The position numbers and the translations under genes are program-made. The notes under the pieces are model-generated. The model made no database searches. It had not been told where the DNA came from and worked only from the letters and a program-made list of their open reading frames with translations. Below, piece by piece: positions 1-64,000 of a stretch of DNA of 64,000 nucleotides. Numbering within the stretch: position 1 is the stretch's first letter; each line of letters opens with the position of its first letter. The DNA comes from an uncultured virus (IMG/VR IMGVR_UViG_3300028586_000757) (lineage: Duplodnaviria > Heunggongvirae > Uroviricota > Caudoviricetes), in the IMG/VR virus record IMGVR_UViG_3300028586_000757. One strand, 5' to 3'.

Positions 1-1632
1 CTCGACAGTTACCAAGTCGGTGCCATGGTGCAGTCGTTCACTGACAGCTACTGGGATGGTGACTTCGATAACTACGAGGGACAACGGCCGAAGAACGTAC
101 GTACTATTGCGGTCTCGAGCGACACCTGCAATCGGAAGAAGTGCGCACATTATGCTGACTGTGCCTACTTCAAGGCGCGGGCCAAGATGGCCAACAGCCA
201 GATTGTTGTGGTCAACCATGACCTGCTGCTGCTGGACCTGTGGCTGGTAAAGGAAGGCATTGAGCCGACGCTCCCCGTTGCGAACTACATGGTGGTTTTC
301 GACGAAGCGCATCACCTGCCGGAAAAAGCCATCAAAGTAGGCTCTACTGAAGCGCCACTGACGTTGCTGCAACGCGCACTGCCGAAGCTGGCTGGCGTGC
401 AAAAGCTGCTCAAGTCCAATCCGATAATGCGCAGCATTGCTGGCTCAAAAGGCATCAAGGAAGCGGACTTCGACCGTATCACCGTGGGCAATGCCCTACG
501 TGAACTGGTCGACATGCTCTCTATGCTGGACGTCAACGAAGACAGCTATCAGAAGCGCTTTGCCAAAGGTGTGCTGCCTACGCCGCTGGTGGACGCCATT
601 GCTCGCGTTCGCGGTCCGTTGGTCGACATCGTCGGCAAGCTGTCGCAATTGGCCGAAGCACTGCGTGAATCGAGCGCAACGCTGGGCCCTGAAGCAACGG
701 AAAAAGCGACAGAGCTACTGCGTCGTTCGCTGGACGTGAAAGTGCCCGGCGAAGAGTCGATTAAATGCTTCCTGGCGCTTGTTGATACCAAGCGCTCGGC
801 GAAGTGGCTCTTCCGTAAAGAAGGCACGACTTCGCTGCATACGGCGCCGCTCGAAGCTTCCGACGTCCTGACGCCACTCCTGTGGCAAAACGAACGTGCA
901 AGTGCAGCTGTCATGGTTTCGGCTACCTTGCGGGACCTGGGCGGATACACGCGATTCTCTGGCCGGGTTGGTCTGCCAAAAACTGCTCGGTTCGAGACGC
1001 TGCCATACACGTTCCCGTACGCAAAGAGCAAGCTGGTGGTCGCGGCAATGGGGGCAACTCCAAAGCTGGCTGAACGCCGGCAGTTCTTGCCGGAGCTCGC
1101 CACCAAATTGCCACGTGCAATCAACCCAAAGGAAGCCACGCTCGTGTTGTTCCCCTCGTGGTCCATGCTGCGGGAGTTTGCTCCGAAGCTGAAGGACCGC
1201 TTCGGACACAACAATGTGCGCGTGCAAGGCGAAGATGGCCGTTCCATCAAGATGCTCGTGCGTGACCACTGTGAAGCGATTGACCGAGGCGACGGTGGCA
1301 TCCTTCTGGGGGTGCAAACCCTGGCCGAAGGCCTGGACCTGCCAGGTATCTACTGCACACATGTGGTAATTATCTCGCTTCCGTTCGCCGTGCCGACAGA
1401 CCCGGTCGAGCAGGAACTGTCGGAAATTCTGGGCAACCGGTATTTCTCGGAGCGCAGTCTGCCAGATGCGATGACCCGCCTGACTCAGATGGTCGGTCGC
1501 TTGCTGCGCCGCGAAAGCGACGTGGGCCGAGTCACTGTCTTCGACCGCCGACTGGCCTCGACCAGCTACGGTCGTCAGATGCTGGCCAGCCTGCCTCCGT
1601 TTGAAAAGGTCATCGAGCCAATGGCTGCCTGA
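1..1632 (+). CDS. dinG: ATP-dependent DNA helicase, DinG/XPD family (5'-truncated by window)
   Basis: Cys cluster CNRKKCAHYADC, VVVNHDLL, DEAHH (motif II), SATL (III), EGLDLPG (V), QMVGRLLRRESDVG (VI); frame open to window start. Confidence 0.9.
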   Translation, partial: LDSYQVGAMVQSFTDSYWDGDFDNYEGQRPKNVRTIAVSSDTCNRKKCAHYADCAYFKARAKMANSQIVVVNHDLLLLDLWLVKEGIEPTLPVANYMVVFDEAHHLPEKAIKVGSTEAPLTLLQRALPKLAGVQKLLKSNPIMRSIAGSKGIKEADFDRITVGNALRELVDMLSMLDVNEDSYQKRFAKGVLPTPLVDAIARVRGPLVDIVGKLSQLAEALRESSATLGPEATEKATELLRRSLDVKVPGEESIKCFLALVDTKRSAKWLFRKEGTTSLHTAPLEASDVLTPLLWQNERASAAVMVSATLRDLGGYTRFSGRVGLPKTARFETLPYTFPYAKSKLVVAAMGATPKLAERRQFLPELATKLPRAINPKEATLVLFPSWSMLREFAPKLKDRFGHNNVRVQGEDGRSIKMLVRDHCEAIDRGDGGILLGVQTLAEGLDLPGIYCTHVVIISLPFAVPTDPVEQELSEILGNRYFSERSLPDAMTRLTQMVGRLLRRESDVGRVTVFDRRLASTSYGRQMLASLPPFEKVIEPMAA

Positions 1633-1649
1633 ATTCCTCTGATTGACTA

Positions 1650-1683
1650 AAAAGGGCTGCAACGCACGCGTTGCAGCCCTTTT
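1650..1683. terminator. Bidirectional intrinsic terminator
   Basis: AAAAGGGCTGCAACGC-AC-GCGTTGCAGCCCTTTT inverted repeat between convergent genes. Confidence 0.85.
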
Positions 1684-1773
1684 CTTTTACGGATGACGTT
1701 GTCATCGTCGCGGGTGTTGTAAGGCATCGTTCGAAAAAGTGAGAGCGCCCGGGAGGGCGCTCTGAAGATATGA

Positions 1774-1983
1774 TTACGTCTTTCGCGGTACGATATTGGA
1801 GATGACACGGCCATTTCTGTCGACAACCTGGCCGAGCGTAAATTCTTGCTGATTCGCTTGCCCTTGCAAGTACTCTGCGGCTTCTTCGAAACTACCCTCG
1901 AATGCTTTCTCGAAAAATGCCGGCGCGCCCCCTTCTATAATCTTGACCCACAGCAAACGCAGGTCATGAAGTTGTAGGCCCAT
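1774..1983 (-). CDS. Small hypothetical protein
   Basis: TAGGAG RBS before ATG at 1983; hairpin at ~1745-1760 downstream. Confidence 0.6.
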   Translation of the reverse strand: MGLQLHDLRLLWVKIIEGGAPAFFEKAFEGSFEEAAEYLQGQANQQEFTLGQVVDRNGRVISNIVPRKT

Positions 1984-2261
1984 TCTTACGTCTCCTAAAA
2001 GCTTTTGTCCTACGTCGTATAGTGTACGACTTGTCATTTTTGTGAAATTTTTAGAAAAAACTCTCAAATTCTTTCATAAAGTCTCAGAAGTTTGGCATTT
2101 CTTGCGCTTCCGCTACGGGCACTTCGCCGAAATGGCCCCTCATTTTGCAAATAGAAGAAATGCTCTAAGGGAACTAACGCAAAAAGCACTGCGCACAAGG
2201 TTTAAGCCCTGGACGTAGTGCTTTTTAGTAGAGAGGCGCCATCGGTTGCTGGCGCAGGCGA

Positions 2262-3023
2262 TTACAGGCCCCAGGCCTTCGGCAGCTTTGCAATCATGCG
2301 TGCGTGGGCTTCATCGGTTCGCAGCCGGTTTTTCGGAGCCAGTTCGCGCATGTATTCAACAAGTTGTTCCGAACCAACCTCTGCCGGCGTGCTTTCTTGC
2401 GGCCGTTGCATCATAAGTTCGACCAGGTCATCAGCTTTGCAACGCTTGTCTCGAGCGGAGCCTCGAATCATTGAACTCTTCTCACAGTTCTCCCCGAGTT
2501 CATATCGCAGGTCCAGAACGCGCGCATCATCCAACTGCATCACCAGCCAGTTGATATCTTCCAGAGCACTCCAGCTAAGGTAGCTGGGATTCCGCGCTGT
2601 GGTAGCTTGGTGGCGAGCCGGATTGGCCAGAAGAAGCTCACGCAGAGCTTGCATAGGCAGTGCGACCACATCACCGGAGGGGAACCAAGACAGCAGCCAG
2701 GCGGTCTTACTGGTAAACATCCAGCCAGGTTTCAAGGTCGGCCGGTCAACAGAGACCAGCTCCAGTGCGATACGCCCGGTAGCGTATTTCTCAAACTTGT
2801 TCTCCGCTCGCACGTACATCCCCTGTCGTTTTGGCAGGTTTGGATACAGGAAGAAGTCGTTCCCGTTCTTCTGTTCTGTTTTTACCTTGGACACGTCTTG
2901 AACGTGGTGAGGGTAAAAAAGCAATTCAACCTTCGGTTCGCAGGATGCCTCGTCATCCAGACGGGCTTGAAACGGATGCAAACGAGAGGCGGCAGGGGTA
3001 GCGGTAGCGGTAGCGGTGGTCAT
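2262..3023 (-). CDS. Hypothetical protein, possible PD-(D/E)XK nuclease-like fold
   Basis: 253-aa ORF; QKNGNDF...ENK...TGRIALELVS...PGW pattern resembles phage-type restriction-endonuclease-like proteins. Confidence 0.5.
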   Translation of the reverse strand: MTTATATATPAASRLHPFQARLDDEASCEPKVELLFYPHHVQDVSKVKTEQKNGNDFFLYPNLPKRQGMYVRAENKFEKYATGRIALELVSVDRPTLKPGWMFTSKTAWLLSWFPSGDVVALPMQALRELLLANPARHQATTARNPSYLSWSALEDINWLVMQLDDARVLDLRYELGENCEKSSMIRGSARDKRCKADDLVELMMQRPQESTPAEVGSEQLVEYMRELAPKNRLRTDEAHARMIAKLPKAWGL

Positions 3024-3185
3024 GGCGACAGAGCGATGTTTTCAACGCAGCTGTCTAGGCAGAAGTTTTAGCTTTTGTAGCTAATTCGGCCCACTACACT
3101 CCCGCACGACCTCCTGTCTGGCTCAAAGAAAAACGCTCGTCCCGGAAGGAACGAGCGTATGAAGAGTGGAAGTTGCCGCCCGCGG

Positions 3186-4919
3186 TTACGGAGCGCCTAC
3201 TGCCTTATTGTCAAACTTCACGATTGATTGAATTCGCGAAGTCGTCTCAGTTACCTGCACCTCAACCGCATCGCCCTGCTGAGTGAGGACGAGCTCCTCG
3301 GAAACGTCTGAGGTCGCCGTGAAGATGCGCTTAGCGAGGTCGATGTCCGCCGCTGACTCAAGCACCAGGTAATAATTGGTTTGAGTACCTCGAGATTCCG
3401 AGCCGATGCGACGTACCGTAGCGTTAATCATCACCAACTTGGCAGCGGTGCCGATATCAGCTTGGGTCTTGTTCGCCGACAGATGCGCTTCGTAAAGTCG
3501 CAGCGTAGCGGCCAACGTCTCTGCCACCGCAACAACTTGATGGTTTTGCATCGAGACCATGCCGTAAGCCCGGGCAACGCCCTGGCTGTCCGTCAGGCCC
3601 ATGACGTAGGTGGGAATACCTTCGACCATGAACGGAAGCGGATTTGTAGCATGGTAGTGCTTCTATGGGTTGACGTTTTCCACGACAGAACTTGCGACGC
3701 TTTCGGTGACAGCCGCAATTTTGAAGTGGCGTGCCTGCTTCGTACGGCTATCGATGAGCACAAACCCAACCAGTCCTGCATCGGACGAGAAGGACGTTTC
3801 ACCTGCGAACCAGTAGGCATGACCTTCGCGGCTGTACACCAGGTCCAGGTCACCAGAGACACGCAGGCGGTCTTTACCCGAGAAGTTGAAGTAACCGTGC
3901 ACATACTGGCCGCGGTCGTTCAACTGCTCTGCTACGAATTGCTCCGGTTGGGCCCGGTCAATCCAGCTAGGCATATTTGCGATGCTGTATCGCTTTACAT
4001 CGCCTGTCTGAGCGTCGATGGTCGCGATGCCCGTGGCATTGGAGCCAGAAAATCCGACTTTGTGTTCATAGAGCGAGACGACATAGAACGGTTTGCCTTC
4101 ATCGTCGATTTCCGGCGTAAAGTCGGCCAAGCCCATGTCGGTCAAACCTGAGCGATAGGCATGGCGCCGAATGTTGTCGCCGAACGAGGCCGAGGTCAGG
4201 TAGCGCAGTGCAATCGGGTTTCCCTGCAGGGTTTGGACAAGCCGCACATCAGAGGGGTTCGTTGCCGATACCGTGACATACCCGGGAGTCGTATGGTTGA
4301 GGAACCACTTTACGATTCCATGGTGATGCAAGAACCCGACCCAGAGCAGACGGCCGTTGACGATTTGCTTCACCGGATGGCCCACATACACCTGAGAGCC
4401 CAACCCTGGGACATCGGCCAGACGTTTTTCCATCGCTCGCAGCGCCATGTCATACGACACCAAGGGAGCTTGCTCGATGTCGATGGGCGGTAACGTGGCA
4501 GAAAACTGTGCCTCCGTCTCTGGCCCCATCATCGCCGCGTAGCGCTCACTATGGAGCATCGGGGAGGTGGTAATGAACTGAACCGCCCAGAACAGCACCA
4601 GCAGTACCGGCACCACGAGCATCATTAAGCGCATCTGCCAGACTGCACTGAGCAACGCCAGCGTAATCAGGAGGATGACCCAGATGCCCGTAAAGTCCAG
4701 CGATACTACCGGCATGAAGTAGTAAACCAGGCCGAAGCTGATGATGCCAGTGCAGACCGTCGCGATAATGCGACTTTGCCGCAAAGCCGTGGGCATGGCT
4801 TCGGGTTTGGACCGGTGCGACGAAAACGCACGTTCTTCAAACTTGTAGGCTGCGGCGGAATGCACCACCACTACCAGCAAGCTAATCAACCACAATACTG
4901 CTAACAAAACTCCAAACAT
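3186..4919 (-). pseudogene. Membrane-anchored protein gene interrupted by one in-frame TAG (3663-3665)
   Basis: ORFs 3663-4919 and 3186-3629 are in the same frame; read-through gives ...ENVNP*KHYHATNPLPFMVEGIPTYVM...; N-terminal TM helices. Confidence 0.7.
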
Positions 4920-5036
4920 GGAAGTCCTTTCTAGGCGATATGCGCCAAATGTTGTCCTGCTATCGTCTAGCTACGCGAGGCCGCACTAAGTCGACTTGGC
5001 TAGACTGTTGAGGAACACGACTTAAAAGGAGGGGCG

Positions 5037-5687
5037 ATGCCCATTACCGTAGTATCAATGCAGGAAGCACACAAGCCGCCACGGGCAAACCAACGCATGG
5101 TGAACACTACCTCCCATGGCAAGGCTACAGCCCATCTGTTTTCCCCGTTTATGCTGGGGCCCATCCCGCTCTACGGAGGGCAGCAGGCACTCAACATGGA
5201 AAACGCCTGGCAGTACGCGAAGGTGTACGCGAGCTTGCTCGAGGCCGATGGTACACCCGGGGCTAAATATCAAGCCTGGGCTCGCGCTGGATGGAGCGAC
5301 CCTAAGGCAAACCGCTACCCGCTCGGCAAAGGCAAGCGGCCACTGTACTCGCTTTGGGATGGAGAAAAGCTTTCATACGTAGAAGCGCGTAAGCGCATCT
5401 ACTTCCCTCTGTACCGAGATGCTGTACTACGCTCCGGCGGCTACGACTGGCTCAAGGAGTTGGCTGGCCAGTGCGAGGAGCTCTTGCTGGTCGACTTCGA
5501 CGGCTATCGCCATCGTGACCTGGGTATGACATTGGCAGACGTGCTCAATAGTGAGCGGCACCGGATGGGGCATGCCTTTGTCCTGGCCGCCATGCTCGAA
5601 CATGGACCGGCCGTCACTCCGGAGATGGTCGAGAAAGCAAGTGGCAGTGTTGTTGCCACCGTGCCGGTACAAACCAGTCTTTTCTAA
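5037..5687 (+). CDS. DUF6939 / NADAR-like protein
   Basis: TTS...FSPF..GP.P...ENAWQYAKV...LSYVEARKRIYFPLY motifs; AAGGAGG RBS; terminator at ~5699-5725. Confidence 0.6.
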   Translation: MPITVVSMQEAHKPPRANQRMVNTTSHGKATAHLFSPFMLGPIPLYGGQQALNMENAWQYAKVYASLLEADGTPGAKYQAWARAGWSDPKANRYPLGKGKRPLYSLWDGEKLSYVEARKRIYFPLYRDAVLRSGGYDWLKELAGQCEELLLVDFDGYRHRDLGMTLADVLNSERHRMGHAFVLAAMLEHGPAVTPEMVEKASGSVVATVPVQTSLF

Positions 5688-5786
5688 GCGAGCTTATTCG
5701 CGCCACCTTCGGGTGGCGCTTTTGTTTGCTGAAGCTGCGCCCATGAAAAAAGTCCCGGCAGGCCGGGACTCGAATGAGAAGCTGGG

Positions 5787-6071
5787 TTAGAGCATGTCGG
5801 GATACCCGCCCTGGATGTTGAGGGTCAGGTTCTTCCATTCGGCGACATCGCCGTCCTTGAGGTGTGAGTTTTGTTCCCAGTACGAAACCTCTACAGCATC
5901 ACCTGGCTGGGTCAGGTCAAAGGCTTGCGAGGCATCTTTCTTCATGTACTGGGCTCCTGGGATGTCCAGCAAATACCGCGCTGGGTCTCCTTTAAGCATG
6001 AAGGACACACTGGCTTTCACATGGTTGATGGAAATTCTTTCAATTTGACCAGAAATGCTTTTTTGCGGCAT
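5787..6071 (-). CDS. Small hypothetical protein resembling the C-terminal domain of 3186-4919
   Basis: LTQPGDAVEV versus LTQQGDAVEV; AAAGGA RBS. Confidence 0.65.
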   Translation of the reverse strand: MPQKSISGQIERISINHVKASVSFMLKGDPARYLLDIPGAQYMKKDASQAFDLTQPGDAVEVSYWEQNSHLKDGDVAEWKNLTLNIQGGYPDML

Positions 6072-6097
6072 GAATTGTCCTTTGGCGTAGCGCCCAG

Positions 6098-6472
6098 TTA
6101 TTTGGGATAGTTAAAGCCTTCGGAAACCACGGCTATCCCAATTTTTCCAAGGAAGGTGAGTCCGCCCTCGTCAGGCCAGAGCGTGTCGAGAAGTTCTTGT
6201 ATTTGGCTAGGCAGCATGTTCCAGGTTTCGGCCGGGGTAGCATGCACGATGGTGGCCAGGGACTCTTGGGCGTAGTCCTGAAGCTGGACTGCAAGCGCGC
6301 CCGCAAGGCATACCAGAGCCATGCGCGTGTTGTCCGTCAGTTGAACACCGGTCGCGACAACCAAGGCGTGGCATGCAAGCCGTGCTTCGTCATAGGCAGG
6401 GTCAGCTGCCGCAAGGGTCTGCGCACGTCGGCCAAACTCCGCCAATGCTTGCTGGAAATCTTGTTGAGGCAT
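6098..6472 (-). CDS. Hypothetical protein
   Basis: GGAG RBS and upstream CTATAC-N5-AGGTCAC motif support the start at 6472. Confidence 0.65.
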   Translation of the reverse strand: MPQQDFQQALAEFGRRAQTLAAADPAYDEARLACHALVVATGVQLTDNTRMALVCLAGALAVQLQDYAQESLATIVHATPAETWNMLPSQIQELLDTLWPDEGGLTFLGKIGIAVVSEGFNYPK

Positions 6473-6637
6473 ATTGTCTCCAAAAAAGTGACCTCTAGTG
6501 TATAGCGTGTGACCAGGCATGTGCCAAATACGTCGCCGGCTTGCCTGTTGACAGCTCGCCAATACTCTTAAAATGTCGAAGGTATTGCCACTTTAGAGTT
6601 GCTATAGGCCGAGTTCAATAATTCGCGAGGCCAGCCC

Positions 6638-7072
6638 ATGAATAACCAGAAAGTCATCGATGTCACGACCATGGACGTCTTTGGTTACAGAATCTCTCGA
6701 TTCAAGCTTCAACTTCTCAATGCCGAGCACTCGGTGTCAATGTCTGAAGAGGCACCAGGCGTCTTGGTGACCGGATTCAATAGCGACGTTCCACTGTCCA
6801 TCGCAGTTGACTCTAATGAGAGCCCTGTACGGCTGAAGTTCGTGCACTACCCGAGTGGCGCCGCGGCTACCACTTCCGATGTCAAGCTAGCCTTTGGTGC
6901 GGGTGTCGATGCCGATGAGTACTGGCGTCTCGTTGCCCAGATTCAGGCGGTCGCCCGAACCTTCATCCCGGAGCTGAACATCTATGGCCCAGAACGGCGG
7001 GAATCCGGTAACCGAGCACTGGACATCCCGGTGCTCAACATTACGCGAGCACCATCGTTGTCCGCTGTCTAA
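6638..7072 (+). CDS. Hypothetical protein
   Basis: 144-aa ORF followed by hairpin AAGCGCCTC-CGGA-GAGGCGCTTT. Confidence 0.65.
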   Translation: MNNQKVIDVTTMDVFGYRISRFKLQLLNAEHSVSMSEEAPGVLVTGFNSDVPLSIAVDSNESPVRLKFVHYPSGAAATTSDVKLAFGAGVDADEYWRLVAQIQAVARTFIPELNIYGPERRESGNRALDIPVLNITRAPSLSAV

Positions 7073-7136
7073 ACGAAAGCGCCTCCGGAGAGGCGCTTTG
7101 TCATTGAGCTATCCGCACACGCGGGCAGCGCTCTGT

Positions 7137-7475
7137 TTATTGGTCCGGCTTGCCGAAGCGGTTCGGGCCCTTGTCTCCGGGCAGAAAGCCGCATTCGGCC
7201 AGGAGCCAGATTGGACCGGCAACAGGCACGGCGCCGACCAGCACATACCAGGCCTGCTTGTCTCGGTCATGCGTGCGACGGACAACCGCCGACAGTCCAA
7301 CCCAAATACCCGCAAGGCTGAGCAGGGCCAGCAACGCCTCAATTTCGACAGTTAGAAGGCCATTTCGCGCGATGACAGCGCCATAGGGGAGGAAGAGTGC
7401 GAACGCCGCGCCCTGGTGGTACCAGAACCGGGTGCGGGAGAGTCGGCCTTCAAAAGAAAAGAGCCAGTGCGACAT
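7137..7475 (-). CDS. DUF805 (YhaH/YhaI-like) inner membrane protein
   Basis: FSFEGRLSRTRFW, VRRTHD, W, PGDKGPNRFG signature; GGA RBS uncertain. Confidence 0.85.
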   Translation of the reverse strand: MSHWLFSFEGRLSRTRFWYHQGAAFALFLPYGAVIARNGLLTVEIEALLALLSLAGIWVGLSAVVRRTHDRDKQAWYVLVGAVPVAGPIWLLAECGFLPGDKGPNRFGKPDQ

Positions 7476-7616
7476 GATATGTGGAGGTCCGCAAAAGGTA
7501 GAAGTAAGTGTGCCGTATAGCGCCTTAGACTTTAGCCTTATTCCCAGTCTAAACGCCACATCGACGAGTTCTCGGTGCTATACCAAGTAGAACCAGAACC
7601 TATTTAGGAAAAATCA

Positions 7617-8054
7617 ATGAAACAACGTATTGTCAATTTGGGCATCGCTGCTGCTGCAGGTGCACTCGTCATCGCAGGCGGCCTGGTAGGCTGTTCGTCT
7701 CCTGAGGAGCAAGCTCGCGCAGAGGAACTGATGCGTAACCCAGAAATTGTCGTGGTCGGCACTTTCGATGGCTGCGAGGTGAAGTATGTCAACCGCTACC
7801 ATCGTGACAACAGCTTCTATCTTGCACGATGCGGCACCACCAGTGCGAGCACGCAGCAGTACGAGGAAACACAGGGTAAGTCTCGTGTGGCACGCACGCG
7901 ACTGACTATCACGCAAGAGTTGGCTCAACTCGACAAGCAGCGAGAAACGCTGAAAGTCGAACAAGCGGCCGCCGAGAAGCGCGAAGCAGCCATCGCCAAG
8001 CTATCGCCAGAAGAGCGCGCCGCGCTTGGGTTGGCCGATGACATCAAAAAGTAA
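7617..8054 (+). CDS. Putative lipoprotein with C-terminal coiled coil
   Basis: Signal peptide with LVGC lipobox; TAGGA RBS; terminator at ~8073-8102. Confidence 0.75.
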   Translation: MKQRIVNLGIAAAAGALVIAGGLVGCSSPEEQARAEELMRNPEIVVVGTFDGCEVKYVNRYHRDNSFYLARCGTTSASTQQYEETQGKSRVARTRLTITQELAQLDKQRETLKVEQAAAEKREAAIAKLSPEERAALGLADDIKK

Positions 8055-8188
8055 CCTCTCAAGTATCTTCTCAAAGACGCCCCGTGAAGGGCGTCTTTTT
8101 TTCACATGAATAGGGCACGGCTCAGCCCACTCCACAAAAGAAAAACCCCGCAAGAAGCGGGGTTTTGAATGTGAAACGTGAAACGGTG

Positions 8189-9466
8189 TTATGCCGGTTC
8201 GACTTGCTCGATGCCAGCCAGCTTCCAGCTGCCTTGCACGCCGACGTCTTTGACGAAATGGAACACTTCGTCGAACGACTCGGTCATGCCCGGGCCTTCT
8301 TGAACCATACCTTCGTAGCGTACCGAACCGATGTAGCGGCCTTCTTCCTTCGTCATGCCGACGATTTCCGAGTGCAGCGACAGCACTTCCGTTTGCGACG
8401 GAGTCGTGCGGTTGCGAATGGCGTCAGCCAGTCCGTTGTACACGTCGTCATCGCCGACACGGTTGCGCAGTTCGACCAGGTCGCCCTTGTTGTTCAGCAC
8501 TTGCAGTTCCTTGTAGAACTTCTGAGCAACTGCCGACAGGTCGTCAGCTTGACGGTCCAGCTCAGCTTGCTCGTTTTGAGCTGCCGATGGTTTTGCCAGG
8601 CTGGTTGCTGCCGGAGCCGAAGCTGCTGGGCCGTTGAACGACGACTTGAAGGCGTCACCAGCGGCTTTAGCAGCATTGCCGGTACGACGGGCATCTGCCT
8701 TGAAATCACCCTTCGTCATCACATAACGACGATAAGCGAAGTATGCGCCAGCGGCCAGCAGCACCAGAATCAGCAGCGAACCCAGACCGAAACCACCCGA
8801 CGACTGCTGCGGAGCTGCGGCGTAAGCCGGAGCGGCAGGAGCCGGTTGCTGGTAGACCGGAGCAGGAGCGGGAGCAGCCTGCTGGTACACCGGAGCCGGA
8901 GCTGGAGCCTGGTCAGCATAGGCAGGAGCCTGCTGCTGATACTGCGGAGCCGGTTGCTGGTACTGCGGAGCCGGTGCCGGAGCTTGCTGCGGATGGTTGT
9001 TGTTGCCAGAATTGGCCAGAGCATAGCCTGCCAGAGCACCTGCTGCCACGCCAGCTGCTGCCGGAGCAACCCAGCTATTACGCTTGGCTGGCGCCGGAGC
9101 CGCTTGGGAAGGCGACGCGGCGTAGCGGTTGCTCGGCGAGTAGCTTGGCGCCGGCGCGGCCGGCTGCGGCTGGCGGTAGCTCGGAGCATAGCTCGGTGCC
9201 GGTGCCTGACGCGGTTGGCTGCGAACGCTGTTCATGACCGTCGAGCGGGACATGCCCACCGACGAACCACTGCCCGCGCGCGACGAACTGGTCGAACGGG
9301 ACATACCCATCGACGAACCGCTGCCCAGTCGCGAGGAGCTTGCGCTCGGCTTGCTCGACGAGCTCGAAGAGCTGCCGATACGTGCTTGGGCTTCGCCCAC
9401 CATGTTCATGGTCATAGCGACCATGGTCAGGGCGACGATTGCGGTTTTGTGCATGGATTTGCGCAT
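8189..9466 (-). CDS. Tim44-like domain protein (signal peptide, Ser/Pro/Gln-rich linker, TM, C-terminal Tim44 domain)
   Basis: C-terminal SVRYEG...ESFDEVFHFVK...WKLAGIEQ; AAGGA RBS before ATG at 9466. Confidence 0.8.
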   Translation of the reverse strand: MRKSMHKTAIVALTMVAMTMNMVGEAQARIGSSSSSSSKPSASSSRLGSGSSMGMSRSTSSSRAGSGSSVGMSRSTVMNSVRSQPRQAPAPSYAPSYRQPQPAAPAPSYSPSNRYAASPSQAAPAPAKRNSWVAPAAAGVAAGALAGYALANSGNNNHPQQAPAPAPQYQQPAPQYQQQAPAYADQAPAPAPVYQQAAPAPAPVYQQPAPAAPAYAAAPQQSSGGFGLGSLLILVLLAAGAYFAYRRYVMTKGDFKADARRTGNAAKAAGDAFKSSFNGPAASAPAATSLAKPSAAQNEQAELDRQADDLSAVAQKFYKELQVLNNKGDLVELRNRVGDDDVYNGLADAIRNRTTPSQTEVLSLHSEIVGMTKEEGRYIGSVRYEGMVQEGPGMTESFDEVFHFVKDVGVQGSWKLAGIEQVEPA

Positions 9467-9675
9467 TGGATATTCCTTTCGAAAGGAGCTTTCGCTCAAA
9501 ATGGGTGATGCGTTGCCAAAAAGTCTAGTTAAAGGCTTTTGGCGGTACGCTTCGATAATTGACCTCTACCTCATATAGCAACTCATTTCTAAAAAGGCTG
9601 GCCTAAAGAAAAACCGCCTGCGCTTCCGGGTTGGAAGCTGCAGGCGGCAGAATGAGGCCAGGGCCTATGCGTTGA

Positions 9676-10980
9676 TTACTTGGTGAGCTTCAGCACTTCC
9701 GTGCCTTCGCCATTCCTCAGACTGACGCGGTGAGTGCCCGCAGCACTATGCAATCGCTTGGCCAGGGCGACACCTTCCGTCAAGAATTCTACGTTGACGG
9801 GAGCGCCACCATTTACGACGACGTCAAACGGAGCGTGATTGTTTTCGTCCTCTTCCTCGACATCGACAACGGCATGGCAACCAGTACCATCCAGTCGCGC
9901 ATCCCACAGTTCAGCCAAGGCCATTCCACGGGCAGTCTCCCGATTGGGAGCAATACCCAGCCACGCGCCCAGGTAAAATGCATGCTCGTGCTCTTTGACG
10001 TAAACTTCAGCCGAATACAGCTTGGGCAGGTCGATGTTCGACTCGGCGTCGGTTTCCGTCGGCGGAGACATTACAGGTTGCGCCAAAGCGATTGTTGGCG
10101 AAAACCGTTGTTCGGTGAAGAACACGTATTCATCACCATCTGGCGACTTGAAGCAACGATGTGCCTCGCACCAGGTCAGTGAGCGCAGCTTCGCAAGAGT
10201 CACAGAATCTTCCCACTCAAGACCGTCTTCAAGGCGCCCAAGCTCGAGCACGTTGTGATGGCAATCATCTTCGGTGTCGTAGTCTCCGGCAGGCTCCGCC
10301 AACATTCCCAACACCTCCGAACTGTAATACCGCAGAGAGAAGGGCACACCGTTGATGAGCACATTGGACACTGCCTCAAACGGAACGTTTTGGATGCTCA
10401 CTGAGGATGTCGCAGCTGCTTTTGGGGCAAGCGCACGCGTCCCGTAGATGATACCCAGGTCCAGGGTGTCCTTTTGGGTAGGATGGTGCTGCCCAGAGAA
10501 CTCCGGCGTAGCAGTTTCCTGCGATGACGGAGTGGTTGGCTTACCTCGGAGTTGAGGCTGACCACGCATCAGTGCTCCAAGGATGGCGCCCATTACCAGC
10601 TGGGGGTCTTCTTGCCACTCGTCAGACACCCAGTATGCGACTTCACGGCCCAGGGGGTCGCAAACGCGAACGTAGTCGACCAAGTCTCCTTCGGCACCAT
10701 AGCGGAGTTCAAAACCCGTATGAACGACCGCGGCGCATTCTGCACCATAGTCGTTTCCCTCGTTGTGCTCGATATGGCTCAGCTCGAAATCGGCCAGCTG
10801 TTCGTTTAGTGCTTCCGGACTTGTCGCTCGCGCCATCGAGTTCCAGTCTTTGAAACCAGAGAGAACTGCAATTGCGTCGAGTGCTTTACCATGTCCCAGC
10901 TCGATTCCGGACTTTGCCAGGAACTTCTCCAAGGCACGTGCCGATTTTTTGGCGGTCTTGGCGTTATTGATGTGCAGCAT
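9676..10980 (-). CDS. Protein with N-terminal PF20066 ('glyoxalase superfamily')-like small domain and unknown C-terminus
   Basis: AKKSARALEKFL...LGHGKALDAIAVLSGFKDWNSM; AAGGA RBS. Confidence 0.7.
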   Translation of the reverse strand: MLHINNAKTAKKSARALEKFLAKSGIELGHGKALDAIAVLSGFKDWNSMARATSPEALNEQLADFELSHIEHNEGNDYGAECAAVVHTGFELRYGAEGDLVDYVRVCDPLGREVAYWVSDEWQEDPQLVMGAILGALMRGQPQLRGKPTTPSSQETATPEFSGQHHPTQKDTLDLGIIYGTRALAPKAAATSSVSIQNVPFEAVSNVLINGVPFSLRYYSSEVLGMLAEPAGDYDTEDDCHHNVLELGRLEDGLEWEDSVTLAKLRSLTWCEAHRCFKSPDGDEYVFFTEQRFSPTIALAQPVMSPPTETDAESNIDLPKLYSAEVYVKEHEHAFYLGAWLGIAPNRETARGMALAELWDARLDGTGCHAVVDVEEEDENNHAPFDVVVNGGAPVNVEFLTEGVALAKRLHSAAGTHRVSLRNGEGTEVLKLTK

Positions 10981-11249
10981 AGCTGTTTTCCTTTTCGTGA
11001 ACATTGCGCAAGGCGCTGTATCACGTTCAATTCGTGTCGATTGCCTGCTTTACCGTAGCGCCTTGCGATGTACACAAGGTTCAGCTTGGGGTTGTCCTAC
11101 AAGGTTCTGCTTAATTCACCGTCTCCCACATGGGAGGCAGGCGGCTGGCGGCAGAGTGCGCCATGAACAGTCTAGTGACACGATATCGACAAGAAAAAGC
11201 CAAACTCCCTATACAGCAGGAGTACTCAACGACTTCTAAGGAAATGCAT

Positions 11250-11528
11250 ATGCAAGGAAACTATCTCATCCTGAAACAAGGAAAGTCCAATGTCCCGTTC
11301 ATCTTGCCTCCAGAGATGGAGCACAAAGAGGCACTGCAAACGTTCAAGCTGAATGTGAAAGATGTGGTTAGTGCGGGCACCTTTACGTACGACCCGCATT
11401 TCTCGTTGGGCGGATTCTCGTTCCGATGCACCACCGTCAACCTTGGACAGGAAGGCGGTGCGCGGCTGTTTGGTCGCGGTGACCACGATGCCTGCCGTCT
11501 GCGTGACAGCTTCCAGCGCAAGAATTGA
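11250..11528 (+). CDS. Small hypothetical (phage-like) protein
   Basis: AAGGA RBS; PFILP...H...VVSAG.F pattern; terminator at ~11535-11564. Confidence 0.6.
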   Translation: MQGNYLILKQGKSNVPFILPPEMEHKEALQTFKLNVKDVVSAGTFTYDPHFSLGGFSFRCTTVNLGQEGGARLFGRGDHDACRLRDSFQRKN

Positions 11529-11877
11529 TTCTAAGGCTGCCCAATGCCGGGCAGTCTTTTTTTTCGCCGATTGTTTTTCGAGCGCACAAAAGCAAACGCC
11601 CCGTTGAAGTTCAACAGGGCGCAGCTTCCCAAGCACAGTAGAAAGGTTCTTAGCTGTTTGCGTCACATTTCGTTTCGTTCACAGCATGGAAACCATTATA
11701 CAAGACGTTTTTCGGACCCGTCAAATAATGCTTGACACAGATTTGAAAATGTTTGCGCTTTTTTAGAAACGCATAGAAAAATCCGGGGGTTGAGTAACAT
11801 CTGTGCAACACATTGCACACATTCAGACATTTTTTAAGCTGTGGGTTGCAATTTAAGATACGAGGGCTATTCGAGGG

Positions 11878-13044
11878 ATGCGAATCCCTCTCTCACTCCA
11901 AAAAGCTGCAGTAAGCCTGTTCTTGCTCGCCTCCGTAACTGCGTCCGCCGCGACCCAACCGTATGTGGCTGAGCTAGGTCCGTACTCGGCGACTCACCGA
12001 GATGCAGAAATCGTGTCTCCAAAATCTGTGCTCTATCACCCAAACGGAAAGAAGTTCTACATCAATGCACTCGAGGCCGGTAAGACGCTGGTGTATGACG
12101 CACGCACGCTATCCAAGCTTGGGACAATTTCTCACATGTTCTCCAGTCACACTGACCTGTTGCCCGCCGCCGGTGCAGGGAAAGGGTTTTTCGGGAAGCC
12201 GGTGGAAGGTTGGTTCACACACGAGGGCCGATACTTGTGGGTGACGTATTACCGCTGGAGTGATGATGCATCAGCAACTCGTGCTTCAGGCTTTACCGTA
12301 ATTGATACTTCCACTGACAAGGTCGTGCGAGCCTACCCGACCGGGAACATCCCAAAGTTCGTGACTGCTAACGCCGACAGCACAGAGTTGGCTGTCACGT
12401 TGTGGGGCGAAAACCGTATTGAACTCTATAACATCCAGGACCCCACGCGTGCGACCAAGACCGCAGACATCGCGGTGGGTCCTAAGGTTTCCGCTGCACC
12501 GGGCAGTAACCGGGATGCCAGCTGTGGGATGTGCTTGCGCGGAACCGCGTATATCCCAGGTACGTCCTGGATTGCTGTAGCGCGGATGAGCGCAGGCGGT
12601 GGCTTATCAATCGTGGATGCACAGACCAAAAAGGTACTCGTAGACTGGCCACGCATGCCCGCTACTCCACGGCACTTGCAAGTGTACGGTGACGCGCTCT
12701 ACATGAGCGCTAATGTCTCGGGCACTGTGGCTCGCATCTCAATTCCGGAGATTAAGCGAGCAGTGGCCGAGCACCGCACGCCTGCTGTGCAATCTCGCAA
12801 GATTGGCGCCGGCGCACGCACACTGAAGATACATGACGGTCAAGTCTATGTGGCGCTTAACGAGTCGCGCAAAGTAGCGGTGCTGCCACTGGACTTCAGC
12901 TCAGTGAAGTATCTCGAAGCCCCTGCGTTCCCAGTTGGACTCGATGTGCGCGCTGGCCGGCTCGTCGTGACGTCTCAGGGACATCACGGGCAGGGAGGTC
13001 ATCGTGTATGGGTTTACGACCTGGACACTCCAACTGCACGGTAA
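11878..13044 (+). CDS. Secreted YncE/YVTN-like beta-propeller protein
   Basis: Signal peptide (ASA-A); repeated blades such as VIDTSTDKVVRAYPTGNIP. Confidence 0.75.
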   Translation: MRIPLSLQKAAVSLFLLASVTASAATQPYVAELGPYSATHRDAEIVSPKSVLYHPNGKKFYINALEAGKTLVYDARTLSKLGTISHMFSSHTDLLPAAGAGKGFFGKPVEGWFTHEGRYLWVTYYRWSDDASATRASGFTVIDTSTDKVVRAYPTGNIPKFVTANADSTELAVTLWGENRIELYNIQDPTRATKTADIAVGPKVSAAPGSNRDASCGMCLRGTAYIPGTSWIAVARMSAGGGLSIVDAQTKKVLVDWPRMPATPRHLQVYGDALYMSANVSGTVARISIPEIKRAVAEHRTPAVQSRKIGAGARTLKIHDGQVYVALNESRKVAVLPLDFSSVKYLEAPAFPVGLDVRAGRLVVTSQGHHGQGGHRVWVYDLDTPTAR

Positions 13045-13086
13045 CGTTCTGCGTCACTTACCAAAGTACGCGGACGGCTAAATTAC

Positions 13087-14301
13087 ATGCCTTTACGGGA
13101 AATGAATCCGCCCCTTCATAAATACCCGCCTTTGGAACAAGACTCCACCACCCTTGCGTACGCAGCACAGCTGCTATGCCGCGGCAAGGGCTCTCGCGTT
13201 GTCGATGACATCTTCACTGCTGTGCTCACACGCACGCTATCTCGTGGCGACCCGGACGAATCGGCTATCTTGCAAGCTGCAGCACACACGTTGTCCGACC
13301 GTCAGGACGATGATGCCTTGCACTGGCTTATGCACGAAATCGAGATGGAATGCGAATTGCAGCACCTGCCTGAACCTGCTTCTGGTAAGCACAAGGCCTG
13401 CGTGCTGTTCTCAATTCCAGTTGTGGCGCCGGCCGACAAAGAACTTCCCGCGTCACTGTTCGTCAACCACGCCTTTGAGAGTATGCATGCCATACTAGAG
13501 GAGGCGCAGCTTTTCGATGAGCAGGCCGTATTCAAGCTGGTCCCTCGGCTGCTCACTCCAGAAGACTTGCGCGGTCGCTCCAAGACGTCGCTTCGTAGTC
13601 TTACACGAAGCCTAGGCACGCAGCTGCTCGCTGACCGAAACACAGTGCTCGAGCTGCCGGCGGACTTCTATGCCGAAACTCCACCCCGTATCGACGACCT
13701 GTCCCAATACGAGTACGCGCAGCTACGATATTTAGTGGGCGTTGTAGCGGTCGACGACGAGTTCCTGGATACTGTCTTTCCTGAGCTGTCGCAGCCGGTC
13801 GGGGATGTCGCAGACGAGGGAGAGGCGAGTGATACGCCGGGAGCAGAAGCGGGTTGGCTTTCCAATGGTAGCTGGTGGTCCCATCCGTTCTGCGAAAAGC
13901 TTGCTGAATGTCTCTCATGGATGGAAGCGGAGCTCAGCTGCTGTCCACCCGCGGGCTTCCACGACGATGCTCGGCTGGGGCTAACGCTATTGCGAGAGCA
14001 GGATGCACGACTGCAGTTCGGAATCGCTATCGCAGCGAGCTCCTTGACGGGTGTTGAAATGGTTGTCGAAGAATGGCCCTTGTCGACGCCTTCCGGACAA
14101 GTGGTCGGTGTAGCCGTATATCTGGTCGACGCTCAGGAACCAGAACGAGTCTATGCCGCGGTGAGCTGGTCAATGTTTCACCATGAAACGCTGGATGATG
14201 CCATCGACGAGTTGCACGGCATGCTGACCGACCTCGAACTAGCCGCAGCCGATGAAACTCTTTCGTGCGACTCAGGCTCAGTGAGCTACCTGCTGCACTA
14301 A
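13087..14301 (+). CDS. Acidic hypothetical protein, N-terminus reminiscent of DUF2863
   Basis: 404-aa ORF; GSRVVD...L.AA...L...E...LF..PV pattern. Confidence 0.55.
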   Translation: MPLREMNPPLHKYPPLEQDSTTLAYAAQLLCRGKGSRVVDDIFTAVLTRTLSRGDPDESAILQAAAHTLSDRQDDDALHWLMHEIEMECELQHLPEPASGKHKACVLFSIPVVAPADKELPASLFVNHAFESMHAILEEAQLFDEQAVFKLVPRLLTPEDLRGRSKTSLRSLTRSLGTQLLADRNTVLELPADFYAETPPRIDDLSQYEYAQLRYLVGVVAVDDEFLDTVFPELSQPVGDVADEGEASDTPGAEAGWLSNGSWWSHPFCEKLAECLSWMEAELSCCPPAGFHDDARLGLTLLREQDARLQFGIAIAASSLTGVEMVVEEWPLSTPSGQVVGVAVYLVDAQEPERVYAAVSWSMFHHETLDDAIDELHGMLTDLELAAADETLSCDSGSVSYLLH

Positions 14302-14329
14302 GCTGACCAGTGGGGCTGGCGCTGTTTGT

Positions 14330-14680
14330 TCAGGACCTGAGCCCCACATCCCCTGGCAACCAGTGCTCGGGTACTTCCTCAATTCGGTGCGCTACCAATA
14401 CGTCTGCGTCGTAGTCCGGCAGCAGCCATACGGCATCCGCATCCGTGTACGCTCGACGCAAGGTCAGTGCACCTGACTCCAGCTGTTGCTGCCGAGCGTG
14501 ATTTAGTTCCACTACCAGGAAAGGCCACCGACCGCCGTCATCAGGCAGCGACACCGCTAGGTAACGCCCGTGTGGCGTGTCCAGCCACATCAAGACGGGT
14601 CCGTCGTAGTACAAAAGAACCTCATCCGGACCAAAGGGCCGAGGCTCTACGTTGAGCTCGAGGACGTCAACGATAGACAT
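14330..14680 (-). CDS. DUF6575-like protein
   Basis: EVLLYYDGP...YLA...L.SG.LTLR...WLP; AGGA RBS before ATG at 14680. Confidence 0.6.
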   Translation of the reverse strand: MSIVDVLELNVEPRPFGPDEVLLYYDGPVLMWLDTPHGRYLAVSLPDDGGRWPFLVVELNHARQQQLESGALTLRRAYTDADAVWLLPDYDADVLVAHRIEEVPEHWLPGDVGLRS

Positions 14681-14724
14681 AGTAGTGCTTCCTGTAGGTT
14701 GCGCGAGCCTGCACCGTTGCACGG

Positions 14725-15231
14725 TCACGCTATGGTTGAAATTATGCCACCAACTGTCTGCGTAATCTTTCGCGACAGAGGCGCTTGGTTCTCCGAACGC
14801 TGCATTACGCGATATGCCTCGCACGCAGCCAGGACCTGGGCTTGGTCCACACGACGTGCAGCGAGCTGATTGTCTTCCTGACTTGTCGCGAACAGGCTTG
14901 ATTTCTCGAGCTTCTTAGCGCTGTCGTTCGTGCTCAGCACCAGACTCCCAACATCCGTCTCTTTCTGCTTACTGTATAGCCCTCCACTGTCACCTATATC
15001 AGCTTTCATTGCCAACTTTTGCGCGCGCAAGTTGGAGTCCTGGAGCGACACTACCGACGCGGTGTTCGACAGCTTTTCAGGAATATGAAGAACACTCAAA
15101 ACTTTTTTAGTTGCGTGGTCGGCATATGTGCGAGCGACTTCGCCGGCAGATGTTGCAATCTGCACGTCTTGATGAACAGGCTGTCGTATGCGGGATGCGG
15201 ACGGCAAGATTACAGTTGGCATGGCAGACAT
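14725..15231 (-). CDS. Hypothetical protein
   Basis: 168-aa ORF in a co-oriented cluster. Confidence 0.5.
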   Translation of the reverse strand: MSAMPTVILPSASRIRQPVHQDVQIATSAGEVARTYADHATKKVLSVLHIPEKLSNTASVVSLQDSNLRAQKLAMKADIGDSGGLYSKQKETDVGSLVLSTNDSAKKLEKSSLFATSQEDNQLAARRVDQAQVLAACEAYRVMQRSENQAPLSRKITQTVGGIISTIA

Positions 15232-15256
15232 AACAAAGTTTTCGACAGATGAGTGA

Positions 15257-15604
15257 TTAAGTCGGGCAGAGCTTATCTACCAGCTGCTCGACTTGTGCGG
15301 TTAGGCCACGACGGCACAACTGAGCCGTCATGGCTATCAGTGTGTGTCGACTAATCGTCTCAACGGTAATAACGGACTGCCGCTGTAGAACCGCGTCAAG
15401 GCTATGACAGATTTCCACAAAAACCTGCGTTTCAAGCAAATCCGATTGAAGCGGACGAACCAGCACGCCCAAGAACTCGTTAGCACTACAGGCTTTAACG
15501 AGTCGTGTTCGCCAATGTGTAATGAAGGGCAGCAGCTCAACGCCATAGCGGCGGAGCGCCTGAATGTCATTTCGTGGGTGGGTCATGGTGACGGGGCGTA
15601 TCAA
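15257..15604 (-). CDS. Hypothetical protein (start uncertain)
   Basis: ORF in a co-oriented cluster. Confidence 0.45.
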   Translation of the reverse strand: MIRPVTMTHPRNDIQALRRYGVELLPFITHWRTRLVKACSANEFLGVLVRPLQSDLLETQVFVEICHSLDAVLQRQSVITVETISRHTLIAMTAQLCRRGLTAQVEQLVDKLCPT

Positions 15605-15697
15605 AAGTGAAGTAGGTCACAGCGCCCCGGCAGCAGTCGTGTGGAGCACTTAGCTATATCTAAGTGAGTGCATCACATTTATCCTAAGGAGGTCATT

Positions 15698-16171
15698 ATG
15701 CGTATTCCGTTTACTGCTGCTATCAGTCTCATCATCGTCGGCTTCTTCCGTTTGCTTGGATGGCTGGTTTCCGATGCCCCACTGGCATTGGGCACGCTCT
15801 TCCAATCAGAACCAGGGGTGACCTGGTTTGTATGCATGGTCCCCGCCGTGCTGGGCTGCGTGGCGCTGTGGCGGCTCTTCAAGCTGATGGAGCGGCCAGC
15901 GATGATGCTCACCCTCGCACAGGGCGCCTCGGCGTTAGCGCACCATCACAAAGAGCGTCAAGCAGCAGTGCAGGCAACGGCGTGCTATGCGGTCTCAGCG
16001 CTGCTACTGTCGATGATGAAGGCAGGACAACCCGACATGCCGGCTTCGGTCACCTGCAGTGCCGTGTTCGTGTACTGCTCGTTCGTCATTTCCAGTGCAC
16101 TGCTCGTCTTGGCAGTGTCGCGCGTGCGTAAAGTCACCAGGTACGTCGAACGTAACCCGATTTTTGGTTGA
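15698..16171 (+). CDS. Membrane protein (about 4 TM)
   Basis: TAAGGAGG RBS; hydrophobic segments; terminator at ~16191-16219. Confidence 0.75.
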   Translation: MRIPFTAAISLIIVGFFRLLGWLVSDAPLALGTLFQSEPGVTWFVCMVPAVLGCVALWRLFKLMERPAMMLTLAQGASALAHHHKERQAAVQATACYAVSALLLSMMKAGQPDMPASVTCSAVFVYCSFVISSALLVLAVSRVRKVTRYVERNPIFG

Positions 16172-16290
16172 TTCAAACAACCCCTGTTCCAAGCGCCTCC
16201 TCAGTGAGGCGCTTTTTTTATGGTTGACAGGTGTGACCTGTTGAACACCGGTGCCTATACAAGGTAGGTCAACTATTAGGAACTACCATC

Positions 16291-17103
16291 ATGGTCCGTT
16301 CGTTCTTCAAAGGTATTCTGCTGCTGTGTTTCGTTGTGTTCGCTTTCGTGCAGTTTTCTGCACAAGCCGCTGAAGTGGTCAATCTCGACACTGACGCACG
16401 CTTTAGCGACGATGTCGCCAACGCTGGTATGTATCATCCCGATGCGTTCCAGCATGCCGGTGTGTATCTCACCCAACCGGTCTCTCCCACCAAAGAAGTT
16501 GTGGTCTTCGTGCACGGCGCGAAGGGTCACCCTGGCAACTTCCGTGACATCGTTCGGGCACTCGATTCCAGCCGCTACCAAGCCTGGGTGGTCTACTACC
16601 CATCGGGCAGCCGTATGGCTGACACCAGTGCGATGCTTGCACAGGAAGTCAGCGAGCTGGCACGTGCACATGGCATCTCCCGTGTCCAAGTGTTCGCGCA
16701 CAGCATGGGTGGCCTGGTTGCATGGGAAATGACGCAGAAACTGCGCCATTCCATGGAAGTGAACGACATCGTAACCGTGGCTACGCCATGGAACGGTCAC
16801 TGGGCCTCGCGCCTGGGTGTCATGCTCTCGCTGAATCCAGTACCAAGCTGGTCGGACCTTGTTCCCGACAACGACAAGCTTCGGAAAATCTGGACAGACA
16901 AGGACCGTCCTCAGCACAAGCTCGTATTTGCGCTCACGCGTGACGACGACAGTGCTTCGGGTGACGGCACCATCAGCAAAGACAGTCAACTCTCTGGCGC
17001 GATGGTTGCGCAAGCAGATGAGGTCATCAAGCTTATCGGGACTCACACCTCGGTTCTTCACGAAGAATCTTCGGTTCGCGCTCTCGTAGCTCTTCTGAAC
17101 TGA
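16291..17103 (+). CDS. Secreted alpha/beta hydrolase (esterase/lipase-like)
   Basis: VVFVHG, AHSMGG nucleophile elbow, TVATPWNG, GDGTI, H; signal peptide. Confidence 0.85.
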   Translation: MVRSFFKGILLLCFVVFAFVQFSAQAAEVVNLDTDARFSDDVANAGMYHPDAFQHAGVYLTQPVSPTKEVVVFVHGAKGHPGNFRDIVRALDSSRYQAWVVYYPSGSRMADTSAMLAQEVSELARAHGISRVQVFAHSMGGLVAWEMTQKLRHSMEVNDIVTVATPWNGHWASRLGVMLSLNPVPSWSDLVPDNDKLRKIWTDKDRPQHKLVFALTRDDDSASGDGTISKDSQLSGAMVAQADEVIKLIGTHTSVLHEESSVRALVALLN

Positions 17104-17420
17104 TTCAAAGCCCGCACTCTGTGCGGGCTTTTCTTATTCCAGCAGCCTTAACTGAAGGCGGTTCGTGTCCTTACCACGCAGTGCCTGCGTAAGGACCTCG
17201 AGAAGGACGCCAGACTCGTTCGAGATAGGGTGCTAACTGTGTGAGAAGGGCAACCTGCCCCGGTCAGCCAGCAGAACACCATCCTTACCACGAGAAACTC
17301 GAGGGCCCTACGTGTCGTGTGCAGCGCGGTGCGCAGAGTCTGAGCAATAGCCTGCACGAACTGTGTGCAAGACAGGGGAGAGCATGCGGCCGCCGTCGGG
17401 CAAGGTTGGTTCTGGATGTG

Positions 17421-17600
17421 CTGTTTACTTACCTGTTAATTTCCTGTTTAACAGGGGAATTTACGGCTCAAATGAAGGTTAATTTTGTTTATTAACAGGG
17501 GATTCATTTCGTAAGTTATTGATTTCTATTAACATTTTCAATGTTACTTTCATTCCGAGCTAACTCTCATTATCGTAAATTATTCGCCTCGCTCGTCGCG
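17421..17600. other. AT-rich segment with TTAACAGG direct/inverted repeats (candidate unwinding or initiator-binding element)
   Basis: CCTGTTAA 17432-17439, CCTGTTTAACAGG 17443-17455, TTAACAGGGGA 17492-17502; visibly AT-rich compared with flanks. Confidence 0.55.
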
Positions 17601-17651
17601 CGGCCTCTTCGCTTTGCTTCGGCCCGAGGGCCTCAGCGCTCAGAGCGACCT

Positions 17652-18187
17652 TGCAGGTCTGGTACGTCCGCACAAAAAGCCCGTTTTGCCCGGGCCATTA
17701 GCCTGGCGCCTACCCCGTCTCACGGCGTTCGACGGCGGTAAGAGCACGGGGCGTCGGCCGGGGGCAGACGGCCCGCGAGCGGGCCTTGGTTTGAGCGCGA
17801 GGGCGCCGGCAGTCGTAGGAGCACGGAGCGTCGGGGCAGGGTGGGAGCCGCGCAGGGCTGCTGCATGTCGACGGTCTGGGAGAGCATTGCAAGCAAAGCA
17901 GGGGCCTTCGGGGCGGGGAACGAGCTCGGGGTTTCTGGGCGCCGGCAGGCGTGAGGGAGCTCCCGTGGGGGTCGAAAGCGCCGCATTGTTGTGCAGGTCT
18001 GATGCGCTCCTCCCGTTGGGCCGAAGGTCCACGGGTAATAGTTTGGCCCCTACCCCGTGGCACGCCGTCTTGAAAAAAGATGTTCTATGCAGGTAGAAGT
18101 TGTTCTTGTTATGCAGGTCTGGTGCGCTCGAGCCCAAAGCCCGGAAGCCCTGCGGGGCAAGAGTGTGCGCTACCCCGTCTCACGGCG
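17652..18187 (+). repeat. Three bipartite units TGCAGGTCTGRTRCG-N43-CTACCCCGTNNCACGSCG
   Basis: Left boxes start at 17652, 17992, 18112; right boxes at 17710, 18050, 18170 (offset 58 each time). Confidence 0.85.
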
Positions 18188-18228
18188 GGCAGGCAATGCT
18201 GAGAACAAAACGAAGGGGCGCATAGCGT

Positions 18229-19008
18229 CTCTTGGCGCTCTCTTGTCCGCAGGTCTGACGCAAGGGTAGAAGTGTGAGGAGGGCGGGACCTCGCAGGGCG
18301 CTTAAGCCTGGCGGGAGCCTTTAAGCGCGCACGGCGGGTAGAAGGCGGGCCTACGTTCTCTTGGCGCTCTCCTGTATCTGAAGACAGGGCGGCTTTCGCG
18401 GGTCTTGTACGCATTGCCGGAGGCTTTACGGCATGCTTGCGCTCTACGGCTGCCGCAGCGGAAAAAGTGACCGAGCGCTCACAATTGGGGCAAGCTACCG
18501 GGCTCTTCGGACCGAATATGACCGAGCGCTCACATTTCTGAGCTCGCCTTACGGCCTCTTGGCGCTCTCCCGTTGGGTAAGACTATTCGGCACTACGCGG
18601 AGCTGTCTCTTGGCGCTCTCCTATGTTTGGGTACAAAGACGAAATGCTTTTGGGATTCCCTGCGGGCCTTGTATGGGTTGCCGCAGGCTTATCGGTTGCT
18701 GGCGCTTCTTGGCGCTCTCCTGGCGATACAGCCGTCAGGCGTGGGGCGGTCCTGGGGCACGCGGGGCTGGCCTTGGTCTCTTGGCGCTCTCCTGTATCTG
18801 GACACGACTCAGGCTCTTGGCGCTCTCCTGTTGCTACGTCGCCTCGTGTCTCAACACCCTCTTGGCGCTCTCCTGCACTTGAGCTTTGCTATGGGGCTAC
18901 TCCCTCTTGGCGCTCTCCTGCCTTTGTGCTTCTAGTGGGGGCCTAAGGCTCTTGGCGCTCTCCTGTATTCATAGCGTGCGGAGCTCTCACTGTTTCTTGG
19001 CGCTCTCC
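18229..19008 (+). repeat. Array of 11 direct repeats YTCTTGGCGCTCTC(C) with unique spacers (iteron/centromere-like)
   Basis: Starts at 18229, 18358, 18556, 18607, 18706, 18778, 18814, 18859, 18904, 18949, 18994; last five at a 45-bp period. Confidence 0.9.
18468..18534 (+). repeat. Direct repeat pair TGACCGAGCGCTCACA
   Basis: Identical 16-mers at 18468-18483 and 18519-18534. Confidence 0.85.
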
Positions 19009-19161
19009 GGCTGGAACATCTTTCCCTTGGGGAGATGCAGCCCTGTCTTATGAAGGCGGAGGTTACTTGCCAGGGATTTCTTGGGAAAAAGTTTCTTTGG
19101 GGGGCAGGGGGCGTTTGTATAGGTTGGCGTTTCTACAGGTGAGCACATATGTGATGGAGGC

Positions 19162-20775
19162 ATGATGCTGAACTTGATGTTGGACTTGGAAGCGTTCGGA
19201 CCGCGGCCGCGGGGCTTGATTGTTTCGGTCGGGGCGGTTGTATTTGATGACGAGTTGCCACCGGAGAGCTGTGTGCTCGAAGGGGAGACGAACCGATTTT
19301 ATGGGGTGCTCGATTACCAAGACGCGCAGGATGCGCGGTTTGAAGTGTCGGGCGAGACGATGGCTTGGTGGGCGACCCAGGGGCCGGCGTTTGCGCAGCT
19401 CATGCTCGAGATGAGTACCAAGGGCGAGCGCCTTGATGCGCTGTTCGGCCGGTTGGCCACCTGGCTCGCGCGCTTCAAGGACACGCCAGTTCGCCACTGG
19501 TCCAATGCGCCGTCGTATGACGCGCTGATGCTCGAGACCACGTTCAAGGCGCTAGGTCTGGCCAGTCCCCTGTCGTACAAGACGGAGCGCGACTACCGCA
19601 CGATGATGGAACTGGCGCATGGCGCTGTGCGTCCGGATGTGCCGGCCGGTGGTGTACACAACGCGTTGTTTGATGCCATCGAGCAGGCCAAGCTGGCCAC
19701 GGCCGCCCTGCAAAAGTTGCGCAGTGGTCCGGCGGCGCCGCTGGTCATTGCTGGCTACCCGACTCTTGGCGCTCTCCAGGTTTCGGCACCTGATGTCGCG
19801 CAGGTAGTCAGCAACCCGGCGGTTAAAGTCATCGCCACGCCAGAGACTCTGGCTGCGGCGCAGCCACTTGGTCAGGCGAATGTTGCACCTTCGGCGCTTG
19901 GCGAGCGGGTAGAGCCTCCCCGCGCTTCCGGTGCTTCGGCATCCATGTCCGCGCTGATGTCTGGTGCGCAGTGTGACGTGAAATCGGTGACGGCAGTGGT
20001 GGCGCTGGACATCGACGGCGTGGTGCAGACGCCGGCGCTGCAGGACTGGCACGAGATGGAACATGCTGGCCCGCTCATCGAAATCCTGGAAGAGATGCCG
20101 CATGTGGGTATTCTTATCAGTGCAACTGACCGCGAGACCAGCTCCCCAGCAGACATCGTGGCAATGCTGCCCGAGAAGATTGCCAGCCGTGTTGTAGGCA
20201 TGACGGATGTGACCAAAGATGGCCGGGCCAATGGTGGTCGCCAGGCGGAAATTGATGCGTGGCTTGCTCGGCACCCACATATCCAGACGGTGGTGGCCGT
20301 GGACGACGAGGCCTTCCTGTTTGATGAGCACTGCCCGTACCTGGTGCAGACTTTCAAGTGGATGGGCTGGACCGAGGACACCACCCGCGCGGTGCGTAGC
20401 CTTCTCGCCGGCGAAGTTCCAGATGTCAAAGTGACGTCGACCCTGGGCCGCGGCTCGAGCTTGCCGGCCAACTGGGCGGACCCGGATGCGGACCTGGACG
20501 GGGACGTCGATGTGAAGTCGCTGCAGGAGAAGGCGCGCCGGGATGAGCAGGAACGACAGGCTTGGGCGAGTAACCCGGCGGTGGGCCAGCAGCAGAACCG
20601 CGACGTGCCGCGTAGCTCCCTGGTGCGCGATGCGATGGAAACTCCGTCCCTGATGGCGCCGAAGTCCGGCGCAAAGGATGCGCCTCGAGTTCTGAAAGAC
20701 CGCGGCCGCCAGTTAGAAGAGCGTAACTCCCGGCCAGGGGGATGGCGCGGGTTCCTAACGCGCGGCGGCAAGTAA
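19162..20775 (+). CDS. DEDDh 3'-5' exo(ribo)nuclease (Rv2179c/DUF5051-like) fused to HAD 'Swiss Army knife' phosphatase domain
   Basis: MLDLEAFG...SNAPSYD...RDYRT...HNALFDA; second domain ALDIDGVV...ISAT.R...R..EI..WL...VAVDD; GGAGG RBS. Confidence 0.8.
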   Translation: MMLNLMLDLEAFGPRPRGLIVSVGAVVFDDELPPESCVLEGETNRFYGVLDYQDAQDARFEVSGETMAWWATQGPAFAQLMLEMSTKGERLDALFGRLATWLARFKDTPVRHWSNAPSYDALMLETTFKALGLASPLSYKTERDYRTMMELAHGAVRPDVPAGGVHNALFDAIEQAKLATAALQKLRSGPAAPLVIAGYPTLGALQVSAPDVAQVVSNPAVKVIATPETLAAAQPLGQANVAPSALGERVEPPRASGASASMSALMSGAQCDVKSVTAVVALDIDGVVQTPALQDWHEMEHAGPLIEILEEMPHVGILISATDRETSSPADIVAMLPEKIASRVVGMTDVTKDGRANGGRQAEIDAWLARHPHIQTVVAVDDEAFLFDEHCPYLVQTFKWMGWTEDTTRAVRSLLAGEVPDVKVTSTLGRGSSLPANWADPDADLDGDVDVKSLQEKARRDEQERQAWASNPAVGQQQNRDVPRSSLVRDAMETPSLMAPKSGAKDAPRVLKDRGRQLEERNSRPGGWRGFLTRGGK

Positions 20776-20916
20776 CTCCCGCGCTATTGCTGAGCACAGA
20801 GTTACAAAGGAATTCCGCATGTTGCTGTAAGGAATCGTCCATTTATGTTATAATGTGGCGGTTCCTTTCACTTTTTAGATAGCGGAAAGAGGCCTCAGGC
20901 ACCAAGGAGAACCGAG

Positions 20917-21183
20917 ATGACAAGCAGCAACAAGGATATGGTACCAATCAAGTTCAAAGTGCTGGACTTTGTGATTTATGCATTTCGCGCAACGTTTATT
21001 GCAGGTCTAATAGCCGTGCCACTGGCGTCAGGTGTGCTCGAGTATGGCGGAAGTGAGAAAACTGCAATGCTGGCGGCGGGGGTATTCACAGCGCTCCTGA
21101 TGCGTCTTAAGTTATTCGAGAGCCCTGCGAAACAATCGCAGGTAGAGGCCTCTAAGCCTCAAGTAGCTGCGAACTCCCTGTAA
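20917..21183 (+). CDS. Small 2-TM membrane protein
   Basis: AAGGAG RBS; upstream TGtTATAAT at ~20845-20854. Confidence 0.7.
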   Translation: MTSSNKDMVPIKFKVLDFVIYAFRATFIAGLIAVPLASGVLEYGGSEKTAMLAAGVFTALLMRLKLFESPAKQSQVEASKPQVAANSL

Positions 21184-21519
21184 GCACAGTTGCCAGGCAG
21201 CTCGTTCATCTAAGATTTTCTGATGCGTACGCGCCACCGCCGGGCTAAGCGCGAAGCGTTACCGAACAGCTTAACTTAAACAACTGCAATGGTTATAAGT
21301 GACCGCCGAGTTCCGCAATGGGCTCGGCGGTTTTGCTTTGCCCGGGTAGTGATGCCTCTAAATAAAGGAAGGCGATACACGTCCCAAACCAGGACCGGCA
21401 CCCAGTCGTCCTGGCCGCACAGAATGAATTTTCGGGTGGCTTGGTGGCTGGAGCTATCAACTACGAGCCGCTCTTCGAGCGAGGTTTTGATTCGCTCAGA
21501 CTTTTAAAAGGATACCGAG

Positions 21520-22014
21520 ATGAAGAAACTGATGATTGCAGCACTGGCCTTTGTCGCCTCGACCACTGGCGCGCTTGCAGCGGAATCGCCCAACCTGGCA
21601 CGCGCTTCGATTGAACTTGCAAAGAACGGTGTATCGGTCTCGAACTTCGACCTGAGCATGCTGGAAGGGGACCCTACCAACGTCAGTAGCGTTACGCAGC
21701 AGGCCTACGTTACCAACTGCAAGCCTGGCGAGGCCGGGAGCACCTCGGTGTCGACGACTACACTCACGACCGGCATGACCGCGCGGGTCACCGCTCTCGA
21801 CGTCACCGCGAAGGGCACGTTGTTTGCTGTCGCCTTCAATTATTCAGAGCTGGACAATGTAAAGGCGGTTCAGCTCAAGAACTGCAACGCCGAGGTCCCC
21901 AGCTCGCAAAACATCGGCAAATCGATGACGGTTTTCTTGAAACCTGGCGAGCCTGTCGAACTCGTCAGCACTATCGGCAAGGACAAGTACGTGTTCACCA
22001 TCCGTGACCGCTGA
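21520..22014 (+). CDS. Secreted protein resembling a secretin-core fragment
   Basis: Signal peptide ALA-A; YV...TTG...S.L...EVP...VFLKPGE pattern. Confidence 0.6.
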   Translation: MKKLMIAALAFVASTTGALAAESPNLARASIELAKNGVSVSNFDLSMLEGDPTNVSSVTQQAYVTNCKPGEAGSTSVSTTTLTTGMTARVTALDVTAKGTLFAVAFNYSELDNVKAVQLKNCNAEVPSSQNIGKSMTVFLKPGEPVELVSTIGKDKYVFTIRDR

Positions 22015-22206
22015 ACCTGCTTTGGCTCAGGCTGCTGCCTGATAGTCCTACCGTATTCGCCGCCGGCTACTCGAGAGAGCCCGGCGGTTTTGCTTTGCGG
22101 CACGAGGCATTTTATGCTATAATGTGGGACACGTCTTTCTAAAATATACAGGACTGCGGGTCTACGTGAGCAGTTCTACCTTTCGGTGTCTTACCCTGGT
22201 ACCCCC

Positions 22207-22605
22207 ATGGATACGAGTTTCTATTTTCTGCCGCAGTACCATGTGGCGACGATGCGCGATGGCCGGCAGGTCTGGGTTCCTCATCGCAGTCCGTCGCTCG
22301 AGTGTGTTCGTCTCGAGGCGCAGCGCATCGAGCAGGGTGGTGGGGTAGTTGATGCCAAGCCCTGGCTGCACCGGGAGTTCTTCGAGAAAGAATGCCGTCG
22401 CTGGCGCTGGGCGGCGGTGGCGTTGTTCATCGTTGCGTCGACGCTGATGGGCTGGCTCCTGAAGGGAATGCCTGGCATTGACCCGAGTATCGCAGACAAC
22501 TTCGTCGCCCGTGAACTGCTGGGCATGGCCTTAGTTGGTGGCGCCCTGGCCGTGTTTCGCGTGTTCGATACGTCGGCGACTCCTCCGAAAGATGCGCCGG
22601 CTTAA
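22207..22605 (+). CDS. Membrane protein, 'YHELT/WVP' paralog family member 1
   Basis: FLPQYHVATMRDGRQVWVP...ECV plus 2 TM. Confidence 0.7.
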   Translation: MDTSFYFLPQYHVATMRDGRQVWVPHRSPSLECVRLEAQRIEQGGGVVDAKPWLHREFFEKECRRWRWAAVALFIVASTLMGWLLKGMPGIDPSIADNFVARELLGMALVGGALAVFRVFDTSATPPKDAPA

Positions 22606-22780
22606 CGGCTAGACACGCTCGCCGGCGGCCCCTCCCTCCCGGCTCCTGAATATGACCGTCAAGCTTCCCTCGGGACTTGGCGGTTTTTCTTTTTTATGTT
22701 CTTTGACCCGGGTTTGTCCTGGATAAATAAATGCGCCCACTACATTTGAACCAATCTTTTCAATGTAAGCGCCCTGTCCT

Positions 22781-23383
22781 ATGAACAAATCTGAAACCGA
22801 CCCACTGGCCGTGTTGCCGGAGGAAATTGCTACGTGCCTGTTGCAGCGACCGACAAATGCGACCCAAGCCAAGGTGTTGGCCTGGCTGTCCAGCCATCAA
22901 CACGACACTCATTTCTGGGCACAATTTCCAGAACAAACTGCAACTGACAGTTACCGTTGGGCGGCTCAAGCAGAGAGCAAGACAATGTTTTGGGGCGGCC
23001 CGCTTTGGGTTCTGATGAACCTGGGGCTGGCGGGCTGGGCGGGTTATGAAGTAGTCACTCGCATCGACCTAGGGGAATTCTGGACCATTGGGCTAGGCCT
23101 ACTGGCGGTGATGTCGGTTCTGCTTGGCGGGTGCGCATTCGTCTTCGGAGCCTTGGCCCGGCCGTGGGCGCGGCTCTGGAACTGTGAGCACGTGGCGAGC
23201 ATTCAGAGCATCGTTGGAGGGTGCTCAGATGAGTTCCTCGAGGATGTAACCATCGAAGTCGAAGGCAGTCCGGCAGCGATGAAGTACCTTAACGAAGTGG
23301 GCAAGCATCGTAAGCTTATCGCACAAGATGTTCACATCGCTCGGCACCTGGCGCCGGGGTACGTCCCTCTAGTTGACGCCTGA
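22781..23383 (+). CDS. 2-TM membrane protein
   Basis: 200-aa ORF; terminator at ~23405-23429. Confidence 0.7.
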   Translation: MNKSETDPLAVLPEEIATCLLQRPTNATQAKVLAWLSSHQHDTHFWAQFPEQTATDSYRWAAQAESKTMFWGGPLWVLMNLGLAGWAGYEVVTRIDLGEFWTIGLGLLAVMSVLLGGCAFVFGALARPWARLWNCEHVASIQSIVGGCSDEFLEDVTIEVEGSPAAMKYLNEVGKHRKLIAQDVHIARHLAPGYVPLVDA

Positions 23384-23573
23384 GCTGTGCCAGCTGCAAC
23401 TACGAAGCCCACTCTCGCGTGGGCTTTTTCATTTTCGGGCGGCATCGATAACGGGGCGCACATCTGCGTTCTCTCCTGACTAACCCGACATCGGCTAAAC
23501 CGTGGGCGATATAGGTGACATTACGCGCCGCGGCATATTCGCCTGCGGTGGCCACTTGAAAGTTGTTGCTGTC

Positions 23574-24032
23574 ATGTCGATTCCTCTTTCCTTTACTCCA
23601 CGCTATCACGAGCTCACCCATCCAGATGCGAGTGCCATCTGGACGCCGATGTACAACCCCAACCGCGAATGTGTGGCGGAGGAACGCAAGCGCATTGAGG
23701 CCGAAGGATTCCAGGTCGAGACCCGTGCGGAGAAGCTCGAGCATCTCTTTGAGCCCGCGCGCAACTCGGCCGGCGAAAAGCTAAAGCGGGCCCGGGCCGA
23801 GCTGGTTGACGGGGTCAAGCTGGCGGCGCTCGCCCTGCTGGTAGTGCTTGGTGCGTTCTTCTTTCTGTCGTATGTCTTCGGCACTCTGGCTGCGCGCTGG
23901 TTCTATCCTACCTGGTTCGCCACGCTCTCTTGGCTGCCTGCTACTGCCATGGTGTACGGCGTAGGTGCACTTGCGGCAGGGCCGGCACTCTTCGTGCTGG
24001 GACGTAAAGTTCTGCGAGTGGAGACACGCTGA
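23574..24032 (+). CDS. Membrane protein, 'YHELT/WVP' paralog family member 2
   Basis: SFTPRYHELTHPDASAIWTPMYNPNRECV plus 2 TM. Confidence 0.75.
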   Translation: MSIPLSFTPRYHELTHPDASAIWTPMYNPNRECVAEERKRIEAEGFQVETRAEKLEHLFEPARNSAGEKLKRARAELVDGVKLAALALLVVLGAFFFLSYVFGTLAARWFYPTWFATLSWLPATAMVYGVGALAAGPALFVLGRKVLRVETR

Positions 24033-24493
24033 TGGAGACCCTTCTTTCGTTCGAGCCGAAGTACCACGAGCTCACTTGCCGCGACGGCCAACCAGTCTGG
24101 GTGCCGATGTACAACCCGATGCGCACCTGCGTTAGCCAGGAAAAACTGCAGCTGGTGGCGGCCGGCTGCCAAGTGGAAGAGCGTCTCGCACGGCTTCCGA
24201 AGGCGGTGCGTCGCGCCGCTGCACGCACCAAGCGCCGGGAGCGATATTCCCGGTGGGCTCCAGTTCTAGACCCGGTGTTGGCGGTAGGGATGGCCATAGG
24301 CGCCTTCGCGATGTTCGCACAGATGAGCTGCCTGGTCGGGGCATCGCTCGTAAATGCCTACGACCCTGTCTGGTTCAAAGGGCTCACACAGGTGGAGACT
24401 CTTGCGATTTCGGCCGCGGCAGGGCTGCCGATTGTCGGCGTCATCGTTGGCGTATTGAGCCGGTCCTGGTGGCGCTGCGCAAACGCTCACTAA
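24032..24493 (+). CDS. Membrane protein, 'YHELT/WVP' paralog family member 3
   Basis: SFEPKYHELTCRDGQPVWVPMYNPMRTCV; TGATG stop/start overlap with member 2. Confidence 0.75.
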   Translation: METLLSFEPKYHELTCRDGQPVWVPMYNPMRTCVSQEKLQLVAAGCQVEERLARLPKAVRRAAARTKRRERYSRWAPVLDPVLAVGMAIGAFAMFAQMSCLVGASLVNAYDPVWFKGLTQVETLAISAAAGLPIVGVIVGVLSRSWWRCANAH

Positions 24494-24530
24494 GCGGCAA
24501 TTGCTGAAAAATTCTATGAACAATCATTCC

Positions 24531-24962
24531 ATGCAAACGTTTCTTTCCTTCAAGCCGCGGTACCACGAGCTGACTTGCCGTGACGGCAAACCGGTGTGGG
24601 TCCCGATGTATAACCCGATTCGCGAGTGTGTGCAGACTGAATGCCAGCGCATCAAGGGTGAGTTTGGCGTGGTCGACTCAACTGCCTGGGTGCGCCCTGC
24701 GGTCAAAAAGATGGACGGCAGGGAACTGTGGTCGCAAGTTTTCGGCCTGGTTCTGTACTTCGGCGGCGCGCTTGCGCTGGGCTGGCTGATGTCTAAGGTG
24801 CCGCTACTGGAGGGCGTTCTTGATATGGCGCCGGCGGACCGTCGGGTAGCGGGAATGATGGCAATGGGAGGGGCGGTGCTCTCTCTGGGCAGCATCGTTG
24901 TGGTGCTGGTGCGACGAAAGAACATTGGCCCGGGTTCGGCGCCGAAAACTCCTGAGGCATGA
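24531..24962 (+). CDS. Membrane protein, 'YHELT/WVP' paralog family member 4
   Basis: SFKPRYHELTCRDGKPVWVPMYNPIRECV plus 2 TM (alternative start 24516). Confidence 0.75.
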   Translation: MQTFLSFKPRYHELTCRDGKPVWVPMYNPIRECVQTECQRIKGEFGVVDSTAWVRPAVKKMDGRELWSQVFGLVLYFGGALALGWLMSKVPLLEGVLDMAPADRRVAGMMAMGGAVLSLGSIVVVLVRRKNIGPGSAPKTPEA

Positions 24963-25230
24963 CAGGGGCTGGCGCTGGTTCCCTGCATCGTGATGTCCGG
25001 TGCGCAGGAGCTCAAACTCCAGCCAGCAGGAGAGCGCTTCCAAGGCAGTTCCTTGGCCAGGATATCGGTAAAGGGTTGCCGCGAATTTCGCCACGCACTA
25101 AGACTGCTGATGCATACTGACGGGTCCTTCGGGGCCCGTTTTTCTTTTGGGGGCAGGTGAGCACCGCCCGTAAATGAAAACCCTCCAAGGTCGAAACCGT
25201 TGGAGGGAATTGGAAAGGCGAGGGCATAGC

Positions 25231-25491
25231 TTAAGTTGGCGACTTGTCCTGAAGGCGACGATGAACTTTGATACTGAGGTAGTACGTCAGAAGGCTCAAT
25301 CCGACCAGCAGGGGGAGTGCTGGCCAGGTCGGGAGTCCGTCGCGTTGATGGAACGTTATGAAGGATGCAAAGCCGACGAATGTCGCGAGGCCCCAGTAAG
25401 TGTCCGCGGCATCCCGCATGAAAATGCGACCGATTCCGTGAAGTACCAGTACCTGGGTAATGGCGCTGGCGATGATGATATACAACGGCAT
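25231..25491 (-). CDS. Small membrane protein
   Basis: Hydrophobic 86-aa ORF preceded by CTAGAC-N5-AGGACAA. Confidence 0.6.
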   Translation of the reverse strand: MPLYIIIASAITQVLVLHGIGRIFMRDAADTYWGLATFVGFASFITFHQRDGLPTWPALPLLVGLSLLTYYLSIKVHRRLQDKSPT

Positions 25492-25577
25492 TTGAGTGTT
25501 TCCCGATTAGTTGTCCTGGTTAGTCTAGCAGCTCGGCCAAAGGCCACCTCGAGGCTAGGCCCGCTTTGCTAGTTTTC

Positions 25578-25595
25578 CTATACGAGCCAGGACAA
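25578..25595 (+). promoter_or_regulatory. Representative CTA(T/C/G)AC-N5-AGG(A/T)CAA upstream motif (~17 copies in window)
   Basis: CTATAC-GAGCC-AGGACAA ending 19 nt before ATG; other copies listed in findings. Confidence 0.7.
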
Positions 25596-25614
25596 CCACA
25601 CAAAGGATTCAGTT

Positions 25615-26322
25615 ATGTTTCTCACCCCAAACTTTCGCGCCGAGCCGTCTAATCTCAACGTCGTCGCTAACGGAAGGGGCCAGCTGCACGGTGCTTCGGT
25701 ACAGCAGATGGTGAACACCGCACGTTACGACGACTACGCGCGCGCCAGTCTTACCATCGCGTTGCTCTCGCACATGTCACTGGACCCGCTCGCGGGCATC
25801 TGCCTGGAAGACTTCGTCGACACGAAGCCCTCGGCCGACAGCGTGGTCGGGGTCTTCCTGAGCTTTTACCAGGTGGCCAACTTCATCGGCAGTTTCACCA
25901 TCTCGAGGACCTCCTCGGAATGGTCGGCGCTGCAGCAGGCAATCCGCCAGAACATTGAAAGCAAGATGTTCAAGGCTGCGTCGATGCACCTGCGTATGCG
26001 TGACAAGCTCAATGCACGTGTTCGGGGTCTGGAAAAGCGCGCTAGCGCCGTACACCAGAAAACTCTGGACGACGCACTTAACGAGCGTAACCCGCAGCCG
26101 GCCCAAGGCTGGCGCCGTCCGAGCGAAGCCGTCCTAGACGTGTGCTACTCCCTCGCACGCGCAGCCAGGCAGGTGGTCTTCGTTCCACCGCGACAGCGCC
26201 TGGACCGTCGCATGGATTCGGTACGCCGCCAGGCCTACCATCCTGACTACCGCGGCAGCTTCTATGAGATGCAAACGGCATTCGCCGCCAAGTACATGAC
26301 GCAAAGTGCTATGCTTCAGTAA
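25615..26322 (+). CDS. Hypothetical protein
   Basis: AAAGGA RBS, CTATAC-N5-AGGACAA motif, downstream hairpin. Confidence 0.7.
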   Translation: MFLTPNFRAEPSNLNVVANGRGQLHGASVQQMVNTARYDDYARASLTIALLSHMSLDPLAGICLEDFVDTKPSADSVVGVFLSFYQVANFIGSFTISRTSSEWSALQQAIRQNIESKMFKAASMHLRMRDKLNARVRGLEKRASAVHQKTLDDALNERNPQPAQGWRRPSEAVLDVCYSLARAARQVVFVPPRQRLDRRMDSVRRQAYHPDYRGSFYEMQTAFAAKYMTQSAMLQ

Positions 26323-26452
26323 ATTCGCATCAGATTCATTCATCCGCTCAAGGCTTTCCGGTCTTGGGCGGATTTTGTGTTATCGCAGGCCCACGGCGAC
26401 ACGGATAAATAATGCGTCTAAACTGCTTACTTAACTACGACAGAGGGCCTAC

Positions 26453-27046
26453 ATGAACAATTCTGCCAATCCGGATACCCATGATATGCGCACTGCTTGT
26501 ACTCCGAAAGTATTCTTTAGAGGGCTGGCCCTCCTGATAAAACGATTCTATTCGGAAAACACGGCCGCAATTGTCGGCGTATGGTGTTTCTTGGTGGGCC
26601 TGGGCTTCCCGGTCCTGCTGGAGGTGAACATTGTCCAGGTGGATGTTGATGGCATTGCCTGGTGGGCGCTTGCCTCTTTGGCCACGAGCCTAGGCTGTGC
26701 GGCGTTCGTATGTTTTATGAAGCGGCATCGTGACATCTTTGCTGCTTTGGCCCTCATGATGGCTATGGCTTACGTGGTGCAGGTAACGGGACTGGTGACA
26801 TTCCTCAGGACTGGCCTGTCGACAGGGACTATTCCGTTGGCAACAATGTTGGATGCGGGAGACTGGTGGCAAGCCTCCTCACTGACTGTCAAGGCTGCCG
26901 TCCTGCCAGCATATGCTGTTGCAGTTTTAGCAAAGTATGCCCTGTACGGTGGAGCAGTCGCTCTCGCCGTCTGGGGATTGGTCAAGCTGCCAAAAGCGAC
27001 CCGTGCTGTGGCACGCTACATTTGTCAGGCCGGCCAGGCTCACTGA
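26453..27046 (+). CDS. Polytopic membrane protein (paralog A)
   Basis: SANP...CTP..F..GL start and WGLVKLPKATRAVARYIC end shared with 27188-27748. Confidence 0.75.
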   Translation: MNNSANPDTHDMRTACTPKVFFRGLALLIKRFYSENTAAIVGVWCFLVGLGFPVLLEVNIVQVDVDGIAWWALASLATSLGCAAFVCFMKRHRDIFAALALMMAMAYVVQVTGLVTFLRTGLSTGTIPLATMLDAGDWWQASSLTVKAAVLPAYAVAVLAKYALYGGAVALAVWGLVKLPKATRAVARYICQAGQAH

Positions 27047-27187
27047 CATACGGCCAGCCTCGTTCGAACCGCTCAGCGCTTTGGTCCTGAGCGGTTTTTC
27101 TTTTGGGATGCGGTAAGAGCGCCCTCAGTGCGCACAGGATAAATAAAGCTCCTAAACTGAGCACTTACAGAAACGAGGGGGCTTTCG

Positions 27188-27748
27188 ATGACTACTTCAG
27201 CAAATCCGGAGAACGAAGACACCGGCGCAGTGTGCACGCCGCAATCGTTCGTTAAAGGGCTCTACCTCTTGGCGAAATCCTTTGTGAAAGACTGCGCCAT
27301 TCCCTTGGTGCTGGTGGCACTGTTGATGCTGCTCCTGACTATTTCCAGCATTCCAGCAGTGAACAACTATCACATGGAGGCGGACGACTTTGCGCTGGCA
27401 AGCGTGCTCACGTTTATGCTCAGCGCAGGGTACGGTGCACTTGCCTATTTCAAAAAGCCGTATCGATACGAGTTTTTGATGGGAACCCTGTTCCTGGTCA
27501 TGATTCACATGCTCTCCGCGATGATGACGACCATGCTTGCGCCGGCCTTCTTCCAAGGCGATACCTGGTGGCAATCGGCACCTGCCTTGTTCACCGCGGC
27601 AGTACTTCCGGTATATGTGACGATGGTATTGTTGCAGTTCGCGGCTGCAGGTGCGGCGGTCGCCTTGGTGGTATGGGGCTTGATTAAGCTGCCCAAGGCT
27701 ACTCGTGCCGCTGCACGCTACATCTGCCGGACTGGCCAAGGCGGCTGA
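27188..27748 (+). CDS. Polytopic membrane protein (paralog B)
   Basis: WGLIKLPKATRAAARYIC; GAGG RBS. Confidence 0.75.
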   Translation: MTTSANPENEDTGAVCTPQSFVKGLYLLAKSFVKDCAIPLVLVALLMLLLTISSIPAVNNYHMEADDFALASVLTFMLSAGYGALAYFKKPYRYEFLMGTLFLVMIHMLSAMMTTMLAPAFFQGDTWWQSAPALFTAAVLPVYVTMVLLQFAAAGAAVALVVWGLIKLPKATRAAARYICRTGQGG

Positions 27749-27805
27749 CCGAGCGACTTATTACTGCGCTATACCGTCATAAGGACACTAACCAAGGAGC
27801 TCCGC

Positions 27806-28138
27806 ATGGAAGGATATCTCGGCGAAACGCCGGTCGACCTCTCGACTCACCCCGAGTTCTCGAAGTACACGCCCATGGATTGGGCGATGCTGTTCATCTC
27901 CTACTACGGGCAGATTGACGGCGGGCACCACAAAGCCTGGGTGCTGGACGCTGTGAGCCAGATTCTCAAAGGAACCCCGGTCATTGTGACCGAGGCCCGC
28001 TGGTCGAACGGCAGCACCGAATACCGCTACAATCTCGGCGAGCCTAGCCAGGCATACCTGGACTGGCGTGAAGAGATGCTGGGCCGCGACGAGTCTGGCG
28101 AACCGCAATACGAATACGACGAGGGCATCGCCCCTTAA
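27806..28138 (+). CDS. Phage-type hypothetical protein
   Basis: YGQIDGGHHKAWVLD...YDEGIAP; AAGGAG RBS; terminator. Confidence 0.75.
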   Translation: MEGYLGETPVDLSTHPEFSKYTPMDWAMLFISYYGQIDGGHHKAWVLDAVSQILKGTPVIVTEARWSNGSTEYRYNLGEPSQAYLDWREEMLGRDESGEPQYEYDEGIAP

Positions 28139-28281
28139 CTGCATTCAAAGGCCACTCTTTCTTGAGTGGCCTTTTTCATGGCATACGCTGTGTTGCCGCA
28201 TGGACATTTTAGGGTCAAAATGCTATAATACCCCTCTTCGGTAGCGCGTTGCGCTCCACATGCTTTTTACAGGGGATGAAT

Positions 28282-28623
28282 ATGGGTTGGAGCATCGCGC
28301 TCATCAGCAACGACGTCGAGATTTCCAGCGAGTGCGCCAAAGACCTCTGGAAGGCAGTTCAGAAGGGCGATAATCCCTGGTATGAGGAAGACGAGATTAC
28401 TTGGCGAGGGAAGCTGAGCTTTAACAGCGACCACATGGAACACATGGATTACATGTGGAATCCGAAGATTCAAGAGGTGCTGGCCAAGCACAAGGTCAAC
28501 GGCGACATCACGTTCGGCAGCCTGGATGGTGACAATCGCGGCCAGTTCTGGGGTTACCGTTTTACGAACGGCGTCCTGACGAAGTTGACGGGTAAGGTCG
28601 TGTTCGAGGTCGACCCGAGCTAA
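28282..28623 (+). CDS. Hypothetical protein
   Basis: AGGGG RBS; TGCTATAAT extended -10 at 28221-28229; terminator at ~28643-28666. Confidence 0.7.
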   Translation: MGWSIALISNDVEISSECAKDLWKAVQKGDNPWYEEDEITWRGKLSFNSDHMEHMDYMWNPKIQEVLAKHKVNGDITFGSLDGDNRGQFWGYRFTNGVLTKLTGKVVFEVDPS

Positions 28624-28694
28624 TTGAGCTCCGAGCAGTGCTAACGCCCCTATATGGGGCGTTTTTCATTGGTAGCCGAGAATCGATGTCTAAA

Positions 28695-28723
28695 TTGACA
28701 TTTTAGTGGCCGGGTTGTACCAT
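28695..28723 (+). promoter_or_regulatory. Sigma70-type promoter
   Basis: TTGACA-17-TACCAT about 155 nt upstream of ATG 28879. Confidence 0.65.
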
Positions 28724-28878
28724 GGTTCTTGAGTCGCCCGTGCCGACTTGCCCGCCCACAGCGGCGAAGCTGGACTTACAGCATGCATGAGGACCTTCGA
28801 GGCTTGGTTGACCATTGGTCGCAAGTGACTCGGTGTGTGGGCGCATCGCAGTACGGCGGCCTTATGGAGATTTCAACC

Positions 28879-29418
28879 ATGGCACAAGTATCGTTTTCCC
28901 AGATTTTGCAGCTGCGTCGCAACGCCAAACGACTGGCGCAGTCCCAGAACCTGACACATTCCCAAGCGCTGGACCAGGTGGCCCGAGTTCGAGGCTACGG
29001 CAACTGGTCACAACTCATGAAGCACGCTGAGCAAGAAGCGCCAGCATTCGTCGATGCAGCGCCGGCGCCAGGGCTGACCTCTGCTGAGGTCCAACAAGTC
29101 TTGGGCATGCCGAAGTTGGTAGCCACACGCGACGAGCGCAAAATCATCATGGCCATCGCCAAACGATTTTCCAGCCTGGTTGGCGATGCCTTCGAGGTGA
29201 ACATGCTCAGTATTCTCATGGACATCGAGGCATGCCACTGCAACGGCTGCCCATTGGACCTGGTGGGGCTGTTGGAAGCGTCGCGAGATGAGGACCTGGC
29301 GCATGACGTGGGCGGGATTTCCCGCTACCTGAATCGCGACACTGGCAAGCTGGAGGGGTGGTTTACGCCCCGATACGCGAGCCAGCAGGGGCTTGCCGCC
29401 ACCGCCGGGAGCGCGTAA
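28879..29418 (+). CDS. PF20066-like N-terminal domain plus DUF6874-like C-terminal domain
   Basis: LRRNAKRL...LTHSQALDQVARVRGYGNWSQL; MDIEACHCNGCPLDL..LL...HDVGGI..Y.NRDTGKL...F.PRY. Confidence 0.75.
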   Translation: MAQVSFSQILQLRRNAKRLAQSQNLTHSQALDQVARVRGYGNWSQLMKHAEQEAPAFVDAAPAPGLTSAEVQQVLGMPKLVATRDERKIIMAIAKRFSSLVGDAFEVNMLSILMDIEACHCNGCPLDLVGLLEASRDEDLAHDVGGISRYLNRDTGKLEGWFTPRYASQQGLAATAGSA

Positions 29419-29498
29419 CGACTTGACGAGACACGGTCAGTCACATGCGGCTACGCTGTGGTTGGCCGCTTTTTCCACTTATGGAGCGAGTGCAATCA

Positions 29499-29684
29499 AT
29501 GGGAATGCCCATCTCTATGCAGGAGGCAGAAGCCTCAGTCGAACACATCAGCGCAAGCTGGAGCCAAGGGGAACTGCATCGGTCATTGGTGGAGGTGCTG
29601 CGACTAGTTCCTCCCCAGGAGCGTCAGAAGTGGATGCAGCGCCAGCTTGGCATGGATGTTACCATCATGCTGCCTCGTGAATAG
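29499..29684 (+). CDS. Small hypothetical protein
   Basis: Short ORF; start uncertain. Confidence 0.4.
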   Translation: MGMPISMQEAEASVEHISASWSQGELHRSLVEVLRLVPPQERQKWMQRQLGMDVTIMLPRE

Positions 29685-30184
29685 GATTTGAGGCTATGGC
29701 GCGCACACGCATGTCTTGTGTGTGGCGTGAGAACGCTTGGCCGGCGGTACCACCAATACTGCAGAGGGTGGGGTTCTTCCTGAGCCTCACGTTTGCGAAG
29801 CCCTAGTCGAGAGGGGCGTTGCGGAAATGGATTCGACAGGACGAATCGAAAGATTCGTTCTCGGATGGCCAGGCAGAGCAGAGCAATATCGCAGGAGGGG
29901 CGGCAATCAGGCAAAAGCAGTGCGATAAGCGCTGGTTTCTGAGCTCCTGGGCCAGTGGGAGTTTGCCGAATAGATTGGTCAACGTACCGCACCCTCATTG
30001 ACTGCGGGCTTGTTTTGTTCCTGGGAGGAGCTAGCCTCGCTTCTGGTTGGGCCTGGCGCCGACGTGCCAGGCCCTTTTCTTTTCCCGGACCGGTTTGGCG
30101 CGCTGTGCAATAAAAAACCGCAGCCGGGATGGCTGCGGTTCGGGAAATGATAAAAGACGCGCTATCAAAAGCTGCGTGTGACGA

Positions 30185-30463
30185 TTACGTTCTCAACACT
30201 TGTATGAGAAAAAGCATTTCGCCCGGGTCGTTCAGTGCAGCGAGCAGTTCCGGCGTGTAGCCGGACCCGTACACGCAGCCGCTCAGGTCCTGGACGATGC
30301 CGCCATAATCTTTGGTACGAATGGACAGGGCAATTCGGCGGTCGGCGCAGAGGGTGTCGCACTGCTCGGAGCTCATGCCGAAGCCTGCGAGCCAGAGGCG
30401 GAACCTCTGCTCGAACTTCGACATTTGCGGGGGTGCTGATTCGGTGGCGCTCAAGGTAGTCAT
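30185..30463 (-). CDS. Hypothetical protein
   Basis: AAGGA RBS; CTACAC-N5-AGGACAA upstream; terminator at ~30112-30140. Confidence 0.65.
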   Translation of the reverse strand: MTTLSATESAPPQMSKFEQRFRLWLAGFGMSSEQCDTLCADRRIALSIRTKDYGGIVQDLSGCVYGSGYTPELLAALNDPGEMLFLIQVLRT

Positions 30464-30621
30464 GGTGTGTCCTTCGGTGGTTGTCCTAAACTGTGTAGAA
30501 ATTTCGAGGGGATACCTACGAAGTTGAGCGGCGGGCCTGCGAAGTCGTTCTTCGGCTGCTAAAGCTGAGGGCTATACAGTGTTTGTTCACCTGTATGGTG
30601 CCGTATGCACCCACGTCGTTA

Positions 30622-31755
30622 ATGTCCCCAAAATCCCTTCCAGTCTCTCTCATGGCTGCCGTAGTAGGCTTGGCCATGTCCGCGGCCCATGCTGGCCCGA
30701 CCTATCGCTTCATGAAGAACGTGCAGACCCTCAAAATCGCTGACACGGCAACGCCGGCGTCACCGACACCAGAGGCGCTCACGCCTGCGAAAGGCGAATT
30801 GACGGCACCTGGCGGCGCGGACTTTGGTTACGTGAGCACGGGCACGTCTGGTACTCGTACGGCCGTTTTCCGAAACATTGGGCAGACGACGGCTACTGGC
30901 CTGCGAGCGGTGATGTCTGGCGCAGGGATGACTGTCAGCGACGAGTGTGGAACACCCGCCAAGCCAATCTCCCTTGCGGGAGGCGCGGCATGCACGGTCA
31001 CGATTACGTACGCACCTACTGCGGTGGGGCCTACCTCTGGTTCCCTGATGTTTACCAGCTCGGTGGAAAACAATCCTCTAACGCTCAATCCGGTACAAGG
31101 TCAAGCTGTTGCGCCATTTGAGACGGTGATGGATTTGCGCGGAGATAGCGCATCTGTCATTGATTCCACGGGCAACTCACTTGTTGTTCAGAGCGGTGTG
31201 ACGACGACCACTACTGCATACAAATCCGGTACTGGTGCGCTGTCGTTTAATAGCCGTGGCCTCAATGGCTATCTGAAAACGGCTGCGAATATGCGCTACA
31301 GCTTTGGTCAGGCCGACCTGACGATGGAAGCCTGGATTCGGCCGACGGTGATGTCTCCGAATGCCATTTTGAGCAATTACCCGAATGGCGCCTGGGGTTC
31401 TGGTGCCTGGACGCTAGACCACAACCATGGTGCGGCACTGCGTAAAGTGTCGTTCTTCAGCTTTGGCTACAGTGGCTCGCCCCTGCTTGTTTCGACCACT
31501 GAGCCCGCCCTGAATGCCTGGACTCACGTGGCTGTCACACGCGCTGGTAGCACCTGGCGCCTGTTTATCAACGGCAAGCTTGAATCGACGAACACGTATT
31601 CTGGTCCGCTGGACGGCACCTCGATAGCACGCGAAGTGGCAGTGGGCCTGATTGAGAACGGCGGGTGGGAGTGGGGATACACGGGGCAGATGGACAATGT
31701 CCGGATTACGCGTGGCCTGGCCCGGTACACCAGCAACTTCACGCCGAGCAACTAA
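30622..31755 (+). CDS. Secreted adhesin-like protein: ASH/choice-of-anchor-D Ig domain plus LamG-like jellyroll
   Basis: Signal peptide AHA; FG.V..G...FRNIG...CG...L.GG..C.V.I.Y.P; TMEAWIRP, WTHVAVTR, LFINGK, GQMDNVRIT. Confidence 0.85.
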   Translation: MSPKSLPVSLMAAVVGLAMSAAHAGPTYRFMKNVQTLKIADTATPASPTPEALTPAKGELTAPGGADFGYVSTGTSGTRTAVFRNIGQTTATGLRAVMSGAGMTVSDECGTPAKPISLAGGAACTVTITYAPTAVGPTSGSLMFTSSVENNPLTLNPVQGQAVAPFETVMDLRGDSASVIDSTGNSLVVQSGVTTTTTAYKSGTGALSFNSRGLNGYLKTAANMRYSFGQADLTMEAWIRPTVMSPNAILSNYPNGAWGSGAWTLDHNHGAALRKVSFFSFGYSGSPLLVSTTEPALNAWTHVAVTRAGSTWRLFINGKLESTNTYSGPLDGTSIAREVAVGLIENGGWEWGYTGQMDNVRITRGLARYTSNFTPSN

Positions 31756-31924
31756 GCTCGTCACCTCGAGTCTCAGCGCCCCGAACGACGGGGCGTTTTT
31801 CTTATGCGGTCCAGGGATGCCTCGTTCCTGTACCATGTGTTTGTGGCTACACAGGTGATTATCCCGGCGGGTTATCCGAGCCACGGGAACCACCTGGACA
31901 ATTCACAACTGCATTGAGGGCAAC

Positions 31925-32302
31925 ATGACAAATTTCGAGAACGAAAAGCTCGTTCGTATCGCGACCGCACTGGGCTACAAGGTGCAGGGCATTAGCCCCG
32001 CATACTATGGCACCGACTTCGGCCGACTGGAGCTGCTTGACGAGAAGACTGGCCACGAATTCCCCTGGAATCCCATTACGCACGCTGGCGACCGATACGC
32101 GCTCATCAAGAAGCTGGGCATGAAAGTCGACTTTTCCAAGGAACGCGGTGAGGCGCGCCTGCGCATCTCCAGCGCCATCGAGTGGAACATGAGTTTTCCG
32201 AAGGACGACGACGCGGCCGAAGCTGAAGCCATCCTTCGCCTGGCACACGACTGGGCTCAAGGGAAGCTGCACGGTGTCCTCCCCGAGGAAGCCGCGGCCT
32301 GA
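31925..32302 (+). CDS. Phage-type hypothetical protein (paralog A)
   Basis: IATALG...LELL.E.TG..F.WNPI.H.GDRY.LIK shared with next gene. Confidence 0.75.
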   Translation: MTNFENEKLVRIATALGYKVQGISPAYYGTDFGRLELLDEKTGHEFPWNPITHAGDRYALIKKLGMKVDFSKERGEARLRISSAIEWNMSFPKDDDAAEAEAILRLAHDWAQGKLHGVLPEEAAA

Positions 32303-32338
32303 CGGACTGCGAACGAAGTTGAAAGACCAAGGATAGAC

Positions 32339-32719
32339 ATGAACAAAGAACTGGACGAAAGCCTAATTACCATCGCCACTGCCTTGGGGTTCACGGTAGA
32401 GGCAAGCACGGTGCAAACCGAAGGAGTCGCTTTCGGGTGGCTGGAATTACTCAACGAGGCAACTGGTGAAAAGTTCCACTGGAACCCCATCGCACATCCT
32501 GGCGACCGGTACAAGCTTATCAAAGCAGTTGAAATGATGGTCAACTTCGCTGACAAGGGTGATTTCGCCACGGCAATTGTGCCGGTGCCAGGTGGAGAAG
32601 AGTGCGCCATGCTTCGATTCTCGAAGGTGGCCGGCGAGGATGTGGAAGCGCATGCGGTCGTCTCGCTCGCGCACCGATGGGCCAAAGCCAAGCTTGCCTT
32701 GGCCGAACCCGCGCTGTAA
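32339..32719 (+). CDS. Phage-type hypothetical protein (paralog B)
   Basis: Same motif; AAGGA RBS; terminator at ~32736-32762. Confidence 0.75.
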   Translation: MNKELDESLITIATALGFTVEASTVQTEGVAFGWLELLNEATGEKFHWNPIAHPGDRYKLIKAVEMMVNFADKGDFATAIVPVPGGEECAMLRFSKVAGEDVEAHAVVSLAHRWAKAKLALAEPAL

Positions 32720-32896
32720 CACGCATTGATTGCAGAACGCCCCGAGACCCGGGGCGTTTTTCTTTGTGCGAGCAGAATTGAAGGGCGCTAACCCGGCCAT
32801 TGCGCGGCTGCGTGACCAGGCACGGCCTGGTTTGGTGGGGGTATTCGTGCGCATGGCTCTCCCTATACCGTGCAGGCCCACTAAAATAGAGATGCT

Positions 32897-33142
32897 ATGA
32901 CACTACTGAACCCTTTGACTCAACCGAAACCCGAGCCGACGCCACCTGGCAACCACATCGCCGAGGCTGGCCACCACTGGCTCGACGAAATCGACTACGA
33001 TGGCCGTTCCAACGGACTTCGCGTGATGCAGTGGCAACCCAATGCAAAGCGCTGGTGCGCCAGTGGCGACATTGCTACCGGTCGCAACGTTGACACTGCC
33101 GGCTGGCTGTACCTCGCACATTGCCCGACGCCTGCACGATAA
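32897..33142 (+). CDS. Small hypothetical protein
   Basis: CTATAC-N5-AGGCCCA upstream. Confidence 0.6.
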   Translation: MTLLNPLTQPKPEPTPPGNHIAEAGHHWLDEIDYDGRSNGLRVMQWQPNAKRWCASGDIATGRNVDTAGWLYLAHCPTPAR

Positions 33143-33161
33143 CCTCGAGGAGAACCTGGAT

Positions 33162-33614
33162 ATGAAGCAGTTCACGACTGACCACAAATTCTCGGAACAG
33201 GTATCAAAGCACTTCGCGGAAATGGGGGTGTGGGACTTCGTTAACCCGATATCATCGCAGCCGTGGGGCGGACGAAACCGGATTATTGCTCGCATTCGCG
33301 TCTTCGAAAAGTACCTGGAGCCGGCCGATGTGCTGCAAGCACTCTGGATTCACCGCCAGGCCAAGCTGGGCCATCCGAACGACTGGCAGTTTTCGGAAAA
33401 AGGCCTTGAGCACCTGAACAGCCTGATGCTTGAACGCTCTGGCGGAAAGTTCTGGGATGAGATGGCCGACATCGCAAAAGGTCTGCCCTCTGTCATGGAT
33501 TACGCCAAAGAAGAATACGGGTACCCGTCTCCTGCGCAGTTTGTCCAGATGCGACGAGCAGCGATGCACGTTGTCCCGCCGACCCAGTCAGCACAAGGAA
33601 TGCATCCTAATTGA
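33162..33614 (+). CDS. Hypothetical protein
   Basis: GAGGAG RBS; terminator at ~33618-33647. Confidence 0.65.
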   Translation: MKQFTTDHKFSEQVSKHFAEMGVWDFVNPISSQPWGGRNRIIARIRVFEKYLEPADVLQALWIHRQAKLGHPNDWQFSEKGLEHLNSLMLERSGGKFWDEMADIAKGLPSVMDYAKEEYGYPSPAQFVQMRRAAMHVVPPTQSAQGMHPN

Positions 33615-33704
33615 TTCAAAAAGTCCGCCTCCCTGGTGGACTTTTTCAGTTGTCGAGCACGTTACTTACCTTTCACGCACCGGATTTAGGACTGAACACG
33701 AGCT

Positions 33705-33956
33705 ATGCCAAAAAAGCCAAAGACCAAGTTACCTTTCAAAGCGAAGACGATGGGGAGTGCGCAAAGAGGGATTGCGCTTGCGCGCGGCCGCAAAGACGCT
33801 CGAACTGCTGCAGCGAATACATCCCCTGTGACCGTCATCCGTCCGGATGAGCATGGCAACCTGGTGAAGGTCGAGACGGTAGCGCCGGCATCGTCGACAT
33901 CTACTCCAAAACCGAAGCGTCCAAAGATTCCGAAGGGCGACCGGTCGCTGCTTTGA
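33705..33956 (+). CDS. Small basic hypothetical protein
   Basis: Lys/Arg-rich 83-aa ORF; AGGA upstream; hairpin downstream. Confidence 0.55.
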   Translation: MPKKPKTKLPFKAKTMGSAQRGIALARGRKDARTAAANTSPVTVIRPDEHGNLVKVETVAPASSTSTPKPKRPKIPKGDRSLL

Positions 33957-34005
33957 GGTGCCAAACAAAAATCCCCGACCGAAGCCAGGGATTTTGAATT
34001 ATTGG

Positions 34006-34281
34006 TTAGATACTGCGCTGCTGGGAGGGCGGCTTGGTATCCCACATCATTGCGACCAGGAAGAATCCTAAAGACATGCCGAGAAGGTTCAAGACCGGCA
34101 CGAAACACATGATGCACAGTACCAGGGATTCTGGGCCCGTAGCAAACAGCGGCCAACGGTTGCCGTCGACTCGCACTTCCTGGTACCAGATGTACAGGAA
34201 TAGGGCCGTGCCGAATGCGGCGCCGATGTAGAAGTTCCAGCACAACAGGGTCCAGCAGATGTCGAGGATGGTTTGCAACAT
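34006..34281 (-). CDS. Small membrane protein
   Basis: TAGGA RBS; hydrophobic. Confidence 0.6.
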   Translation of the reverse strand: MLQTILDICWTLLCWNFYIGAAFGTALFLYIWYQEVRVDGNRWPLFATGPESLVLCIMCFVPVLNLLGMSLGFFLVAMMWDTKPPSQQRSI

Positions 34282-34575
34282 AATATGTCCTAAGAGTTAA
34301 TCTAGCATGTATAGCACCTAAAGCACGGCCGAGGGGTGGAATGGTTGGGTTCGTTGGCCTTGATGCAGCTTCGCAGGTCCTGGCCGCATGAAGCGATGGT
34401 CAGGCACCGGAGGACATTTGTCGAACCACTCACAGGAGAGACTCTTTTGTCGCCCCGGGTATCGGCCCCGAGGATGCTAAAATATTCAGCGATTGTCGTA
34501 AAAGCGCAAAAACACTCTTTAGAGTATTAAAATACCTGTATTCTGGGTCAAAAGAGTGATTTTGCTCGGTTAGAA

Positions 34576-34604
34576 TTGACGGCTGGTTCACATTTTAATA
34601 TAAT
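34576..34604 (+). promoter_or_regulatory. Sigma70-type promoter of clpX
   Basis: TTGACG-17-TATAAT. Confidence 0.7.
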
Positions 34605-34687
34605 GTTGGCTCTTTCTTTCCGCATTTTGGCTCCTGGACGCTCCAGAGAAGACAATTCGGACTTGGCATTTTTCGTAAAGATTATTC

Positions 34688-35908
34688 ATGACTCATGACC
34701 CGCGCACCTGTGCCTACTGTGGCAATATCGAAGCTGATGTTCAGCAGCTGATTCAGATGGCTGACAAGGCGAAATCGCTCATCTGCGATGTTTGCGTCGA
34801 CCAGCTTTCCGACTTCGTGCGCGAGTGCCGTGGTGAGGCACCGCTGACCCCGGCAGTGGCCGCGCCAGCGGGCAAGACGCCAAGTGCCATGGTTGCATTC
34901 CTCGACCAGTATGTCGTGGGCCAGTCCAAAGCCAAGCGTACGCTGGCCACCGCCGTGCACAACCACTACAAGCGCCTGCAGGCCGGTGAGCAAACTGGTG
35001 TTGAAATCGACAAGAGCAACATTTTGCTGCTGGGCCCAACCGGGACCGGTAAGACGCTGCTGGCCAAGACCATCGCGCGCACGCTGGACGTGCCGTTCAC
35101 GGTGGCTGATGCGACCAGCCTGACCCAAGCGGGCTATGTGGGCGACGACGTGGAGACCATTCTCCAGCGGCTCATTCAAGACGCCGGCGGCGACATCGAG
35201 AAAGCCCAACGCGGGATTGTCTTCATTGACGAAATCGACAAGATTGCCGCAGCCAAGTCCGGCCCGTCCATTACCCGCGACGTGAGCGGTGAGGGTGTCC
35301 AGCAGGCACTGCTGAAGATTATCGAAGGCGCACGCGTCTCCGTGCCGGTGTCGGGCAACCGCAAGACGCCCAACGGCCAGACTGACATGATTGACACGAA
35401 AGACATTTTGTTCATCTGCGCTGGCGCCTTCGTGGAGCTGCTCAAGAAGCTTAAAGCTCCTAAGGTGAACAAGGGCACCATCGGCTTCCTGGGCACGGCT
35501 GACGCGGTGGGCGAAGACAAATCGAAGGAAGTGACGCCGGAGCTGCTCTCGGACTATGGCATGCTGCCTGAGTTTGTCGGCCGCCTGCCCATTATCCAGG
35601 TTCTCGACGAGCTCGACGTCGATGCGCTTGAGCGCATCCTGGTTGAGCCGAAAAACGCGGTGGTTCGTCAGATGCAAGCGCTCCTGAAAATGGACCATGC
35701 TACGCTGGAATTCGAGCAAGGCGCCGTGCGCAACATCGCCGAGCAGGCGTACAAGCTCAAAACGGGTGCTCGTGGAGCGCGCAGTATTCTGGAGAAGCTT
35801 CTGGAGCCTGCCCAGTTTGAGGTGCCAGATACCCCGGGTGCGATGGTGACGGTCAAGGCTGACTTGACTGTCGACATTGAGATGCCAGCAATGAAAATGG
35901 CGGCGTAA
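34688..35908 (+). CDS. clpX: ATP-dependent Clp protease ATP-binding subunit ClpX (orphan, no clpP nearby)
   Basis: C4 zinc domain (CAYC...CDVC), GPTGTGKT, GYVG, DEIDK, RDVSGEGVQQALLK, IGF loop, TGARG. Confidence 0.95.
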   Translation: MTHDPRTCAYCGNIEADVQQLIQMADKAKSLICDVCVDQLSDFVRECRGEAPLTPAVAAPAGKTPSAMVAFLDQYVVGQSKAKRTLATAVHNHYKRLQAGEQTGVEIDKSNILLLGPTGTGKTLLAKTIARTLDVPFTVADATSLTQAGYVGDDVETILQRLIQDAGGDIEKAQRGIVFIDEIDKIAAAKSGPSITRDVSGEGVQQALLKIIEGARVSVPVSGNRKTPNGQTDMIDTKDILFICAGAFVELLKKLKAPKVNKGTIGFLGTADAVGEDKSKEVTPELLSDYGMLPEFVGRLPIIQVLDELDVDALERILVEPKNAVVRQMQALLKMDHATLEFEQGAVRNIAEQAYKLKTGARGARSILEKLLEPAQFEVPDTPGAMVTVKADLTVDIEMPAMKMAA

Positions 35909-36040
35909 TCTCCCGCACAGGTGACGGTTGTAACGTCACGAACAAGCTAACGCCCCAGTCATGGGGCGTTTTGCTTTGCTGGTCGGGCTTGCGGCGGACG
36001 CACGACCTATACTGGTTAGGTCAACTATTTGGAGCAAGTC

Positions 36041-36682
36041 ATGCGTCGAATTTACAGCGATACCACCGGTCCGCGCTTTGTGCTGTCGGAAGACGGCTTT
36101 TTTAAAGAACTGAGTACGGGCACGGACAGCTACGCCGAGCACAACTGCCCAGAGCACCATCTGGAGTTTCAACTGCTCTCGAGGATTCGTTACGAAGGCG
36201 AAAAGCCTACGGAGCGAGAAATCTTCGAGGGTCTGCGTATCGCTCACGGCGAGAAGGTTCAGTTTCGCGAGCTGGAAGCAGATGAACAGGGCCGGCCGCA
36301 GGCTGTGATGGGTTTCATCAAGAAGGAGGACCGCCCGGGTTTCATTTCCGCGGAGAGGTCAGTCGACGACGAACAAACCCAGAGAGAGCTTCTCTACGGC
36401 ATGTATGGTGACCAGGACATCGCTGCAGCGCTTGCGTATGGCAACTTTGCCATCAAGGTGCGTGGTGAGCAGCTGGTTCGCGCACTGAAGCACTTCTATG
36501 GCGCCATCCAGGCTGGCACCGTCTATCTGGCGTCGGGTTCCCGCTTGAAATCCAAGTATGGTCGGGAGCTCGGTCTGACGATGGTCGATATGGCCCTGCT
36601 GACCGACGAAGAGCGCCAGCTGATGCCTGGACACGTCGTCGAGACGGTCCGCAGAAGAAGGCTGATGCACTTGCCCAGCTGA
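36041..36682 (+). CDS. Hypothetical protein
   Basis: GGAG RBS; CTATAC-N5-AGGTCAA upstream; terminator. Confidence 0.7.
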   Translation: MRRIYSDTTGPRFVLSEDGFFKELSTGTDSYAEHNCPEHHLEFQLLSRIRYEGEKPTEREIFEGLRIAHGEKVQFRELEADEQGRPQAVMGFIKKEDRPGFISAERSVDDEQTQRELLYGMYGDQDIAAALAYGNFAIKVRGEQLVRALKHFYGAIQAGTVYLASGSRLKSKYGRELGLTMVDMALLTDEERQLMPGHVVETVRRRRLMHLPS

Positions 36683-36843
36683 GCGAGCACGCCATTACAT
36701 TTTCAAACAAACGCCCTGGTCATCTGGGGCGTTTTCTTTTGCGCGGTCGCGCGGGCCCGTGCTTCTAACCATATTTCGTGTCGTAGTGAACGAAGTGGCT
36801 CTTTGCTGTCCCATAAGGAGTATACAACCTTGAAAGGACAGTC

Positions 36844-37179
36844 ATGCAATTTTCAACTCTCAACGTAGGTGACCCGGTGGGCGTGCGCAGTATCAATCCA
36901 AGCGCGCGGCGCTATTACCAGTTTGAGCGGGCCCGGGTGCTCGAAGTCTCGGAAGACACCTTCAGGCTGGCACTTGGCTGGTTCCGAAAGTCCGACGGGT
37001 GCAGCGGCTTCAACCAGGTGGTATCTCTGGCCGAGTTGGAAGAGAACAATGCAGCGTACCACCTAGCATGCCGCGCACAGAGGTATCGTACCCGAGTCGA
37101 GGAGGGCGTGCGTCGGCTTGGCACCTCGCAGGCAGACGTGGAGAAGCTCGAGCAGCTGGCGGCTGTCCTGGCAGGTTGA
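36844..37179 (+). CDS. Hypothetical protein (small beta-barrel-like N-terminus)
   Basis: [18 protein letters not shown] start. Confidence 0.65.
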
Positions 37180-37256
37180 GGATAGCGCCGCGGAGGTTTA
37201 GACTACGCGTACTCCGATTCTTGCTACACCAGTCATCAATCTTCCAAGGGCTTCCC

Positions 37257-37850
37257 ATGTCGTCTCCTGACTCCACAACCCAACCTGCCTCTGACGAACT
37301 GCTGCAGCATGCGCATCGTCTTCTGGCCAGCGGCTACTATGCCCACGACGAAATTTCACAGATTCTTTTCGATTGTGCCGAAGAAGAGGACTCGGACGAG
37401 AAATCCTTGCAAGGGCGTGTGGCCCTCGCCTTGCAGAAGGCGGTGGCGCTGTACCAAAAGGAGCAGGAGAGCTACCCGGCCGTGACCGATTACGACAAGC
37501 TGCGCCAGGCGTTCGGCCAGCTGGAGGCCGCGGGCTATCTGGTTCGCGAAAACTACACCTGCTGCCAAACCTGTGGCTGGAGCGAAGCGGACTCGGAGTT
37601 GGAGGAGGCTGCCAAAGCGGGCCGGCCCTTCAAGGGGGTCGTATTCTTCCATCAACAGGACACGGAAAGCGCCGTCGATGGAGGTGGGCTGTTCCTGGCG
37701 TATGGGGGCGAGCACGGTTCAGAGGCCGCTGGCCAACAAGTCGTTCAGGCGTTGGAAGCGGCCGGCCTGACACCGGTGTGGAACGGTAGTGCGAAGACGC
37801 GTATCTGCGTGCCGATGAACTGGCAGCGCCGGTTTGACCCTACGGCCTAA
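37257..37850 (+). CDS. DUF6891-like protein
   Basis: AF..LEAAG...RENYTCCQTCG...FFHQQD...LFLAYG...WNGS..TRI. Confidence 0.75.
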   Translation: MSSPDSTTQPASDELLQHAHRLLASGYYAHDEISQILFDCAEEEDSDEKSLQGRVALALQKAVALYQKEQESYPAVTDYDKLRQAFGQLEAAGYLVRENYTCCQTCGWSEADSELEEAAKAGRPFKGVVFFHQQDTESAVDGGGLFLAYGGEHGSEAAGQQVVQALEAAGLTPVWNGSAKTRICVPMNWQRRFDPTA

Positions 37851-37924
37851 TAGGCTAGCGCGTCGAGTACAGTTGAAAAAATGCCCCGTGTGACTGGGGC
37901 ATTTGTTTTTTGACCAGCAAGTAC

Positions 37925-38431
37925 TTACTTGGTTGGCTGGTCGGGAGGCAAGTCCTTCTTGCCTGGGGATTTAGTTGCCGAGCCGTCGGCTGGCCCAACA
38001 TAATCTGAGAAGGTAGGGTCGGCCGGCGGGGTGGATGCGGTCTTGTCATTGGTGGCCGAGCCCGGGCCCCAGTTGTCGGAGTTGGTGACAGCGCGGGCTA
38101 CGTCACTTTGCTTGGAGCTCATTCCGCGCATACTCATACTACCTTGCGGAAGATTCGGAAAGTAATCCACATGCGATGGTGCGTGCAGTGCCCATGCTTC
38201 GACCTCACGCAAGACACCGACCAGCCAGCCGGCCAGGCCAAAGCAGGCGCCGGCGAAGAGGGCGCACAGAAATAAGCCGTCCGGGCGGGCAAGCACCTGG
38301 TCCAGTTGCGAGGCGTGGGCCAGCAGCCCCGCCGGGTCAGTTGGGGTCCAGCTGTATTTTCCGGTGAGCAGGTAGTCACAGAATGTTCGGATGTAGGCCA
38401 GATAGAGGCCGACCGTCAGAATGAGGCGCAT
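37925..38431 (-). CDS. Membrane protein with low-complexity tail
   Basis: TAAGGAG RBS before ATG at 38431. Confidence 0.65.
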   Translation of the reverse strand: MRLILTVGLYLAYIRTFCDYLLTGKYSWTPTDPAGLLAHASQLDQVLARPDGLFLCALFAGACFGLAGWLVGVLREVEAWALHAPSHVDYFPNLPQGSMSMRGMSSKQSDVARAVTNSDNWGPGSATNDKTASTPPADPTFSDYVGPADGSATKSPGKKDLPPDQPTK

Positions 38432-38625
38432 GACGCTCCTTATGGTGAGTGGACCACGTATAGAGCGATAATTTATTGATAATCGCCAGCACCTGAGTGA
38501 GGCGGCCAACTTTGCAGCTAAGCCGGCAAAGTGTGAGAATGTAAGTGATTGTTATATAAGGTAAATTATTGACAATGAGTCGGAGGTTACTATAGTATTC
38601 AATGTATTGACCTAAGGGGGTTGAG

Positions 38626-39051
38626 ATGAAGCTCGAAGAACGTATGTTGCGGTCCGTGAAGCAGCGGGCGGGTAATGTCATCCTACGTGCCGAAGTGGCG
38701 CAGCTGGGAAGCCCTTCCCAAGTTTCAGAGGCATTGAAGTCGCTCCAGGCGAAAGGCGTGCTGGTGCGTATCGGAACAGGCGTGTATGCCAAAACCCGAC
38801 AGAGCTCGGTGACGGGTGCAACTGTCCCCGCCGGTAGCTTGGAGACCCTGGCAATCGAGACTTTAAAGAAATTGGGAGTCAAAGTGCTGGCAAGCAAGGC
38901 CGCCAAATCGTACAATTCTGGTAAGACAACCCAGATTCCTGGTGCGTTTGTCGCCAATACGGGTGGACGTCGCATTCGTAGGAAAATTGCGGTGGGAGGC
39001 CGTGCAGTTGTCTATGAGAACGATTTCGGAAAAACAACGGCAAGCGCTTGA
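38626..39051 (+). CDS. AbiEi-like (DUF6088-like) antitoxin / wHTH protein
   Basis: L..L..KGVLVRIGTGVY wHTH; TQIP; overlaps the downstream toxin; TTGACA-16-TATAGT at 38569-38596. Confidence 0.75.
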   Translation: MKLEERMLRSVKQRAGNVILRAEVAQLGSPSQVSEALKSLQAKGVLVRIGTGVYAKTRQSSVTGATVPAGSLETLAIETLKKLGVKVLASKAAKSYNSGKTTQIPGAFVANTGGRRIRRKIAVGGRAVVYENDFGKTTASA

Positions 39052-40066
39052 AGACTTGGCCGCGGAAGGCCTGCTTCGCGGACTTCCGGTACAAACTGCT
39101 GAGAAAGACATCCACATCACGGAGCTGCTCAAGGGATTGAGCGAGCTCCGTGTTTCACATGAGCACTTCAGTGACATAGATGTTCGGCGAGGGGAGGTTG
39201 TTCGCCAAGACCCGGGGATTCAGCTTGTTTTCGCGGGCGGGACGTGTCTGTCAAAAGCGCACGGGCTCATCCACCGAATGTCAGAAGATATTGACATCAA
39301 GGTGTTGCTGCTGCCGCCTGATAAGCCCTTAAGAAAGGGACGCACTGACCGTGTCCGGTTAGTAGCCCTACATGAAGCGATACCCCCGCTCTTGGACTCG
39401 CTTGGTTTTCCCTTGCTCGCGGCACCAAACGGAGAAAATCCCCACATCCGGAACAAGCACCGGTACTGCGAGGTCGGCGCCGGCTACCAGTCGGCCTATC
39501 CGCAGCTTCCAAGCTTGCGCCCAGAGCTTAAGCTCGAGCTCATGCAACGCCAACCGAGGCTTCCCTTGGAGACCCGTACGTTCGGGTACCTCTACGAATC
39601 GTTAGCGGGACTGAAGCTAAGCTCCCCTGTATCCATCGCATGCATATCCGTTGCTGAAACGACCGCTGAAAAGGTGTTGTCGTTATTACGTCGGTGCGCG
39701 TGTAGCTGGGACGGATATCAAACGAAAGGGGACCTAGACCCTGCCCTCGTTCGCCATGTCTATGACGTCGCCAAGATAGCGGAACTTGCTCCTGAGGCGT
39801 TGCCCGCGGCACGAGAGGTATTTCCTCAGCTTGTCATCAGCGACCGCGACGAATACGAGGGGCAGCACCCTGAATTCGACGCCGACCCGATTGGGGTACT
39901 TCGTCGCACTCTTTTGGCGGCCAGAGAAAATGGCAAGTTGAAGAAGCAGTACGTTGAGAACCTGCTCCCTCTGGTGTACGAGACAAGCGCTCCTGACTTT
40001 GAGCGGTCCTTTGACGTATTTGAGGCGGTAGCTCGCGACTTCCTAGACGGTGACCGAGGTCGCTGA
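39014..40066 (+). CDS. AbiEii/AbiGii family nucleotidyltransferase toxin
   Basis: EKD, FAGGTCLSKAHGLIHRMSEDIDI, AEK, RHVYD. Confidence 0.9.
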   Translation: MRTISEKQRQALEDLAAEGLLRGLPVQTAEKDIHITELLKGLSELRVSHEHFSDIDVRRGEVVRQDPGIQLVFAGGTCLSKAHGLIHRMSEDIDIKVLLLPPDKPLRKGRTDRVRLVALHEAIPPLLDSLGFPLLAAPNGENPHIRNKHRYCEVGAGYQSAYPQLPSLRPELKLELMQRQPRLPLETRTFGYLYESLAGLKLSSPVSIACISVAETTAEKVLSLLRRCACSWDGYQTKGDLDPALVRHVYDVAKIAELAPEALPAAREVFPQLVISDRDEYEGQHPEFDADPIGVLRRTLLAARENGKLKKQYVENLLPLVYETSAPDFERSFDVFEAVARDFLDGDRGR

Positions 40067-40187
40067 AGCACTCCAACGCAGTGCTTGTCAGGACTAAGGC
40101 GGCTAGTCACATCCTGCCCCTCGTAAAGCAGCCGGCTCAAAAGAAAAGGGGCGCGAGCCCCTTTGTTAACCTCCGCTCGCCCGCGGC

Positions 40188-40613
40188 TCAAGGACAGCTG
40201 ATGGTGTGCGTTTCGTTGCCAGCCTCGTAGCGATAGCCTTCCTTGACGTAGCTCTTTGCCACACCACTGCAGGTGTAGTCGACGCGAACGCCTTTGTAGA
40301 CACCTGGGTATGTATCGATGCCCAGGACGGTGAAGGGATTAAAGGTGCAGGAGGTTTTTCCGTTGCACACAGGGCCCAACTTCGCGGTGAGGTTGCCGTT
40401 GTAGTCATGTGTGTTCGGGTTGAAATAGGTCGCCGTGACAATCGTGATGCCCGCCGCGGGAGGTGGCGTCACCGTTGAGGGCGAGCCTGCTGGCGCCTTT
40501 AGGCCAGCTGCGGTATGTTGATAGGAGTACGTCGGGGTAGTGGCGGCCATCGCTGTGGATGCCGTGACTGCCAACACAGCGGCAGAAATGAGTTTTTTGG
40601 TGAAAGAGAGCAT
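40188..40613 (-). CDS. Small secreted protein with SUEL/galactose-lectin-like domain
   Basis: Signal peptide AMA; ITIVTATY...CNGKTSC...GID.YPGVYK...VDYTC. Confidence 0.65.
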   Translation of the reverse strand: MLSFTKKLISAAVLAVTASTAMAATTPTYSYQHTAAGLKAPAGSPSTVTPPPAAGITIVTATYFNPNTHDYNGNLTAKLGPVCNGKTSCTFNPFTVLGIDTYPGVYKGVRVDYTCSGVAKSYVKEGYRYEAGNETHTISCP

Positions 40614-40711
40614 GGCAAAAGCGGCGGGGGGGGAATTTTCGTATAGCGCCCCTTTGTATCCCTGGATAGGTGCGCGGGGTTGGTGGGGAGGGCCGTCCAC
40701 CTACGGGCCAG

Positions 40712-41149
40712 TTACTCGTTATTCAAGTCAACACCATAACGTTCGCAAGCCTGTGACCATGCACTTGCGTTACCTTCCTCGCCGAGTAGGATTTCGGAGA
40801 AGTGTTCGGTTTCTTCAATATCCGCGGACAGGTCCAACTCAGCCTGGCGGTAGTACACCCGTTCGTTCTTTTCGAGCACGTATTCGGCTTCGAGCGTGCA
40901 TTCTGTCGCCAGGAAAACACGCATCGTGACGCCTCCCACCGGCATCTCATCTGACATCGCGAAATAGAACAGTTCGGGATATACGCGGCTGCTGGTGTCG
41001 CACACAGCCACACAGCTGGGCAGGTCGTGGTGCAGCTCTAGCGGTGCGTCGCCGTAGGTCGCTGGCACCGCCAGGACTTTTTCCCGAAACTGGGCAATCT
41101 TTTCAGCTGGGCCTACTGCGTAGACGGTGACGGAATAATCGATAGACAC
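40712..41149 (-). CDS. Hypothetical protein
   Basis: AGGAGG RBS before GTG. Confidence 0.65.
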   Translation of the reverse strand: MSIDYSVTVYAVGPAEKIAQFREKVLAVPATYGDAPLELHHDLPSCVAVCDTSSRVYPELFYFAMSDEMPVGGVTMRVFLATECTLEAEYVLEKNERVYYRQAELDLSADIEETEHFSEILLGEEGNASAWSQACERYGVDLNNE

Positions 41150-41281
41150 GTGGCCCTCCTAGGCACGATTAAGGCGACTTCGTGTAGCGAGTGCCTTCGG
41201 GGCAACTGCTCCCGTCCGTAGGATTTCGCCCAAAGAAAAGCCCTTCCTGGTAAAGGAAGGGCTCGAATGATGCAGATGCGG

Positions 41282-42166
41282 TTAGTGCTTGCCGCGCAGT
41301 CGGTTGATGAGAGTGTGACCACCCGCCAATGCCAGGCCGATGACGATACCCACCACGATGTCAGCTGCGAAGCCAACGGTCCAGTGCGAATACTCCACAT
41401 GAACCATGTGGGTGAAGATGCCGCCAGCAACAGCGAACATTGCCACCATGCCGACCGGGTCCAGGAATTTCAGGACGACGGGAGATGCGGTGACCATCTT
41501 GCGGCCAACGTTACGACGGAACGAGCTTTCGGATTTGGCCAGAGCCAGTCCCATGTCGTCCAGTCGGATGATGACGCCGATGAGGCCGTAGACGCCCAGG
41601 GTCATCACGATGCTGACCAGGAACAGCACGGCTGCCTTGTAGGCCAGCGATGCTTCGCCGGTAGCGGCCAGAGCGATGACGAGAATTTCCAGGCTCAGCA
41701 CCAGGTCGGTGCGGATAGCGCCTTTGACCTTCTGGTCTTCGTTCAGCACTTCTTCTTCCTCTTCAGCGCCGTGTGGGTGGAAACGCTCGAGGAGCGCTTC
41801 GCCGCCTTCGTAGGCCAGGTAGAGGGCACCCAGGCCCAGCGCCACGGTGATGGCCACTGGCAGGAATGCGCTTACGACCAGCAGCACGACGCTCAGCACT
41901 GCCTTGTTCAAGGCGCTGCCTTTGGTGATTTTCCAGAGAGCAGGGAGCTCACGGTTGGGCGAGAGGCCCTCACCAACTTGGCCAGCGCCTACTGCCAGGT
42001 CGTCACCGGCGACGCCGGCGGTCTTTGCAGCAGCTTTGCCGGTGAGCGATGCGATGTCGTCGGCGGCCGCGGTCAGTTTGGCGCTTTGAGCAGCGAGGTC
42101 GTCGGCTGCAGCGGCAGCAAGTTTGGCGGTGTCACGCAGAACGGCGAAAAAAGCAGAAGTAGGCAT
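41282..42166 (-). CDS. DUF808 (YedI-like) inner membrane protein
   Basis: DDIA...AAAKTAGV.GDDLA, RELP..WKI.KGS..NK, GAIRTD.VLS.EI, DD.GL. Confidence 0.9.
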   Translation of the reverse strand: MPTSAFFAVLRDTAKLAAAAADDLAAQSAKLTAAADDIASLTGKAAAKTAGVAGDDLAVGAGQVGEGLSPNRELPALWKITKGSALNKAVLSVVLLVVSAFLPVAITVALGLGALYLAYEGGEALLERFHPHGAEEEEEVLNEDQKVKGAIRTDLVLSLEILVIALAATGEASLAYKAAVLFLVSIVMTLGVYGLIGVIIRLDDMGLALAKSESSFRRNVGRKMVTASPVVLKFLDPVGMVAMFAVAGGIFTHMVHVEYSHWTVGFAADIVVGIVIGLALAGGHTLINRLRGKH

Positions 42167-42358
42167 AGTTTCTCAAAAAAGTTTGGCATGCTGTCGACCT
42201 GGGATAGGCGGCAACATGGTCCTGTTAATAAAAGTCCTAAGCTGTCTAGCTACCGTCGTAAGTAAACTCAGACAGCCTATCGCCCGGGGCCGGCGGCAGG
42301 GTGGTGTCAGCAACAAAAAAGCTCCTTCATCGAAGGAGCTTTAGTGAATAGGGCAAAG

Positions 42359-42766
42359 TCAGGGCAGCGTGCGGAAAATTTTCACCAGTGCGGCAAAAGC
42401 GCCCAGCAAAGTCAGACCCATGGTGACAAGCAGCAGTTTGTGTTGCCAAGGCATAGGTTTGCCCAGGGTAGCGTCAGATACTGTCAGAGGCCAGGCACTG
42501 CCGACTTCAATTTTTGCGTAGCGGGTAGCATCCATCGAAACATCCTGCAGAGCACCGTCTGGCAGACGAACCGATAGCGAGTAGTGCGACGCTTCCTTCG
42601 TTTTAGCGACGATGGTGCCTTGCACGATGCGTGCGGCGGTGTAACTCGTCGGGATGTTGCATTCCACCAGAAACGCCAGGACCAGTGCCATGGCGAGCCA
42701 CAACATCTTTTGGGCCAGCGAGACCTGGGCTCGAACTTCTCCTGCGGTTTGATAAAGCGCGCTCAT
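42359..42766 (-). CDS. 2-TM membrane protein
   Basis: AAAGGA RBS; TM-periplasmic-TM layout. Confidence 0.7.
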   Translation of the reverse strand: MSALYQTAGEVRAQVSLAQKMLWLAMALVLAFLVECNIPTSYTAARIVQGTIVAKTKEASHYSLSVRLPDGALQDVSMDATRYAKIEVGSAWPLTVSDATLGKPMPWQHKLLLVTMGLTLLGAFAALVKIFRTLP

Positions 42767-42881
42767 GATGTAATCCTTTTCTATTAAATGGGCCTGTCGC
42801 TTATAGCGAACTGCTCGAACTACGCCGCTCTAAGGCAGCACCGCATGAAAGAAGCCGACCAGGAGGTCGGCTTCAGAATGG

Positions 42882-43190
42882 TTAGCGCAGAAGGCCTTTT
42901 TTCGAGAGCGGCTTTTTGCGTTTTACAGGGGGCAAGACAGGAGTTTTGACGCCCTGGAATTTCTGGATGTCTCGTTCCGTAGCTCTGCCGAGCCGGCGTA
43001 GCCGCTGGATTTCCTGGTCCAGCTGCTCCGAAGTGCAGTTGCCGTCCGGGCAAATCCACCAGAAGCGCCTGATGATTGTGTTATTGTCTTCGTGAAGGAA
43101 GCGCCCCATCACCTTGAAAAGCGCGGTCTGCTCGCGAGTCTGATAGTGTCCCTGTGGAGTAGGGATGTCTTTGGCGGGTTTAAAGCCCAT
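42882..43190 (-). CDS. Small basic hypothetical protein
   Basis: GAGGA RBS before ATG at 43190. Confidence 0.55.
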   Translation of the reverse strand: MGFKPAKDIPTPQGHYQTREQTALFKVMGRFLHEDNNTIIRRFWWICPDGNCTSEQLDQEIQRLRRLGRATERDIQKFQGVKTPVLPPVKRKKPLSKKGLLR

Positions 43191-43268
43191 GGTTATCCTC
43201 GAAGCTATCGGTGTCGTACTTGAAAACAAATGCTTTGGAGCGCCGTAGCCTGGCGGGCAGGTTCCTGA

Positions 43269-44549
43269 TTAGCCAATAGCAAGCTCCAGCTCGAGCGACT
43301 GCCGGCTCTCCTGAATCTCAGGCCAACTTGGCAGGTGCAGGTGATAGCCGGGCTGCTTCTCAAAACGGGTGGCGCCTCCAATCACGTATTCCAGCATGCA
43401 GTCCGTAGACAGCCAATGGCGGCCTAGCTGCTCTGCTGCATCAGCGGTGGTAAACGAGCCGCCGAAGGGGTCAACGACCAGGTCGCCTGGTTCCGACAAG
43501 AACTCAATCAAGAACTTGGCAAGCTTGAGCGGCATTGGCGCGCCGTGTACCGGCAGACCCAACGATTTTGCGAGCTTCTTGTAAGCCAGCTGCGCGGCGC
43601 AGCGGTGCCCGAACTCCAAGACGTTCTTTGGAATGCGGCCTTCCGTCGCGTTGCCGAAGCTTCCCTCCCGGATAGAGTAGGCGCCGTCCGAGAATTGGCC
43701 CGTGCGCTGTTCTCCGCCTTGATGAATCAGGGCGAGATGCCTTTCAGTGTGCTCCTGCAGCACGCGCCGGTTGTTCGACTTCACGCTGTGTGGGTCGTTC
43801 GTGAACCAATACACGGGCTCGTACGCGACATTGAGCTGCGTGCGGTCCTTGCTGGCGTACTGATACGGGCCTGGCGGCTTGGACTTGTTGACCCAGATGA
43901 ACTCGTCCATTTTGAACAAGCCCAGACGGTCGTGCAGCGCCAACACCAGACGTTCCCGATACAACGAGCGCGCGGGGGACTGTGGCATGAAGATGTCATT
44001 GCTCACGTTCAGTGCAATGCTTCCGCCCCGAACGAGGTTCTTGACGAGTGGCTCGAGCATTTTGCATACCCAATCGACGTACTCAGGTTCGGTCGGATTA
44101 CCGTATTTGCGGGCAGAGGCCAGCGGGTACGGCGGCGAGGTCAGCACGAGGGTAATCGGAGAATCGATTTTTGAGAACACCGAGTCGCAGCTACCCAGAA
44201 TGGCGATACCCAGTTTCGTCGAGAAGCCCAGGACAGAGACCGAGTTGCTGATACGGTTCAGGTCCTTGGCGGCCGGCTTTGTGAGCTGCCATACGCCGCG
44301 GTGGCCTTCAACGTGGTCCAGGATGCCGGCCGTTCGCAGGGTTTGTTGATACCAGCGAATTTTACGGTGGAACAGGTTGTGAGCAGCACCGCTTTTGCCC
44401 ACCGCATCCCGCCGATTCGCTTCTTCTTCGTCGATGCCGACGGACTTGGCGACCGTTTGGTACAGGTCTTTGTTTTCGATAACGCCGTCTGACGTCTCGG
44501 AGTACGCGTGCAATACGCTCGCGAACAGATTGAGCTGAGTAGGTTTCAC
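43269..44549 (-). CDS. Orphan site-specific DNA methyltransferase (N4-C/N6-A, beta class)
   Basis: TSPPY catalytic motif before DPFGGS SAM motif; N-terminal HTH-like extension; AGGAG RBS. Confidence 0.9.
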   Translation of the reverse strand: MKPTQLNLFASVLHAYSETSDGVIENKDLYQTVAKSVGIDEEEANRRDAVGKSGAAHNLFHRKIRWYQQTLRTAGILDHVEGHRGVWQLTKPAAKDLNRISNSVSVLGFSTKLGIAILGSCDSVFSKIDSPITLVLTSPPYPLASARKYGNPTEPEYVDWVCKMLEPLVKNLVRGGSIALNVSNDIFMPQSPARSLYRERLVLALHDRLGLFKMDEFIWVNKSKPPGPYQYASKDRTQLNVAYEPVYWFTNDPHSVKSNNRRVLQEHTERHLALIHQGGEQRTGQFSDGAYSIREGSFGNATEGRIPKNVLEFGHRCAAQLAYKKLAKSLGLPVHGAPMPLKLAKFLIEFLSEPGDLVVDPFGGSFTTADAAEQLGRHWLSTDCMLEYVIGGATRFEKQPGYHLHLPSWPEIQESRQSLELELAIG

Positions 44550-44872
44550 GCCTCTCTCCTATGTAAATTGTCCTACCTGGTGTAGCGAAGCAGATGCGAA
44601 GGCTAGACAGGACGTATTTGTGCTCCCGGAAGCAGGCGTGCGTTGTCCATGAACCAACTGCTGAAAAAGTGCTGGGGCAGCGAGCAGCGGAAGCGGTGAG
44701 AACTAAGCTGGCGCCGATGGCTCCGGACTTGGCGCGCTGACCAAGGAACCCCGCAATTCGGTTTGCCAAGTAAGCACGCCGGTGGCGCGCTTGAAGCATT
44801 CGCGTCAGGGCCGGTTGGCGCACTAAAGACAAAGGCGCCCGAAGGCGCCCGTGCAGTTGAAACCAAAGAGGA

Positions 44873-45322
44873 TTACTCGTCCCCCTCGTCCTCATCGTCC
44901 GTCTTTTCAGGCCGTGCAAGCGTCATGCCTTCTTTGAGCAGCTCGGCGATGGTCAGGTCGTCGTAGTCGGTCTCTTCGTCCGGAGCCCAGTCAAGGCCGC
45001 TCGAGTAGATGAGCAGTCCTGACCACAAAGAGGAATCGTCCTCATCGACGCTGTACAGCACTGCCTCGAACTGACGTCCGTAGCCGAGCGCCAGCTGGAA
45101 GGACAGGATGAGCGGAAGCATGTCCTCGGCGTCCATCGCTTCGAGCGCCTGCAGGCCGACGCGACCGCCGGTGTCCGGGTTGCCGTTTTCGACGATGCGC
45201 ACGAAAACCGGACCGGCCTCTTCCGCAAAAATCGAAAGGTCATCGGCGAGCAGTTTGCGCAGAATAGCGACGCTGTGGCCGTCCTCGTCCCAGAGTTCGG
45301 GCAGGTTGGAACTTGTTGTCAT
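44873..45322 (-). CDS. Acidic hypothetical protein
   Basis: TAAGGAG RBS. Confidence 0.7.
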   Translation of the reverse strand: MTTSSNLPELWDEDGHSVAILRKLLADDLSIFAEEAGPVFVRIVENGNPDTGGRVGLQALEAMDAEDMLPLILSFQLALGYGRQFEAVLYSVDEDDSSLWSGLLIYSSGLDWAPDEETDYDDLTIAELLKEGMTLARPEKTDDEDEGDE

Positions 45323-45513
45323 GAACAACTCCTTATCTATGTGGGTGAACCCGGTCTAGCAAAGCGAGTCCCTTTAGCCCTGCGCGCCAGGCACGTTCGC
45401 CGCGCGTCCGGTTCGTCCGCAAGAAAACCAAGCACTGGCGCAACATGGCCGGTTGTCGCCTAAAAGAAACGCGCATGAAGGGCACGTTGGTCATCTGCTA
45501 GTCGGCTTGAAGA

Positions 45514-46893
45514 TTAGCCGTCTGCACCTGCTTTGGCTGCTGCGTTTTGCTCGGAGTACGTTTCGAGGAAGTCCGTCATGTGCTCAAAGACGGCGTACAG
45601 CGATTGTCCGCGCAGAGTGCTGTGCACCTCGTTCAGATAATCCGCAGAGGCATACAAGGAAGCGGTCCACATCTGGAAGCTGTTGTCGACCGGGGACAGC
45701 GTGACGGTGGCGAACGCCCCGTCCGTCGCCAGCGCTACGTGCGCAATGTCCGCAACCATTGCACAAGGGTCCAGGGTGCTGTCGAGTTTTTCGAGAGTAA
45801 TTTTGCCCTGCGTGCCGTCGGGCAGCGTGAAGCTACGTCCTTCGACAGTGAGCGAGAACGGCTTGTCGCTGAATCGCTCAAACAGGACGACATTCACGCC
45901 CAAGAGCTTAGTCAGAATGGAAAGGCTGCGGCCGTCTCGGTCGTAGATGCCCGGAATTTGCGATTTAGCGAGTGCCGTGGTGGTCAGGGGTGTCCCTTCA
46001 TCTACCAAATATGCCGAGCCGGGCTCGAGCAGGTGCCGCGTCCGCTTCCACCTTCCCAGCCGGTCCAGCAGCACGGCTTTCTTCGCTGCCTGCTTTACCA
46101 CCCAGCCCTCGTGCTTGCCCCCGTCCGTGTGTCGGGCCAGCCGCGTCTCGAAGACCCCAACCCAGTAGTCTGCCTGACGAATCAGCCGCATTCTCCATCC
46201 CGAAACCAGTTGCCGCTCCGACGGCAGCACAATCGTGCCGCCGCGGGTCATCTCTTGCGCTTCGGGTGGAAACTTGAAACCCGTCTCAACCGGGATTTCC
46301 GGCAGGCTTGGTTCCAAGCGCTCCAGGACCCTTGCCGCCTTGAGCATCTTCGTTCGGTCGACGCCGTGGAAGAGCGCCATGTGCTTGGCGGACTTGCAGT
46401 GCGCAATGAGGGTCTTCGAACGGAAGTCGATATTGGTCGGCAGCTTCAGTGCTGTGCAGCAGGACAAGCAGTTGTCTTCGGTCGGCTCCCAGAATCCGCC
46501 GTGGAACGTACCCTTCGGATATATCGCGCCACTGGCGACATCCAGATACTCGCGCGCGGCATTCAGTTCTTTCTCCGAAAAGTCCGCGTACTGGCTTGCG
46601 TCTTCCCTGCTTGCGCGCTCCACCAGTGCCTTCTGCACTGCCGCAAGCGTATTCGTTTCCAGGGCATGTAGTTGCTCTGTGAGCGCGGCTACCTTTTGCT
46701 GTGCTTCTTTCCGGACCTGCCAGAGCTGAGCAGACTGCTGCTGCAATTCATCGTCCTGCGGATTCTTGCGGGCGCGTTCCCAAATGTCCCAGTACGCCCG
46801 TTCGCGGTTGTGCAATTCTCGGGTTGCTTCATTGATGGCCGCTTGCAGTGCATCTGCTTGCGGGCCGAGATTGGTTGAGGATGTGTCAGTCAT
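45514..46893 (-). CDS. Multi-domain hypothetical protein with coiled coil and CC...HC...H putative metal-binding module
   Basis: 459-aa ORF; PKGTF...W.P...CC...HCKSAKH. Confidence 0.7.
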   Translation of the reverse strand: MTDTSSTNLGPQADALQAAINEATRELHNRERAYWDIWERARKNPQDDELQQQSAQLWQVRKEAQQKVAALTEQLHALETNTLAAVQKALVERASREDASQYADFSEKELNAAREYLDVASGAIYPKGTFHGGFWEPTEDNCLSCCTALKLPTNIDFRSKTLIAHCKSAKHMALFHGVDRTKMLKAARVLERLEPSLPEIPVETGFKFPPEAQEMTRGGTIVLPSERQLVSGWRMRLIRQADYWVGVFETRLARHTDGGKHEGWVVKQAAKKAVLLDRLGRWKRTRHLLEPGSAYLVDEGTPLTTTALAKSQIPGIYDRDGRSLSILTKLLGVNVVLFERFSDKPFSLTVEGRSFTLPDGTQGKITLEKLDSTLDPCAMVADIAHVALATDGAFATVTLSPVDNSFQMWTASLYASADYLNEVHSTLRGQSLYAVFEHMTDFLETYSEQNAAAKAGADG

Positions 46894-47312
46894 GGTCTTA
46901 TCAAGTTATCAAAAAGTTTGTTTTCTGTTCACGACAGTGATGAACTCGTCGAACTCCCCTTTCGGGGCAGGGGGCTCGGCTACCTCGTCCAGAAAGAGTA
47001 CCGGGCAATCACCGTTGGCCAGGTCCCGCATCATGCGGCGGTGCTGCCGGCGGATATGGGCCATCCGCATCCGGTGATGGCGTAGCACAGCAAAAGGAAG
47101 AGGCGAAGCATGGCAGTCGTTTGGAAAAGAGAAAGATGCCCGTCTAGTCAACGAACTTAGATTGAGGTCGCCTGACCGGCCACCTTTGCGCCATCGTGTC
47201 CCGCTGCCAGACTGCAGGAGCCCTGTTCCTGATGGCATGCACGCCGGCGCCAGCCCATAAAAAACGCTCACCCGGAGGTGAGCGTTTGAATGGTTAAAGC
47301 GAGCTAGCCGAT

Positions 47313-48218
47313 TTACGCCGCTTTCTTGCGCGTCTTCTTGGTCTGGGCCTCGTCCATATCCTTGACGCGAACCAGAACGGCCAGGATGTCGCCGAGCACA
47401 TCGCCCAGGCGCGGATTGGTCATGCCGATACGTTCATACAGCACGGCGCCGTCGCGGTAGTAGGTGGCGCCCAGCTCATCACCGCCTGTGCTGCCGACCA
47501 CGAGACGGTCGCCGCTGGTCAGTTCGATGTCGAGCTTGCCGCGCGGGTAGGTTGCGTCCTCGGTCGCAGCAGCGGCCATCTCCAGGTTCTGAGCACCAAC
47601 CAGGGTGCCCAGGCCGCTGTTGCAGATGATGAACACCGCACGTTCGATGAGGCCACCGTATTCGCTGTTTCGCGGCAGCAGGGACGCATCCTGGTCAGGA
47701 CCGACCAGCCAGCCTTCGCCCAGGGACGCGTCCATCGTGCCACGGCCCGGGACGTACTCGGTCTCGACCACGCCGGAGTTGAAGCCTGCTTGCAGGTCTG
47801 CTGCCCAGCGCACGCCGCCGTCGCGGTGCTTGACCGTCTCCGTGCGGATAGGCTTGTCGGCGTCGAACGGCACATAGGTACAGACCTGGCCGGCATACTT
47901 GGCCTGGAGGGCTTGAGCCTGCTCCACGCTGGCGCTGCCGAGCATCTGGATACCATCGTCGCGGTCCATCGCGTCTGCGAGCTTCTCGGCGGCCGCGTCA
48001 CCTGGCTGAGCCAGGACAAAGCCATTTTCGGCCAAGTAACGCGCGATGCCGATGCCGTTGATACGCTTTTCCTTGAAGGAGGTCATCTTGCCGGTGGAGA
48101 GCAGAACATGCGATTTCGCGTCCCCTTTTTGGGCCGGGTAGACCGCCACGCCTTTTGCGCCCGAGTTGAAGCTCAGTGCTGCACCGTTGACGCCAACATA
48201 GATTTTGTTCGTTTTCAT
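47313..48218 (-). CDS. Hypothetical protein
   Basis: AAAGGA RBS; terminator at 47259-47287. Confidence 0.7.
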   Translation of the reverse strand: MKTNKIYVGVNGAALSFNSGAKGVAVYPAQKGDAKSHVLLSTGKMTSFKEKRINGIGIARYLAENGFVLAQPGDAAAEKLADAMDRDDGIQMLGSASVEQAQALQAKYAGQVCTYVPFDADKPIRTETVKHRDGGVRWAADLQAGFNSGVVETEYVPGRGTMDASLGEGWLVGPDQDASLLPRNSEYGGLIERAVFIICNSGLGTLVGAQNLEMAAAATEDATYPRGKLDIELTSGDRLVVGSTGGDELGATYYRDGAVLYERIGMTNPRLGDVLGDILAVLVRVKDMDEAQTKKTRKKAA

Positions 48219-48291
48219 GCGTTGTCCTTTGAAGTGAAAAATGCCCTTACATACAAGCATAGCCACGGCGCTGGGGCCGGCTGCACCGTCG

Positions 48292-49836
48292 TCAGAGCTT
48301 TTCGACTTTCACTGCCGGATAGCAGTAGCGCACGAGCCGGGTGTCGAGCGCCTGAAGGGCCGGACGCTTGCAGACTGTCTGCAGCCACCTACGAAGCTTG
48401 CTGTTGACACGAGCGAACTCATCTACCACCTCGTCTGGCAGCCGGCTTGGGCCCAAATAGGGAAACTGCGTGGGGCTGACGTCCAGGCAGATGGCCGAAA
48501 CACCGTCTGCGAGGCTCTGGCAGTGAGCCAGTACGGCTTCGAGCAGCAGCGTAGAGTTGTTGCGCTTACGCGCGACGGTAGACAGCTCGAGAAGCTCCAC
48601 GTGAAATAGCGCGCCGCGGTCAAAGCACTGGGTAATTCGCGGGAAGGCTTCGGTAATCGACTCTGCCAGTTCCATCGCGTCTTGAGACAGACTGTCGGCT
48701 ACCATCAAGAAGTCCATTCGCCCGACGCCCGGGCCCGCTGCCTCGTAGAGCCGACCATTGAGAAAACCAATATTTTCGCCTTGGTCAGTGCGAAGGTTTG
48801 CCCGGATGCGGGTCAGCCTGAATGCATCAGCGTACTCGTTAAGGTCCGGCAGGTGCATCACCTCAACAAGAAGGCCGGGGGCCACGTTGGTTGTGAGAAT
48901 TGCGGGAGGAAAGGGCGGTAGTGCGGTGTCGTCGTAGAGGCCTTCGTCCTCCTCTTCGTCATATTCACCGTCATCGTACCGTTCCGGCAGGCTAAGTCCC
49001 CGTCCAGTATTTCTGAAGGCGACCAATCCATCAGGCCCTGGCTCCTGGAAAAACAAATCCCACAAGGACTTGTGTTCGGCGTAGCGCAGAGCTTGTCCAT
49101 AGAGTCGTTCCGCCACCACGTCCTGGACCTTCTCCAGCGTGTCGCCTCGCTGAGAGGGGACGTACGTGTCGGCGCCAAGCAAACTGGCGGCTGTCGAGCA
49201 TAATGCATCGACGGCATCGTTTCCCCGCACCAGTTCTTCCCTGAGCTTTTCTCCGGCCGTGCGCCGCTTCAGGGGCTGCCCAACCAAGGACAGCTCTGGC
49301 GCGAGCTGAAGATTCAGGGCGGACGCAAACTTGATTTGCTTGAGCGACCCCAGCAGACCCGCTGTCGGGTTTTCCAGCAGTTTTTGCACGATGTAGCGGA
49401 CATTGCTCCTTACCTCCGCATCGAGCCGGCTTGCATCTTTTGGCCAAGCCAGGTTGATGGCGTGCTCAACGTCCGTGTCACCTGGCAAGGTAATCGACGA
49501 AGCTTTCCCGGTAAGTGCCCAATCCTCCAGCACATAAGGGACGTCGACAGGCTCAATACGGGGCAGCGCCAATAAGGCATCTCGCTGGATTCGCCAACGC
49601 GAGGCCTGTTCGGCCGGCGTTACGTGCTGCGAGAGCGCACTGGACGGAGGGTTGGTATTCAGGACCTCCTCCAAGGCATGCCAATCCTTGTGACCAAGCG
49701 CTCTAGCAGTCGTCTGCTGGGCCAGGGCCAATGAGATGTCGAGGTCCTTCACCAGCTTGCGAAGCAGTTTTGCTTTGGCCTTGGCGTAGTCGATGGACGT
49801 AGGGATGAACGGGGTACTGCTGACAGCGTGAGTCAT
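48292..49836 (-). CDS. PF20066-like N-terminal domain plus GNAT-like C-terminal region
   Basis: AKAKAKLLRK...ISLALAQQTTARALGHKDWHAL; C-terminal LFHVELLEL...R...LL...P.QF...KL. Confidence 0.65.
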   Translation of the reverse strand: MTHAVSSTPFIPTSIDYAKAKAKLLRKLVKDLDISLALAQQTTARALGHKDWHALEEVLNTNPPSSALSQHVTPAEQASRWRIQRDALLALPRIEPVDVPYVLEDWALTGKASSITLPGDTDVEHAINLAWPKDASRLDAEVRSNVRYIVQKLLENPTAGLLGSLKQIKFASALNLQLAPELSLVGQPLKRRTAGEKLREELVRGNDAVDALCSTAASLLGADTYVPSQRGDTLEKVQDVVAERLYGQALRYAEHKSLWDLFFQEPGPDGLVAFRNTGRGLSLPERYDDGEYDEEEDEGLYDDTALPPFPPAILTTNVAPGLLVEVMHLPDLNEYADAFRLTRIRANLRTDQGENIGFLNGRLYEAAGPGVGRMDFLMVADSLSQDAMELAESITEAFPRITQCFDRGALFHVELLELSTVARKRNNSTLLLEAVLAHCQSLADGVSAICLDVSPTQFPYLGPSRLPDEVVDEFARVNSKLRRWLQTVCKRPALQALDTRLVRYCYPAVKVEKL

Positions 49837-50100
49837 GCGCGGCTCCTAAACGTTGTCGAAAGCTCGTGTCGGCTCCGAGCCTTCGCTGCCTAGGGGCGGA
49901 TAATGGAAAACGCAATAGGCGGTGCAATGCTCCACTGCTAAAAGCTTGTGCATGCCGACGCACTATGCGACCAGGAGTCAGGCCGTGCGACGAGGATACC
50001 AGAAGAGTTGCCGGGCGAACAAGCACAGGTGAATGCTACCGACAAAGAAAAGTCCTCCTGGCAGATGCACAGGAGGACTCAAGAATGTGTTGTGCGGTGC

Positions 50101-50382
50101 TTATCCGCGATTGCGGGCGTTCGCGTCGTCCACGGCCTTCTGAACCATGGCGTCTGCTTCGTCCGCGAGCTGGCGCAGAACGTCTGAGGGAATGAAGGCA
50201 GGCATGTCCGACCGCCCCATCATCACGCCGATGCCAGCATAGACAACGTTGCCATCTGGTTCCTGGTGGACTTGCATAGACAGCTCCACCTCAAAGCCCT
50301 CGATATCGCCGTTGAACCGGTTGATGAAGTCGACAGCGCTCACTTGCTCGTCGACGGGCTCATTGTTTTCTGTAGTTGGCAT
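50101..50382 (-). CDS. Small acidic hypothetical protein
   Basis: AAGGA RBS. Confidence 0.65.
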   Translation of the reverse strand: MPTTENNEPVDEQVSAVDFINRFNGDIEGFEVELSMQVHQEPDGNVVYAGIGVMMGRSDMPAFIPSDVLRQLADEADAMVQKAVDDANARNRG

Positions 50383-50408
50383 AAATTGTCCTTGGGTGAG
50401 TTCAGGAG

Positions 50409-50744
50409 TTAGGCCAGCGCTTCGCGAATGAGGCGCTGAGCCAGCAGGGCGGCTTCGTCGCTCGGGCCGTCAAAGCCGCCGGCACTTTGCAGCTCGTCAT
50501 GGCATTTGGCGATGAGGTCGGCGCAATAACGGCCCATCTCCTGCAGTTCTTCCGATTCCGCGCTTTGCGGCAGCGGGATGTCGAATTGTGACGCCAGGCG
50601 GTGCGCCATATCGCGCTCGAAGCTGTTTTCGACCAGCTGGTCCTTCAGCGCCACCATGAAGATGAATTCTGGGGCGCTTCGGAGTGAGCTGTTGGAAAGC
50701 ACGTGCAACGTCTTGAGAAATTGCTTGGGGGTCTGGTTGTTCAT
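50409..50744 (-). CDS. Hypothetical protein
   Basis: AGGA RBS. Confidence 0.65.
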   Translation of the reverse strand: MNNQTPKQFLKTLHVLSNSSLRSAPEFIFMVALKDQLVENSFERDMAHRLASQFDIPLPQSAESEELQEMGRYCADLIAKCHDELQSAGGFDGPSDEAALLAQRLIREALA

Positions 50745-50831
50745 GCGGTTGTCCTGATAGATGAGGGAAGGCTTTCGCCTGACTTGAACAGTATAGGAGC
50801 TGCGCTTGGCACAGCCGCTAGAGTCATCTCG

Positions 50832-50866
50832 AAAAAACGCCTACCGGAGAGGTAGGCGTTGAATGG
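50832..50866 (-). terminator. Representative of a dispersed terminator family AAAAACGCCTACC-loop-GGTAGGCGT(T)GAATGG
   Basis: Related copies at 3129, 47259, 51751, 57385, 58744, each downstream of a minus-strand gene. Confidence 0.8.
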
Positions 50867-50869
50867 AGC

Positions 50870-51679
50870 TTAGCAAAGCCAAGCGGTGACTTCGACATCT
50901 TCTGACACACTGCGGACGACTTCTCCGCGCAGGTCCTGCATTACCAGGTGAAACTTGTGGCGCGCGTGGTTGCGGCCGCCCGTGACACGCTCAACGAACG
51001 CGAATGGAGAGAGGGTCCGGAGTGGGCCCTCGACCCAGCGGCTGGGCTCAAAGAACGGCACAATCCCCGCAAATGCGCCTGCGGTGAGAAGCCGAGGCTC
51101 ATGCACAACCGTGCTTCCGCCGGCGAGAGATGCGAGCTTGACGTGTTTCAGGGCTGCGGAATCGACACGGTGCTTAACGAGCTTGCCGTCTTCGCGTCGG
51201 CCCAGCGTCAGCTTCCCCTTACGGTTGTCGTACACGAATGCGCCGCCTTTGGAGAAGGGCGAGCCATTGTCGTCCTGGTCGAAGACCAGGATTTCGCCAG
51301 GTTCGATACCTCGCAGGACCGCCGTGGGATTGGCAGCAAACAAGGTCTCGCTTAAGGCCGCGTACAGCGCCAGCACGTTGTGCGGGGCGCCGGCACGATG
51401 CGACTCACGGTCATACGACGGGGCTTTGTGGCCCAGGGGCTGGCCGACGAGCAGGGGAGCATCGAGAGCGATTTCGACATCCTTCAGGGCGTAGAACCGG
51501 TCTTCACGCATGAGTACGCGCTGGTACACATAGGCTTTGGCCTTCTCGAAATGCTGGGTGCACAGGAAAACCTGGCCCAATGCAGGAGCACGGGTGTCTT
51601 CCGGTACGTAGCATTGCTGAATGACCGACTCACTATTGAGCAAGTACAGTTCGCCAATGGCTGGGGTAGTTGCAGGCAT
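50870..51679 (-). CDS. Hypothetical protein
   Basis: AAGGA RBS; CTACAG-N5-AGGTCAA upstream; terminator at 50832-50860. Confidence 0.7.
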   Translation of the reverse strand: MPATTPAIGELYLLNSESVIQQCYVPEDTRAPALGQVFLCTQHFEKAKAYVYQRVLMREDRFYALKDVEIALDAPLLVGQPLGHKAPSYDRESHRAGAPHNVLALYAALSETLFAANPTAVLRGIEPGEILVFDQDDNGSPFSKGGAFVYDNRKGKLTLGRREDGKLVKHRVDSAALKHVKLASLAGGSTVVHEPRLLTAGAFAGIVPFFEPSRWVEGPLRTLSPFAFVERVTGGRNHARHKFHLVMQDLRGEVVRSVSEDVEVTAWLC

Positions 51680-51813
51680 GGTAATCCTTCCTATAAATTT
51701 GACCTATCTCCTGTAGCGAAGTTGTTCTCGCCGGCTACTCGTGCACAAAGAAAAACGCCTACTTCGGTAGGCGTTTTTCAGTGCAGCAGGCCGAGGGTTG
51801 GCCGGCAAATGCA

Positions 51814-54800
51814 TTACTCGCGCGTGCAGGTCTGGAAGACCGATGTGGTAGTTCCGCTCATCACGAGAGTTCCGTTGGATGAGATAGCAACTCCTGTGCG
51901 GGCTGAAGAGGTTCCGCCGGACGCCCACATGTATGGCCAATTTGGCCGTACCGATGCATCGACCAACGCTAGCGCGTGAAGCTCAGCCTCGGTGCCCAAC
52001 CGCCAGCCCGATACGCCACCCGTTGTCATCGAGAGGCAGCCTGAATTGGAGATGTCCCAGGTGGTGGAGCCTGACGGCTTCGGCGTCCAGGCCCGGCCAC
52101 CTACTACCAGGGCGCCGCCTGGCGCAGTGACGGTCAGGGTAGCTGTTGCAGTGCCTGCCGCAAAATCGGCCGATTCTGCTTGGGTCACAGTAACCGCAAA
52201 TGCGCCTGTTGCGTTGATTGTGGCGGTGCTTCCTGCCACAGTCAGCTTAGCAGCTGATAGCGTAGTGGAATACGTCAGAGCTCCCGTGCTATTGGAACTA
52301 GCCGATAGGGCAACCGGTGCAATCCGGAGCGGATTGTATTGATACGACTGGGCCGGGATATTGAAGACAATGGTCGGCGCGCCCTTGGTCACCGTAAACA
52401 AAGCCGTTGCGGTGCTGCTACCGTAGAGGCCTGAGGCCTGCTGTACGGCAGTAAATGTCGCAGTTCCGCGGCCAGTAATCGTAACAGTATCTCCGGAAAT
52501 GGTGGCCACGGCGGGGTTATCACTCGAATACACGAATGTTCCCGGGCTATCTGACTTGGGAGGTGTCAAGGCGAAAGGGGCACTGCCGTAGGTTTTTGCA
52601 GGAACGGACCAGGCGCCCAGCGTAGGAGCTTTCGACAGCGCACTCGCTTGCAGGGTACGCGAGACGGAAGCACCCTTCGTTGATGTCGCGCTAACCACGC
52701 CGGACAGCGCTCCGTCGGTAGACGGCCTCACGTTCACGATAATGGTGCAAGCCGCGTTCGCCGAAAGAGAAGTGCCAGCTGCACACGTTCCGCCAGCATA
52801 GGTGAAGCCCGCACCGGAGACGGTTGGCGCCGCTTTGACGGTGTCTGCAATCGGGGCGGTATTTCGCAGCACGAAGGTGCGAGCAGTATCCGCGTTCACA
52901 GGCACAATACCGTAGTCTGCGCTAGGCGCAGCGTCGAACGTGAACGAGGGAGCCGGTGCCGAGCCTGTCAGCGCCAGGCGCACTGGTCCGTTGACAAGTG
53001 TCCCGGAAGACTCGAGAACGGCATCTATCAGCGTCCCTGGCGAAGCTGGAACATACTTTACGGTGATTGCGCATGTGCCACCTGGTGTGACCGTCACCGG
53101 CGCGCCGTTCGTACCGCAGGCGTTTGAGAGCAAGGACAAGCCGGCACCACTCACGGATGTGACCAGATTACGAACGGACGCGTCGCCAGTGTTCTTGAAG
53201 GTAAAGCTGCGCTGAGCAGATGTGCCCGGTTCTACCGTCCCGAAACTGGTCGAGGTAACAGCAGTCAACACACCAGATGCGGCTGTTCCCTTACCTGCCA
53301 AGTCAAAGTAATGCTTGCCACTGTCGCTCAGGAGGGCAACGCCCCCTGTGCGCGGGCCGCTCTGGCTCGGAGCAAACTGTAGGCTGAGCGTGCAGTACTC
53401 GCCGGGCTGCAGCACACTGCCGCAGTTGTTCGTCATGCGGAAGTCATCCGGGCCATCCAGGAGAGATAGCCCCAGAATGGTCAGTGGCCCCGTGCCTTTG
53501 TTGCTGAACTTGACGTTGCGCACCGCGCTTACCTGGCCGTACTCGGTGGCCAGGAAATTGATAGCGTAGTGGGTAAAACCATCTGGCGTCGCTACTGGCG
53601 TTACGGTGCCAGGCGACCCGTCTCCCGTGTCCGGAGTCGGGTCCGGAGCAATATCAGCGACCGGTTTAGTGCCTTGTCCCGACATGCTGATGAAGTAGTC
53701 GCCCAACGAGCTCGTAACCGCCCAGGTGCCTGCGCTACCGTTGGTTGATTTCGGCGTCATTTTGAGGGTGACCGTGCAGCTGGCGCCGGCTGCCAGGGAA
53801 TTACCGCAGTCGTTCGATTGCGAGAACTCGGTTTCGCCCGATACGATGCTGGCGCCCGTAATTTCCGCTTGCTTGTTCGTCGGGTTGCTCAAGACGACAT
53901 CGACAGTTGGAGCGGATTGCCCAACGTTAGTGGGCGCAAAGCGCACCGAAGTTGGCGACAACGTCAGTTTGGGCGCCGCACCTACGCCGTCAAGGGCAAC
54001 GCGTACTAGCGTCGAGCCATAGCCAACTGCAGTGAGTTCCCCGTGAAGAGTGCCCGCCGTTGTGGGGGTGAACCGGACGGTAGCCGTGCAGCTGGCGCCG
54101 GCGGCAAGCGTCGTTCCACAATTGTTGGATTGGTTAAATGCACTGCGGCCCGACACGACGTCAATACCGTCAAGGGGCAGCTCGTCCGTACCCCGATTGG
54201 TAATCGTGACAGACTGGTCCGGCGCGGACTCGTTCAGCCAGGTTGAAGGGTACTGGAGTGCAGACGGGGACGCTGCAACCGAGATAGCTCGGCCTGTGAC
54301 GTCCACGGTTGGCGAACCTGCGTTATCAGAAGTAATTTGCAGCGTTGCAGCAAAAGGCCCCGTGCTGTCAGGCGTGTACTGCAGCGATACCGTGCAGGAC
54401 TGCATCGACGAGAGCTTGTTGCCGCAGTCGCTTGAGTCCACGGCCAAGGCAGTTCCGGTTGACTGGAATGACAGTCCCGTCACCAAGACGTTTCCGGTAT
54501 TGGATAGGGTTACATTACGCACGGGCGTCGAATCAGGGAAGACAATGTTGCCAAATTGGATGCTTGCCGTGCTGAGCGAGAGGGCCACCTTTTGGCCTGT
54601 GCCGGTCAAGCTGATTGCGGTCGAATCCCCCGCTGCCGGCGTAACCCTCAGTTCACCCGAGCTATCTGCAGTTCCCGTTGGGATGAAACCAACGGATACG
54701 ATGCAGGAGCCGCGGGCTGGAATAGACGTTCCGCAGTCGTTCTCTTGCTGGAATACGTTTGGCGATGTCGTGATGGACTTGAGCCCCATCGCGATAGCGC

Positions 54801-57234
54801 CAGGGTTGGTCACTGTCACTGACTTGACCGCACGCTGGCCAATATCGACGCGGCCGAAGCCTAGGGAGGTGGGGGAGAGCGCCGGGCGGGCATCCTGTCC
54901 TTGGCCCGCGAGTGCAATATGGTATGTGCCAATGCTGCTCACGAGCGACCAGGTGCCGTCGAAGCCAGCTGCAGCCGTTGGCGTCATCTGGAGAGAGACA
55001 GTGCAGTTTGCGCCGGCGCCAAGCACCGTGCCGCAATTGTTCGACTGGCTAAAGACCGACTGTCCGCTGCTAATACTCATGCCCGTCAAGGCCACCGAAT
55101 TGCGGGTCGGATTGCTGAGCGTCACGTCAATTGGCTGCGACGGTTGGCGGATGTACGAGCTCGGGAACGCCACCGACGTGCGCGAAAGCGAAAGCCAGGA
55201 CGGTAGGCCCGTTCCGGTCAGCGGCACGTTCACCAAACCGGAGCCGTAAGCCGCTACGCTCAAGGCTCCGTTGGATGCGCCAGCAGAGCGGGGAACGAAC
55301 TTAACGGCCACCATGCAGCTGCTACCTGCTCCCAGGCTTGTGCCGCAGTTGTTGGCCTGCAGGTAGTCGCCTGCTGCGACGCTCACGCCGTCCAGAGGTA
55401 CCTCATCCGGGCCTGCGTTGGTGACAGTAACCGCTTGGTTGACGGTACTTTGGCCCACTTCAGTATCTTCAAACGTGAGGGATGTCGGCGAAGACGTCAA
55501 TTTGACGACTGCACCAGAGAGCGAGACAGTGGCGCTACCTGCATCCGAAAGGATTTGCAGGCTCGAGGAAATGACACCCAGACCGCTTGGGGTGTACCGC
55601 AGCATTAGAGAGCAGCTCTTGTTCGCGCCCAGGATAGCCGTGCAGTCACCGTAATCAATGGCCAGGCGAGAGTCATTGTTCGATACTGCCAGGCCGGTCA
55701 GCGGGATGTTTCCGCTGTTGACGATAGAGACCGAGCGGGACACGGTTCCAGATGGCCAAGGTAGGGCGCCGAGGCGAAGCGCGGTGGGAGAGACCAACAG
55801 CATGGCTTGCTGACCGACGCCTTCAAGCGCCAGGGGTGTAGAAGCACCTTCGCTGTCGACGCGCACTCGGCCGCTGCGTGCGCCCGCGGATTTGGGCGTA
55901 AAGGTGACTGTTACCATGCAAGATGCCTGAGGCGCAATGGTGTCGCCGCAGTCATTGGACTGCTGGTATACGTCGGAACTAACGTCGATGCCAAGGCTTT
56001 TTACCGTAATCGCTTTGGCGCTCGGATTGCTCAGGACGGCCGTCTTGGTGGCGCTTTGACCAACCATCACTTCAGCAAAGTTCAGCGTACTAGGCGAGAT
56101 AACTGGCACCGGCGCGTCACCAGCACCTTTGACGGTCCCTTGAAGCATCAGATGGCCGCGGACCTCTGCTTGTGCGCCCACTACCAGGTCATATGCTGGC
56201 GCTGTTCCCGCCTTAAGCGCGGTGAACCCGACATGCAGATTGCACGATGCGCCTATTTCCAGCGTCGAGGGACAATCACTGGAGACCGAAAAATCCGGGT
56301 TTGAAGCGAGCCCCGTCAGTTCCGCCGGCGCGGTACCCCGATTTGTCAGCACGGCAGTCTTGTTGGCATGAGCCCCGACATCGAGCGCGTCAAACTGCAA
56401 CGAGCTCGGCGAGAATGCCAAGACGGGTACGATAGCCGGGTCCTTGTTCACCTTGGCGTAAAAGGTAAGCGGGATTGCAGAGGTGCTCGGCAGCTCTGTT
56501 GCACCGACTCGCAAAGTCACGCTGTGTGTTTTCGGTACATACGAGGAGAAACTCGCAGTAACAGTGCAAGACGCTTTCTCGGGTAGTTGAGCAGGGCAGT
56601 CACTCGTAATGGAAAACGCGTCTTTAGATGTGAGGCCTGTCAGCGCGGCTGGCGCGTTGCCGGTGTTTTTTAGTGTTGCAGACGTGCTCGCTTGCGCGCC
56701 CGGGCCCAGCTCTCCCAGGTAGACGGGAGACTCACTCACCTGCAAGCGAGGCGCGATACCTGTGAACGGTTCTACGGTTGCCAGCTGCACCGCGACGGGT
56801 GCGTCGATTTCAGCTGCGCCAAGCGACAGGCTGTATCGAACGCCAGGCTGTACTGTCGTCGGGGTGACGGAGATAGTGCAGGAGCTAGAGGGTTTGAGCA
56901 GGGTGGGGCAATTGTGCTTTATTGCAAAATCGTCACTATCTCCGATGCTCGTCAAGGTGGCTGGGCGAAAGCCTGCATTTGTCAGCAACACATTCTGGCT
57001 TACCGGTGCTGCGTTCTCTTCTACCTCAAACTGCAAGATATCGGTAGAGACTAGCAGCTGCACTGGTTCGTCGTCGAGCTCCACATCACCATCACCCGCA
57101 CCCGGCGCCGTTTTGGTTGGCTTCAGGTCACGAAGGGGAATCCGATACTCCGTTGCCAGAACAGGCTGGATGGTCAGGATTCCCGCGAGAAGATGAGTGA
57201 TGAAAACGCTGAAGCGGTTATGGCGAAGAAACAT
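51814..57234 (-). CDS. Giant secreted adhesin: ~14 ASH/choice-of-anchor-D Ig repeats, two Big-like domains, C-terminal invasin/DUF1566-like lectin domain
   Basis: Signal peptide VLA; 14 counted L.F..V.VG...N.G...C...L..G.SC.V.V.F.P units; tip TW..S...C...WRLGTEAEL..L. Confidence 0.9.
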   Translation of the reverse strand: MFLRHNRFSVFITHLLAGILTIQPVLATEYRIPLRDLKPTKTAPGAGDGDVELDDEPVQLLVSTDILQFEVEENAAPVSQNVLLTNAGFRPATLTSIGDSDDFAIKHNCPTLLKPSSSCTISVTPTTVQPGVRYSLSLGAAEIDAPVAVQLATVEPFTGIAPRLQVSESPVYLGELGPGAQASTSATLKNTGNAPAALTGLTSKDAFSITSDCPAQLPEKASCTVTASFSSYVPKTHSVTLRVGATELPSTSAIPLTFYAKVNKDPAIVPVLAFSPSSLQFDALDVGAHANKTAVLTNRGTAPAELTGLASNPDFSVSSDCPSTLEIGASCNLHVGFTALKAGTAPAYDLVVGAQAEVRGHLMLQGTVKGAGDAPVPVISPSTLNFAEVMVGQSATKTAVLSNPSAKAITVKSLGIDVSSDVYQQSNDCGDTIAPQASCMVTVTFTPKSAGARSGRVRVDSEGASTPLALEGVGQQAMLLVSPTALRLGALPWPSGTVSRSVSIVNSGNIPLTGLAVSNNDSRLAIDYGDCTAILGANKSCSLMLRYTPSGLGVISSSLQILSDAGSATVSLSGAVVKLTSSPTSLTFEDTEVGQSTVNQAVTVTNAGPDEVPLDGVSVAAGDYLQANNCGTSLGAGSSCMVAVKFVPRSAGASNGALSVAAYGSGLVNVPLTGTGLPSWLSLSRTSVAFPSSYIRQPSQPIDVTLSNPTRNSVALTGMSISSGQSVFSQSNNCGTVLGAGANCTVSLQMTPTAAAGFDGTWSLVSSIGTYHIALAGQGQDARPALSPTSLGFGRVDIGQRAVKSVTVTNPGAIAMGLKSITTSPNVFQQENDCGTSIPARGSCIVSVGFIPTGTADSSGELRVTPAAGDSTAISLTGTGQKVALSLSTASIQFGNIVFPDSTPVRNVTLSNTGNVLVTGLSFQSTGTALAVDSSDCGNKLSSMQSCTVSLQYTPDSTGPFAATLQITSDNAGSPTVDVTGRAISVAASPSALQYPSTWLNESAPDQSVTITNRGTDELPLDGIDVVSGRSAFNQSNNCGTTLAAGASCTATVRFTPTTAGTLHGELTAVGYGSTLVRVALDGVGAAPKLTLSPTSVRFAPTNVGQSAPTVDVVLSNPTNKQAEITGASIVSGETEFSQSNDCGNSLAAGASCTVTLKMTPKSTNGSAGTWAVTSSLGDYFISMSGQGTKPVADIAPDPTPDTGDGSPGTVTPVATPDGFTHYAINFLATEYGQVSAVRNVKFSNKGTGPLTILGLSLLDGPDDFRMTNNCGSVLQPGEYCTLSLQFAPSQSGPRTGGVALLSDSGKHYFDLAGKGTAASGVLTAVTSTSFGTVEPGTSAQRSFTFKNTGDASVRNLVTSVSGAGLSLLSNACGTNGAPVTVTPGGTCAITVKYVPASPGTLIDAVLESSGTLVNGPVRLALTGSAPAPSFTFDAAPSADYGIVPVNADTARTFVLRNTAPIADTVKAAPTVSGAGFTYAGGTCAAGTSLSANAACTIIVNVRPSTDGALSGVVSATSTKGASVSRTLQASALSKAPTLGAWSVPAKTYGSAPFALTPPKSDSPGTFVYSSDNPAVATISGDTVTITGRGTATFTAVQQASGLYGSSTATALFTVTKGAPTIVFNIPAQSYQYNPLRIAPVALSASSNSTGALTYSTTLSAAKLTVAGSTATINATGAFAVTVTQAESADFAAGTATATLTVTAPGGALVVGGRAWTPKPSGSTTWDISNSGCLSMTTGGVSGWRLGTEAELHALALVDASVRPNWPYMWASGGTSSARTGVAISSNGTLVMSGTTTSVFQTCTRE

Positions 57235-57420
57235 TCGATTATCCAGAGGTACGGTTTGTGGCCGAGGTGACTTTTCAGGGATGTATGGGTCACCAAGATA
57301 TAGCGCACCACGTTTATTGAGGCTCGAGCGCTCGTCTTAAAATGTCTTCGTCTGGCCAAGCGGTTGTGCCTGCCCTCAGACAAGAAAAAACGCCTACCGA
57401 GAGGTAGGCGTCTGAATGGA

Positions 57421-57801
57421 TTAGTGCGTGAACTGTTCTGAATCGCTCTTGCGCTCGGGTGGGCAGTAGCAGCCCTTATTAGCGCTTTCCTGGTCGTCCG
57501 GAGCTGATGCGGCCATCTCCAGGAGGTCGTTCATGTCTTGGTGAAGCTTTTCGTCTCGCATCTTGGCTGCGTCAGCCCGGATAAGGGTACGCACTTCAAC
57601 ACGACGCGCATCCGTCTTTCGAGACTCGGCTACTGCGTCCGGATAGCGCCAGTGCGGGCAATCCACCTTGCATTGCCCGTCGGCATGCAGCGTAGCTGCC
57701 ATATCACAGCCGTCCAGGTCGTTCTCGTCCAGCACACATCCTTCGGAGCCGTCGTCACCGTCGATGAAGCAGCGGCGGTCGTCGTCTTGCTCTGTTCGCA
57801 T
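57421..57801 (-). CDS. Cys-rich hypothetical protein
   Basis: AAGGA RBS; C...C...C...C...CPHW. Confidence 0.65.
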   Translation of the reverse strand: MRTEQDDDRRCFIDGDDGSEGCVLDENDLDGCDMAATLHADGQCKVDCPHWRYPDAVAESRKTDARRVEVRTLIRADAAKMRDEKLHQDMNDLLEMAASAPDDQESANKGCYCPPERKSDSEQFTH

Positions 57802-57823
57802 ATCCGTCCTTAGTTCGGTGCGA

Positions 57824-58258
57824 TTACGCGGCGGCGCCGGCGGAGACCTCTGCGGTCTTGCGCGACGCGCGTTTGGCGGCCTGTTCGGCTGCTTTCTTGC
57901 GTTGGTCGTAGACCGTCAGCTTGGGCATCATGCGCTGCATCCACTGGTTCAGGCGATACAGGTCCTCGATTGGCAGGGCGTTCCAGTAGGTGGTCACCAG
58001 GCCGCCGGCGAAACCGTCGGTGATGACGCCTTCCTCAGTAAATCCCTCGAAGGTGTCCAGAACCATGCCGCCGCGCAGCGTGTATGACTTATCGGTCAGC
58101 TTGCCATTTTCGTCGCGGGGCACCCAGACCTTCAGGGCTTCACGACGGTCGGTGGCCGGGTGCTTGACGTATCCGGATTCCCAGAAAAAGCCTTTTACTT
58201 GTGCGAGGATGGCTGCGACCAGCGCTTTACGCTCTTTAGCAAATTGTGCAGGAGTCAT
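57824..58258 (-). CDS. Hypothetical protein
   Basis: TAAGGA RBS. Confidence 0.7.
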   Translation of the reverse strand: MTPAQFAKERKALVAAILAQVKGFFWESGYVKHPATDRREALKVWVPRDENGKLTDKSYTLRGGMVLDTFEGFTEEGVITDGFAGGLVTTYWNALPIEDLYRLNQWMQRMMPKLTVYDQRKKAAEQAAKRASRKTAEVSAGAAA

Positions 58259-58285
58259 GTTTTTCCTTATGAGTAATCGGTTGGG

Positions 58286-58672
58286 TCAGATGGCCAGCAT
58301 GTCTTGTGCTTCAGTCGACATTTCGCGCAACTGTTCCAGGATTTCCAGAACTTTGCTACCGGCGACCATCACCTCGAAGCGCAGCAGGTTTTCCAGGCCG
58401 TCGCGGTCCGCCAGGTCGGTCCAGGTCAGGTTGTAGGTGCGGCAGCCTTGGCGAACGTTTGCAAAACCACGCTTGGCGCCTTCTTCGTCCACATTACCCA
58501 GAGTCAATTGAATGCGTTCCGGCGTAGCGCTGACAACGATTTCTCGCCACAGGTGGTCGCGCACCAGACTGCTCATGCCAGAACGCGAGTGGCGCTGCTG
58601 TTCTTCGCGTACGCGGGCAACTTCTTCGTCGCTTTCGAGGCAAACGATTTTCTTGATGGTGATGCTGTTCAT
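58286..58672 (-). CDS. Hypothetical protein
   Basis: AAGGA RBS; CTACAC-N6-AGGACAA upstream. Confidence 0.7.
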   Translation of the reverse strand: MNSITIKKIVCLESDEEVARVREEQQRHSRSGMSSLVRDHLWREIVVSATPERIQLTLGNVDEEGAKRGFANVRQGCRTYNLTWTDLADRDGLENLLRFEVMVAGSKVLEILEQLREMSTEAQDMLAI

Positions 58673-58804
58673 GGCTTGTCCTTGTTGAAATTGTCCTATC
58701 AAGGTGTAGCCACGGCCCCCTGCAGCGATTTCGCGGCCGCAAGAAAAACGCCCACCTAGAGGTGAGCGCTGTGAAGAAGAGGTAGGTGGCCAGTCGCCCG
58801 GAGC

Positions 58805-59344
58805 TTAGTCGCGGTCGTACACGACTTCCAGGCCATCGAAGTTCTTGGTGAGAACCGTGCCTTCTCGGTCGAAGAGGATAGGGAAAGTACCCGGCACGTC
58901 GGGGATAGTGACCTCCGCCAGAACCACATCGTCGTGCACCGCGTTAATCTTGGTGACCTTGGCGGTGAAGCTTCCCAGGCCATACATGACGCATAGCTTC
59001 AGGGGCTCTTCCACGTCCAGGCGGTCGGGGTACGAGAAGCCTGGCTGCTCGCCATTGGGGCCGAAGAGTCGAATCATCTCTTCTTCGGTCTCTACTCGGG
59101 AGTTGCCCGGGCCGCAGAAATTGTGCGACAGAAGGTCTTCTGCCGTCGTTCCCATTTGAGAGCTGGTGCCGGTCTTCTCGATGCGTGCCAGTCGTGCCGG
59201 CAGTTCATCAAGCGCCTTATAGCCGTAGCGCTCCACGATGTAACGCTTGAGCTCCGGCAGGGTCAGCAATGGAGACAGCGGGCCGTCCGAAACAGTCGTC
59301 CAGTCCATGTAGCGGTCACCAAACTTGGCGATGATGTGTCCCAT
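58805..59344 (-). CDS. Phage-type hypothetical protein
   Basis: AAAGGA RBS; W.TVSDGP...RL.RIEKTGTSS...N..GP. Confidence 0.7.
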   Translation of the reverse strand: MGHIIAKFGDRYMDWTTVSDGPLSPLLTLPELKRYIVERYGYKALDELPARLARIEKTGTSSQMGTTAEDLLSHNFCGPGNSRVETEEEMIRLFGPNGEQPGFSYPDRLDVEEPLKLCVMYGLGSFTAKVTKINAVHDDVVLAEVTIPDVPGTFPILFDREGTVLTKNFDGLEVVYDRD

Positions 59345-59594
59345 TTTGTTCCTTTCTTTCAGTAGATGTCCTGAATCCTATAGCCAAGCGGCCATCGGGC
59401 TGGCAGTGCCCGGCGATGGTGAGCAAAATTGTGGACCAGAAAACGCATTCTCGGACGAACGTGAGAACAGTTGTGAACGGGATGCCTATTGACTCACCGT
59501 TAGCCCAGGCTATAGCAAGCTTGGCAACGAGTATACGGGTGCGGTAGCATGAGCAACTACCGGAAAATGCCGGTGTTCGGGACGTACTTTTCAC

Positions 59595-60626
59595 ATGGCC
59601 AAACTTGACACCAAAGACCTGGGGTTTAATCAGCTGCCCCATTACAGCACGCATGCTATCGAATTCTTTACCGAGCAGGCAAAGACGCTTTCAAGCGCGG
59701 GCATACCGGTCGATTGCGAACTCTTGATTTGCGACTTACTCAAGGCATCCATCAAGTTTCTTCTGCCGGACAACGGCTATCTGTTTGCTGACCATGACTT
59801 CAAGCCGTCCATGTTCGAGCTCTTGCGTCTGCCGTATCCGGTGTGCGCGCTAGAGTACACCGCAACGCTCGACCTCTATGCGCAAGGGTCAGGCCTAGCC
59901 CACGCCGCTAAACGTATTGCACTTTGCTTTGACCCGAAGCAGTTGCCTCAGGCGCAAGCCGCGCAGCTCTCTCGTTTGTGTGGGCCAGATTTCCTGGGCA
60001 AATTACCAGAACGCTCTCTGGCAATTATGGCAGTCTACGAGGCGAACGGTTCCTGGGGCGCGGCAATTGGCCTAGTGGTCCTAGACCTGGACGAGAACAA
60101 GCCTGTCCGGTTACGAGATACGTCAACTGACGCCCTTAGTGACTTGGCTAATCGTGTTGGAATGAAAATTCACTCTAAGCCATCGGACCACGGGCTTCCA
60201 GTGACGTTCTGGGCATTTCTGAGCCGGACCCGCTTGATTGGCCAGAGCGATAAGCGGGCTCAGGAAGCGCTGTATATTGACTCCATTGACGAGGTGCGCG
60301 CTTGTTACGAATTTCTCGCGGCTATCAACTGCTCCAACGTTGGCACGCAGGATGTGCCGGCGCCGTCGATGCTGAACGACAAGCGTAAGAAGAAAGGGAA
60401 GACGCTCTTTTATCCATACAAAGTACTCGACCTGTCGCCGGTGTCAGAGTCGGGCTCGAAAGGGAGTAGTGGGTCGCATGCTTCACCTCGTGCGCACCTT
60501 CGTCGAGGACACATCCGCCAGCTGGGTGAGCGCGCGGGGAATAAAGTCCTCTGGATTAACGCCACCATGGTCAATGCGAAAACGGATGGCCCGCCGGTGT
60601 CGACTGTCTACAAGGTGCGTACCTGA
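59595..60626 (+). CDS. Hypothetical protein with C-terminal SPRAHLRRGH motif
   Basis: 343-aa ORF; H.RRGH.R...W...V motif seen in mobile-element proteins. Confidence 0.75.
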   Translation: MAKLDTKDLGFNQLPHYSTHAIEFFTEQAKTLSSAGIPVDCELLICDLLKASIKFLLPDNGYLFADHDFKPSMFELLRLPYPVCALEYTATLDLYAQGSGLAHAAKRIALCFDPKQLPQAQAAQLSRLCGPDFLGKLPERSLAIMAVYEANGSWGAAIGLVVLDLDENKPVRLRDTSTDALSDLANRVGMKIHSKPSDHGLPVTFWAFLSRTRLIGQSDKRAQEALYIDSIDEVRACYEFLAAINCSNVGTQDVPAPSMLNDKRKKKGKTLFYPYKVLDLSPVSESGSKGSSGSHASPRAHLRRGHIRQLGERAGNKVLWINATMVNAKTDGPPVSTVYKVRT

Positions 60627-60685
60627 GAGCAGGGTCTGCTGTATTCGTTTTCTACACGAATGAGGACAACCTCTCAGGAGCCAAC

Positions 60686-61036
60686 ATGAAAATGCAGCAA
60701 ACCGCGACACCCGTCACATCGTTGAGCCCGGGCGCCAAGGCGCTAAGCGAATCGTTCGAGGGCATCGCCAGGTATCCTTTCCTGGTGTCACCATACAACG
60801 ACCTGCCAAGCGACGACTGCCTCATCCTCGTCAACGGCATTTCGTTTCAAGGCAGTGAGGTAGTAACGCGCCTCGCGGCCGAGCTCGGTTGGACGACGCC
60901 GACCGAAAACAGCGTGCGCTGGTCCGCATCCTGGTTGAAAGAGCTGAAGAAGACGGGACGCTTAGGCCGCTTCTACGGTTTTGTGAAGAATTACAACCGC
61001 CAAGCTGCTGAGCTCCGAGCTAAGCAAGCTGCATGA
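60686..61036 (+). CDS. Hypothetical protein
   Basis: AGGAG RBS; CTACAC-N5-AGGACAA upstream; terminator at ~61040-61065. Confidence 0.7.
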   Translation: MKMQQTATPVTSLSPGAKALSESFEGIARYPFLVSPYNDLPSDDCLILVNGISFQGSEVVTRLAAELGWTTPTENSVRWSASWLKELKKTGRLGRFYGFVKNYNRQAAELRAKQAA

Positions 61037-61129
61037 TTGAAAAGCTCCCTGACCGGGAGCTTTTTCTTTGTCGGAGAGGCTACTAGAAGCGCCAGGCGGC
61101 ACTTTCGTCGAGGCCTAGTACATGCGCGC

Positions 61130-61891
61130 TTACTGACCGGTCCCGGTCAGCGTGAAGGTAGTGCCTAGCAGGCTCAGTGTGGCCGAGCGCGTGCCAAGTG
61201 CTGTAGGGGAGAAGGTGACTTTCACCTCACAGCTGCCATTCTGCTCGACGTTGACGCAGCTATTATCGACCCGAAAGTCGCCCGGGTTGGCGCCCGTCAG
61301 CGGCTGCAGCTCGACCGAACCGGGAATGTTCCCAAAATTGTAGATGTCGAACGTCCTGGAGCTTGACGCGCCCACAGCGGTATTTGCAAACGTCTGGGTC
61401 GCCGGCGGGTAGCCATTGAATACGAATGCGACGCCCAGGCCCGCGCCCATCATCTGGACGGAGAACGAATTTGCAGAGCTCATCACAGTTACCCAGCCCC
61501 ATTGCGTGCCCAGCTCCGTCGGGGTGAAGCTTACGGAGATGTTGCACTTGGCGCCGACACTCAACTTCTTCCCGCATGTATTCGTTTGATTAAAGTTCTC
61601 ACGCCCAAGCGCAATGTCAATGCCGGTAATGTCTACCGGGCCAGTGCCTGTGTTGGTGAGGCTGAAGGTGTAGACAGGTCCGGTGGTGTGAAGCAGCGTT
61701 GCGGGGAACTCATAGCCCCACTCAAGTCCATCAGGGACCGAGAGGAAGCCTTCTCCGTCGCCGGCGGGTAATTCACTGCTGTTGTTCGACAGCAGCGGAA
61801 TTCGGTATTGCAGCTTGTCAGCAGCATTGGCGGTAGCCGACACATTGCTGAGCGCCGCGGCCAGGATTGCAAGGAGCGCTAGTTTGTTCAT
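61130..61891 (-). CDS. Secreted protein with two ASH/choice-of-anchor-D Ig domains
   Basis: Signal peptide ANA; two N.G...C...L..G.C.V.F.P repeats. Confidence 0.85.
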   Translation of the reverse strand: MNKLALLAILAAALSNVSATANAADKLQYRIPLLSNNSSELPAGDGEGFLSVPDGLEWGYEFPATLLHTTGPVYTFSLTNTGTGPVDITGIDIALGRENFNQTNTCGKKLSVGAKCNISVSFTPTELGTQWGWVTVMSSANSFSVQMMGAGLGVAFVFNGYPPATQTFANTAVGASSSRTFDIYNFGNIPGSVELQPLTGANPGDFRVDNSCVNVEQNGSCEVKVTFSPTALGTRSATLSLLGTTFTLTGTGQ

Positions 61892-62138
61892 GGGTACATT
61901 GGCGTAGAAATCTGGTTTAGCGACTACCCTTAGCTGGTTGGAGCCGCCCACATCGGGCCGACCAGTGCGAAGGTTGACTACTTACTAAGCGTTTGTTAGG
62001 CTACTAAGCAACGGGGCGGGTGTCCCTGTGCTGTCTCCCTTTGGCGCGCCTCTCGGCCACACCTCTTCTGAATACGCTGACATCAGGTTCTCCTTTCCGT
62101 CGGCCATGGAGACTCGTCGACCAAACGAGGAGAGACTC

Positions 62139-63566
62139 ATGCGTATCAACTTCAAAACCGCGTCGGTACCGACCCGCGCGGCCAAGCGACTCAAAGCCGC
62201 CTTATCCATCAAAGACTCGACTGCCAAGGAGTGGACGGCGCAGGTGTACGGGTATCGAAACTGGCATGACTTGGTGCAGGCCTTAGACACGGCCGGCGTA
62301 TCGCCCTTGGATGAAGACTGTCCTCCAAGCGAAGTAGCTGCCCGCAGGCGGTATCAGGTGGCGCAGCTGCAGGCGTGTATGGCCAAAGACCGTGTTGCAC
62401 CTCGGCTCAGTGCTGCTGCACTCGTAGACTGCTGGCAGCCTTCTGCCGGGTATCCGAATCAGAAGTTGCGTATTTTGCAGGCGGACGAACGCCCCGAGCG
62501 CGCGGCGGCATTTTTGGGACTGGACCATCTCCTATTCTTGCGAGACCTTAGCCCAGGACTTTTGGCGGGCGTACCATCACGGTGCGCCGGCTGGCTGGAT
62601 AAGGAAGCTTGCTCAATTGCGCGCGGACTGATGAGGAAAGGGAGCGAAGACGAAAAACGCTTTGCGCGGGCCGTACTCGAGGAGCTCCATGCCCAAGGTA
62701 GCTCGGCAGGCACACTGCATCTGGCAATCAGTCTTCTTTTGGGCGCAGGGGGAGAGCAGGACGAAAAACGTGCTGACACGCTCTTTCTGGCTCTGTTGAC
62801 TGGCGCTGACACGCCTGAGAATATTCGTGCGGCCGCAGCAGACGGACGCTCCGCTGTCCTGGGCCGAGGTGACGACTGGCCGGCCGACATCTCGAAAGCG
62901 CTTGCAACTTGGGAGCAGAAAGCATTGGCGGGAAGTCCCGTTCACGCCTACCGACTGGGGCTCGCGTACGACCAGTTTAAGCCGGCTACACAGGAAGCGC
63001 GAGGTGACCTGGCCAAAGCGGTGAAGTTCTACCGGATGGCCGCGGAGAATGGCCACACGCCGGCAGCGGGGTGCTTGGGCTTCATCTTGTCGGGGAATCG
63101 AGACCTCTGCGAGTATCCGGGAGAGGGCGAGATTTGGCTGGAGCGCGCGGCCCAGGGTGGAGACCGGCTTGCCCTGGAAGTCGGAGCAAAGGTTGATGTT
63201 GCTGTGGCGCAGTTGGCCGCGATGCCGAAAGCTGCAGCGAAGGCACAAATCATGAATCTCGTGGAGCGGCAAATTCCGAAGGCTCAACGCGGAGAGCCTG
63301 AACTTGACCCAGTACTGGGGGAAGTGGTCCTTCTTCCGCCGGCATTGTGGGTCCAGCTGTCGACCGGATTTCTTTTTGAGCGCAAAGAAGATGTTTTCGA
63401 GCGTATCGAGGGCGCTTACCTCGCTCCAACCGTCATGGCAACGTATCCGCGAGGCGTTGACGAGGCGTTTGAGCGAATGGGCTGGGTCCAGCATCACGGC
63501 GAGTTGCTCGAATACTGCAACGCCCATGTCCGCGAAGAGCGAGACGACCGACAGGGTGTCCGGTAG
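62139..63566 (+). CDS. PF20066-like N-terminal domain plus Sel1-like repeats
   Basis: AAKRLKAAL...AKEWTAQVYGYRNWHDL; AYRLGLAY...DLAKAVKFYRMAAENGH; GAGGAG RBS; TTGACT-17-TAGGCT at 61974-62002. Confidence 0.75.
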   Translation: MRINFKTASVPTRAAKRLKAALSIKDSTAKEWTAQVYGYRNWHDLVQALDTAGVSPLDEDCPPSEVAARRRYQVAQLQACMAKDRVAPRLSAAALVDCWQPSAGYPNQKLRILQADERPERAAAFLGLDHLLFLRDLSPGLLAGVPSRCAGWLDKEACSIARGLMRKGSEDEKRFARAVLEELHAQGSSAGTLHLAISLLLGAGGEQDEKRADTLFLALLTGADTPENIRAAAADGRSAVLGRGDDWPADISKALATWEQKALAGSPVHAYRLGLAYDQFKPATQEARGDLAKAVKFYRMAAENGHTPAAGCLGFILSGNRDLCEYPGEGEIWLERAAQGGDRLALEVGAKVDVAVAQLAAMPKAAAKAQIMNLVERQIPKAQRGEPELDPVLGEVVLLPPALWVQLSTGFLFERKEDVFERIEGAYLAPTVMATYPRGVDEAFERMGWVQHHGELLEYCNAHVREERDDRQGVR

Positions 63567-63653
63567 CCGCCTCTAAACGAAAAACGGAACCCCTTGGGGT
63601 TCCGTTGTAAATTAAGGCAGTGCTGAGGCGCTCAGCACCGGTATCAGTCTATG

Positions 63654-64000
63654 TCAGCAGCCGCAGCAGCCTTCCACATGCCAGTACGGCTCAGGCTTGC
63701 CGGCTTGCGACTTCGCGTACGCGGCGCGACTTTCCTGTTCTTTCTTGCGCGCCTCGGCGAGACGCTTTTCCAGGGATGCCTGGTTTTTCGTATCCGTCTC
63801 GGTCTTGAGCAGGTTCTTGCAGCAAACCGGACAGTCCGTCAGGCCGTAATACGATGTCATCATGTACCGGCCCCGCTGGAAGAACAGTCCGACGTCGACG
63901 TAGCCAGACGTGCTGCGGTTCAGGTCCTTGAGAGCCGGCTTGTGAATCTTGTGCACATTGATGCTCGAGTCACAGTGCGCACACTTCTTCGTTTTAGACT
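63654..64000 (-). CDS. Putative zinc-ribbon protein (start beyond window)
   Basis: Frame open to window end: CAHC...CPVCC...CCGC. Confidence 0.55.
   Translation of the reverse strand, partial: SKTKKCAHCDSSINVHKIHKPALKDLNRSTSGYVDVGLFFQRGRYMMTSYYGLTDCPVCCKNLLKTETDTKNQASLEKRLAEARKKEQESRAAYAKSQAGKPEPYWHVEGCCGC

Follow-up and report, generated by a model that had tools for sequence, protein, structure and literature searches.

A promoter-like motif without a -35 element, common to a 64-kb stretch of DNA and a family of megaplasmids

T4 late promoters consist of TATAAATA with no -35 element and are read via the phage-encoded gp55. The KorA/KorB operators of IncP-1 plasmids are palindromes at backbone promoters, bound by known repressors beside ordinary sigma70 promoters. 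Structurally, a T at position -7 is essential for recognition of the -10 element. Promoters of sigmaS reportedly have no -35 consensus (excerpts of PMC5650638), and bacterial RNA polymerase sets the start site 6-10 bp from the -10 element (excerpts of bioRxiv 10.1101/239426). The megaplasmids of linuron-degrading Variovorax are described in a paper (PMC7313664) whose available text is silent on a common motif and contains the word "promoter" 0 times. We analyzed a 64-kb stretch of DNA (the window) in which many unrelated genes are preceded by one short, two-block motif, and compared it with the related element W01, an Agitococcus metagenome-assembled genome (MAG) and other members of the megaplasmid family described below.

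Exact matches to CTABAC-N5-AGGWCAA number 8 in the window against 0.01 expected from 100 shuffles, and at most 2 mismatches are found at 21 positions (shuffled mean 4.0, largest 10). A two-block weight matrix with spacers of 3-8 returned 24-32 matches, compared to 3-4 in the sequence read backwards, and picked up the N6 copies at 4952-4970(-) and 58691-58709(-) and the N7 copies at 9559-9578(-) and 27769-27788(+). With variants counted, the window holds ~23 gene-oriented copies (Table 1). All 19 copies listed in a preliminary description were recovered at the same coordinates and on the same strands; that list had omitted the exact copy 2005-2022(-), the copies 34297-34314(-) and 6602-6618(+, N4), and weak copies at 11209(+) and 50779-50796(-).

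Table 1. Motif copies, block-A-only sites and a contrasting promoter in the window.
Feature	Coordinates	Strand	Context
Full motif, N5, exact	2005..2022	-	ATG 21 nt downstream; absent from preliminary description
Full motif, N6	4952..4970	-	First in operon 3663-4919 / 3186-3629 (Gre-like, weak) / 2262-3023
Back-to-back pair	4952-4970(-) and 5000-5017(+)		29 nt between block-A starts
Motif, N5, block B degenerate (AGGAACA)	5000..5017	+	DUF6939 gene 5037-5687
Full motif, N5 (AGGTCAC)	6488..6505	-	
Variant, N4, weak block B	6602..6618	+	Gene 6638-7072
Motif, N5, block B degenerate (AGAACCA)	7578..7595	+	Gene 7617-8054
N7 variant	9559..9578	-	No start codon within ~50 nt
Strong block A (CCTATAC), weak block B	11209..11227	+	ATG ~40 nt downstream
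Full motif, exact	16255..16272	+	Alpha/beta hydrolase gene 16291-17103; terminator-like T-run precedes
Full motif, exact	25511..25528	-	Divergent pair with 25578-25595, 49 nt apart
Full motif, exact	25578..25595	+	Gene 25615-26322
N7 variant (AGGACAC)	27769..27788	+	Gene 27806-28138
Full motif, exact	30481..30498	-	Gene 30185-30463
Motif, N5 (AGGCCCA)	32863..32880	+	Gene 32897-33142
Motif, N5, weak block B (AGATTAA)	34297..34314	-	Gene 34006-34281; absent from preliminary description
Full motif, exact	36007..36024	+	Gene 36029/36041-36682; terminator precedes
Motif, N5 (AGGACTT)	42232..42249	-	DUF808 gene 41282-42166
Motif, N5 (CTATAA...AGGCCCA)	42789..42806	-	Gene 42359-42766
Full motif, exact	44568..44585	-	DNA methyltransferase gene 43269-44549
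Motif, N5 (CTACAG)	51699..51716	-	Gene 50870-51679; terminator precedes
Full motif, N6	58691..58709	-	Gene ~58286-58672; terminator precedes
Motif, N5 (CTATAG...AGGACAT)	59366..59383	-	Gene 58805-59344
Full motif, exact	60652..60669	+	Gene 60686-61036
Weak copy (CTATAC...AAGTCAG), under matrix threshold	50779..50796	-	ATG 35 nt downstream; terminator precedes
Block A only (cCTAGAC)	3053..3058	-	ATG of gene 2262-3023 at 28 nt
Block A only (GCTATAC)	7515..7520	-	An ATG of DUF805 gene at ~39 nt
Block A only (tTGCTACAC)	37224..37229	+	In-frame ATG of DUF6891 gene at 27 nt
Block A only (GCTATAC)	40641..40646	-	An ATG of gene 40188-40700 at 27 nt
Block A only (tCGCTACAC)	41182..41187	-	GTG of gene 40712-41149 at 32 nt
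Block A only (tTGCTAGAC)	45354..45359	-	ATG of gene 44873-45328 at 30 nt
Contrast: canonical TTGACG-N17-TATAAT	34576..34604 (approximate)	+	~112 nt ahead of clpX-like gene 34688-35908

An ORF of at least 50 codons begins within 60 nt downstream of 21 of the 22 window sites scoring at least 15, a weak test because 53% of random positions also pass. The real positional signal is the tight distance from the terminal CAA to the start codon, with a median of 18 nt in the window (interquartile range 16-19) and medians of 17-20 nt in three elements; on W01, 124 of 146 sites fall 10-30 nt from a start codon. Co-oriented hairpins with a T-run occur within 70 nt upstream of 4/17, 16/123 and 20/114 sites, compared to 3-5% of random segments, an enrichment that we read as the motif marking transcription-unit starts. 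No conserved -35 element was found in any of the three elements, and the divergent pairs in the window, 29 and 49 nt apart, leave no space for one. The initial view of the motif as promoter-like, gene-oriented, separate from the Shine-Dalgarno sequence (SD) and without a consistent -35 is supported by these results.

A short, fixed spacing from the SD and start codon would also be expected if the motif acted in RNA, as a common 5' leader or a processing site marking mRNAs for translation, protection or cleavage, with the true promoters further upstream. The leader 3' of the motif is G-poor (0-14% G from +14 to +23) and unstructured-looking, and the family carries RNA ligase/kinase and RNase II/R-like genes (RNA repair, turnover) and tRNA arrays, as such a role might suggest. 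However, many copies have a terminator 20-60 nt upstream and only 29-49 nt separate divergent copies, leaving no room for another promoter; moreover, no upstream -35/-10 is conserved, no Rfam family matched, and blocks A and B are not complementary to each other. We consider an RNA-level role very improbable.

Block A has the consensus TnGCTAyAC and is also found without block B, equally far from start codons. The core of the motif is block A, and AGGWCAA is a frequent add-on. The early remark that many genes have only the CTANAC half was confirmed, as block A alone peaks 30-40 nt ahead of start codons; 15 such sites were found in the window, and 8 of the 11 with a qualifying start within 130 nt fall in this peak. 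The spacer preference is N5 > N6 > N7 and almost never shorter, with N5/N6/N7 counts of 72/20/6 on W01 (plus 2 of N4), 40/10/2 in the MAG and 11/2/2 in the window, a distribution that matches start-site selection by bacterial RNA polymerase relative to the -10 element. Block-A-only promoters keep A at +11 (50-71%) and G at +12 (40-51%), and a transcription start near AGG would fit both the spacer geometry and the A at +11.

Alternatively, block B or the entire motif could be an operator, at which a family-encoded DNA-binding protein would cover the start sites of many promoters, jointly switching cargo genes off or on, with RNA polymerase recognizing block A alone. The dispensability of block B for position fits a regulatory add-on, its overlap with the inferred start site is where repressors act, and W01 and the MAG contigs have conserved HTH, Crp-like, KfrA-like and H-NS-like proteins in common. 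Nevertheless, we regard an operator as unlikely: the motif is asymmetric, without the dyad or direct repeat of operators for dimeric HTH or Crp proteins, and no candidate binder emerged. Block-A-only promoters retain the A and G of block B, though more weakly, suggesting a preferred start site more than an all-or-none operator, and the one-sided spacer distribution follows naturally from start-site geometry.

The explanation that we favor, and to which we give about an even chance, is a promoter that lacks a -35 and combines a -10-like core with a conserved block at the start site, forming a family-wide private regulon. The motif itself, its geometry, its conservation in the family and its absence from the chromosomal DNA examined were observed directly; promoter function and the start site are inferred. 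The -10-like block T-n-G-C-T-A-y-A-C would serve as the core without a -35 partner, and transcription would most likely begin at the invariant A-G-G within block B (AGGaCAAc), 6-8 nt further downstream, giving very short, G-poor leaders of ~20-30 nt that lead directly to the SD and start codon. Block B would then be a preferred start-site and early-transcribed sequence, optional and present in roughly half of the promoters. The motif would form a second, distinct promoter class, because canonical sigma70 promoters share the same DNA. Ordinary sigma70 promoters had been proposed for clpX, abiE and two PF20066 genes; the assignment held for the clpX-like gene (TTGACG-N17-TATAAT) and a PF20066/DUF6874 gene (TTGACA-N17-TACCAT), AbiEii has a weak match only (CTGGCA-N18-TACAAT), and the scan found none for the 442-aa PF20066 gene.

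Beyond the window, Variovorax SRS16 plasmid 2 carries 66 sites at no more than 1 mismatch (5 in the backwards control), WDL1 plasmid 2 has 23 exact copies (control 0), and the Agitococcus MAG has 71 sites (control 16), clustered on contigs with 47-52% GC. Metagenome loci totaling 944 kb gave 45 matches (control 12), 44 of them within 9 loci whose methyltransferase is at least 68% identical. Family members range from 48 to 64% in GC content and have few genes in common; W01 has relatives for only 9 of the 95 window ORFs. At the orthologous methyltransferase promoter, the motif is kept in 11 of 12 family members although the flanks diverge, and more distant homologues have TTGAC-type/TATAAT promoters in its place. 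As part of the same evenly weighted explanation, the window may belong to a family of very large megaplasmids that are conjugative, carry tRNA genes and have the motif as standard promoter; the 64-kb window itself is free of tRNA, tra and rep/par genes. Known hosts of the family are beta- and gammaproteobacteria.

Plasmid-like contigs of the MAG (546 kb) contain 32 full and 51 block-A-only promoter-positioned sites, compared to 0 and 1 on 480 kb sampled from its chromosomal contigs, where this division rests on binning, GC and gene content rather than closed replicons. Overall, block A is at control level on this chromosomal sample (67 vs. 87 in the reversed control). Five element-free genomes contain 1 exact copy (2 in the control), and none of 401 Burkholderiales genomes has more than 3. 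Equal frequency on the host chromosome, raised in the preliminary description, was thus not seen in the MAG contigs or in the 5 and 401 genomes. The motif is private, as proposed there, but the proposed scope of one element was too narrow, the signal being family-wide in a widespread megaplasmid clade.

The resemblance of block A to a sigmaS -10 element without its final T, noted at the outset, was upheld: KCTAYRC is matched from -14 to -8, and only 0-22% of sites have T at what would be -7. It is possible, though we doubt it, that block A is recognized as a -10 needing no -35 by host sigmaS or some other sigma70-family holoenzyme of the host, the elements having converged on or inherited a sigmaS-type dialect, with AGGaCAAc as a separate start-site or 5' leader feature; element genes would therefore be expressed in stationary phase or stress. 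Block A agrees with the sigmaS extended -10 at 7/7 positions, including C at -13, and the absence of a -35 consensus is common to both (excerpts of PMC5650638). The MAG host encodes RpoS (474 bits, cut-off 394), the family has no conserved sigma or polymerase gene, and the spacers are distributed as expected if a bacterial holoenzyme selects the start site. On the other hand, the T at -7 included in the sigmaS and sigma70 consensus is rare here, at block-A-only promoters too, the TTAA that comes next in the sigmaS consensus is missing, and the conserved T three bases ahead of CTA lies outside that consensus. Some host sigmaS promoters would also be expected on the 480 kb sampled from the MAG chromosome, where block A is unenriched and 1 site is promoter-positioned.

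The search for a reader did not bear out the proposed element-encoded sigma factor, activator or RNA polymerase, as none could be named in the window or an 801-kb Variovorax plasmid, and neither contains Sigma70_r2, ECF-type, T7-type or DxDGD polymerase signatures. No sigma-like profile was found among 103 conserved protein groups, and Pfam, NCBIfam and PHROGs scans of the conserved proteins gave no reader candidate. The sole sigma on any element is a divergent ECF type on a plasmid-like MAG contig (C29), with no homologue in W01, the window or 72,556 plasmids. A family-borne reader is thus reached by exclusion. Returning to the favored explanation, we infer that the host multi-subunit RNA polymerase is steered to the motif by a specificity factor travelling with the family, because the signal is private, appears to drive the majority of the elements' transcription units and is missing from the host chromosomal DNA sampled; this factor would probably not be a recognizable sigma70-family protein.

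Among known systems, phage middle/late promoters that depend on a phage-encoded specificity factor, such as the T4 late promoters, likewise have a short -10-region element without a -35, ahead of many unrelated genes of one mobile element, with short leaders and alongside host-type promoters on the same DNA. However, the motif differs in sequence, its carriers are conjugative megaplasmids rather than phages, and neither PHROGs, Pfam and NCBIfam scans nor profile comparison revealed a gp55-like or any other sigma-like gene. The IncP-1 KorA/KorB regulons also have one short sequence at many plasmid promoters, tying genes into a single circuit, whereas the motif has no symmetry and seems to constitute the promoter. 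The Caulobacter RpoD -10 box GCTANAWC shares its first six letters, GCTANA, with block A, but continues with W C where block A has C n, has a TTGACGS -35 (excerpts of PMC8144410) and comes from outside the motif's known beta- and gammaproteobacterial hosts. Proteobacterial sigmaS promoters (KCTAYRCTTAA / CTATACT) are identical to block A, (G/T)CTA(T/C)AC, at -14 to -8 and, in excerpts of the source cited above, similarly lack a conserved -35; the motif differs in having no conserved T at -7 or TAA after it, in its extra upstream T and start-site AGGaCAAc, and in being limited to one plasmid family and unenriched on the host chromosome. Finally, the tRNA-carrying megaplasmids of linuron-degrading Variovorax (pSRS16-1, pWDL1-1, pPBL-H6-1 and pPBL-E5-1; excerpts of PMC7313664) share only 9 of the 95 window ORFs, the helicase and methyltransferase being 54% and 72% identical to theirs, respectively, and they carry the same promoter motif as the window.

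The motif CTA(T/C/G)AC-N5-AGG(A/T)CAA is strongly non-random, gene-oriented and bipartite. Within the 64 kb of the window, 8 copies match the pattern exactly, with 0.01 expected from 100 dinucleotide-preserving shuffles, and when up to two mismatches are allowed the count is 21 versus a shuffle mean of 4.0 (largest 10). A two-block weight matrix (spacers 3-8) gave 24-32 hits in the window, depending on the threshold, and 3-4 in the sequence read backwards; the N5 spacer was the commonest (16-17 hits). A copy was present at every position listed in the preliminary description, on the strand given there, and the copies that had escaped it are listed with the other features in the table below. 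For 21 of the 22 window sites scoring at least 15, an ORF of at least 50 codons lies within 60 nt downstream, and an SD-like word accompanies 17 of these 21. Because 53% of random positions also pass, this ORF-presence test is weak, and the signal lies in the narrow distance from the CAA to the start codon (median 18 nt, interquartile range 16-19). The alternative that the motif acts at the RNA level is, in our judgment, highly improbable. One N7 copy on the minus strand lacks any start codon closer than about 50 nt and faces two overlapping long ORFs on opposite strands; its orientation favours a minus-strand ORF or an untranslated RNA.

Coordinates of motif copies and associated features (W01, Variovorax sp. 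SRS16 plasmid 2; G001, Agitococcus sp. MAG)
Feature	Sequence	Position	Strand	Remark
N6 motif copy	window	4952-4970		recovered by weight matrix; precedes the operon of the 418-aa and Gre-like proteins
N6 motif copy	window	58691		recovered by weight matrix
N7 motif copy	window	9559-9578	-	recovered by weight matrix
N7 motif copy	window	27769		recovered by weight matrix
Exact motif copy	window	2005-2022	-	missed by the preliminary description
Motif copy	window	34297-34314	-	missed by the preliminary description
N4 motif variant	window	6602-6618	+	missed by the preliminary description
Weak motif copy	window	11209	+	missed by the preliminary description
Weak motif copy	window	50779	-	missed by the preliminary description
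Divergent motif pair	window	4.96 kb		29 nt between block-A starts
Divergent motif pair	window	25.5 kb		49 nt between block-A starts
Long ORF	window	8165-9508	+	faced by N7 copy
Long ORF	window	8189-9499	-	faced by N7 copy
Small Gre-like protein	window	3186-3629	-	weak GreA/GreB C-terminal match
418-aa protein	window	3663-4919	-	unknown family
ClpX-like ATPase	window	34688-35908	+	leader about 112 nt
ClpX-like copy	metagenome locus L244	8000-9277	-	67% identical
Ig/ASH/HYDIN-like giant	window	51814-57234	-	1806 aa
Ig/ASH/HYDIN-like relative	window	61130-61951	-	
Ig/ASH/HYDIN-like relative	window	30583-31755	+	
PF20066-like N-terminal module	window	9676-11004	-	
PF20066-like N-terminal module	window	28729-29418	+	
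Conserved noncoding stretch	Variovorax plasmid	about 629,090-629,140		loci L112/L113; tRNA cluster
Conserved noncoding stretch	G001, contig C18	about 24,880-24,930		tRNA cluster
Divergent ECF-type sigma	G001, contig C29	18693-19325	-	210 aa; locus L215; plasmid-like contig

The consensus, extended by alignment of the exact copies and iterative refinement of a matrix, reads T-n-g-C-T-A-y-A-C-(n5)-A-G-G-a-C-A-A-c-t, of which TnGCTAyAC is termed block A and AGGaCAAc block B. Positions C0, T1, A2, A4, C5, A11, G12 and G13 are (near-)invariant, T is found at -3 in 65-87% of sites, and G at -1 in about 60%. In the ~801-kb plasmid 2 of Variovorax sp. SRS16 (W01) and in an Agitococcus sp. MAG (G001), the upstream columns carry no further information (none beyond -8 exceeds about 0.2-0.3 bits) and no k-mer is shared; therefore, there is no -35. 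G is almost missing (0-14%) from +14 to +23, up to the SD. The spacer letters are unconserved, and spacer lengths follow the order N5 > N6 > N7, with shorter ones almost never seen: 72/20/6 in W01 (plus 2 at N4), 40/10/2 in the MAG and 11/2/2 in the window, with 0-2 in controls. A co-oriented hairpin with a T-run was found within 70 nt upstream at 4/17, 16/123 and 20/114 sites, compared with 3-5% of random segments.

Sites with a good block A and a block B score below 8 were classed as block-A-only (15 in the window, 144 in W01, 237 on the MAG contigs and 102 in the reversed W01 control). Among just those with a qualifying start within 130 nt, 8/11 in the window and 35/82 in W01 lie 30-40 nt before SD-preceded start codons; on the MAG contigs 29/102 lie at this distance and another 28/102 at 40-50 nt, while the reversed control had 4/15 at 30-40 nt in a flat spread. 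Block A works positionally alone. Since block-A-only sites keep the start-codon distance and retain A at +11 (50-71%) and G at +12 (40-51%), block A behaves as the essential element, and AGGaCAAc is a frequent, optional start-site/leader block. The alternative that block B is an operator we consider improbable. Transcription likely starts at A11, G12 or G13, and the geometry matches initiation by a bacterial multi-subunit polymerase without a -35. Full and block-A-only sites together would give the window roughly 30 such promoters, which is most of its transcription units.

The DinG-like helicase of the window, truncated by the left window edge, shares 54% identity with a gene found on the ~800-kb plasmids in Variovorax sp. 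SRS16, PBL-E5 and PBL-H6, and 40% with its WDL1 counterpart. Öztürk et al. 2020 (PMC7313664) describe these as 'tRNA-carrying megaplasmids', equipped with a complete set of tRNAs, F-like transfer genes, RepB-ParAB and a CRISPR of type I-E; the word 'promoter' does not occur in that paper. W01 (801,406 bp, GC 62.5%) has 66 sites with at most one mismatch (5 in the backwards-read control), and all 24 of its exact copies are directly upstream of an SD and start codon; plasmid 2 of WDL1 has 23 exact copies versus 0. Relatives of 9 of the 95 window ORFs were found in W01 by tblastn. A genome-collection scan with the single helicase gave no match, and the scan with a helicase alignment led to the Agitococcus MAG (helicase 58% identity), which has 71 sites with at most one mismatch (control 16). 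Contigs with a GC of 47-52% have 1.0-7.1 of these sites per 10 kb (0.5 on one tra-bearing contig), and those with a GC of 44-45% have 0-0.5. W01 and the plasmid-like MAG contigs have 112 ORFs in common, including transfer genes, two helicases, RIIA-like, RNA ligase/kinase and NAD salvage genes, ThyA, RecJ, SecA, FtsH and Crp-like regulators. These phage-like and housekeeping-like genes, in which the RNA ligase goes with a polynucleotide kinase/phosphatase, also comprise an RNase II/R-like protein, NAD synthase, NAPRTase, NrtR, NUDIX, NADAR and macro domain proteins.

A metagenome scan with an alignment of the second hallmark gene, the methyltransferase, returned 80 loci with 45 matrix hits versus 12 in the control over 944 kb. 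All but one of these hits (44/45) fall in 9 loci with a methyltransferase identity of at least 68%; these have a GC of 56-64% and lie, among others, on contigs of 271 kb, 440 kb, 572 kb, 667 kb and 1.46 Mb. In 11 of 12 elements, the motif stands in the promoter of the orthologous methyltransferase gene, with unalignable flanks. The motif was absent upstream of methyltransferase homologues of at most 63% identity, and in loci L270 and L271 a TTGAC-type -35 hexamer and a TATAAT box stand there instead. Homologues of 46-63% identity with the same Mrr_N + N6_N4_Mtase layout (L270, L271 and L323-L328 among others) lie in motif-free contigs, some classed as viral and some with textbook sigma70 promoters, and form a natural outgroup for finding clade-specific features. 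Across the family the hallmark identities are 54-58% for the helicase and 68-72% for the methyltransferase, and all the members compared have the motif. By these shared genes and the motif, the window appears to belong to the Variovorax-type tRNA-carrying megaplasmids. The motif has thus far been kept throughout a widespread clade of megaplasmids in which genes have turned over and GC has drifted.

Of the 49 tRNA genes of W01, most form a single array at 63-75 kb, and the motif was not found upstream of the tRNA arrays of W01 or the MAG. Just upstream of a tRNA-Glu/Arg/Asp cluster, the Variovorax plasmid and the MAG share a conserved noncoding stretch of ~50 nt, with a small hairpin GTCCAnCAGGAC followed by CGGAGA. 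It is not a copy of the motif; it could represent a promoter of the tRNA cluster or a small RNA that serves it.

The motif is absent from the host chromosome as sampled in the Agitococcus MAG and at control level in the unrelated genomes searched. The preliminary description had proposed a regulon private to the replicon and asked for a comparison with the host chromosome; in the MAG, this comparison placed the motif on plasmid-like contigs and at chance level on chromosomal ones, which supports its private character, though for a family of elements and not for one replicon. With the MAG partitioned by binning, GC and gene content, and part of the chromosome sampled, the plasmid-like contigs (546 kb) hold 32 full and 51 block-A-only promoter-positioned sites, and the chromosomal contigs (480 kb) hold 0 and 1. 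Block A overall had 67 hits on the chromosomal contigs versus 87 in the reversed control. Five element-free genomes (Curvibacter, Rhodoferax, Aalborgicola, Marinobacter and Pseudomonas; 23.6 Mb) had 1 exact copy (control 2). Among 401 genomes of the order around Curvibacter, 107 had at least one copy and none more than 3, with similar control columns; the unpublished G211, with 2 matches, is one of the 401, and no claim relies on it.

We searched for the factor that reads the motif, which had been expected to be an element-encoded sigma factor, activator or RNA polymerase. Profile searches found no sigma factor or polymerase on W01 or in the window. The T7-like polymerase profile PF00940 had no match on W01 or the MAG, nor, as expected, in control genomes, and when six-frame ORFs were searched for D-x-D-G-D, the catalytic loop of multi-subunit and YonO-like polymerases, the only true NADFDGD was that of the host rpoC on chromosomal contig C25. 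Sigma70_r2 was absent from W01, and TIGR02937 and Sigma70_r4_2 gave just HTH-level partial hits there, in transposase-sized and small HTH frames. We built a sigma HMM from nine MAG sigma-region ORFs, the sigma encoded on contig C29 and its one metagenome relative; run unfiltered (--max) over all ORFs of at least 80 aa from W01, the window and the MAG contigs analysed, it picked up a single protein, the divergent ECF-type sigma on C29. Comparison of 103 conserved protein groups with the sigma alignment by hhalign reached a best probability of 5.7%, on an HTH only, and Pfam, NCBIfam and PHROGs gave no sigma-like or polymerase-binding family among conserved proteins.

An 874-aa W01 protein was rejected as a polymerase, being RIIA-like by PHROGs, and the methyltransferase was set aside as the reader, as same-architecture homologues (46-63% identity) occur in motif-free loci. 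The ECF-type sigma on C29 (TIGR02937 42.4 bits, cut-off 42.9; Sigma70_r2 E 5e-5) is directly preceded by CTATAC-N5-AGGCCCA. W01, the window and 72,556 plasmids all lack a homologue, and 5.8 billion proteins include only 2 relatives; this sigma cannot be the reader of the family.

The window has a GC of 53-61%, and most of its ORFs lack a Pfam or PHROGs match. Recognizable besides the helicase are a ClpX-like ATPase, AbiEii, an N6/N4 DNA methyltransferase carrying an Mrr_N domain, an Rv2179c-type exonuclease fused to HAD, and Ig/ASH-repeat giants. Scans for tRNAs and Rfam families gave zero matches in the window, and no tRNA array, F-like transfer genes or RepB-ParAB lie inside these 64 kb. No near-identical DNA was found among plasmid or phage records. 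Viral-contig scans yielded just generic ClpX loci for the ClpX-like protein (79/80 without a motif copy, 1/80 with a single copy), no relatives of the exonuclease-HAD, 514-aa and 418-aa proteins, and methyltransferase homologues of at most 52% identity. PDB sequence searches gave nothing below E 0.1, either for the 874-aa protein of W01 or for four large uncharacterized proteins of the window, and the ESM Atlas gave no usable lead for two window proteins.

A small window protein that weakly matches the C-terminal part of GreA/GreB (E 5e-4, short of the cut-off) shares an operon with the 418-aa protein and could be an RNA polymerase secondary-channel factor; W01 and the MAG contigs lack a homologue. 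The giant Ig/ASH/HYDIN-like repeat protein and its smaller relatives have homologues of 3,253 and 3,309 aa in W01 and about 800 aa on the MAG contigs, and are a recurrent surface-protein theme of the family. A short N-terminal module matching the first ~50-60 positions of PF20066 (Glyoxalase_8) is joined to varied C-termini, with several paralogues per element, also in W01 and G001, and is paired with an MvaI/BcnI nuclease in an ESM Atlas cluster. These may form a defence-type modular family, and at least one member has a canonical sigma70 promoter.

We conclude that the motif is very probably a promoter. It would be the promoter of the family, with transcription starting at A11-G13 and a reader traveling with the family; that this reader is a family-associated specificity factor of unrecognized type, the promoter assignment included, has about an even chance of being right. 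We hold more tentatively that an orthogonal promoter class may serve most genes of the giant-plasmid clade, whose contigs reach 1.46 Mb and whose hosts come from two or more proteobacterial classes. This class would possibly be TnGCTAyAC-N5-AGG, lacking both a -35 and the T at -7, and its reader a novel type of protein, either sigma-like or one that reprograms RNA polymerase; the factor, just as tentatively, might be encoded among the conserved unknown ORFs and lack detectable similarity to sigma70, sigma54, T7-like and double-psi-barrel polymerases. Literature searches covering Variovorax megaplasmids, tRNA, promoter and sigma topics and the motif halves, with subscription journals outside their range, found no description of the motif, a putative promoter type specific to a mobile element.

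The motif is of more than routine interest because no recognizable reader gene accompanies it. Annotation is largely missing for the giant plasmids found in bacteria from soil and water, and the control of their hundreds of cargo genes is poorly explained; here, a single signal of 9-18 nt marks nearly every transcription unit and survives 48-64% GC and near-complete gene turnover. It can serve as a marker for spotting family contigs in metagenomes and separating them from host bins, and as a direct handle for finding the reader in cultured Variovorax strains. Motif and reader are a candidate orthogonal pair for engineering.

Canonical sigma70, sigma54 and T7-type promoters fail as models on defining features, and ECF promoters probably do as well. 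The motif lacks the pair of boxes that characterizes sigma70 promoters, a TTGACA-like -35 and, about 17 bp further down, a TATAAT-like -10. Such promoters coexist in the window; of those that the preliminary description had assigned to clpX, abiE and two PF20066 genes, the ones of the clpX-like gene (TTGACG-N17-TATAAT) and PF20066/DUF6874 (TTGACA-N17-TACCAT) held up. The near-consensus promoter of the ClpX-like ATPase has a long leader, and a copy of this gene adjoins the methyltransferase in the 440-kb metagenome contig. The sigma54 -24/-12 promoter has GG and GC doublets 10 bp apart (TGGCAC-N5-TTGC). The two blocks of the motif are likewise one helical turn apart, but aligned by eye the letters mismatch, and SD sequences would then lie upstream of the predicted start. 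A T7-like promoter would be a continuous conserved stretch of ~20 bp, whereas the N5 spacer is unconserved. ECF sigma regulons have an autoregulated sigma gene on the element and promoters that combine a conserved GGAAC-like -35 with a -10, but no -35 is conserved here, and an ECF sigma with the motif upstream occurs on C29 only.

For start sites prone to NAD capping, bioRxiv 10.1101/239426 gives HRRASWW (H-3 R-2 R-1 A+1 S+2 W+3 W+4), with initiation some 7 bp downstream of the -10. Every letter of AGGACAA agrees with this consensus, and selection of the AGG|ACAA start block for NAD-capped initiation, alongside the conserved NAD-salvage genes, can be imagined; it is a low-probability idea because the would-be +1 A is present in about half of sites (48-59%, mostly T or C otherwise). 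A further resemblance is to sigmaS, whose extended -10 is given in passages of PMC5650638 as KCTAYRCTTAA and CTATACT, with the -35 said to be lacking. Block A equals its positions -14 to -8, with G in about 60%, C in 99-100%, T in 98-100%, A in 98-100%, T/C in 79-95%, A in 98-100% and C in 82-89% of sites in the window, W01 and the MAG, and the MAG host encodes RpoS. Were a host sigma such as sigmaS the reader, this would reveal how the expression of megaplasmid cargo is coupled to the physiology of the host. We consider it rather unlikely, as block A is unenriched on 480 kb of host chromosome and the would-be -7 is T in just 0-22% of sites with no TAA after it, a scarcity that holds at block-A-only sites scored without that column. 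The Caulobacter RpoD -10 box, GCTANAWC (PMC8144410), has its first six letters in common with block A.

What the first reader, a model, noticed from the sequence alone, without database searches (positions are those of the whole stretch)
9676..63566. Four dispersed genes sharing a small N-terminal PF20066-like domain, each with a different cargo domain and a long structured 5' leader
Seen: 9676-10980(-), 28879-29418(+), 48292-49836(-) and 62139-63566(+) all begin with A(K/R).L...A....A...G(F/Y/H)..W..(L/M). They continue into unrelated cargo (unknown, DUF6874-like, GNAT-like, Sel1-like). Unlike most genes here, each has a ~130-200-nt leader with a long-range stem closing shortly before the RBS: CGCAAGGCGCT 11007-11017 / AGCGCCTTGCG 11057-11067 (plus a hairpin at 11106-11155); CGCCCACA 28753-28760 / TGTGGGCG 28836-28843; GTCGGC 49868-49873 / GCCGAC 49954-49959; GTCTCC..TGGC 62033-62045 / GCCA.GGAGAC 62103-62113. 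Inference: a modular ncRNA-plus-protein system in which the N-terminal domain binds its cognate leader RNA (autoregulation or an RNP) and carries variable effectors. The leaders show little primary-sequence identity by eye.
Basis: partly seen in the sequence, partly recalled or inferred. Interest (0 to 1): 0.72.

Follow-up and report, generated by a model that had tools for sequence, protein, structure and literature searches.

The report
RNA leader paired with protein domain
Genes that begin with one small, positively charged protein domain are preceded, here and in many other bacteria, by a conserved folded RNA leader that matched no Rfam family and that probably sets how much of these proteins is made.

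Summary
The four genes exist and share a real three-helix N-terminal domain of about 45 residues. It corresponds to the first ~55 positions of Pfam PF20066 and carries a strongly basic first helix. The same domain heads proteins with many different C-termini.

The leaders looked unremarkable by folding energy and by stem counts. Comparative data changed that. Gene A carries a related 'canonical' class at 11038-11171. Gene C is unresolved.

Across 80 canonical leaders, helices P1 and P1a are 98% paired, and 9 of 10 pairs show compensatory changes. A pseudoknot is also supported. Rfam 15 gave no match.

The link to the domain holds in both directions:
- 56 of 89 domain genes in sampled genomes carry the motif (21 of these were read by eye).
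- 22 of 24 genome-wide canonical-model hits lie just upstream of a domain gene.
- The exceptions are MATE efflux genes and one false positive.

Best reading (about 0.45): a translational operator bound by the N-domain itself. Main rival (about 0.3): a small-molecule riboswitch. No binding or expression data exist.

The parts
9676..10980 (-). Gene A, 434 aa: N-domain followed by about 380 aa of no known family
   Evidence: ORF. PF20066 at 32.4 bits over residues 5-54 and no other family.
10825..10971 (-). Gene A N-terminal domain, long-linker subtype (33 residues from the conserved Ala to the conserved Trp)
11038..11171 (-). Gene A leader motif, canonical class. 5' hairpin P0 at 11147-11162. 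P1 pairs 11137-11142 with 11043-11048. P1a hairpin at 11123-11136. Junction ACGGUGAA at 11115-11122.
   Evidence: Model R3 was built only from other genomes. This is its top hit in the window: 23.1 bits, E 0.0046, next hit 13.2 bits. Coordinates. P0 was read by eye.
11007..11067 (-). Its 5' arm lies inside the motif and its 3' arm lies downstream, so it crosses P1. It may be a switch or platform helix.
   Evidence: Its role is inferred. No orthologous leaders were available to test conservation.
28695..28723 (+). Promoter-like site of gene B (TTGACA, 17 nt, TACCAT). It follows the upstream gene's terminator-like hairpin at 28643-28663.
   Evidence: 10 of 12 consensus matches, against 0.2 expected in shuffles.
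28732..28850 (+). Gene B leader motif, class 1. P0 pairs 28732-28736 with 28744-28748. P1 pairs 28753-28760 with 28836-28843. Junction GCGGCGAAGC at 28761-28770. P2 at 28769-28782. Tentative pseudoknot between the P0 loop (28739-28743) and GCAUG (28781-28789).
   Evidence: Model R1 was built only from metagenome D-family leaders. It ranks this site 3rd in the window: 13.3 bits, E 0.43. Covariation of P1. In related contigs the leader is nearly invariant while the CDS differs by about 9%. P0 and the pseudoknot were read by eye.
28879..29418 (+). Gene B, 179 aa: N-domain (28888-29028) plus DUF6874 (about 29134-29379)
48292..49836 (-). Gene C, 514 aa: N-domain (49657-49803) plus about 450 aa of no known family
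49837..50043 (-). Gene C leader, unresolved. No model hit. By eye only, 49871-49899 resembles a 5' arm plus GCGAAG junction plus a small hairpin.
   Evidence: No orthologues among 401 genomes. By-eye terminator-like hairpin of the upstream gene at 50044-50077; the scanner found none.
62011..62121 (+). Gene D leader motif, class 1. P0 pairs 62011-62016 with 62024-62029. P1 pairs 62033-62038 with 62108-62113. P1b pairs 62042-62045 with 62103-62106. P2 at 62048-62057. Tentative pseudoknot pairs 62019-62023 with 62059-62063. Pyrimidine-rich stretch at 62088-62098.
   Evidence: R1 ranks this site 2nd in the window: 14.2 bits, E 0.27, full-length alignment. Covariation. Coordinates. P0 and the pseudoknot were read by eye.
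62139..63566 (+). Gene D, 475 aa: N-domain (62142-62288) plus a Sel1-like repeat region
   Evidence: Family members have Sel1 above the cutoff.

Best explanation
SHOWN. Genes whose products start with a three-helix domain of about 45 residues are preceded by a conserved, pseudoknotted 5'-leader RNA of about 95-135 nt. The domain has a basic first helix and corresponds to the N-terminal part of PF20066.

The RNA has these elements:
- a 5' hairpin, P0;
- a long-range closing helix, P1;
- in one class, an extra hairpin P1a stacked on P1;
- a conserved junction, GGYGAAG;
- pairing of the P0 loop with the strand that follows the junction.

The motif ends about 20-40 nt before the start codon. In the window, gene A carries the 'canonical' class and genes B and D carry class 1.

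INFERRED. The leader is a translational operator, and the N-domain is the RNA-binding part that recognises it. The protein, possibly already as a nascent chain because the domain is nearly always at the extreme N-terminus, binds its own leader and limits further translation. The variable C-terminal parts (VOC/glyoxalase-like, Sel1, DUF6874, unknown) would be cargo or sensor domains. In some genomes the same protein would also act in trans on a MATE efflux mRNA that carries the motif.
For: THE STRUCTURE IS REAL.
- Class 1, 16 metagenome leaders: P1 is paired in 16 of 16, with both-side changes in 4 of 6 pairs.
- Canonical class, 12 seed leaders: 98.3% of cells paired and 8 of 10 pairs compensatory. 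RNAalifold finds the same helices.
- Canonical class, 80 leaders (78 distinct): 98.4% paired, 9 of 10 pairs compensatory, 163 cells changed on both sides, 0 of 500 shuffles as high. Slid controls reach 22-46% paired.
- Thirty-one G-U cells in the per-pair table (my sum) fit folding of the sense strand only.
- Pseudoknot: all 6 pairs show both-side changes, and 68.8% of cells pair in a fixed register.

THE LEADER IS UNDER SELECTION. In related contigs, gene B's leader has 1 listed difference in 149 nt. The CDS has about 19 in 220 nt, and the promoter region has 10 substitutions plus 3 indels in 74 nt (run X4).

LINK TO THE DOMAIN, FORWARD DIRECTION. The domain occurs in 61 of 401 sampled genomes, giving 89 matches.
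- Canonical motif, 41: 12 read by eye and used as seeds, 28 found by R3 at E<=0.001 in the expected place and strand, and 1 through an operon.
- Class 1, 15: 7 found by R2 and 8 by eye.

LINK TO THE DOMAIN, REVERSE DIRECTION.
- R3 over 151 + 151 genomes gave 24 unique hits at E<=0.01. Twenty-two lie just upstream of a domain ORF (5 of them are seeds), 1 precedes a MATE gene, and 1 is an intragenic false positive.
- In one family, 46 of 121 genomes carry the motif. Of 39 hits examined, 35 precede a domain ORF and 4 precede MATE.

IN THE WINDOW. The independent models pick out the A, B and D leaders as ranks 1, 3 and 2.

THE DOMAIN.
- It starts within the first 15 residues in 153 of 166 proteins.
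- Six helix-1 positions are 56-94% Lys/Arg.
- The AlphaFold2 model gives three helices at pLDDT 84.

RNA CLASS TRACKS DOMAIN SUBTYPE. The conserved Ala-to-Trp spacing is 33 residues in 33 of 46 canonical-leader genes and 28-30 in 9 of 15 class-1 genes. In the window, A has 33 and B and D have 28.

Each of the 5 genomes with a MATE-linked motif also has a domain gene with the motif.
Against: - There are no binding, expression or transcription-start data.
- The domain has no significant sequence or fold match to any known RNA-binding domain.
- The motif also controls MATE genes that lack the domain and heads a MATE-PF20066 operon. That fits a ligand-sensing RNA at least as well.
- Co-inheritance of leader and N-terminal coding region could reflect common descent of a 5' module without any direct contact.
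- 33 of 89 domain genes lack this motif. Fifteen of them carry a different conserved leader (class 3, judged by eye and by regular expression), and 18 carry none that I recognised.
- The window hits for B and D are statistically marginal on their own (E 0.27 and 0.43).
- Model E-values are rough because calibration was shortened.
- Many of the 80 leaders come from one bacterial family, so the counts are not independent events.
Confidence: 0.45

Rival explanations
1. The leader is a riboswitch. Its pseudoknotted aptamer would bind a small, probably toxic, compound or ion and switch on detoxification genes. These would be a MATE exporter and PF20066-type proteins, many of which carry VOC/glyoxalase-like ligand-binding folds. 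The N-domain would have an unrelated role.
For: - The size (about 100-130 nt), the multi-helix pseudoknotted fold and the invariant junction nucleotides are typical of aptamers.
- The motif directly precedes MATE genes in 5 genomes and heads a MATE-PF20066 operon.
- Many canonical-class genes continue, by eye, into a sequence of the VOC type. No Pfam scan was run on them.
- By eye, small hairpins include the Shine-Dalgarno sequence downstream of the motif in several leaders.
Against: - Almost all downstream genes share one small N-terminal domain, whatever their C-terminal domain (Sel1, DUF6874, unknown). That pattern is unusual for a metabolite riboswitch.
- The junction sequence and architecture differ between classes and track the domain subtype, even within this one window.
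- A third domain subfamily has a quite different leader.
- No ligand can be named.
Confidence: 0.3
2. The leader is a conserved cis element read by something else. Candidates are an sRNA, a global RNA-binding protein, an RNase, or temperature or ribosome-dependent refolding. It would be co-inherited with the N-terminal coding region as a recombining 5' module.
For: - The leader and the first ~50 codons recur together in front of unrelated C-termini.
- A pyrimidine-rich CUUUC-like stretch inside the motif could act as an anti-Shine-Dalgarno sequence (read by eye).
Against: - The specificity of the motif for one domain family (22 of 24 hits) is not explained by a global factor.
- The strong conservation of junction nucleotides also goes unexplained.
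- Nothing in the data points to a particular factor.
Confidence: 0.15
3. The stems are chance complementarity in GC-rich intergenic DNA, or a DNA-level element such as an operator or recombination site, and there is no RNA function.
For: - Folding-energy z-scores of the four leaders are ordinary.
- Every upstream region has several long-range helices of 6 bp or more.
- Gene C's stem has no support.
Against: - Compensatory changes and G-U pairs on the sense strand only.
- Slid-register controls collapse.
- The leader is more conserved than the coding sequence.
- The motif has a fixed position, read by eye, between promoter-like sites and the start codon.
Confidence: 0.03

Closest known systems
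Autogenous translational operators: ribosomal-protein leaders, the phage T4 gene 32 leader (named from memory)
   Same: A structured, partly pseudoknotted 5' leader sits in front of the gene for one particular protein family. The gene-to-RNA association is nearly one to one.
   Different: Here the partner would be a small N-terminal module shared by proteins with many unrelated C-termini, not a ribosomal or replication protein. Binding has not been shown. The motif also precedes MATE genes.
Orphan riboswitch candidates and efflux-linked riboswitches, for example guanidine-IV / mepA motif (abstract listing only; details from memory)
   Same: A 5'-UTR aptamer-sized RNA with covarying helices and conserved junctions, placed upstream of a MATE exporter in some genomes.
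   Different: No Rfam 15 family matches at E<=1. Most downstream genes share one protein domain rather than one pathway. The classes differ in their core sequence.
ANTAR-domain regulators with their hairpin RNA targets (from memory)
   Same: A small helical RNA-binding module fused to variable sensor domains, acting on leader RNAs. This is the same design as my inferred reading.
   Different: There is no ANTAR match: Pfam shows none at E<=1 for the four proteins. The fold searches listed no significant match of any kind. The domain is N-terminal. The RNA is one pseudoknotted element, not tandem hairpins, and I saw no terminator downstream.
Pfam PF20066 (Glyoxalase_8)
   Same: The shared domain equals positions ~6-60 of this model. 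Canonical full-length members carry the same leader motif.
   Different: The four window proteins lack the C-terminal ~85 positions of the model. They carry other C-termini.

Membership tests
Pfam PF20066 (Glyoxalase_8) | Score at or above the curated cutoff of 23.7 bits | tested here: inconclusive
   A scores 32.4 bits and meets it. B (21.9) and C (17.6) fall below. D has no hit at E<=1. My own profile joins all four at E<=1e-22.
Pfam PF20066 (Glyoxalase_8) | Coverage of the whole 143-position model, including the glyoxalase-like C-terminal part | tested here: not met
   Only model positions ~5-68 are matched in A, B and C. The four are therefore carriers of the N-terminal module, not full family members.
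Any described RNA family (Rfam 15) | Covariance-model match | tested here: not met
   0 matches at gathering score in the window. 0 at E<=1 in 4 + 12 loci that hold the motif.
Riboswitch | Conserved structured aptamer with covariation in a 5' UTR | tested here: met
   Covariation. A promoter-like site lies upstream of B. For D, A and C the scanner found none.
Riboswitch | Direct, selective binding of a small molecule | not testable with these tools
   No ligand candidate emerges beyond the MATE and VOC gene context.
Riboswitch | Expression platform (a terminator, or Shine-Dalgarno sequestration that alternates with the aptamer) | tested here: inconclusive
   No U-tract terminators seen by eye. 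Small hairpins overlap the Shine-Dalgarno sequence in several leaders. In A, an 11-bp helix crosses P1. None of this was tested statistically.
Autogenous protein-binding leader | The RNA lies upstream of the gene for its binding protein | tested here: met
   22 of 24 genome-wide hits. 35 of 39 in one family. This shows the arrangement only.
Autogenous protein-binding leader | The protein binds the RNA and represses its own synthesis | not testable with these tools
   The only support is indirect: a basic helix 1 and a strictly N-terminal position.
ANTAR regulators | ANTAR domain (Pfam PF03861, accession from memory) | tested here: not met
   No such family at E<=1 in the four proteins.

The most novel reading that the evidence does not exclude
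The leader and the N-domain would be a co-evolving, portable RNA-protein control cassette. That would define a new class of one-component post-transcriptional regulators.
- A basic three-helix domain at the extreme N-terminus binds a pseudoknotted operator in its own 5' UTR, possibly co-translationally.
- Orthogonal RNA/domain pairs exist: class 1 and canonical both occur in this one window.
- C-terminal sensor or cargo domains are swappable.
- The cassette has trans targets such as MATE efflux mRNAs.
Probability: 0.3. Interest if true: 0.9.

Novelty: new variant of a known kind. Interest (0 to 1): 0.78.

Why it matters
If the RNA motif is truly undescribed, it is a widespread new bacterial leader.
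- The partner domain is present in 61 of 401 sampled genomes of one phylum.
- The canonical motif is present in 46 of 121 genomes of one family.

Its covariation support is as strong as that of accepted riboswitch candidates.

Its near-exclusive link to one tiny N-terminal domain gives a directly testable hypothesis for a domain that has no known function. It could also explain why a 'glyoxalase superfamily' Pfam family carries a helical N-terminal extension.

The MATE link suggests a role in the response to some toxic compound.

Either outcome would fill a gap. One is a new RNA-binding domain together with its operator. The other is a new riboswitch class with an unknown ligand.

Tried and rejected
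FOLDING ENERGY. The z-scores of the 150 nt upstream of 67 genes do not set the four leaders apart.

STEM COUNTING. Helices of 6-8 bp are common by chance.

KNOWN FAMILIES AND FOLDS.
- Rfam gave nothing.
- PDB by sequence: best E 0.71.
- Foldseek: no match at E<=0.001; the best rows are weak HTH-like matches at E>2.
- VIA-align wide: best Z 4.2, uninformative for a small helical domain.
- ESM Atlas: no usable hit.

SOURCE OF THE WINDOW.
- No whole genome is held for it.
- No near match in plasmids or phages for 28000-50000.

RELATED LOCI.
- The search for related loci with the 4-sequence domain alignment failed for lack of a conserved stretch.
- The viral scan found only the DUF6874 part.
- The metagenome scan did not return the close orthologues of D seen among proteins. 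Orthologous leaders of A and C were therefore never obtained.
- Gene C: no orthologue among 401 genomes and no model hit.

EXPRESSION. No RNA holder was listed. Run X2 laid nothing.

PROMOTERS. The scan found none for D, A or C. The TTGACT-17-TAGGCT site I read upstream of D is below the scanner's threshold.

CLASS-1 MODEL R2 GENOME-WIDE. Over 151 genomes it gave 2 strong hits, both next to domain genes (one of them a seed). It also gave 3 weak hits (E 0.015-0.037) with no domain ORF downstream, and it missed several class-1 leaders that I knew from other calls.

IDEAS DROPPED.
- Integron attC sites: there is no GTT/AAC core, the element sits between promoter and start codon, and pairing is strand-specific.
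- Single-stranded-DNA promoters of plasmid leading regions: sigma-70-like sites precede the element.
- ANTAR homology: no Pfam match.

LITERATURE.
- Searching 'PF20066', 'Glyoxalase_8', 'DUF6874' and 'PF21779' found only the two versions of the Durairaj et al. dark-family paper. The passage I read mentions DUF6874 only as a newly defined family.
- Searching 'structured noncoding RNA', 'glyoxalase', 'covariation' and 'motif' listed 15 of 53 papers, and none of those listed contains 'glyoxalase'.
- I did not read the supplements of the large motif-discovery papers, where such a motif could be hidden under another name.

Full report
WHAT IS AT THE COORDINATES

The four ORFs exist as described. 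I call them A (9676-10980, minus strand), B (28879-29418, plus), C (48292-49836, minus) and D (62139-63566, plus).

Their first ~50 residues align with invariant Ala, Ala, Gly and Trp.

Pfam places this stretch on positions ~6-60 of the 143-position model PF20066:
- A scores 32.4 bits, above the 23.7 cutoff.
- B scores 21.9 and C 17.6, both below it.
- D has no hit at E<=1.

A profile built from the four finds exactly these four genes in the six-frame window, at E 1e-22 to 1e-26, with the next hit at E 1.8.

Cargo domains:
- DUF6874 in B is solid (E 3e-23).
- Sel1 in D is weak here but clear in homologues.
- A has no known family.
- The 'GNAT-like' label for C is not supported at E<=1.

The rest of the window is mostly ORFs without a Pfam family. 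The window lies on a contig of 623,534 bases. No whole genome is held for it.

THE DOMAIN

A profile search of 1.84 billion representative proteins found 463 clusters at E<=0.001. Among the 166 proteins I held, the domain starts within the first 15 residues in 153.

It heads proteins of 44-556 aa. Their C-termini include the canonical PF20066 part, Sel1 repeats, DUF6874, YozE_SAM_like, ClpX zinc fingers, HTH_3, GerE, and tandem copies of the domain itself.

AlphaFold2 gives three helices at pLDDT 84. Six positions of helix 1 are 56-94% Lys/Arg, with almost no acidic residues.

No solved structure or fold matches significantly, and the ESM Atlas gave nothing.

The domain occurs in 61 of 401 sampled genomes of the phylum around handle G002, giving 89 matches.

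THE LEADERS: WHAT FAILED AND WHAT WORKED

- The z-scores of the four leaders (-2.27, -0.49, -1.32, +0.21) match the window's other upstream regions (mean -0.95, sd 1.43).
- Every upstream region has several chance helices of 6 bp or more.
- The four do have longer upstream spacers: 187-265 nt against a median of 117.5 for my crude ORF calls.

The picture changed when I printed the upstream regions of D-family homologues from metagenome contigs. They share a motif made of:
- a 5' arm;
- the junction YGGCGAAGCC;
- a small hairpin;
- a variable stretch;
- a complementary 3' arm that ends 21-36 nt before the ATG.

The arm sequence changes in concert, for example GUCCAC/GUGGAC, GCCCGC/GCGGGC, GCUCAC/GUGAGC and GUCUCC/GGAGAC.

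In 16 such leaders P1 is paired in every sequence, with both-side changes in 4 of 6 pairs. Slid controls fall from 86% to 28-46% paired.

Model R1 was built only from those metagenome leaders. Over both strands of the 64-kb window it ranks the D and B leaders 2nd and 3rd, with full-length alignments. Their scores are marginal (14.2 and 13.3 bits; E 0.27 and 0.43). Rank 1 is a terminator-like hairpin at 9608-9653 and is a false positive.

R1 also found the motif upstream of a B-like gene in a genome-collection MAG (L026, E 0.019). By eye, the two other MAG loci with B-like genes have it too.

A SECOND CLASS

Canonical PF20066 genes and N-domain-plus-VOC-like genes carry a variant. Its layout is CCUGCCG, then P1, then an extra hairpin P1a stacked on P1, then AUGGUGAAG, a variable stretch, GGCAAUG, and the P1 3' arm.
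- In 12 seed leaders, 98.3% of cells pair and 8 of 10 pairs are compensatory. RNAalifold agrees.
- In 80 leaders aligned to model R3 (78 distinct), 98.4% pair and 9 of 10 pairs are compensatory, with 163 cells changed on both sides and 0 of 500 shuffles as high.
- I count 31 G-U cells in that call's per-pair table. These fit folding of the sense strand only.

I also saw that the loop of a 5' hairpin (P0) pairs with the strand right after GGUGAA, for example GAUGCG/CGCAUC, GAUACA/UGUAUC, GGAGGCG/CGCCUCC and UCGGGC/GCCCGA. In a fixed register, 68.8% of cells pair and all 6 pairs show both-side changes. The register differs between subgroups, so this is probably an underestimate.

In the window, R3 contains no window sequence. 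Its top hit is gene A's leader at 11038-11171: 23.1 bits, E 0.0046, with the next hit at 13.2 bits.

However, its 5' arm lies inside the motif and its 3' arm lies downstream, so it crosses P1. It may be a switching helix. I could not test this because no orthologous A leaders were retrieved.

Gene C is unresolved. No model hits it, and no orthologues were found among 401 genomes. By eye only, 49871-49899 resembles the 5' half of the motif.

ASSOCIATION

Forward direction: of the 89 domain matches,
- 41 have the canonical motif. Twelve were read by eye and used as seeds. Twenty-eight were found by R3 at E<=0.001 in the expected place and strand among 59 freshly fetched loci. One comes through an operon.
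- 15 have class 1. Seven were found by R2 and eight by eye.
- 15 have a different conserved leader, class 3. Eleven were read by eye and four were found by a regular expression.
- 18 have none that I recognised.

Reverse direction:
- R3 over 151 genomes gave 10 hits at E<=0.01.
- Over another 151 genomes it gave 17 hits, 14 of them new.
- Of the 24 unique hits, 22 lie directly upstream of a domain ORF. Five of those are seeds, and one has a short ORF in between.
- One hit precedes a MATE gene, and one is an intragenic false positive.

In the family around G127, 46 of 121 genomes have the motif, with 51 hits. Beyond the two already known from earlier calls (the G127 seed and the MATE-linked L103), 39 were examined and 10 were not. 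Thirty-five of the 39 precede a domain ORF, and 4 precede MATE genes (PF01554, E 8e-26). Each of the five MATE-linked genomes also has a domain gene with the motif.

In G359 the motif (56.5 bits) heads an operon of a MATE gene followed by a canonical PF20066 gene.

Model R2 for class 1 is weak genome-wide. It gave 2 strong hits, both next to domain genes, and 3 weak hits that are not.

SELECTION ON A WINDOW LEADER

Contigs of related organisms laid on 28640-29100 differ from the window as follows:
- In run X4: 10 substitutions and 3 indels in the 74 nt around the promoter; 1 listed difference in the 149-nt leader; about 19 in 220 nt of coding sequence.
- Run X3 shows the same pattern.

B also has a promoter-like site (TTGACA-17-TACCAT) at 28695-28723, downstream of the upstream gene's terminator-like hairpin. 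The scanner found no promoter-like site for D, A or C.

IS IT KNOWN?
- Rfam 15: no family at gathering score in the window. None at E<=1 in 16 loci that hold the motif.
- Literature: nothing on PF20066. DUF6874 appears only as a newly named dark family, in the one passage I read of PMC10584680. A four-term search listed no paper that joins glyoxalase with a structured RNA motif (listing and abstracts only).
- I did not read the supplements of the big motif surveys.
I treat this as an unverified lead that agrees with my result.

HOW IT MOST LIKELY WORKS

Shown: a conserved, pseudoknotted sense-strand structure in the 5' leader, tightly linked to genes that start with this domain.

Inferred: the function. 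I favour an autogenous operator bound by the N-domain (about 0.45), for four reasons:
- The association is with a domain rather than a pathway.
- The domain is basic and almost always at the extreme N-terminus.
- RNA class tracks domain subtype. Linker length is 33 residues in 33 of 46 canonical-leader genes and 28-30 in 9 of 15 class-1 genes. In this window, A has 33 with the canonical RNA, and B and D have 28 with class 1.
- Every MATE-linked genome keeps a domain gene.

The riboswitch reading (about 0.3) is favoured by the aptamer-like fold and by the MATE and VOC context.

A third possibility (about 0.15) is another trans factor, or a stability element co-inherited with the 5' module.

Chance is excluded for A, B and D. 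It remains open for C.

CAVEATS
- Model E-values are rough because calibration was shortened.
- Many canonical leaders come from one family, so cell counts are not independent events.
- Genomes are anonymous samples.
- Several assignments were made by eye and are marked as such.
- No expression data exist. No RNA holder was listed.

Noticed in passing
loci L073, L074, L078, L081, L082, L084-L086, L090, L091, L093 (upstream ~230 nt): A third N-domain subfamily (proteins of about 250 aa starting MKLSAPIYHLKRKAK...) has its own strongly conserved leader. It has CCUCCYCCCUCC and CAUAAGGAGGG blocks that could pair, followed by a second Shine-Dalgarno-like AGGAGG before the ATG. It was not modelled.
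   Followed up: partly
L219:621-2600 (G359) and L103, L206-L209: The canonical leader precedes MATE efflux genes. In G359 the MATE gene is followed directly by a canonical PF20066 gene in one apparent operon.
   Followed up: yes
window 9608-9653 (-): Terminator-like hairpin with a U-tract just downstream of gene A. It was the top, and false, hit of model R1.
   Followed up: partly
window 46114-46236 (+): Weak R3 hit (13.2 bits, E 0.35) that shares GCCAGCCGC...GAAGACCCC...CCGACGGCA with the canonical motif. It lies antisense to the 459-aa ORF at 45514-46893. Probably chance.
   Followed up: no
window 34688-35908 (+); protein P0115: The window encodes a ClpX-like ATPase (zinc finger plus AAA_2). 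Elsewhere, a protein carries two copies of the N-domain together with two ClpX-type zinc fingers. A link between the domain and ClpX recognition is conceivable but untested.
   Followed up: no
window 19162-20775, 38942-40066, 43269-44549, 51814-57234: Other annotated genes among many ORFs of no family: an Rv2179c-like exonuclease fused to a 'Swiss-army-knife' HAD domain, an AbiEii nucleotidyltransferase, an N6/N4 methylase with an Mrr_N domain, and an 1806-aa protein of Ig-like (ASH/Cep192) repeats. The region looks like accessory or mobile DNA.
   Followed up: no
G030:C2:244280-312236 (L107, L145, L150): Three N-domain genes lie within about 67 kb of one 320-kb contig. This mirrors the clustering of four copies in this 64-kb window. 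Most genomes have 1-3 copies in total.
   Followed up: no
L051 (1957-nt contig): Both contig ends show the same sequence. The 3' part of the leader motif and the first 23 codons appear at the start (1-130), and the whole motif with the same 23 codons appears at 1771-1957. This suggests a circular or tandemly repeated element, or an assembly artefact.
   Followed up: no
L042:3635-4010: A leader motif followed by a 41-codon ORF, then a second copy of the same ribosome-binding region in front of the N-domain gene. This looks like a local duplication.
   Followed up: no
window 28879-29418 (DUF6874 part) and A3: DUF6874 has an invariant E-A-C-H-C-N-G-x-P motif and a conserved H-D pair in 8 of 8 homologues, which suggests a metal site. 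The domain also occurs without the N-domain in 25 viral contigs.
   Followed up: no

Follow-up and report, generated by a model that had tools for sequence, protein, structure and literature searches.

The window, i.e. the whole stretch of 64,000 nucleotides analysed here, contained three copies of a two-box element. They lie in a gap of 2 kb in which no gene is credible and which extends from the terminator of a hydrolase gene (17107-17131) to the start of the next gene at 19162. The upstream gene (16291-17103, + strand) encodes a protein with an alpha/beta hydrolase fold (Pfam Hydrolase_4 and Abhydrolase_1, above cut-offs) and is closed by a terminator-like hairpin with a T-run (17107-17131, + strand; 11-pair stem by scan), to which the sole weak Rfam-like matches of the region were confined (two matches, permissive filters, positions 15000-21000). 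The downstream gene (19162-20775, + strand), coding for a Rv2179c-like 3'-5' exonuclease with a HAD_SAK_2 domain (Pfam, 6.6e-29 and 2.2e-14), opens a run of + strand ORFs. About four fifths of the ORFs in these replicons were without a known family. The module in the gap is composed, in this order, of a palindrome, an AT-rich zone, a CT-rich leader of about 70 nt, unit 1, and further units among strand-asymmetric short repeats. The 24-bp palindrome (CCTGTTAA-N8-TTAACAGG; 17432-17455) is unique in the window. Exact copies were present at an equal relative place in two of the loci found in other contigs (L127 and L132; the nine loci are denoted L124 to L132), a variant with one mismatch was seen by eye in L125, and ACTGTT/AACAGT repeats related to it were seen by eye in L131 and L130; it is probably an operator. 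The AT-rich zone (17456-17585, + strand) contained more TTAACAGG half-sites (17492-17499) and a conserved TTGATT (alignment A4). It is followed by a highly conserved block (17586-17840, + strand) that comprises unit 1 together with the CT-rich leader before it and about 110 nt after it. This block was about 97% identical to L127, versus about 50-75% for the rest of the module, and contigs of other sequencing runs piled up (extra depth) and broke within it. A terminator-like GC hairpin followed by TTGGTTTG (17770-17785, + strand; found by scan), 43 nt 3' of unit 1, was kept in L127 with a changed loop. Further downstream, a CTCTTGGCGCTCTCCTGT repeat occurred in 11 same-strand copies (18229-19011, + strand), the last five being spaced 45 nt; the total of 12 matches, versus 0.08 expected, included a twelfth one at 19763 within the next gene. 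This repeat was not seen by eye in the counterpart region of L127.

The three units were located exactly where the preliminary description had placed them, and their sequences were confirmed as given. Unit 1 (17652-17727, + strand; 73.7 bits with the covariance model R1 described below) consists of a left box (17652-17666) and a right box (17710-17727). Unit 2 (17992-18067, + strand; 58.7 bits) carries the right-box variant CCCCGTGGCACGCCG, which was also found in L127b and L132c, and unit 3 (18112-18187, + strand; 58.0 bits) lies near the end of the similarity to L127, which stops at 18193. The consensus unit, about 76 nt long and non-coding, is made up of the left box CCTYGCAGGTCTGRTRCG and the right box CTACCCCGT-NNN-ACGSCG. 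In the 64-kb window, the left box GCAGGTCTGRYRC had four exact matches (17653, 17993, 18113, and 18249); allowing up to one mismatch, seven matches were obtained versus 0.93 expected, a number that none of 100 shuffles reached. The 18-nt right box CTACCCCGTSKCACGSCG matched exactly three times in the window, with 0 mismatches (17710, 18050, and 18170); its expectation of 0.51 applies to up to three mismatches, a laxness at which 3 of 100 shuffles reached three matches. The distance from TGCAGG to CTACC was 58 in all three units (57 if counted from GCAGG), in agreement with the invariant 58-nt offset reported before. All copies are on the + strand, with start-to-start distances of 340 nt between units 1 and 2 and of 120 nt between units 2 and 3, the latter as already described. 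The lone left box reported at about 18249 was likewise recovered as an exact pattern match without a right box (18249-18261, + strand), and lone left boxes also occurred 3' of a unit in L129 and L131 (model R1). Neither the sequence-only covariance model nor blastn revealed further full units in the window beyond these three. Units 1 and 3 were 73% identical across 78 nt (blastn). The right box had been described as a small hairpin; this holds for units 1 and 3, in which it forms a 4+3+4 palindrome, but unit 2 has merely a 3+3+3 one.

Relatives of the units were found in metagenome contigs. A tight pattern gave 14 exact matches in nine loci on seven contigs of 2.6 to 667 kb, and a relaxed scan, covering these nine loci within the contigs, gave 20 units, making 23 with those of the window. 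A covariance model of the units and a search of relatives with it, as the preliminary description had proposed, were carried out; model R1, a sequence-only covariance model, recovered exactly the 23 units and two lone left boxes. The box-to-box offset was 56 in one unit, 57 in 11 units, and 58 in 11 units, so that the fixed spacing, noted in the preliminary description, was kept within 1 nt in all 20 further units from other contigs. Mean pairwise identity among the 20 non-redundant units amounted to 0.83 for each box, 0.38 for the core, and 0.26-0.29 for the flanks. Nine left-box letters and most right-box letters were invariant in all 23 units. Hence, neither a loss of the spacing at homologous loci nor a uniformly diverged tandem duplication, the two outcomes that the preliminary description had set against its own claim, was seen. 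The contrast between boxes, cores, and flanks, together with the held offset, indicates a selected two-box element of fixed length, and the boxes have been kept across considerable divergence, since the GC content of the carrier contigs spans 55-69%. The core is indeed variable, as stated before, but it is not free, as several positions were biased among the 20 non-redundant units: an A occurred at position 24 in 15 of them, C prevailed at positions 29-30 and 37-39 and G at positions 42-44, and an AARAG patch was located about 12 nt 5' of the right box. Thus, a family of two-box units exists and recurs in related uncultured large replicons.

Parts of the stretch were present in 15 public sequencing runs from 14 studies, the samples being soil, sediment, groundwater, and litter; no RNA run was among those listed. 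One run, with 0.96 of the words, is probably the source, and contigs from four other runs span the stretch at 80-99% likeness. Plasmid and phage collections contained nothing similar to positions 17300-19200 or 17300-21000, with either near or distant settings. A looser unit pattern matched at least 120 loci in species-genome contigs, and among the matches listed none had the extra conserved letters correctly spaced; as this pattern was too loose, the scan says nothing on the absence of the family from such genomes. In IMG/VR, the unit pattern matched three times, with the wrong spans of 57, 76, and 61, which was taken as chance, and 0 matches or relatives were retrieved with the 18-nt repeat pair, the 537-aa neighbour protein, and the profile of the relaxase-like protein discussed below. 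Relatives of the 537-aa protein were carried by contigs of 1.2-1.5 Mb.

Across the ten clusters, units were confined to non-coding DNA, with one to three co-oriented copies per cluster. A coding reading was rejected, since the ORFs overlapping the units lacked a Pfam family and the boxes are not joined by one frame; indeed, no single reading frame runs across both boxes, because their spacing varies by +/-1. The units were co-oriented with the next downstream ORF in nine of the ten clusters, the exception being L130, the downstream ORFs of which are ambiguous; about seven of the ten clusters are independent, because several are orthologous pairs. Neither this orientation nor the larger conserved module was part of the preliminary description. 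In L124, a terminator is followed after 35 nt by the unit and, 124 nt further, by the ATG of a four-ORF run, and in L128 the unit lies 65 nt 5' of an ATG. In six blast comparisons between paralogous or distant clusters, similarity set in 28-220 nt 5' of a left box and was lost 0, 0, +6, 0, +15, and +3 nt past a right box. The window and the loci around the other clusters had no proteins in common; the module copies in the window and L127 are therefore paralogous and stand in different settings. Promoters with a sigma-70 consensus were not called 5' of the first unit at all four cluster heads scanned (window, L132, L131, and L125), and positions 17000-19300 contained 0 sites with -35 and -10 hexamers 16-18 nt apart. 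Similarly, no sigma-70 promoter overlapped a unit in L128, L132, L131, or L125, save for the separate promoter of a peptide gene: in L132 and L125, sigma-70 promoters with 11 of 12 matches precede a conserved gene for a peptide of 27-35 amino acids 3' of a unit. By eye, an extended -10-like TGCTATAAT was noticed about 40 nt 5' of the L128 unit, where the scan made no such call; if real, it would place this unit inside a transcript. GC skew showed no consistent switch at the clusters. A purine/pyrimidine switch across the units was considered as well and discarded as not general (p 0.33, n=22), being restricted to first units.

Folding of the units was examined with several approaches. The RNAalifold analysis suggested in the preliminary description gave 0 consensus pairs for the 23 units. 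Folding of the individual units yielded mean z-scores of +0.23 (+ strand) and -0.22 (- strand) with RNA parameters and of +0.26 and +0.01, respectively, with DNA parameters, none of the 23 units falling below -2 on either strand in the latter case. The central cores had a mean z-score of -0.40 (p 0.15), with 4 of 23 cores below -1.5, that of unit 2 among them, and about a third of the cores formed a GC hairpin. The hairpin reported for core 2 is real (-15.4 kcal/mol, z -3.2), but it is not common to the other cores. The conserved block, taken as 266 nt, was not exceptional either (z 0.06 on the + strand, -0.56 on the - strand). For window unit 3 and L127c, a stem formed by the flanks and enclosing the unit was convincing on visual inspection, but it was rejected as not general; flank-flank pairing had a mean z-score of -0.27, with 3 of 23 units below -2. 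Three possible mini-helices (CCU/AGG, GGUR/UACC, and CCGU/ACGG) were 92% pairable, with 0 compensatory changes. All 20 one-sided changes in them left a wobble pair on the + strand (10 cells with U-G, 10 with G-U), as an RNA reading would predict. With permissive filters, Rfam gave no match at the units within positions 15000-21000, and at the gathering score 0 matches were found in 137,041 bases (the window and five loci). ARAGORN detected 0 tRNA genes in the window and one tRNA-Leu in the nine loci, away from any unit. The repeated structured RNA unit considered in the preliminary description is thus not supported, in view of the lack of a consensus structure, of excess stability, and of covariation, and neither is a primase/ssi-type site that depends on a hairpin, in view of the lack of excess folding as single-stranded DNA on either strand. 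In plasmid leading regions, the ssi and Frpo elements (single-strand initiation sites and single-strand promoters) require that one DNA strand fold into long, stable hairpins. Like them, the units are repeated, co-oriented, non-coding elements before genes in plasmid-like DNA, one cluster type lying by a relaxase-like gene, but they differ from them in having no stable hairpins (0 of 23 below a z-score of -2, DNA parameters).

The units most likely represent a control signal that is read by a protein rather than a folded RNA, as far as can be judged from comparison of the sequences. They may be the substrate of a two-site protein, one of the possibilities named in the preliminary description. 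Such a reader might act on RNA, and it is rather unlikely, though conceivable, that the units are linear two-box signals in long leader or non-coding transcripts, with a putative protein reader serving processing, stabilisation, or elongation control, like nut or boxA-type signals. The wobble-compatible mini-helix changes on the + strand, the co-orientation with downstream genes, and the abundance of strand-asymmetric short repeats in the clusters agree with linear signals of this kind. So do the position of the L128 unit 3' of TGCTATAAT and that of first units after the conserved CT-rich leader with its small hairpins, the loops of which differ, as do stem letters in L132 (both by eye). However, no promoter was called 5' of the clusters at the four heads scanned, RNAalifold returned 0 pairs with 0 compensatory changes and z-scores of about 0, the L124 unit comes directly 3' of a terminator, and the constancy to +/-1 of an unfolded 43-nt spacer would be left without a reason. 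Alternatively, each unit could correspond to one short RNA of about 72-76 nt, either a gene of its own or released from a longer precursor, whose 5' and 3' ends are constant while its middle drifts. This is improbable: no T-run terminator occurred 3' of the right box (sequence inspection and scans), nothing was conserved as a promoter 5' of the non-first units, where flank identity was 0.29, and excess stability was absent, although the conservation spans exactly left box to right box and then stops, the tandem co-oriented copies have a constant length, and the GC hairpins of about a third of the cores could belong to such molecules. Moreover, orthologous cores drift like neutral DNA (identity between the window and L127 of about 64% for unit 2 and of about 50% for unit 3, by eye in alignment A2), which argues against guides or seeds under selection. 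A guide-RNA idea was dropped for a similar reason, as the cores matched nothing else in the window (blastn) and orthologous cores change gradually. OmrA and OmrB are adjacent paralogous sRNAs that are conserved at their ends and vary in between. The units are comparable to them in their adjacent co-oriented copies, conserved 5' and 3' parts, and divergent centre; unlike these sRNAs, they have neither promoter-like or terminator features of their own nor a stable fold. Equally little probability was assigned to regulator-controlled arrays of fixed-length RNAs of about 72-76 nt, with constant 5' and 3' handles around a middle free to evolve, which a putative effector would measure out. As to decaying tandem duplicates without a function of their own, a very improbable origin of the units, the 73% likeness that units 1 and 3 still share would be in line with it. 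Boxes at 0.83 versus flanks at 0.26-0.29 (20 non-redundant units, seven other contigs), nine left-box letters invariant in 23 of 23 units, and a spacing kept to +/-1 stand against it, and plain decayed duplication was excluded on the basis of these box/flank contrasts, invariant letters, and spacing.

A further reading, which appears doubtful, takes the units as putative protein assembly sites on DNA, either relaxosome/oriT-associated or for replication or partition, at which a replicon-encoded DNA-binding protein would contact the two boxes while the A-rich core forms a bend in between. A bent duplex spacer would fit the fixed spacing and the drifting core, and an AT-rich zone and a palindrome 5' of the units, as well as several clusters per contig, would be in keeping with it. 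In addition, the cluster divergently adjoins a gene for a protein of 297-325 amino acids in L125, L131, and L132, and a topoisomerase III gene lies next to this relaxase-like gene. In the ESM Atlas, the protein was placed beside 'replication-relaxation' (PF13814) clusters (feature score 0.96, TM 0.63-0.70). PF13814 is assigned to the MOBC relaxase superfamily in an excerpt of one report (PMC5357655) and is presented as a PD-(D/E)XK family, usually fused to an HTH domain, in a passage of another (PMC3424549). However, Pfam gave no match for the protein even at an E-value of 0.1, a profile of three relatives retrieved nothing from the PDB, and the predicted structure was poor (mean pLDDT 52.9), making its relaxase-like identity only a lead. 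A relaxase-like neighbour occurred at four of the ten clusters (L125, L129, L131, and L132) and was absent near the other six (window, L124, L126, L127, L128, and L130); the window shared no protein with the loci around the other clusters. Furthermore, the orientation towards the downstream ORF in nine clusters is not predicted by an assembly site, a consistent GC-skew switch was absent, and both unit size and spacing are unlike those of iterons (17-22 bp units, about 22-bp phasing). Iterons of an oriV are direct repeats of 17-22 bp with about two-turn phasing, accompanied by an AT-rich stretch and a rep gene; here, an AT-rich stretch is present, the units measure 76 nt and occur at irregular intervals, and Pfam recognised no rep gene in the window. 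The bipartite centromere parS of P1 has a bent centre to which IHF binds, and each of its two arms carries boxes of two types. The units share with it a composite of about 75-80 bp with different end boxes and a centre in which geometry counts more than sequence; they differ in that no ParA/ParB genes were seen, that they are oriented to genes, and that the sequences are unrelated. The ends of integron attC sites are inverted repeats of one another and their length is widely variable. The units have conserved ends, a variable middle, a direct orientation, and a similarity that stops at the 3' end in common with attC sites, but their boxes are not complementary and their length is fixed at 56-58; no inverted repeat joining a left box to its right box occurred in the repeat listing of the window. 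A CRISPR array was rejected, as successive units start at distances of 340 and 120 nt, the left and right boxes differ, and the inter-unit sequence is not a repeat.

The reading preferred here, held tentatively, is that of an orientation-specific, promoter-like platform on DNA with a lineage-specific factor as its putative reader. The reader would be a protein on duplex DNA and its output transcription initiation. This reading rests on several features taken together, namely an offset of 56-58 in 23 units while the core has drifted to 38% identity, the orientation of nine of the ten clusters to the next ORF and the placement of the single units in L124 and L128, the tandem co-oriented copies, the negative fold tests, a weak resemblance to ECF-type -35 and -10 elements, and the lack of a sigma-70 consensus at all four heads, although such promoters are used elsewhere in the same replicons. 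Conservation of length alone, with neither sequence nor fold retained, suggests a duplex spacer that separates two protein contacts, and a tolerance of +/-1 is typical for the spacing of promoter elements. The orientation to downstream genes and the end of conservation at the right box suggest that the element acts on what lies downstream. Similarly, a similarity that starts upstream and stops at the right box would be that of conserved upstream control DNA in front of a free transcribed part. Each unit may then serve as a compact promoter-like platform that is not of the sigma-70 type. With about 75-90 bp, it would approximate a polymerase footprint in size, and a lineage-specific factor, or else a polymerase holoenzyme of an alternative type, would touch the left and the right box. 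For the DNA between the boxes, a fixed length and a few A-rich and GGG patches would be required, the sequence being otherwise unconstrained, and transcription, or its control, would be directed to the right. Applied to the window, this would mean that the three tandem copies send transcription into the long repeat-rich leader and on into the exonuclease/HAD operon, and the palindrome 200 bp upstream may be the operator of a regulator.

Known promoters match such a platform in part. The A promoters of phage T7 are three closely spaced tandem early promoters with ordinary -35 and -10 elements. Like phage tandem early promoters, the units occur as two to three co-oriented copies in a space of a few hundred bases, ahead of a long series of same-strand genes; they are unlike them in lacking a sigma-70 consensus and in having conserved boxes 43 nt apart. 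Promoters of ECF sigma factors combine a GGAAC-like -35 element with a CGTC-like -10 element after 16-17 nt. In the units, a GG-AA patch of about 3 bits, without the C, lies 17 nt 5' of an invariant CGTC in the right box. This patch, the invariant CGTC, and the low copy number per replicon recall ECF promoters, whereas the invariant stretch of 19 nt around CGTC, the whole left box, and the weakness of the -35-like patch do not. In the sigma-54 consensus, a GG and a GC doublet stand at a distance of exactly 10 nt. A sigma-54 promoter was rejected by eye, since none of the TGGCAC-like right-box variants (window unit 2, L127b, and L132c) combines the GG, the GC, and this distance, and the common right box is without such a motif. 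To our knowledge, strongly conserved boxes 43 nt apart are the geometry of no known promoter class. This geometry, the -35-like patch of about 3 bits, and the result that none of the 82 window ORFs contained a sigma-factor domain (Pfam) argue against a promoter-like platform. The same applies to the rarity of the units (three in 64 kb, all in one gap), to TGCTATAAT 5' of the L128 unit, if real, and to the wobble-compatible changes and the lone left boxes.

Whatever the reader, the element is most likely an undescribed protein-read cis signal of unusual geometry, with two different boxes 57 +/-1 bp apart. The preliminary description did not recognise it as a described element, and this is consistent with the results obtained here, as a description was found neither in Rfam nor among the listed papers matching the motif strings. 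Among the matches listed from the literature on megabase extrachromosomal elements, nothing was tied to this lineage. In these large, almost wholly unannotated replicons, few features besides the element are strongly conserved. The invariance of a 40-nt signal over a GC range of 55-69% requires a conserved machine as its reader. If the reader, be it a sigma-like factor, a relaxase-like HTH nuclease, or an RNA-binding protein, were found, it would offer a first handle on the expression or maintenance of these replicons. The two-box geometry of 57 +/-1 bp is also of relevance to studies of promoter architecture and of nucleoprotein assembly. If the units were the site of an ordinary regulator, their value would be mainly that of a marker of the replicon family. 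If ruler-defined RNA arrays proved true, they would constitute a new kind of RNA module in ORFan-rich large replicons; a promoter class served by a replicon-encoded transcription machinery, with two 20-nt boxes 57 bp apart, would be equally novel.

The block of 255 nt at positions 17586-17840 of the window was ~97% identical to its counterpart in L127, one of the metagenome loci carrying related units (two-box non-coding elements of ~76 nt, grouped in clusters of one to three), despite unrelated neighbouring genes. Contigs of other public sequencing runs piled up and broke in this block, a pattern as for multi-copy sequence, and a terminator-like hairpin lay inside it (17770-17785). A perfect 8-N8-8 palindrome, CCTGTTAA...TTAACAGG, was found at the head of the clusters in the window (17432-17455, its single occurrence there), L127 (8746-8769), and locus L132 (8285-8308), and is probably an operator of a dimeric regulator; more TTAACAGG half-sites occurred downstream of the window palindrome (17492-17499). 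The ~2-kb non-coding gap that holds the units, between the alpha/beta hydrolase gene and the exonuclease gene (Rv2179c-like exonuclease/HAD_SAK_2; 19162..20775, + strand), also contained a second operator-like site, TGACCGAGCGCTCACA, present as two copies 51 nt apart (18468-18486 and 18519-18537) and comprising the palindrome GAGCGCTC.

Downstream of the units, a pattern count in the window retrieved the short repeat CTCTTGGCGCTCTCCTGT in 12 copies, all on the same strand, versus 0.08 expected (18229-19011 and 19763-19780). The last five copies before the exonuclease gene followed a 45-nt period immediately upstream of it, and one copy (19763-19780) was located within that gene. Since the repeat was not seen in the corresponding region of L127, it looks like a fast-evolving family; protein could bind its copies, either in the DNA or in a leader RNA. 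Tandem hairpin-like repeats of ~22-24 nt (GGCCCTGCGGTGGGCTGGGAG and variants) were present between both units of the paralogous clusters L126 (480-720) and L130 (8380-8620), these repeats being unlike in the two cluster copies, which share one 667-kb contig.

Four loci, L125 (2321-2419, +), L129 (from 3520, -), L131 (from 8443, +), and L132 (from 7399, -), shared a conserved gene for a hydrophobic peptide of 27-35 aa (MSAI[DE].F...VLAQ...), equipped with a promoter close to consensus and a terminator of its own. In three of these loci it stood immediately 3' of a unit; none was found in the window. In addition, L132 (8280-9257, +), L131 (6824-7738, -), and L125 (486-1379, -) encoded a protein of 297-325 aa, divergently from the unit clusters. 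This protein had no Pfam match, but it adjoined replication-relaxation clusters (PF13814, MOBC relaxase) in the ESM Atlas, and the next gene encoded topoisomerase III; this Atlas placement and the topoisomerase III gene together suggest that a large plasmid-like replicon has a module here for transfer or replication.

As to gene content, ~15 of the 82 window ORFs submitted reached the Pfam family's own cut-off, including those for a DinG-like helicase (25-1632), an AbiEii nucleotidyltransferase (38942-40066), an Mrr_N-methylase fusion (43269-44549), and a 1806-aa protein with Ig-like ASH/HYDIN repeats (51814-57234). Also among these ~15, ClpX (34688-35908) scored above the NCBIfam equivalog cut-off as well, with no ClpP gene beside it, and no tRNA gene was found in the whole window. 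Relatives of the neighbouring 537-aa protein were encoded on contigs reaching 1.46 Mb in length. The window may come from a plasmid-like replicon of very large size, or else from a poorly known bacterium.
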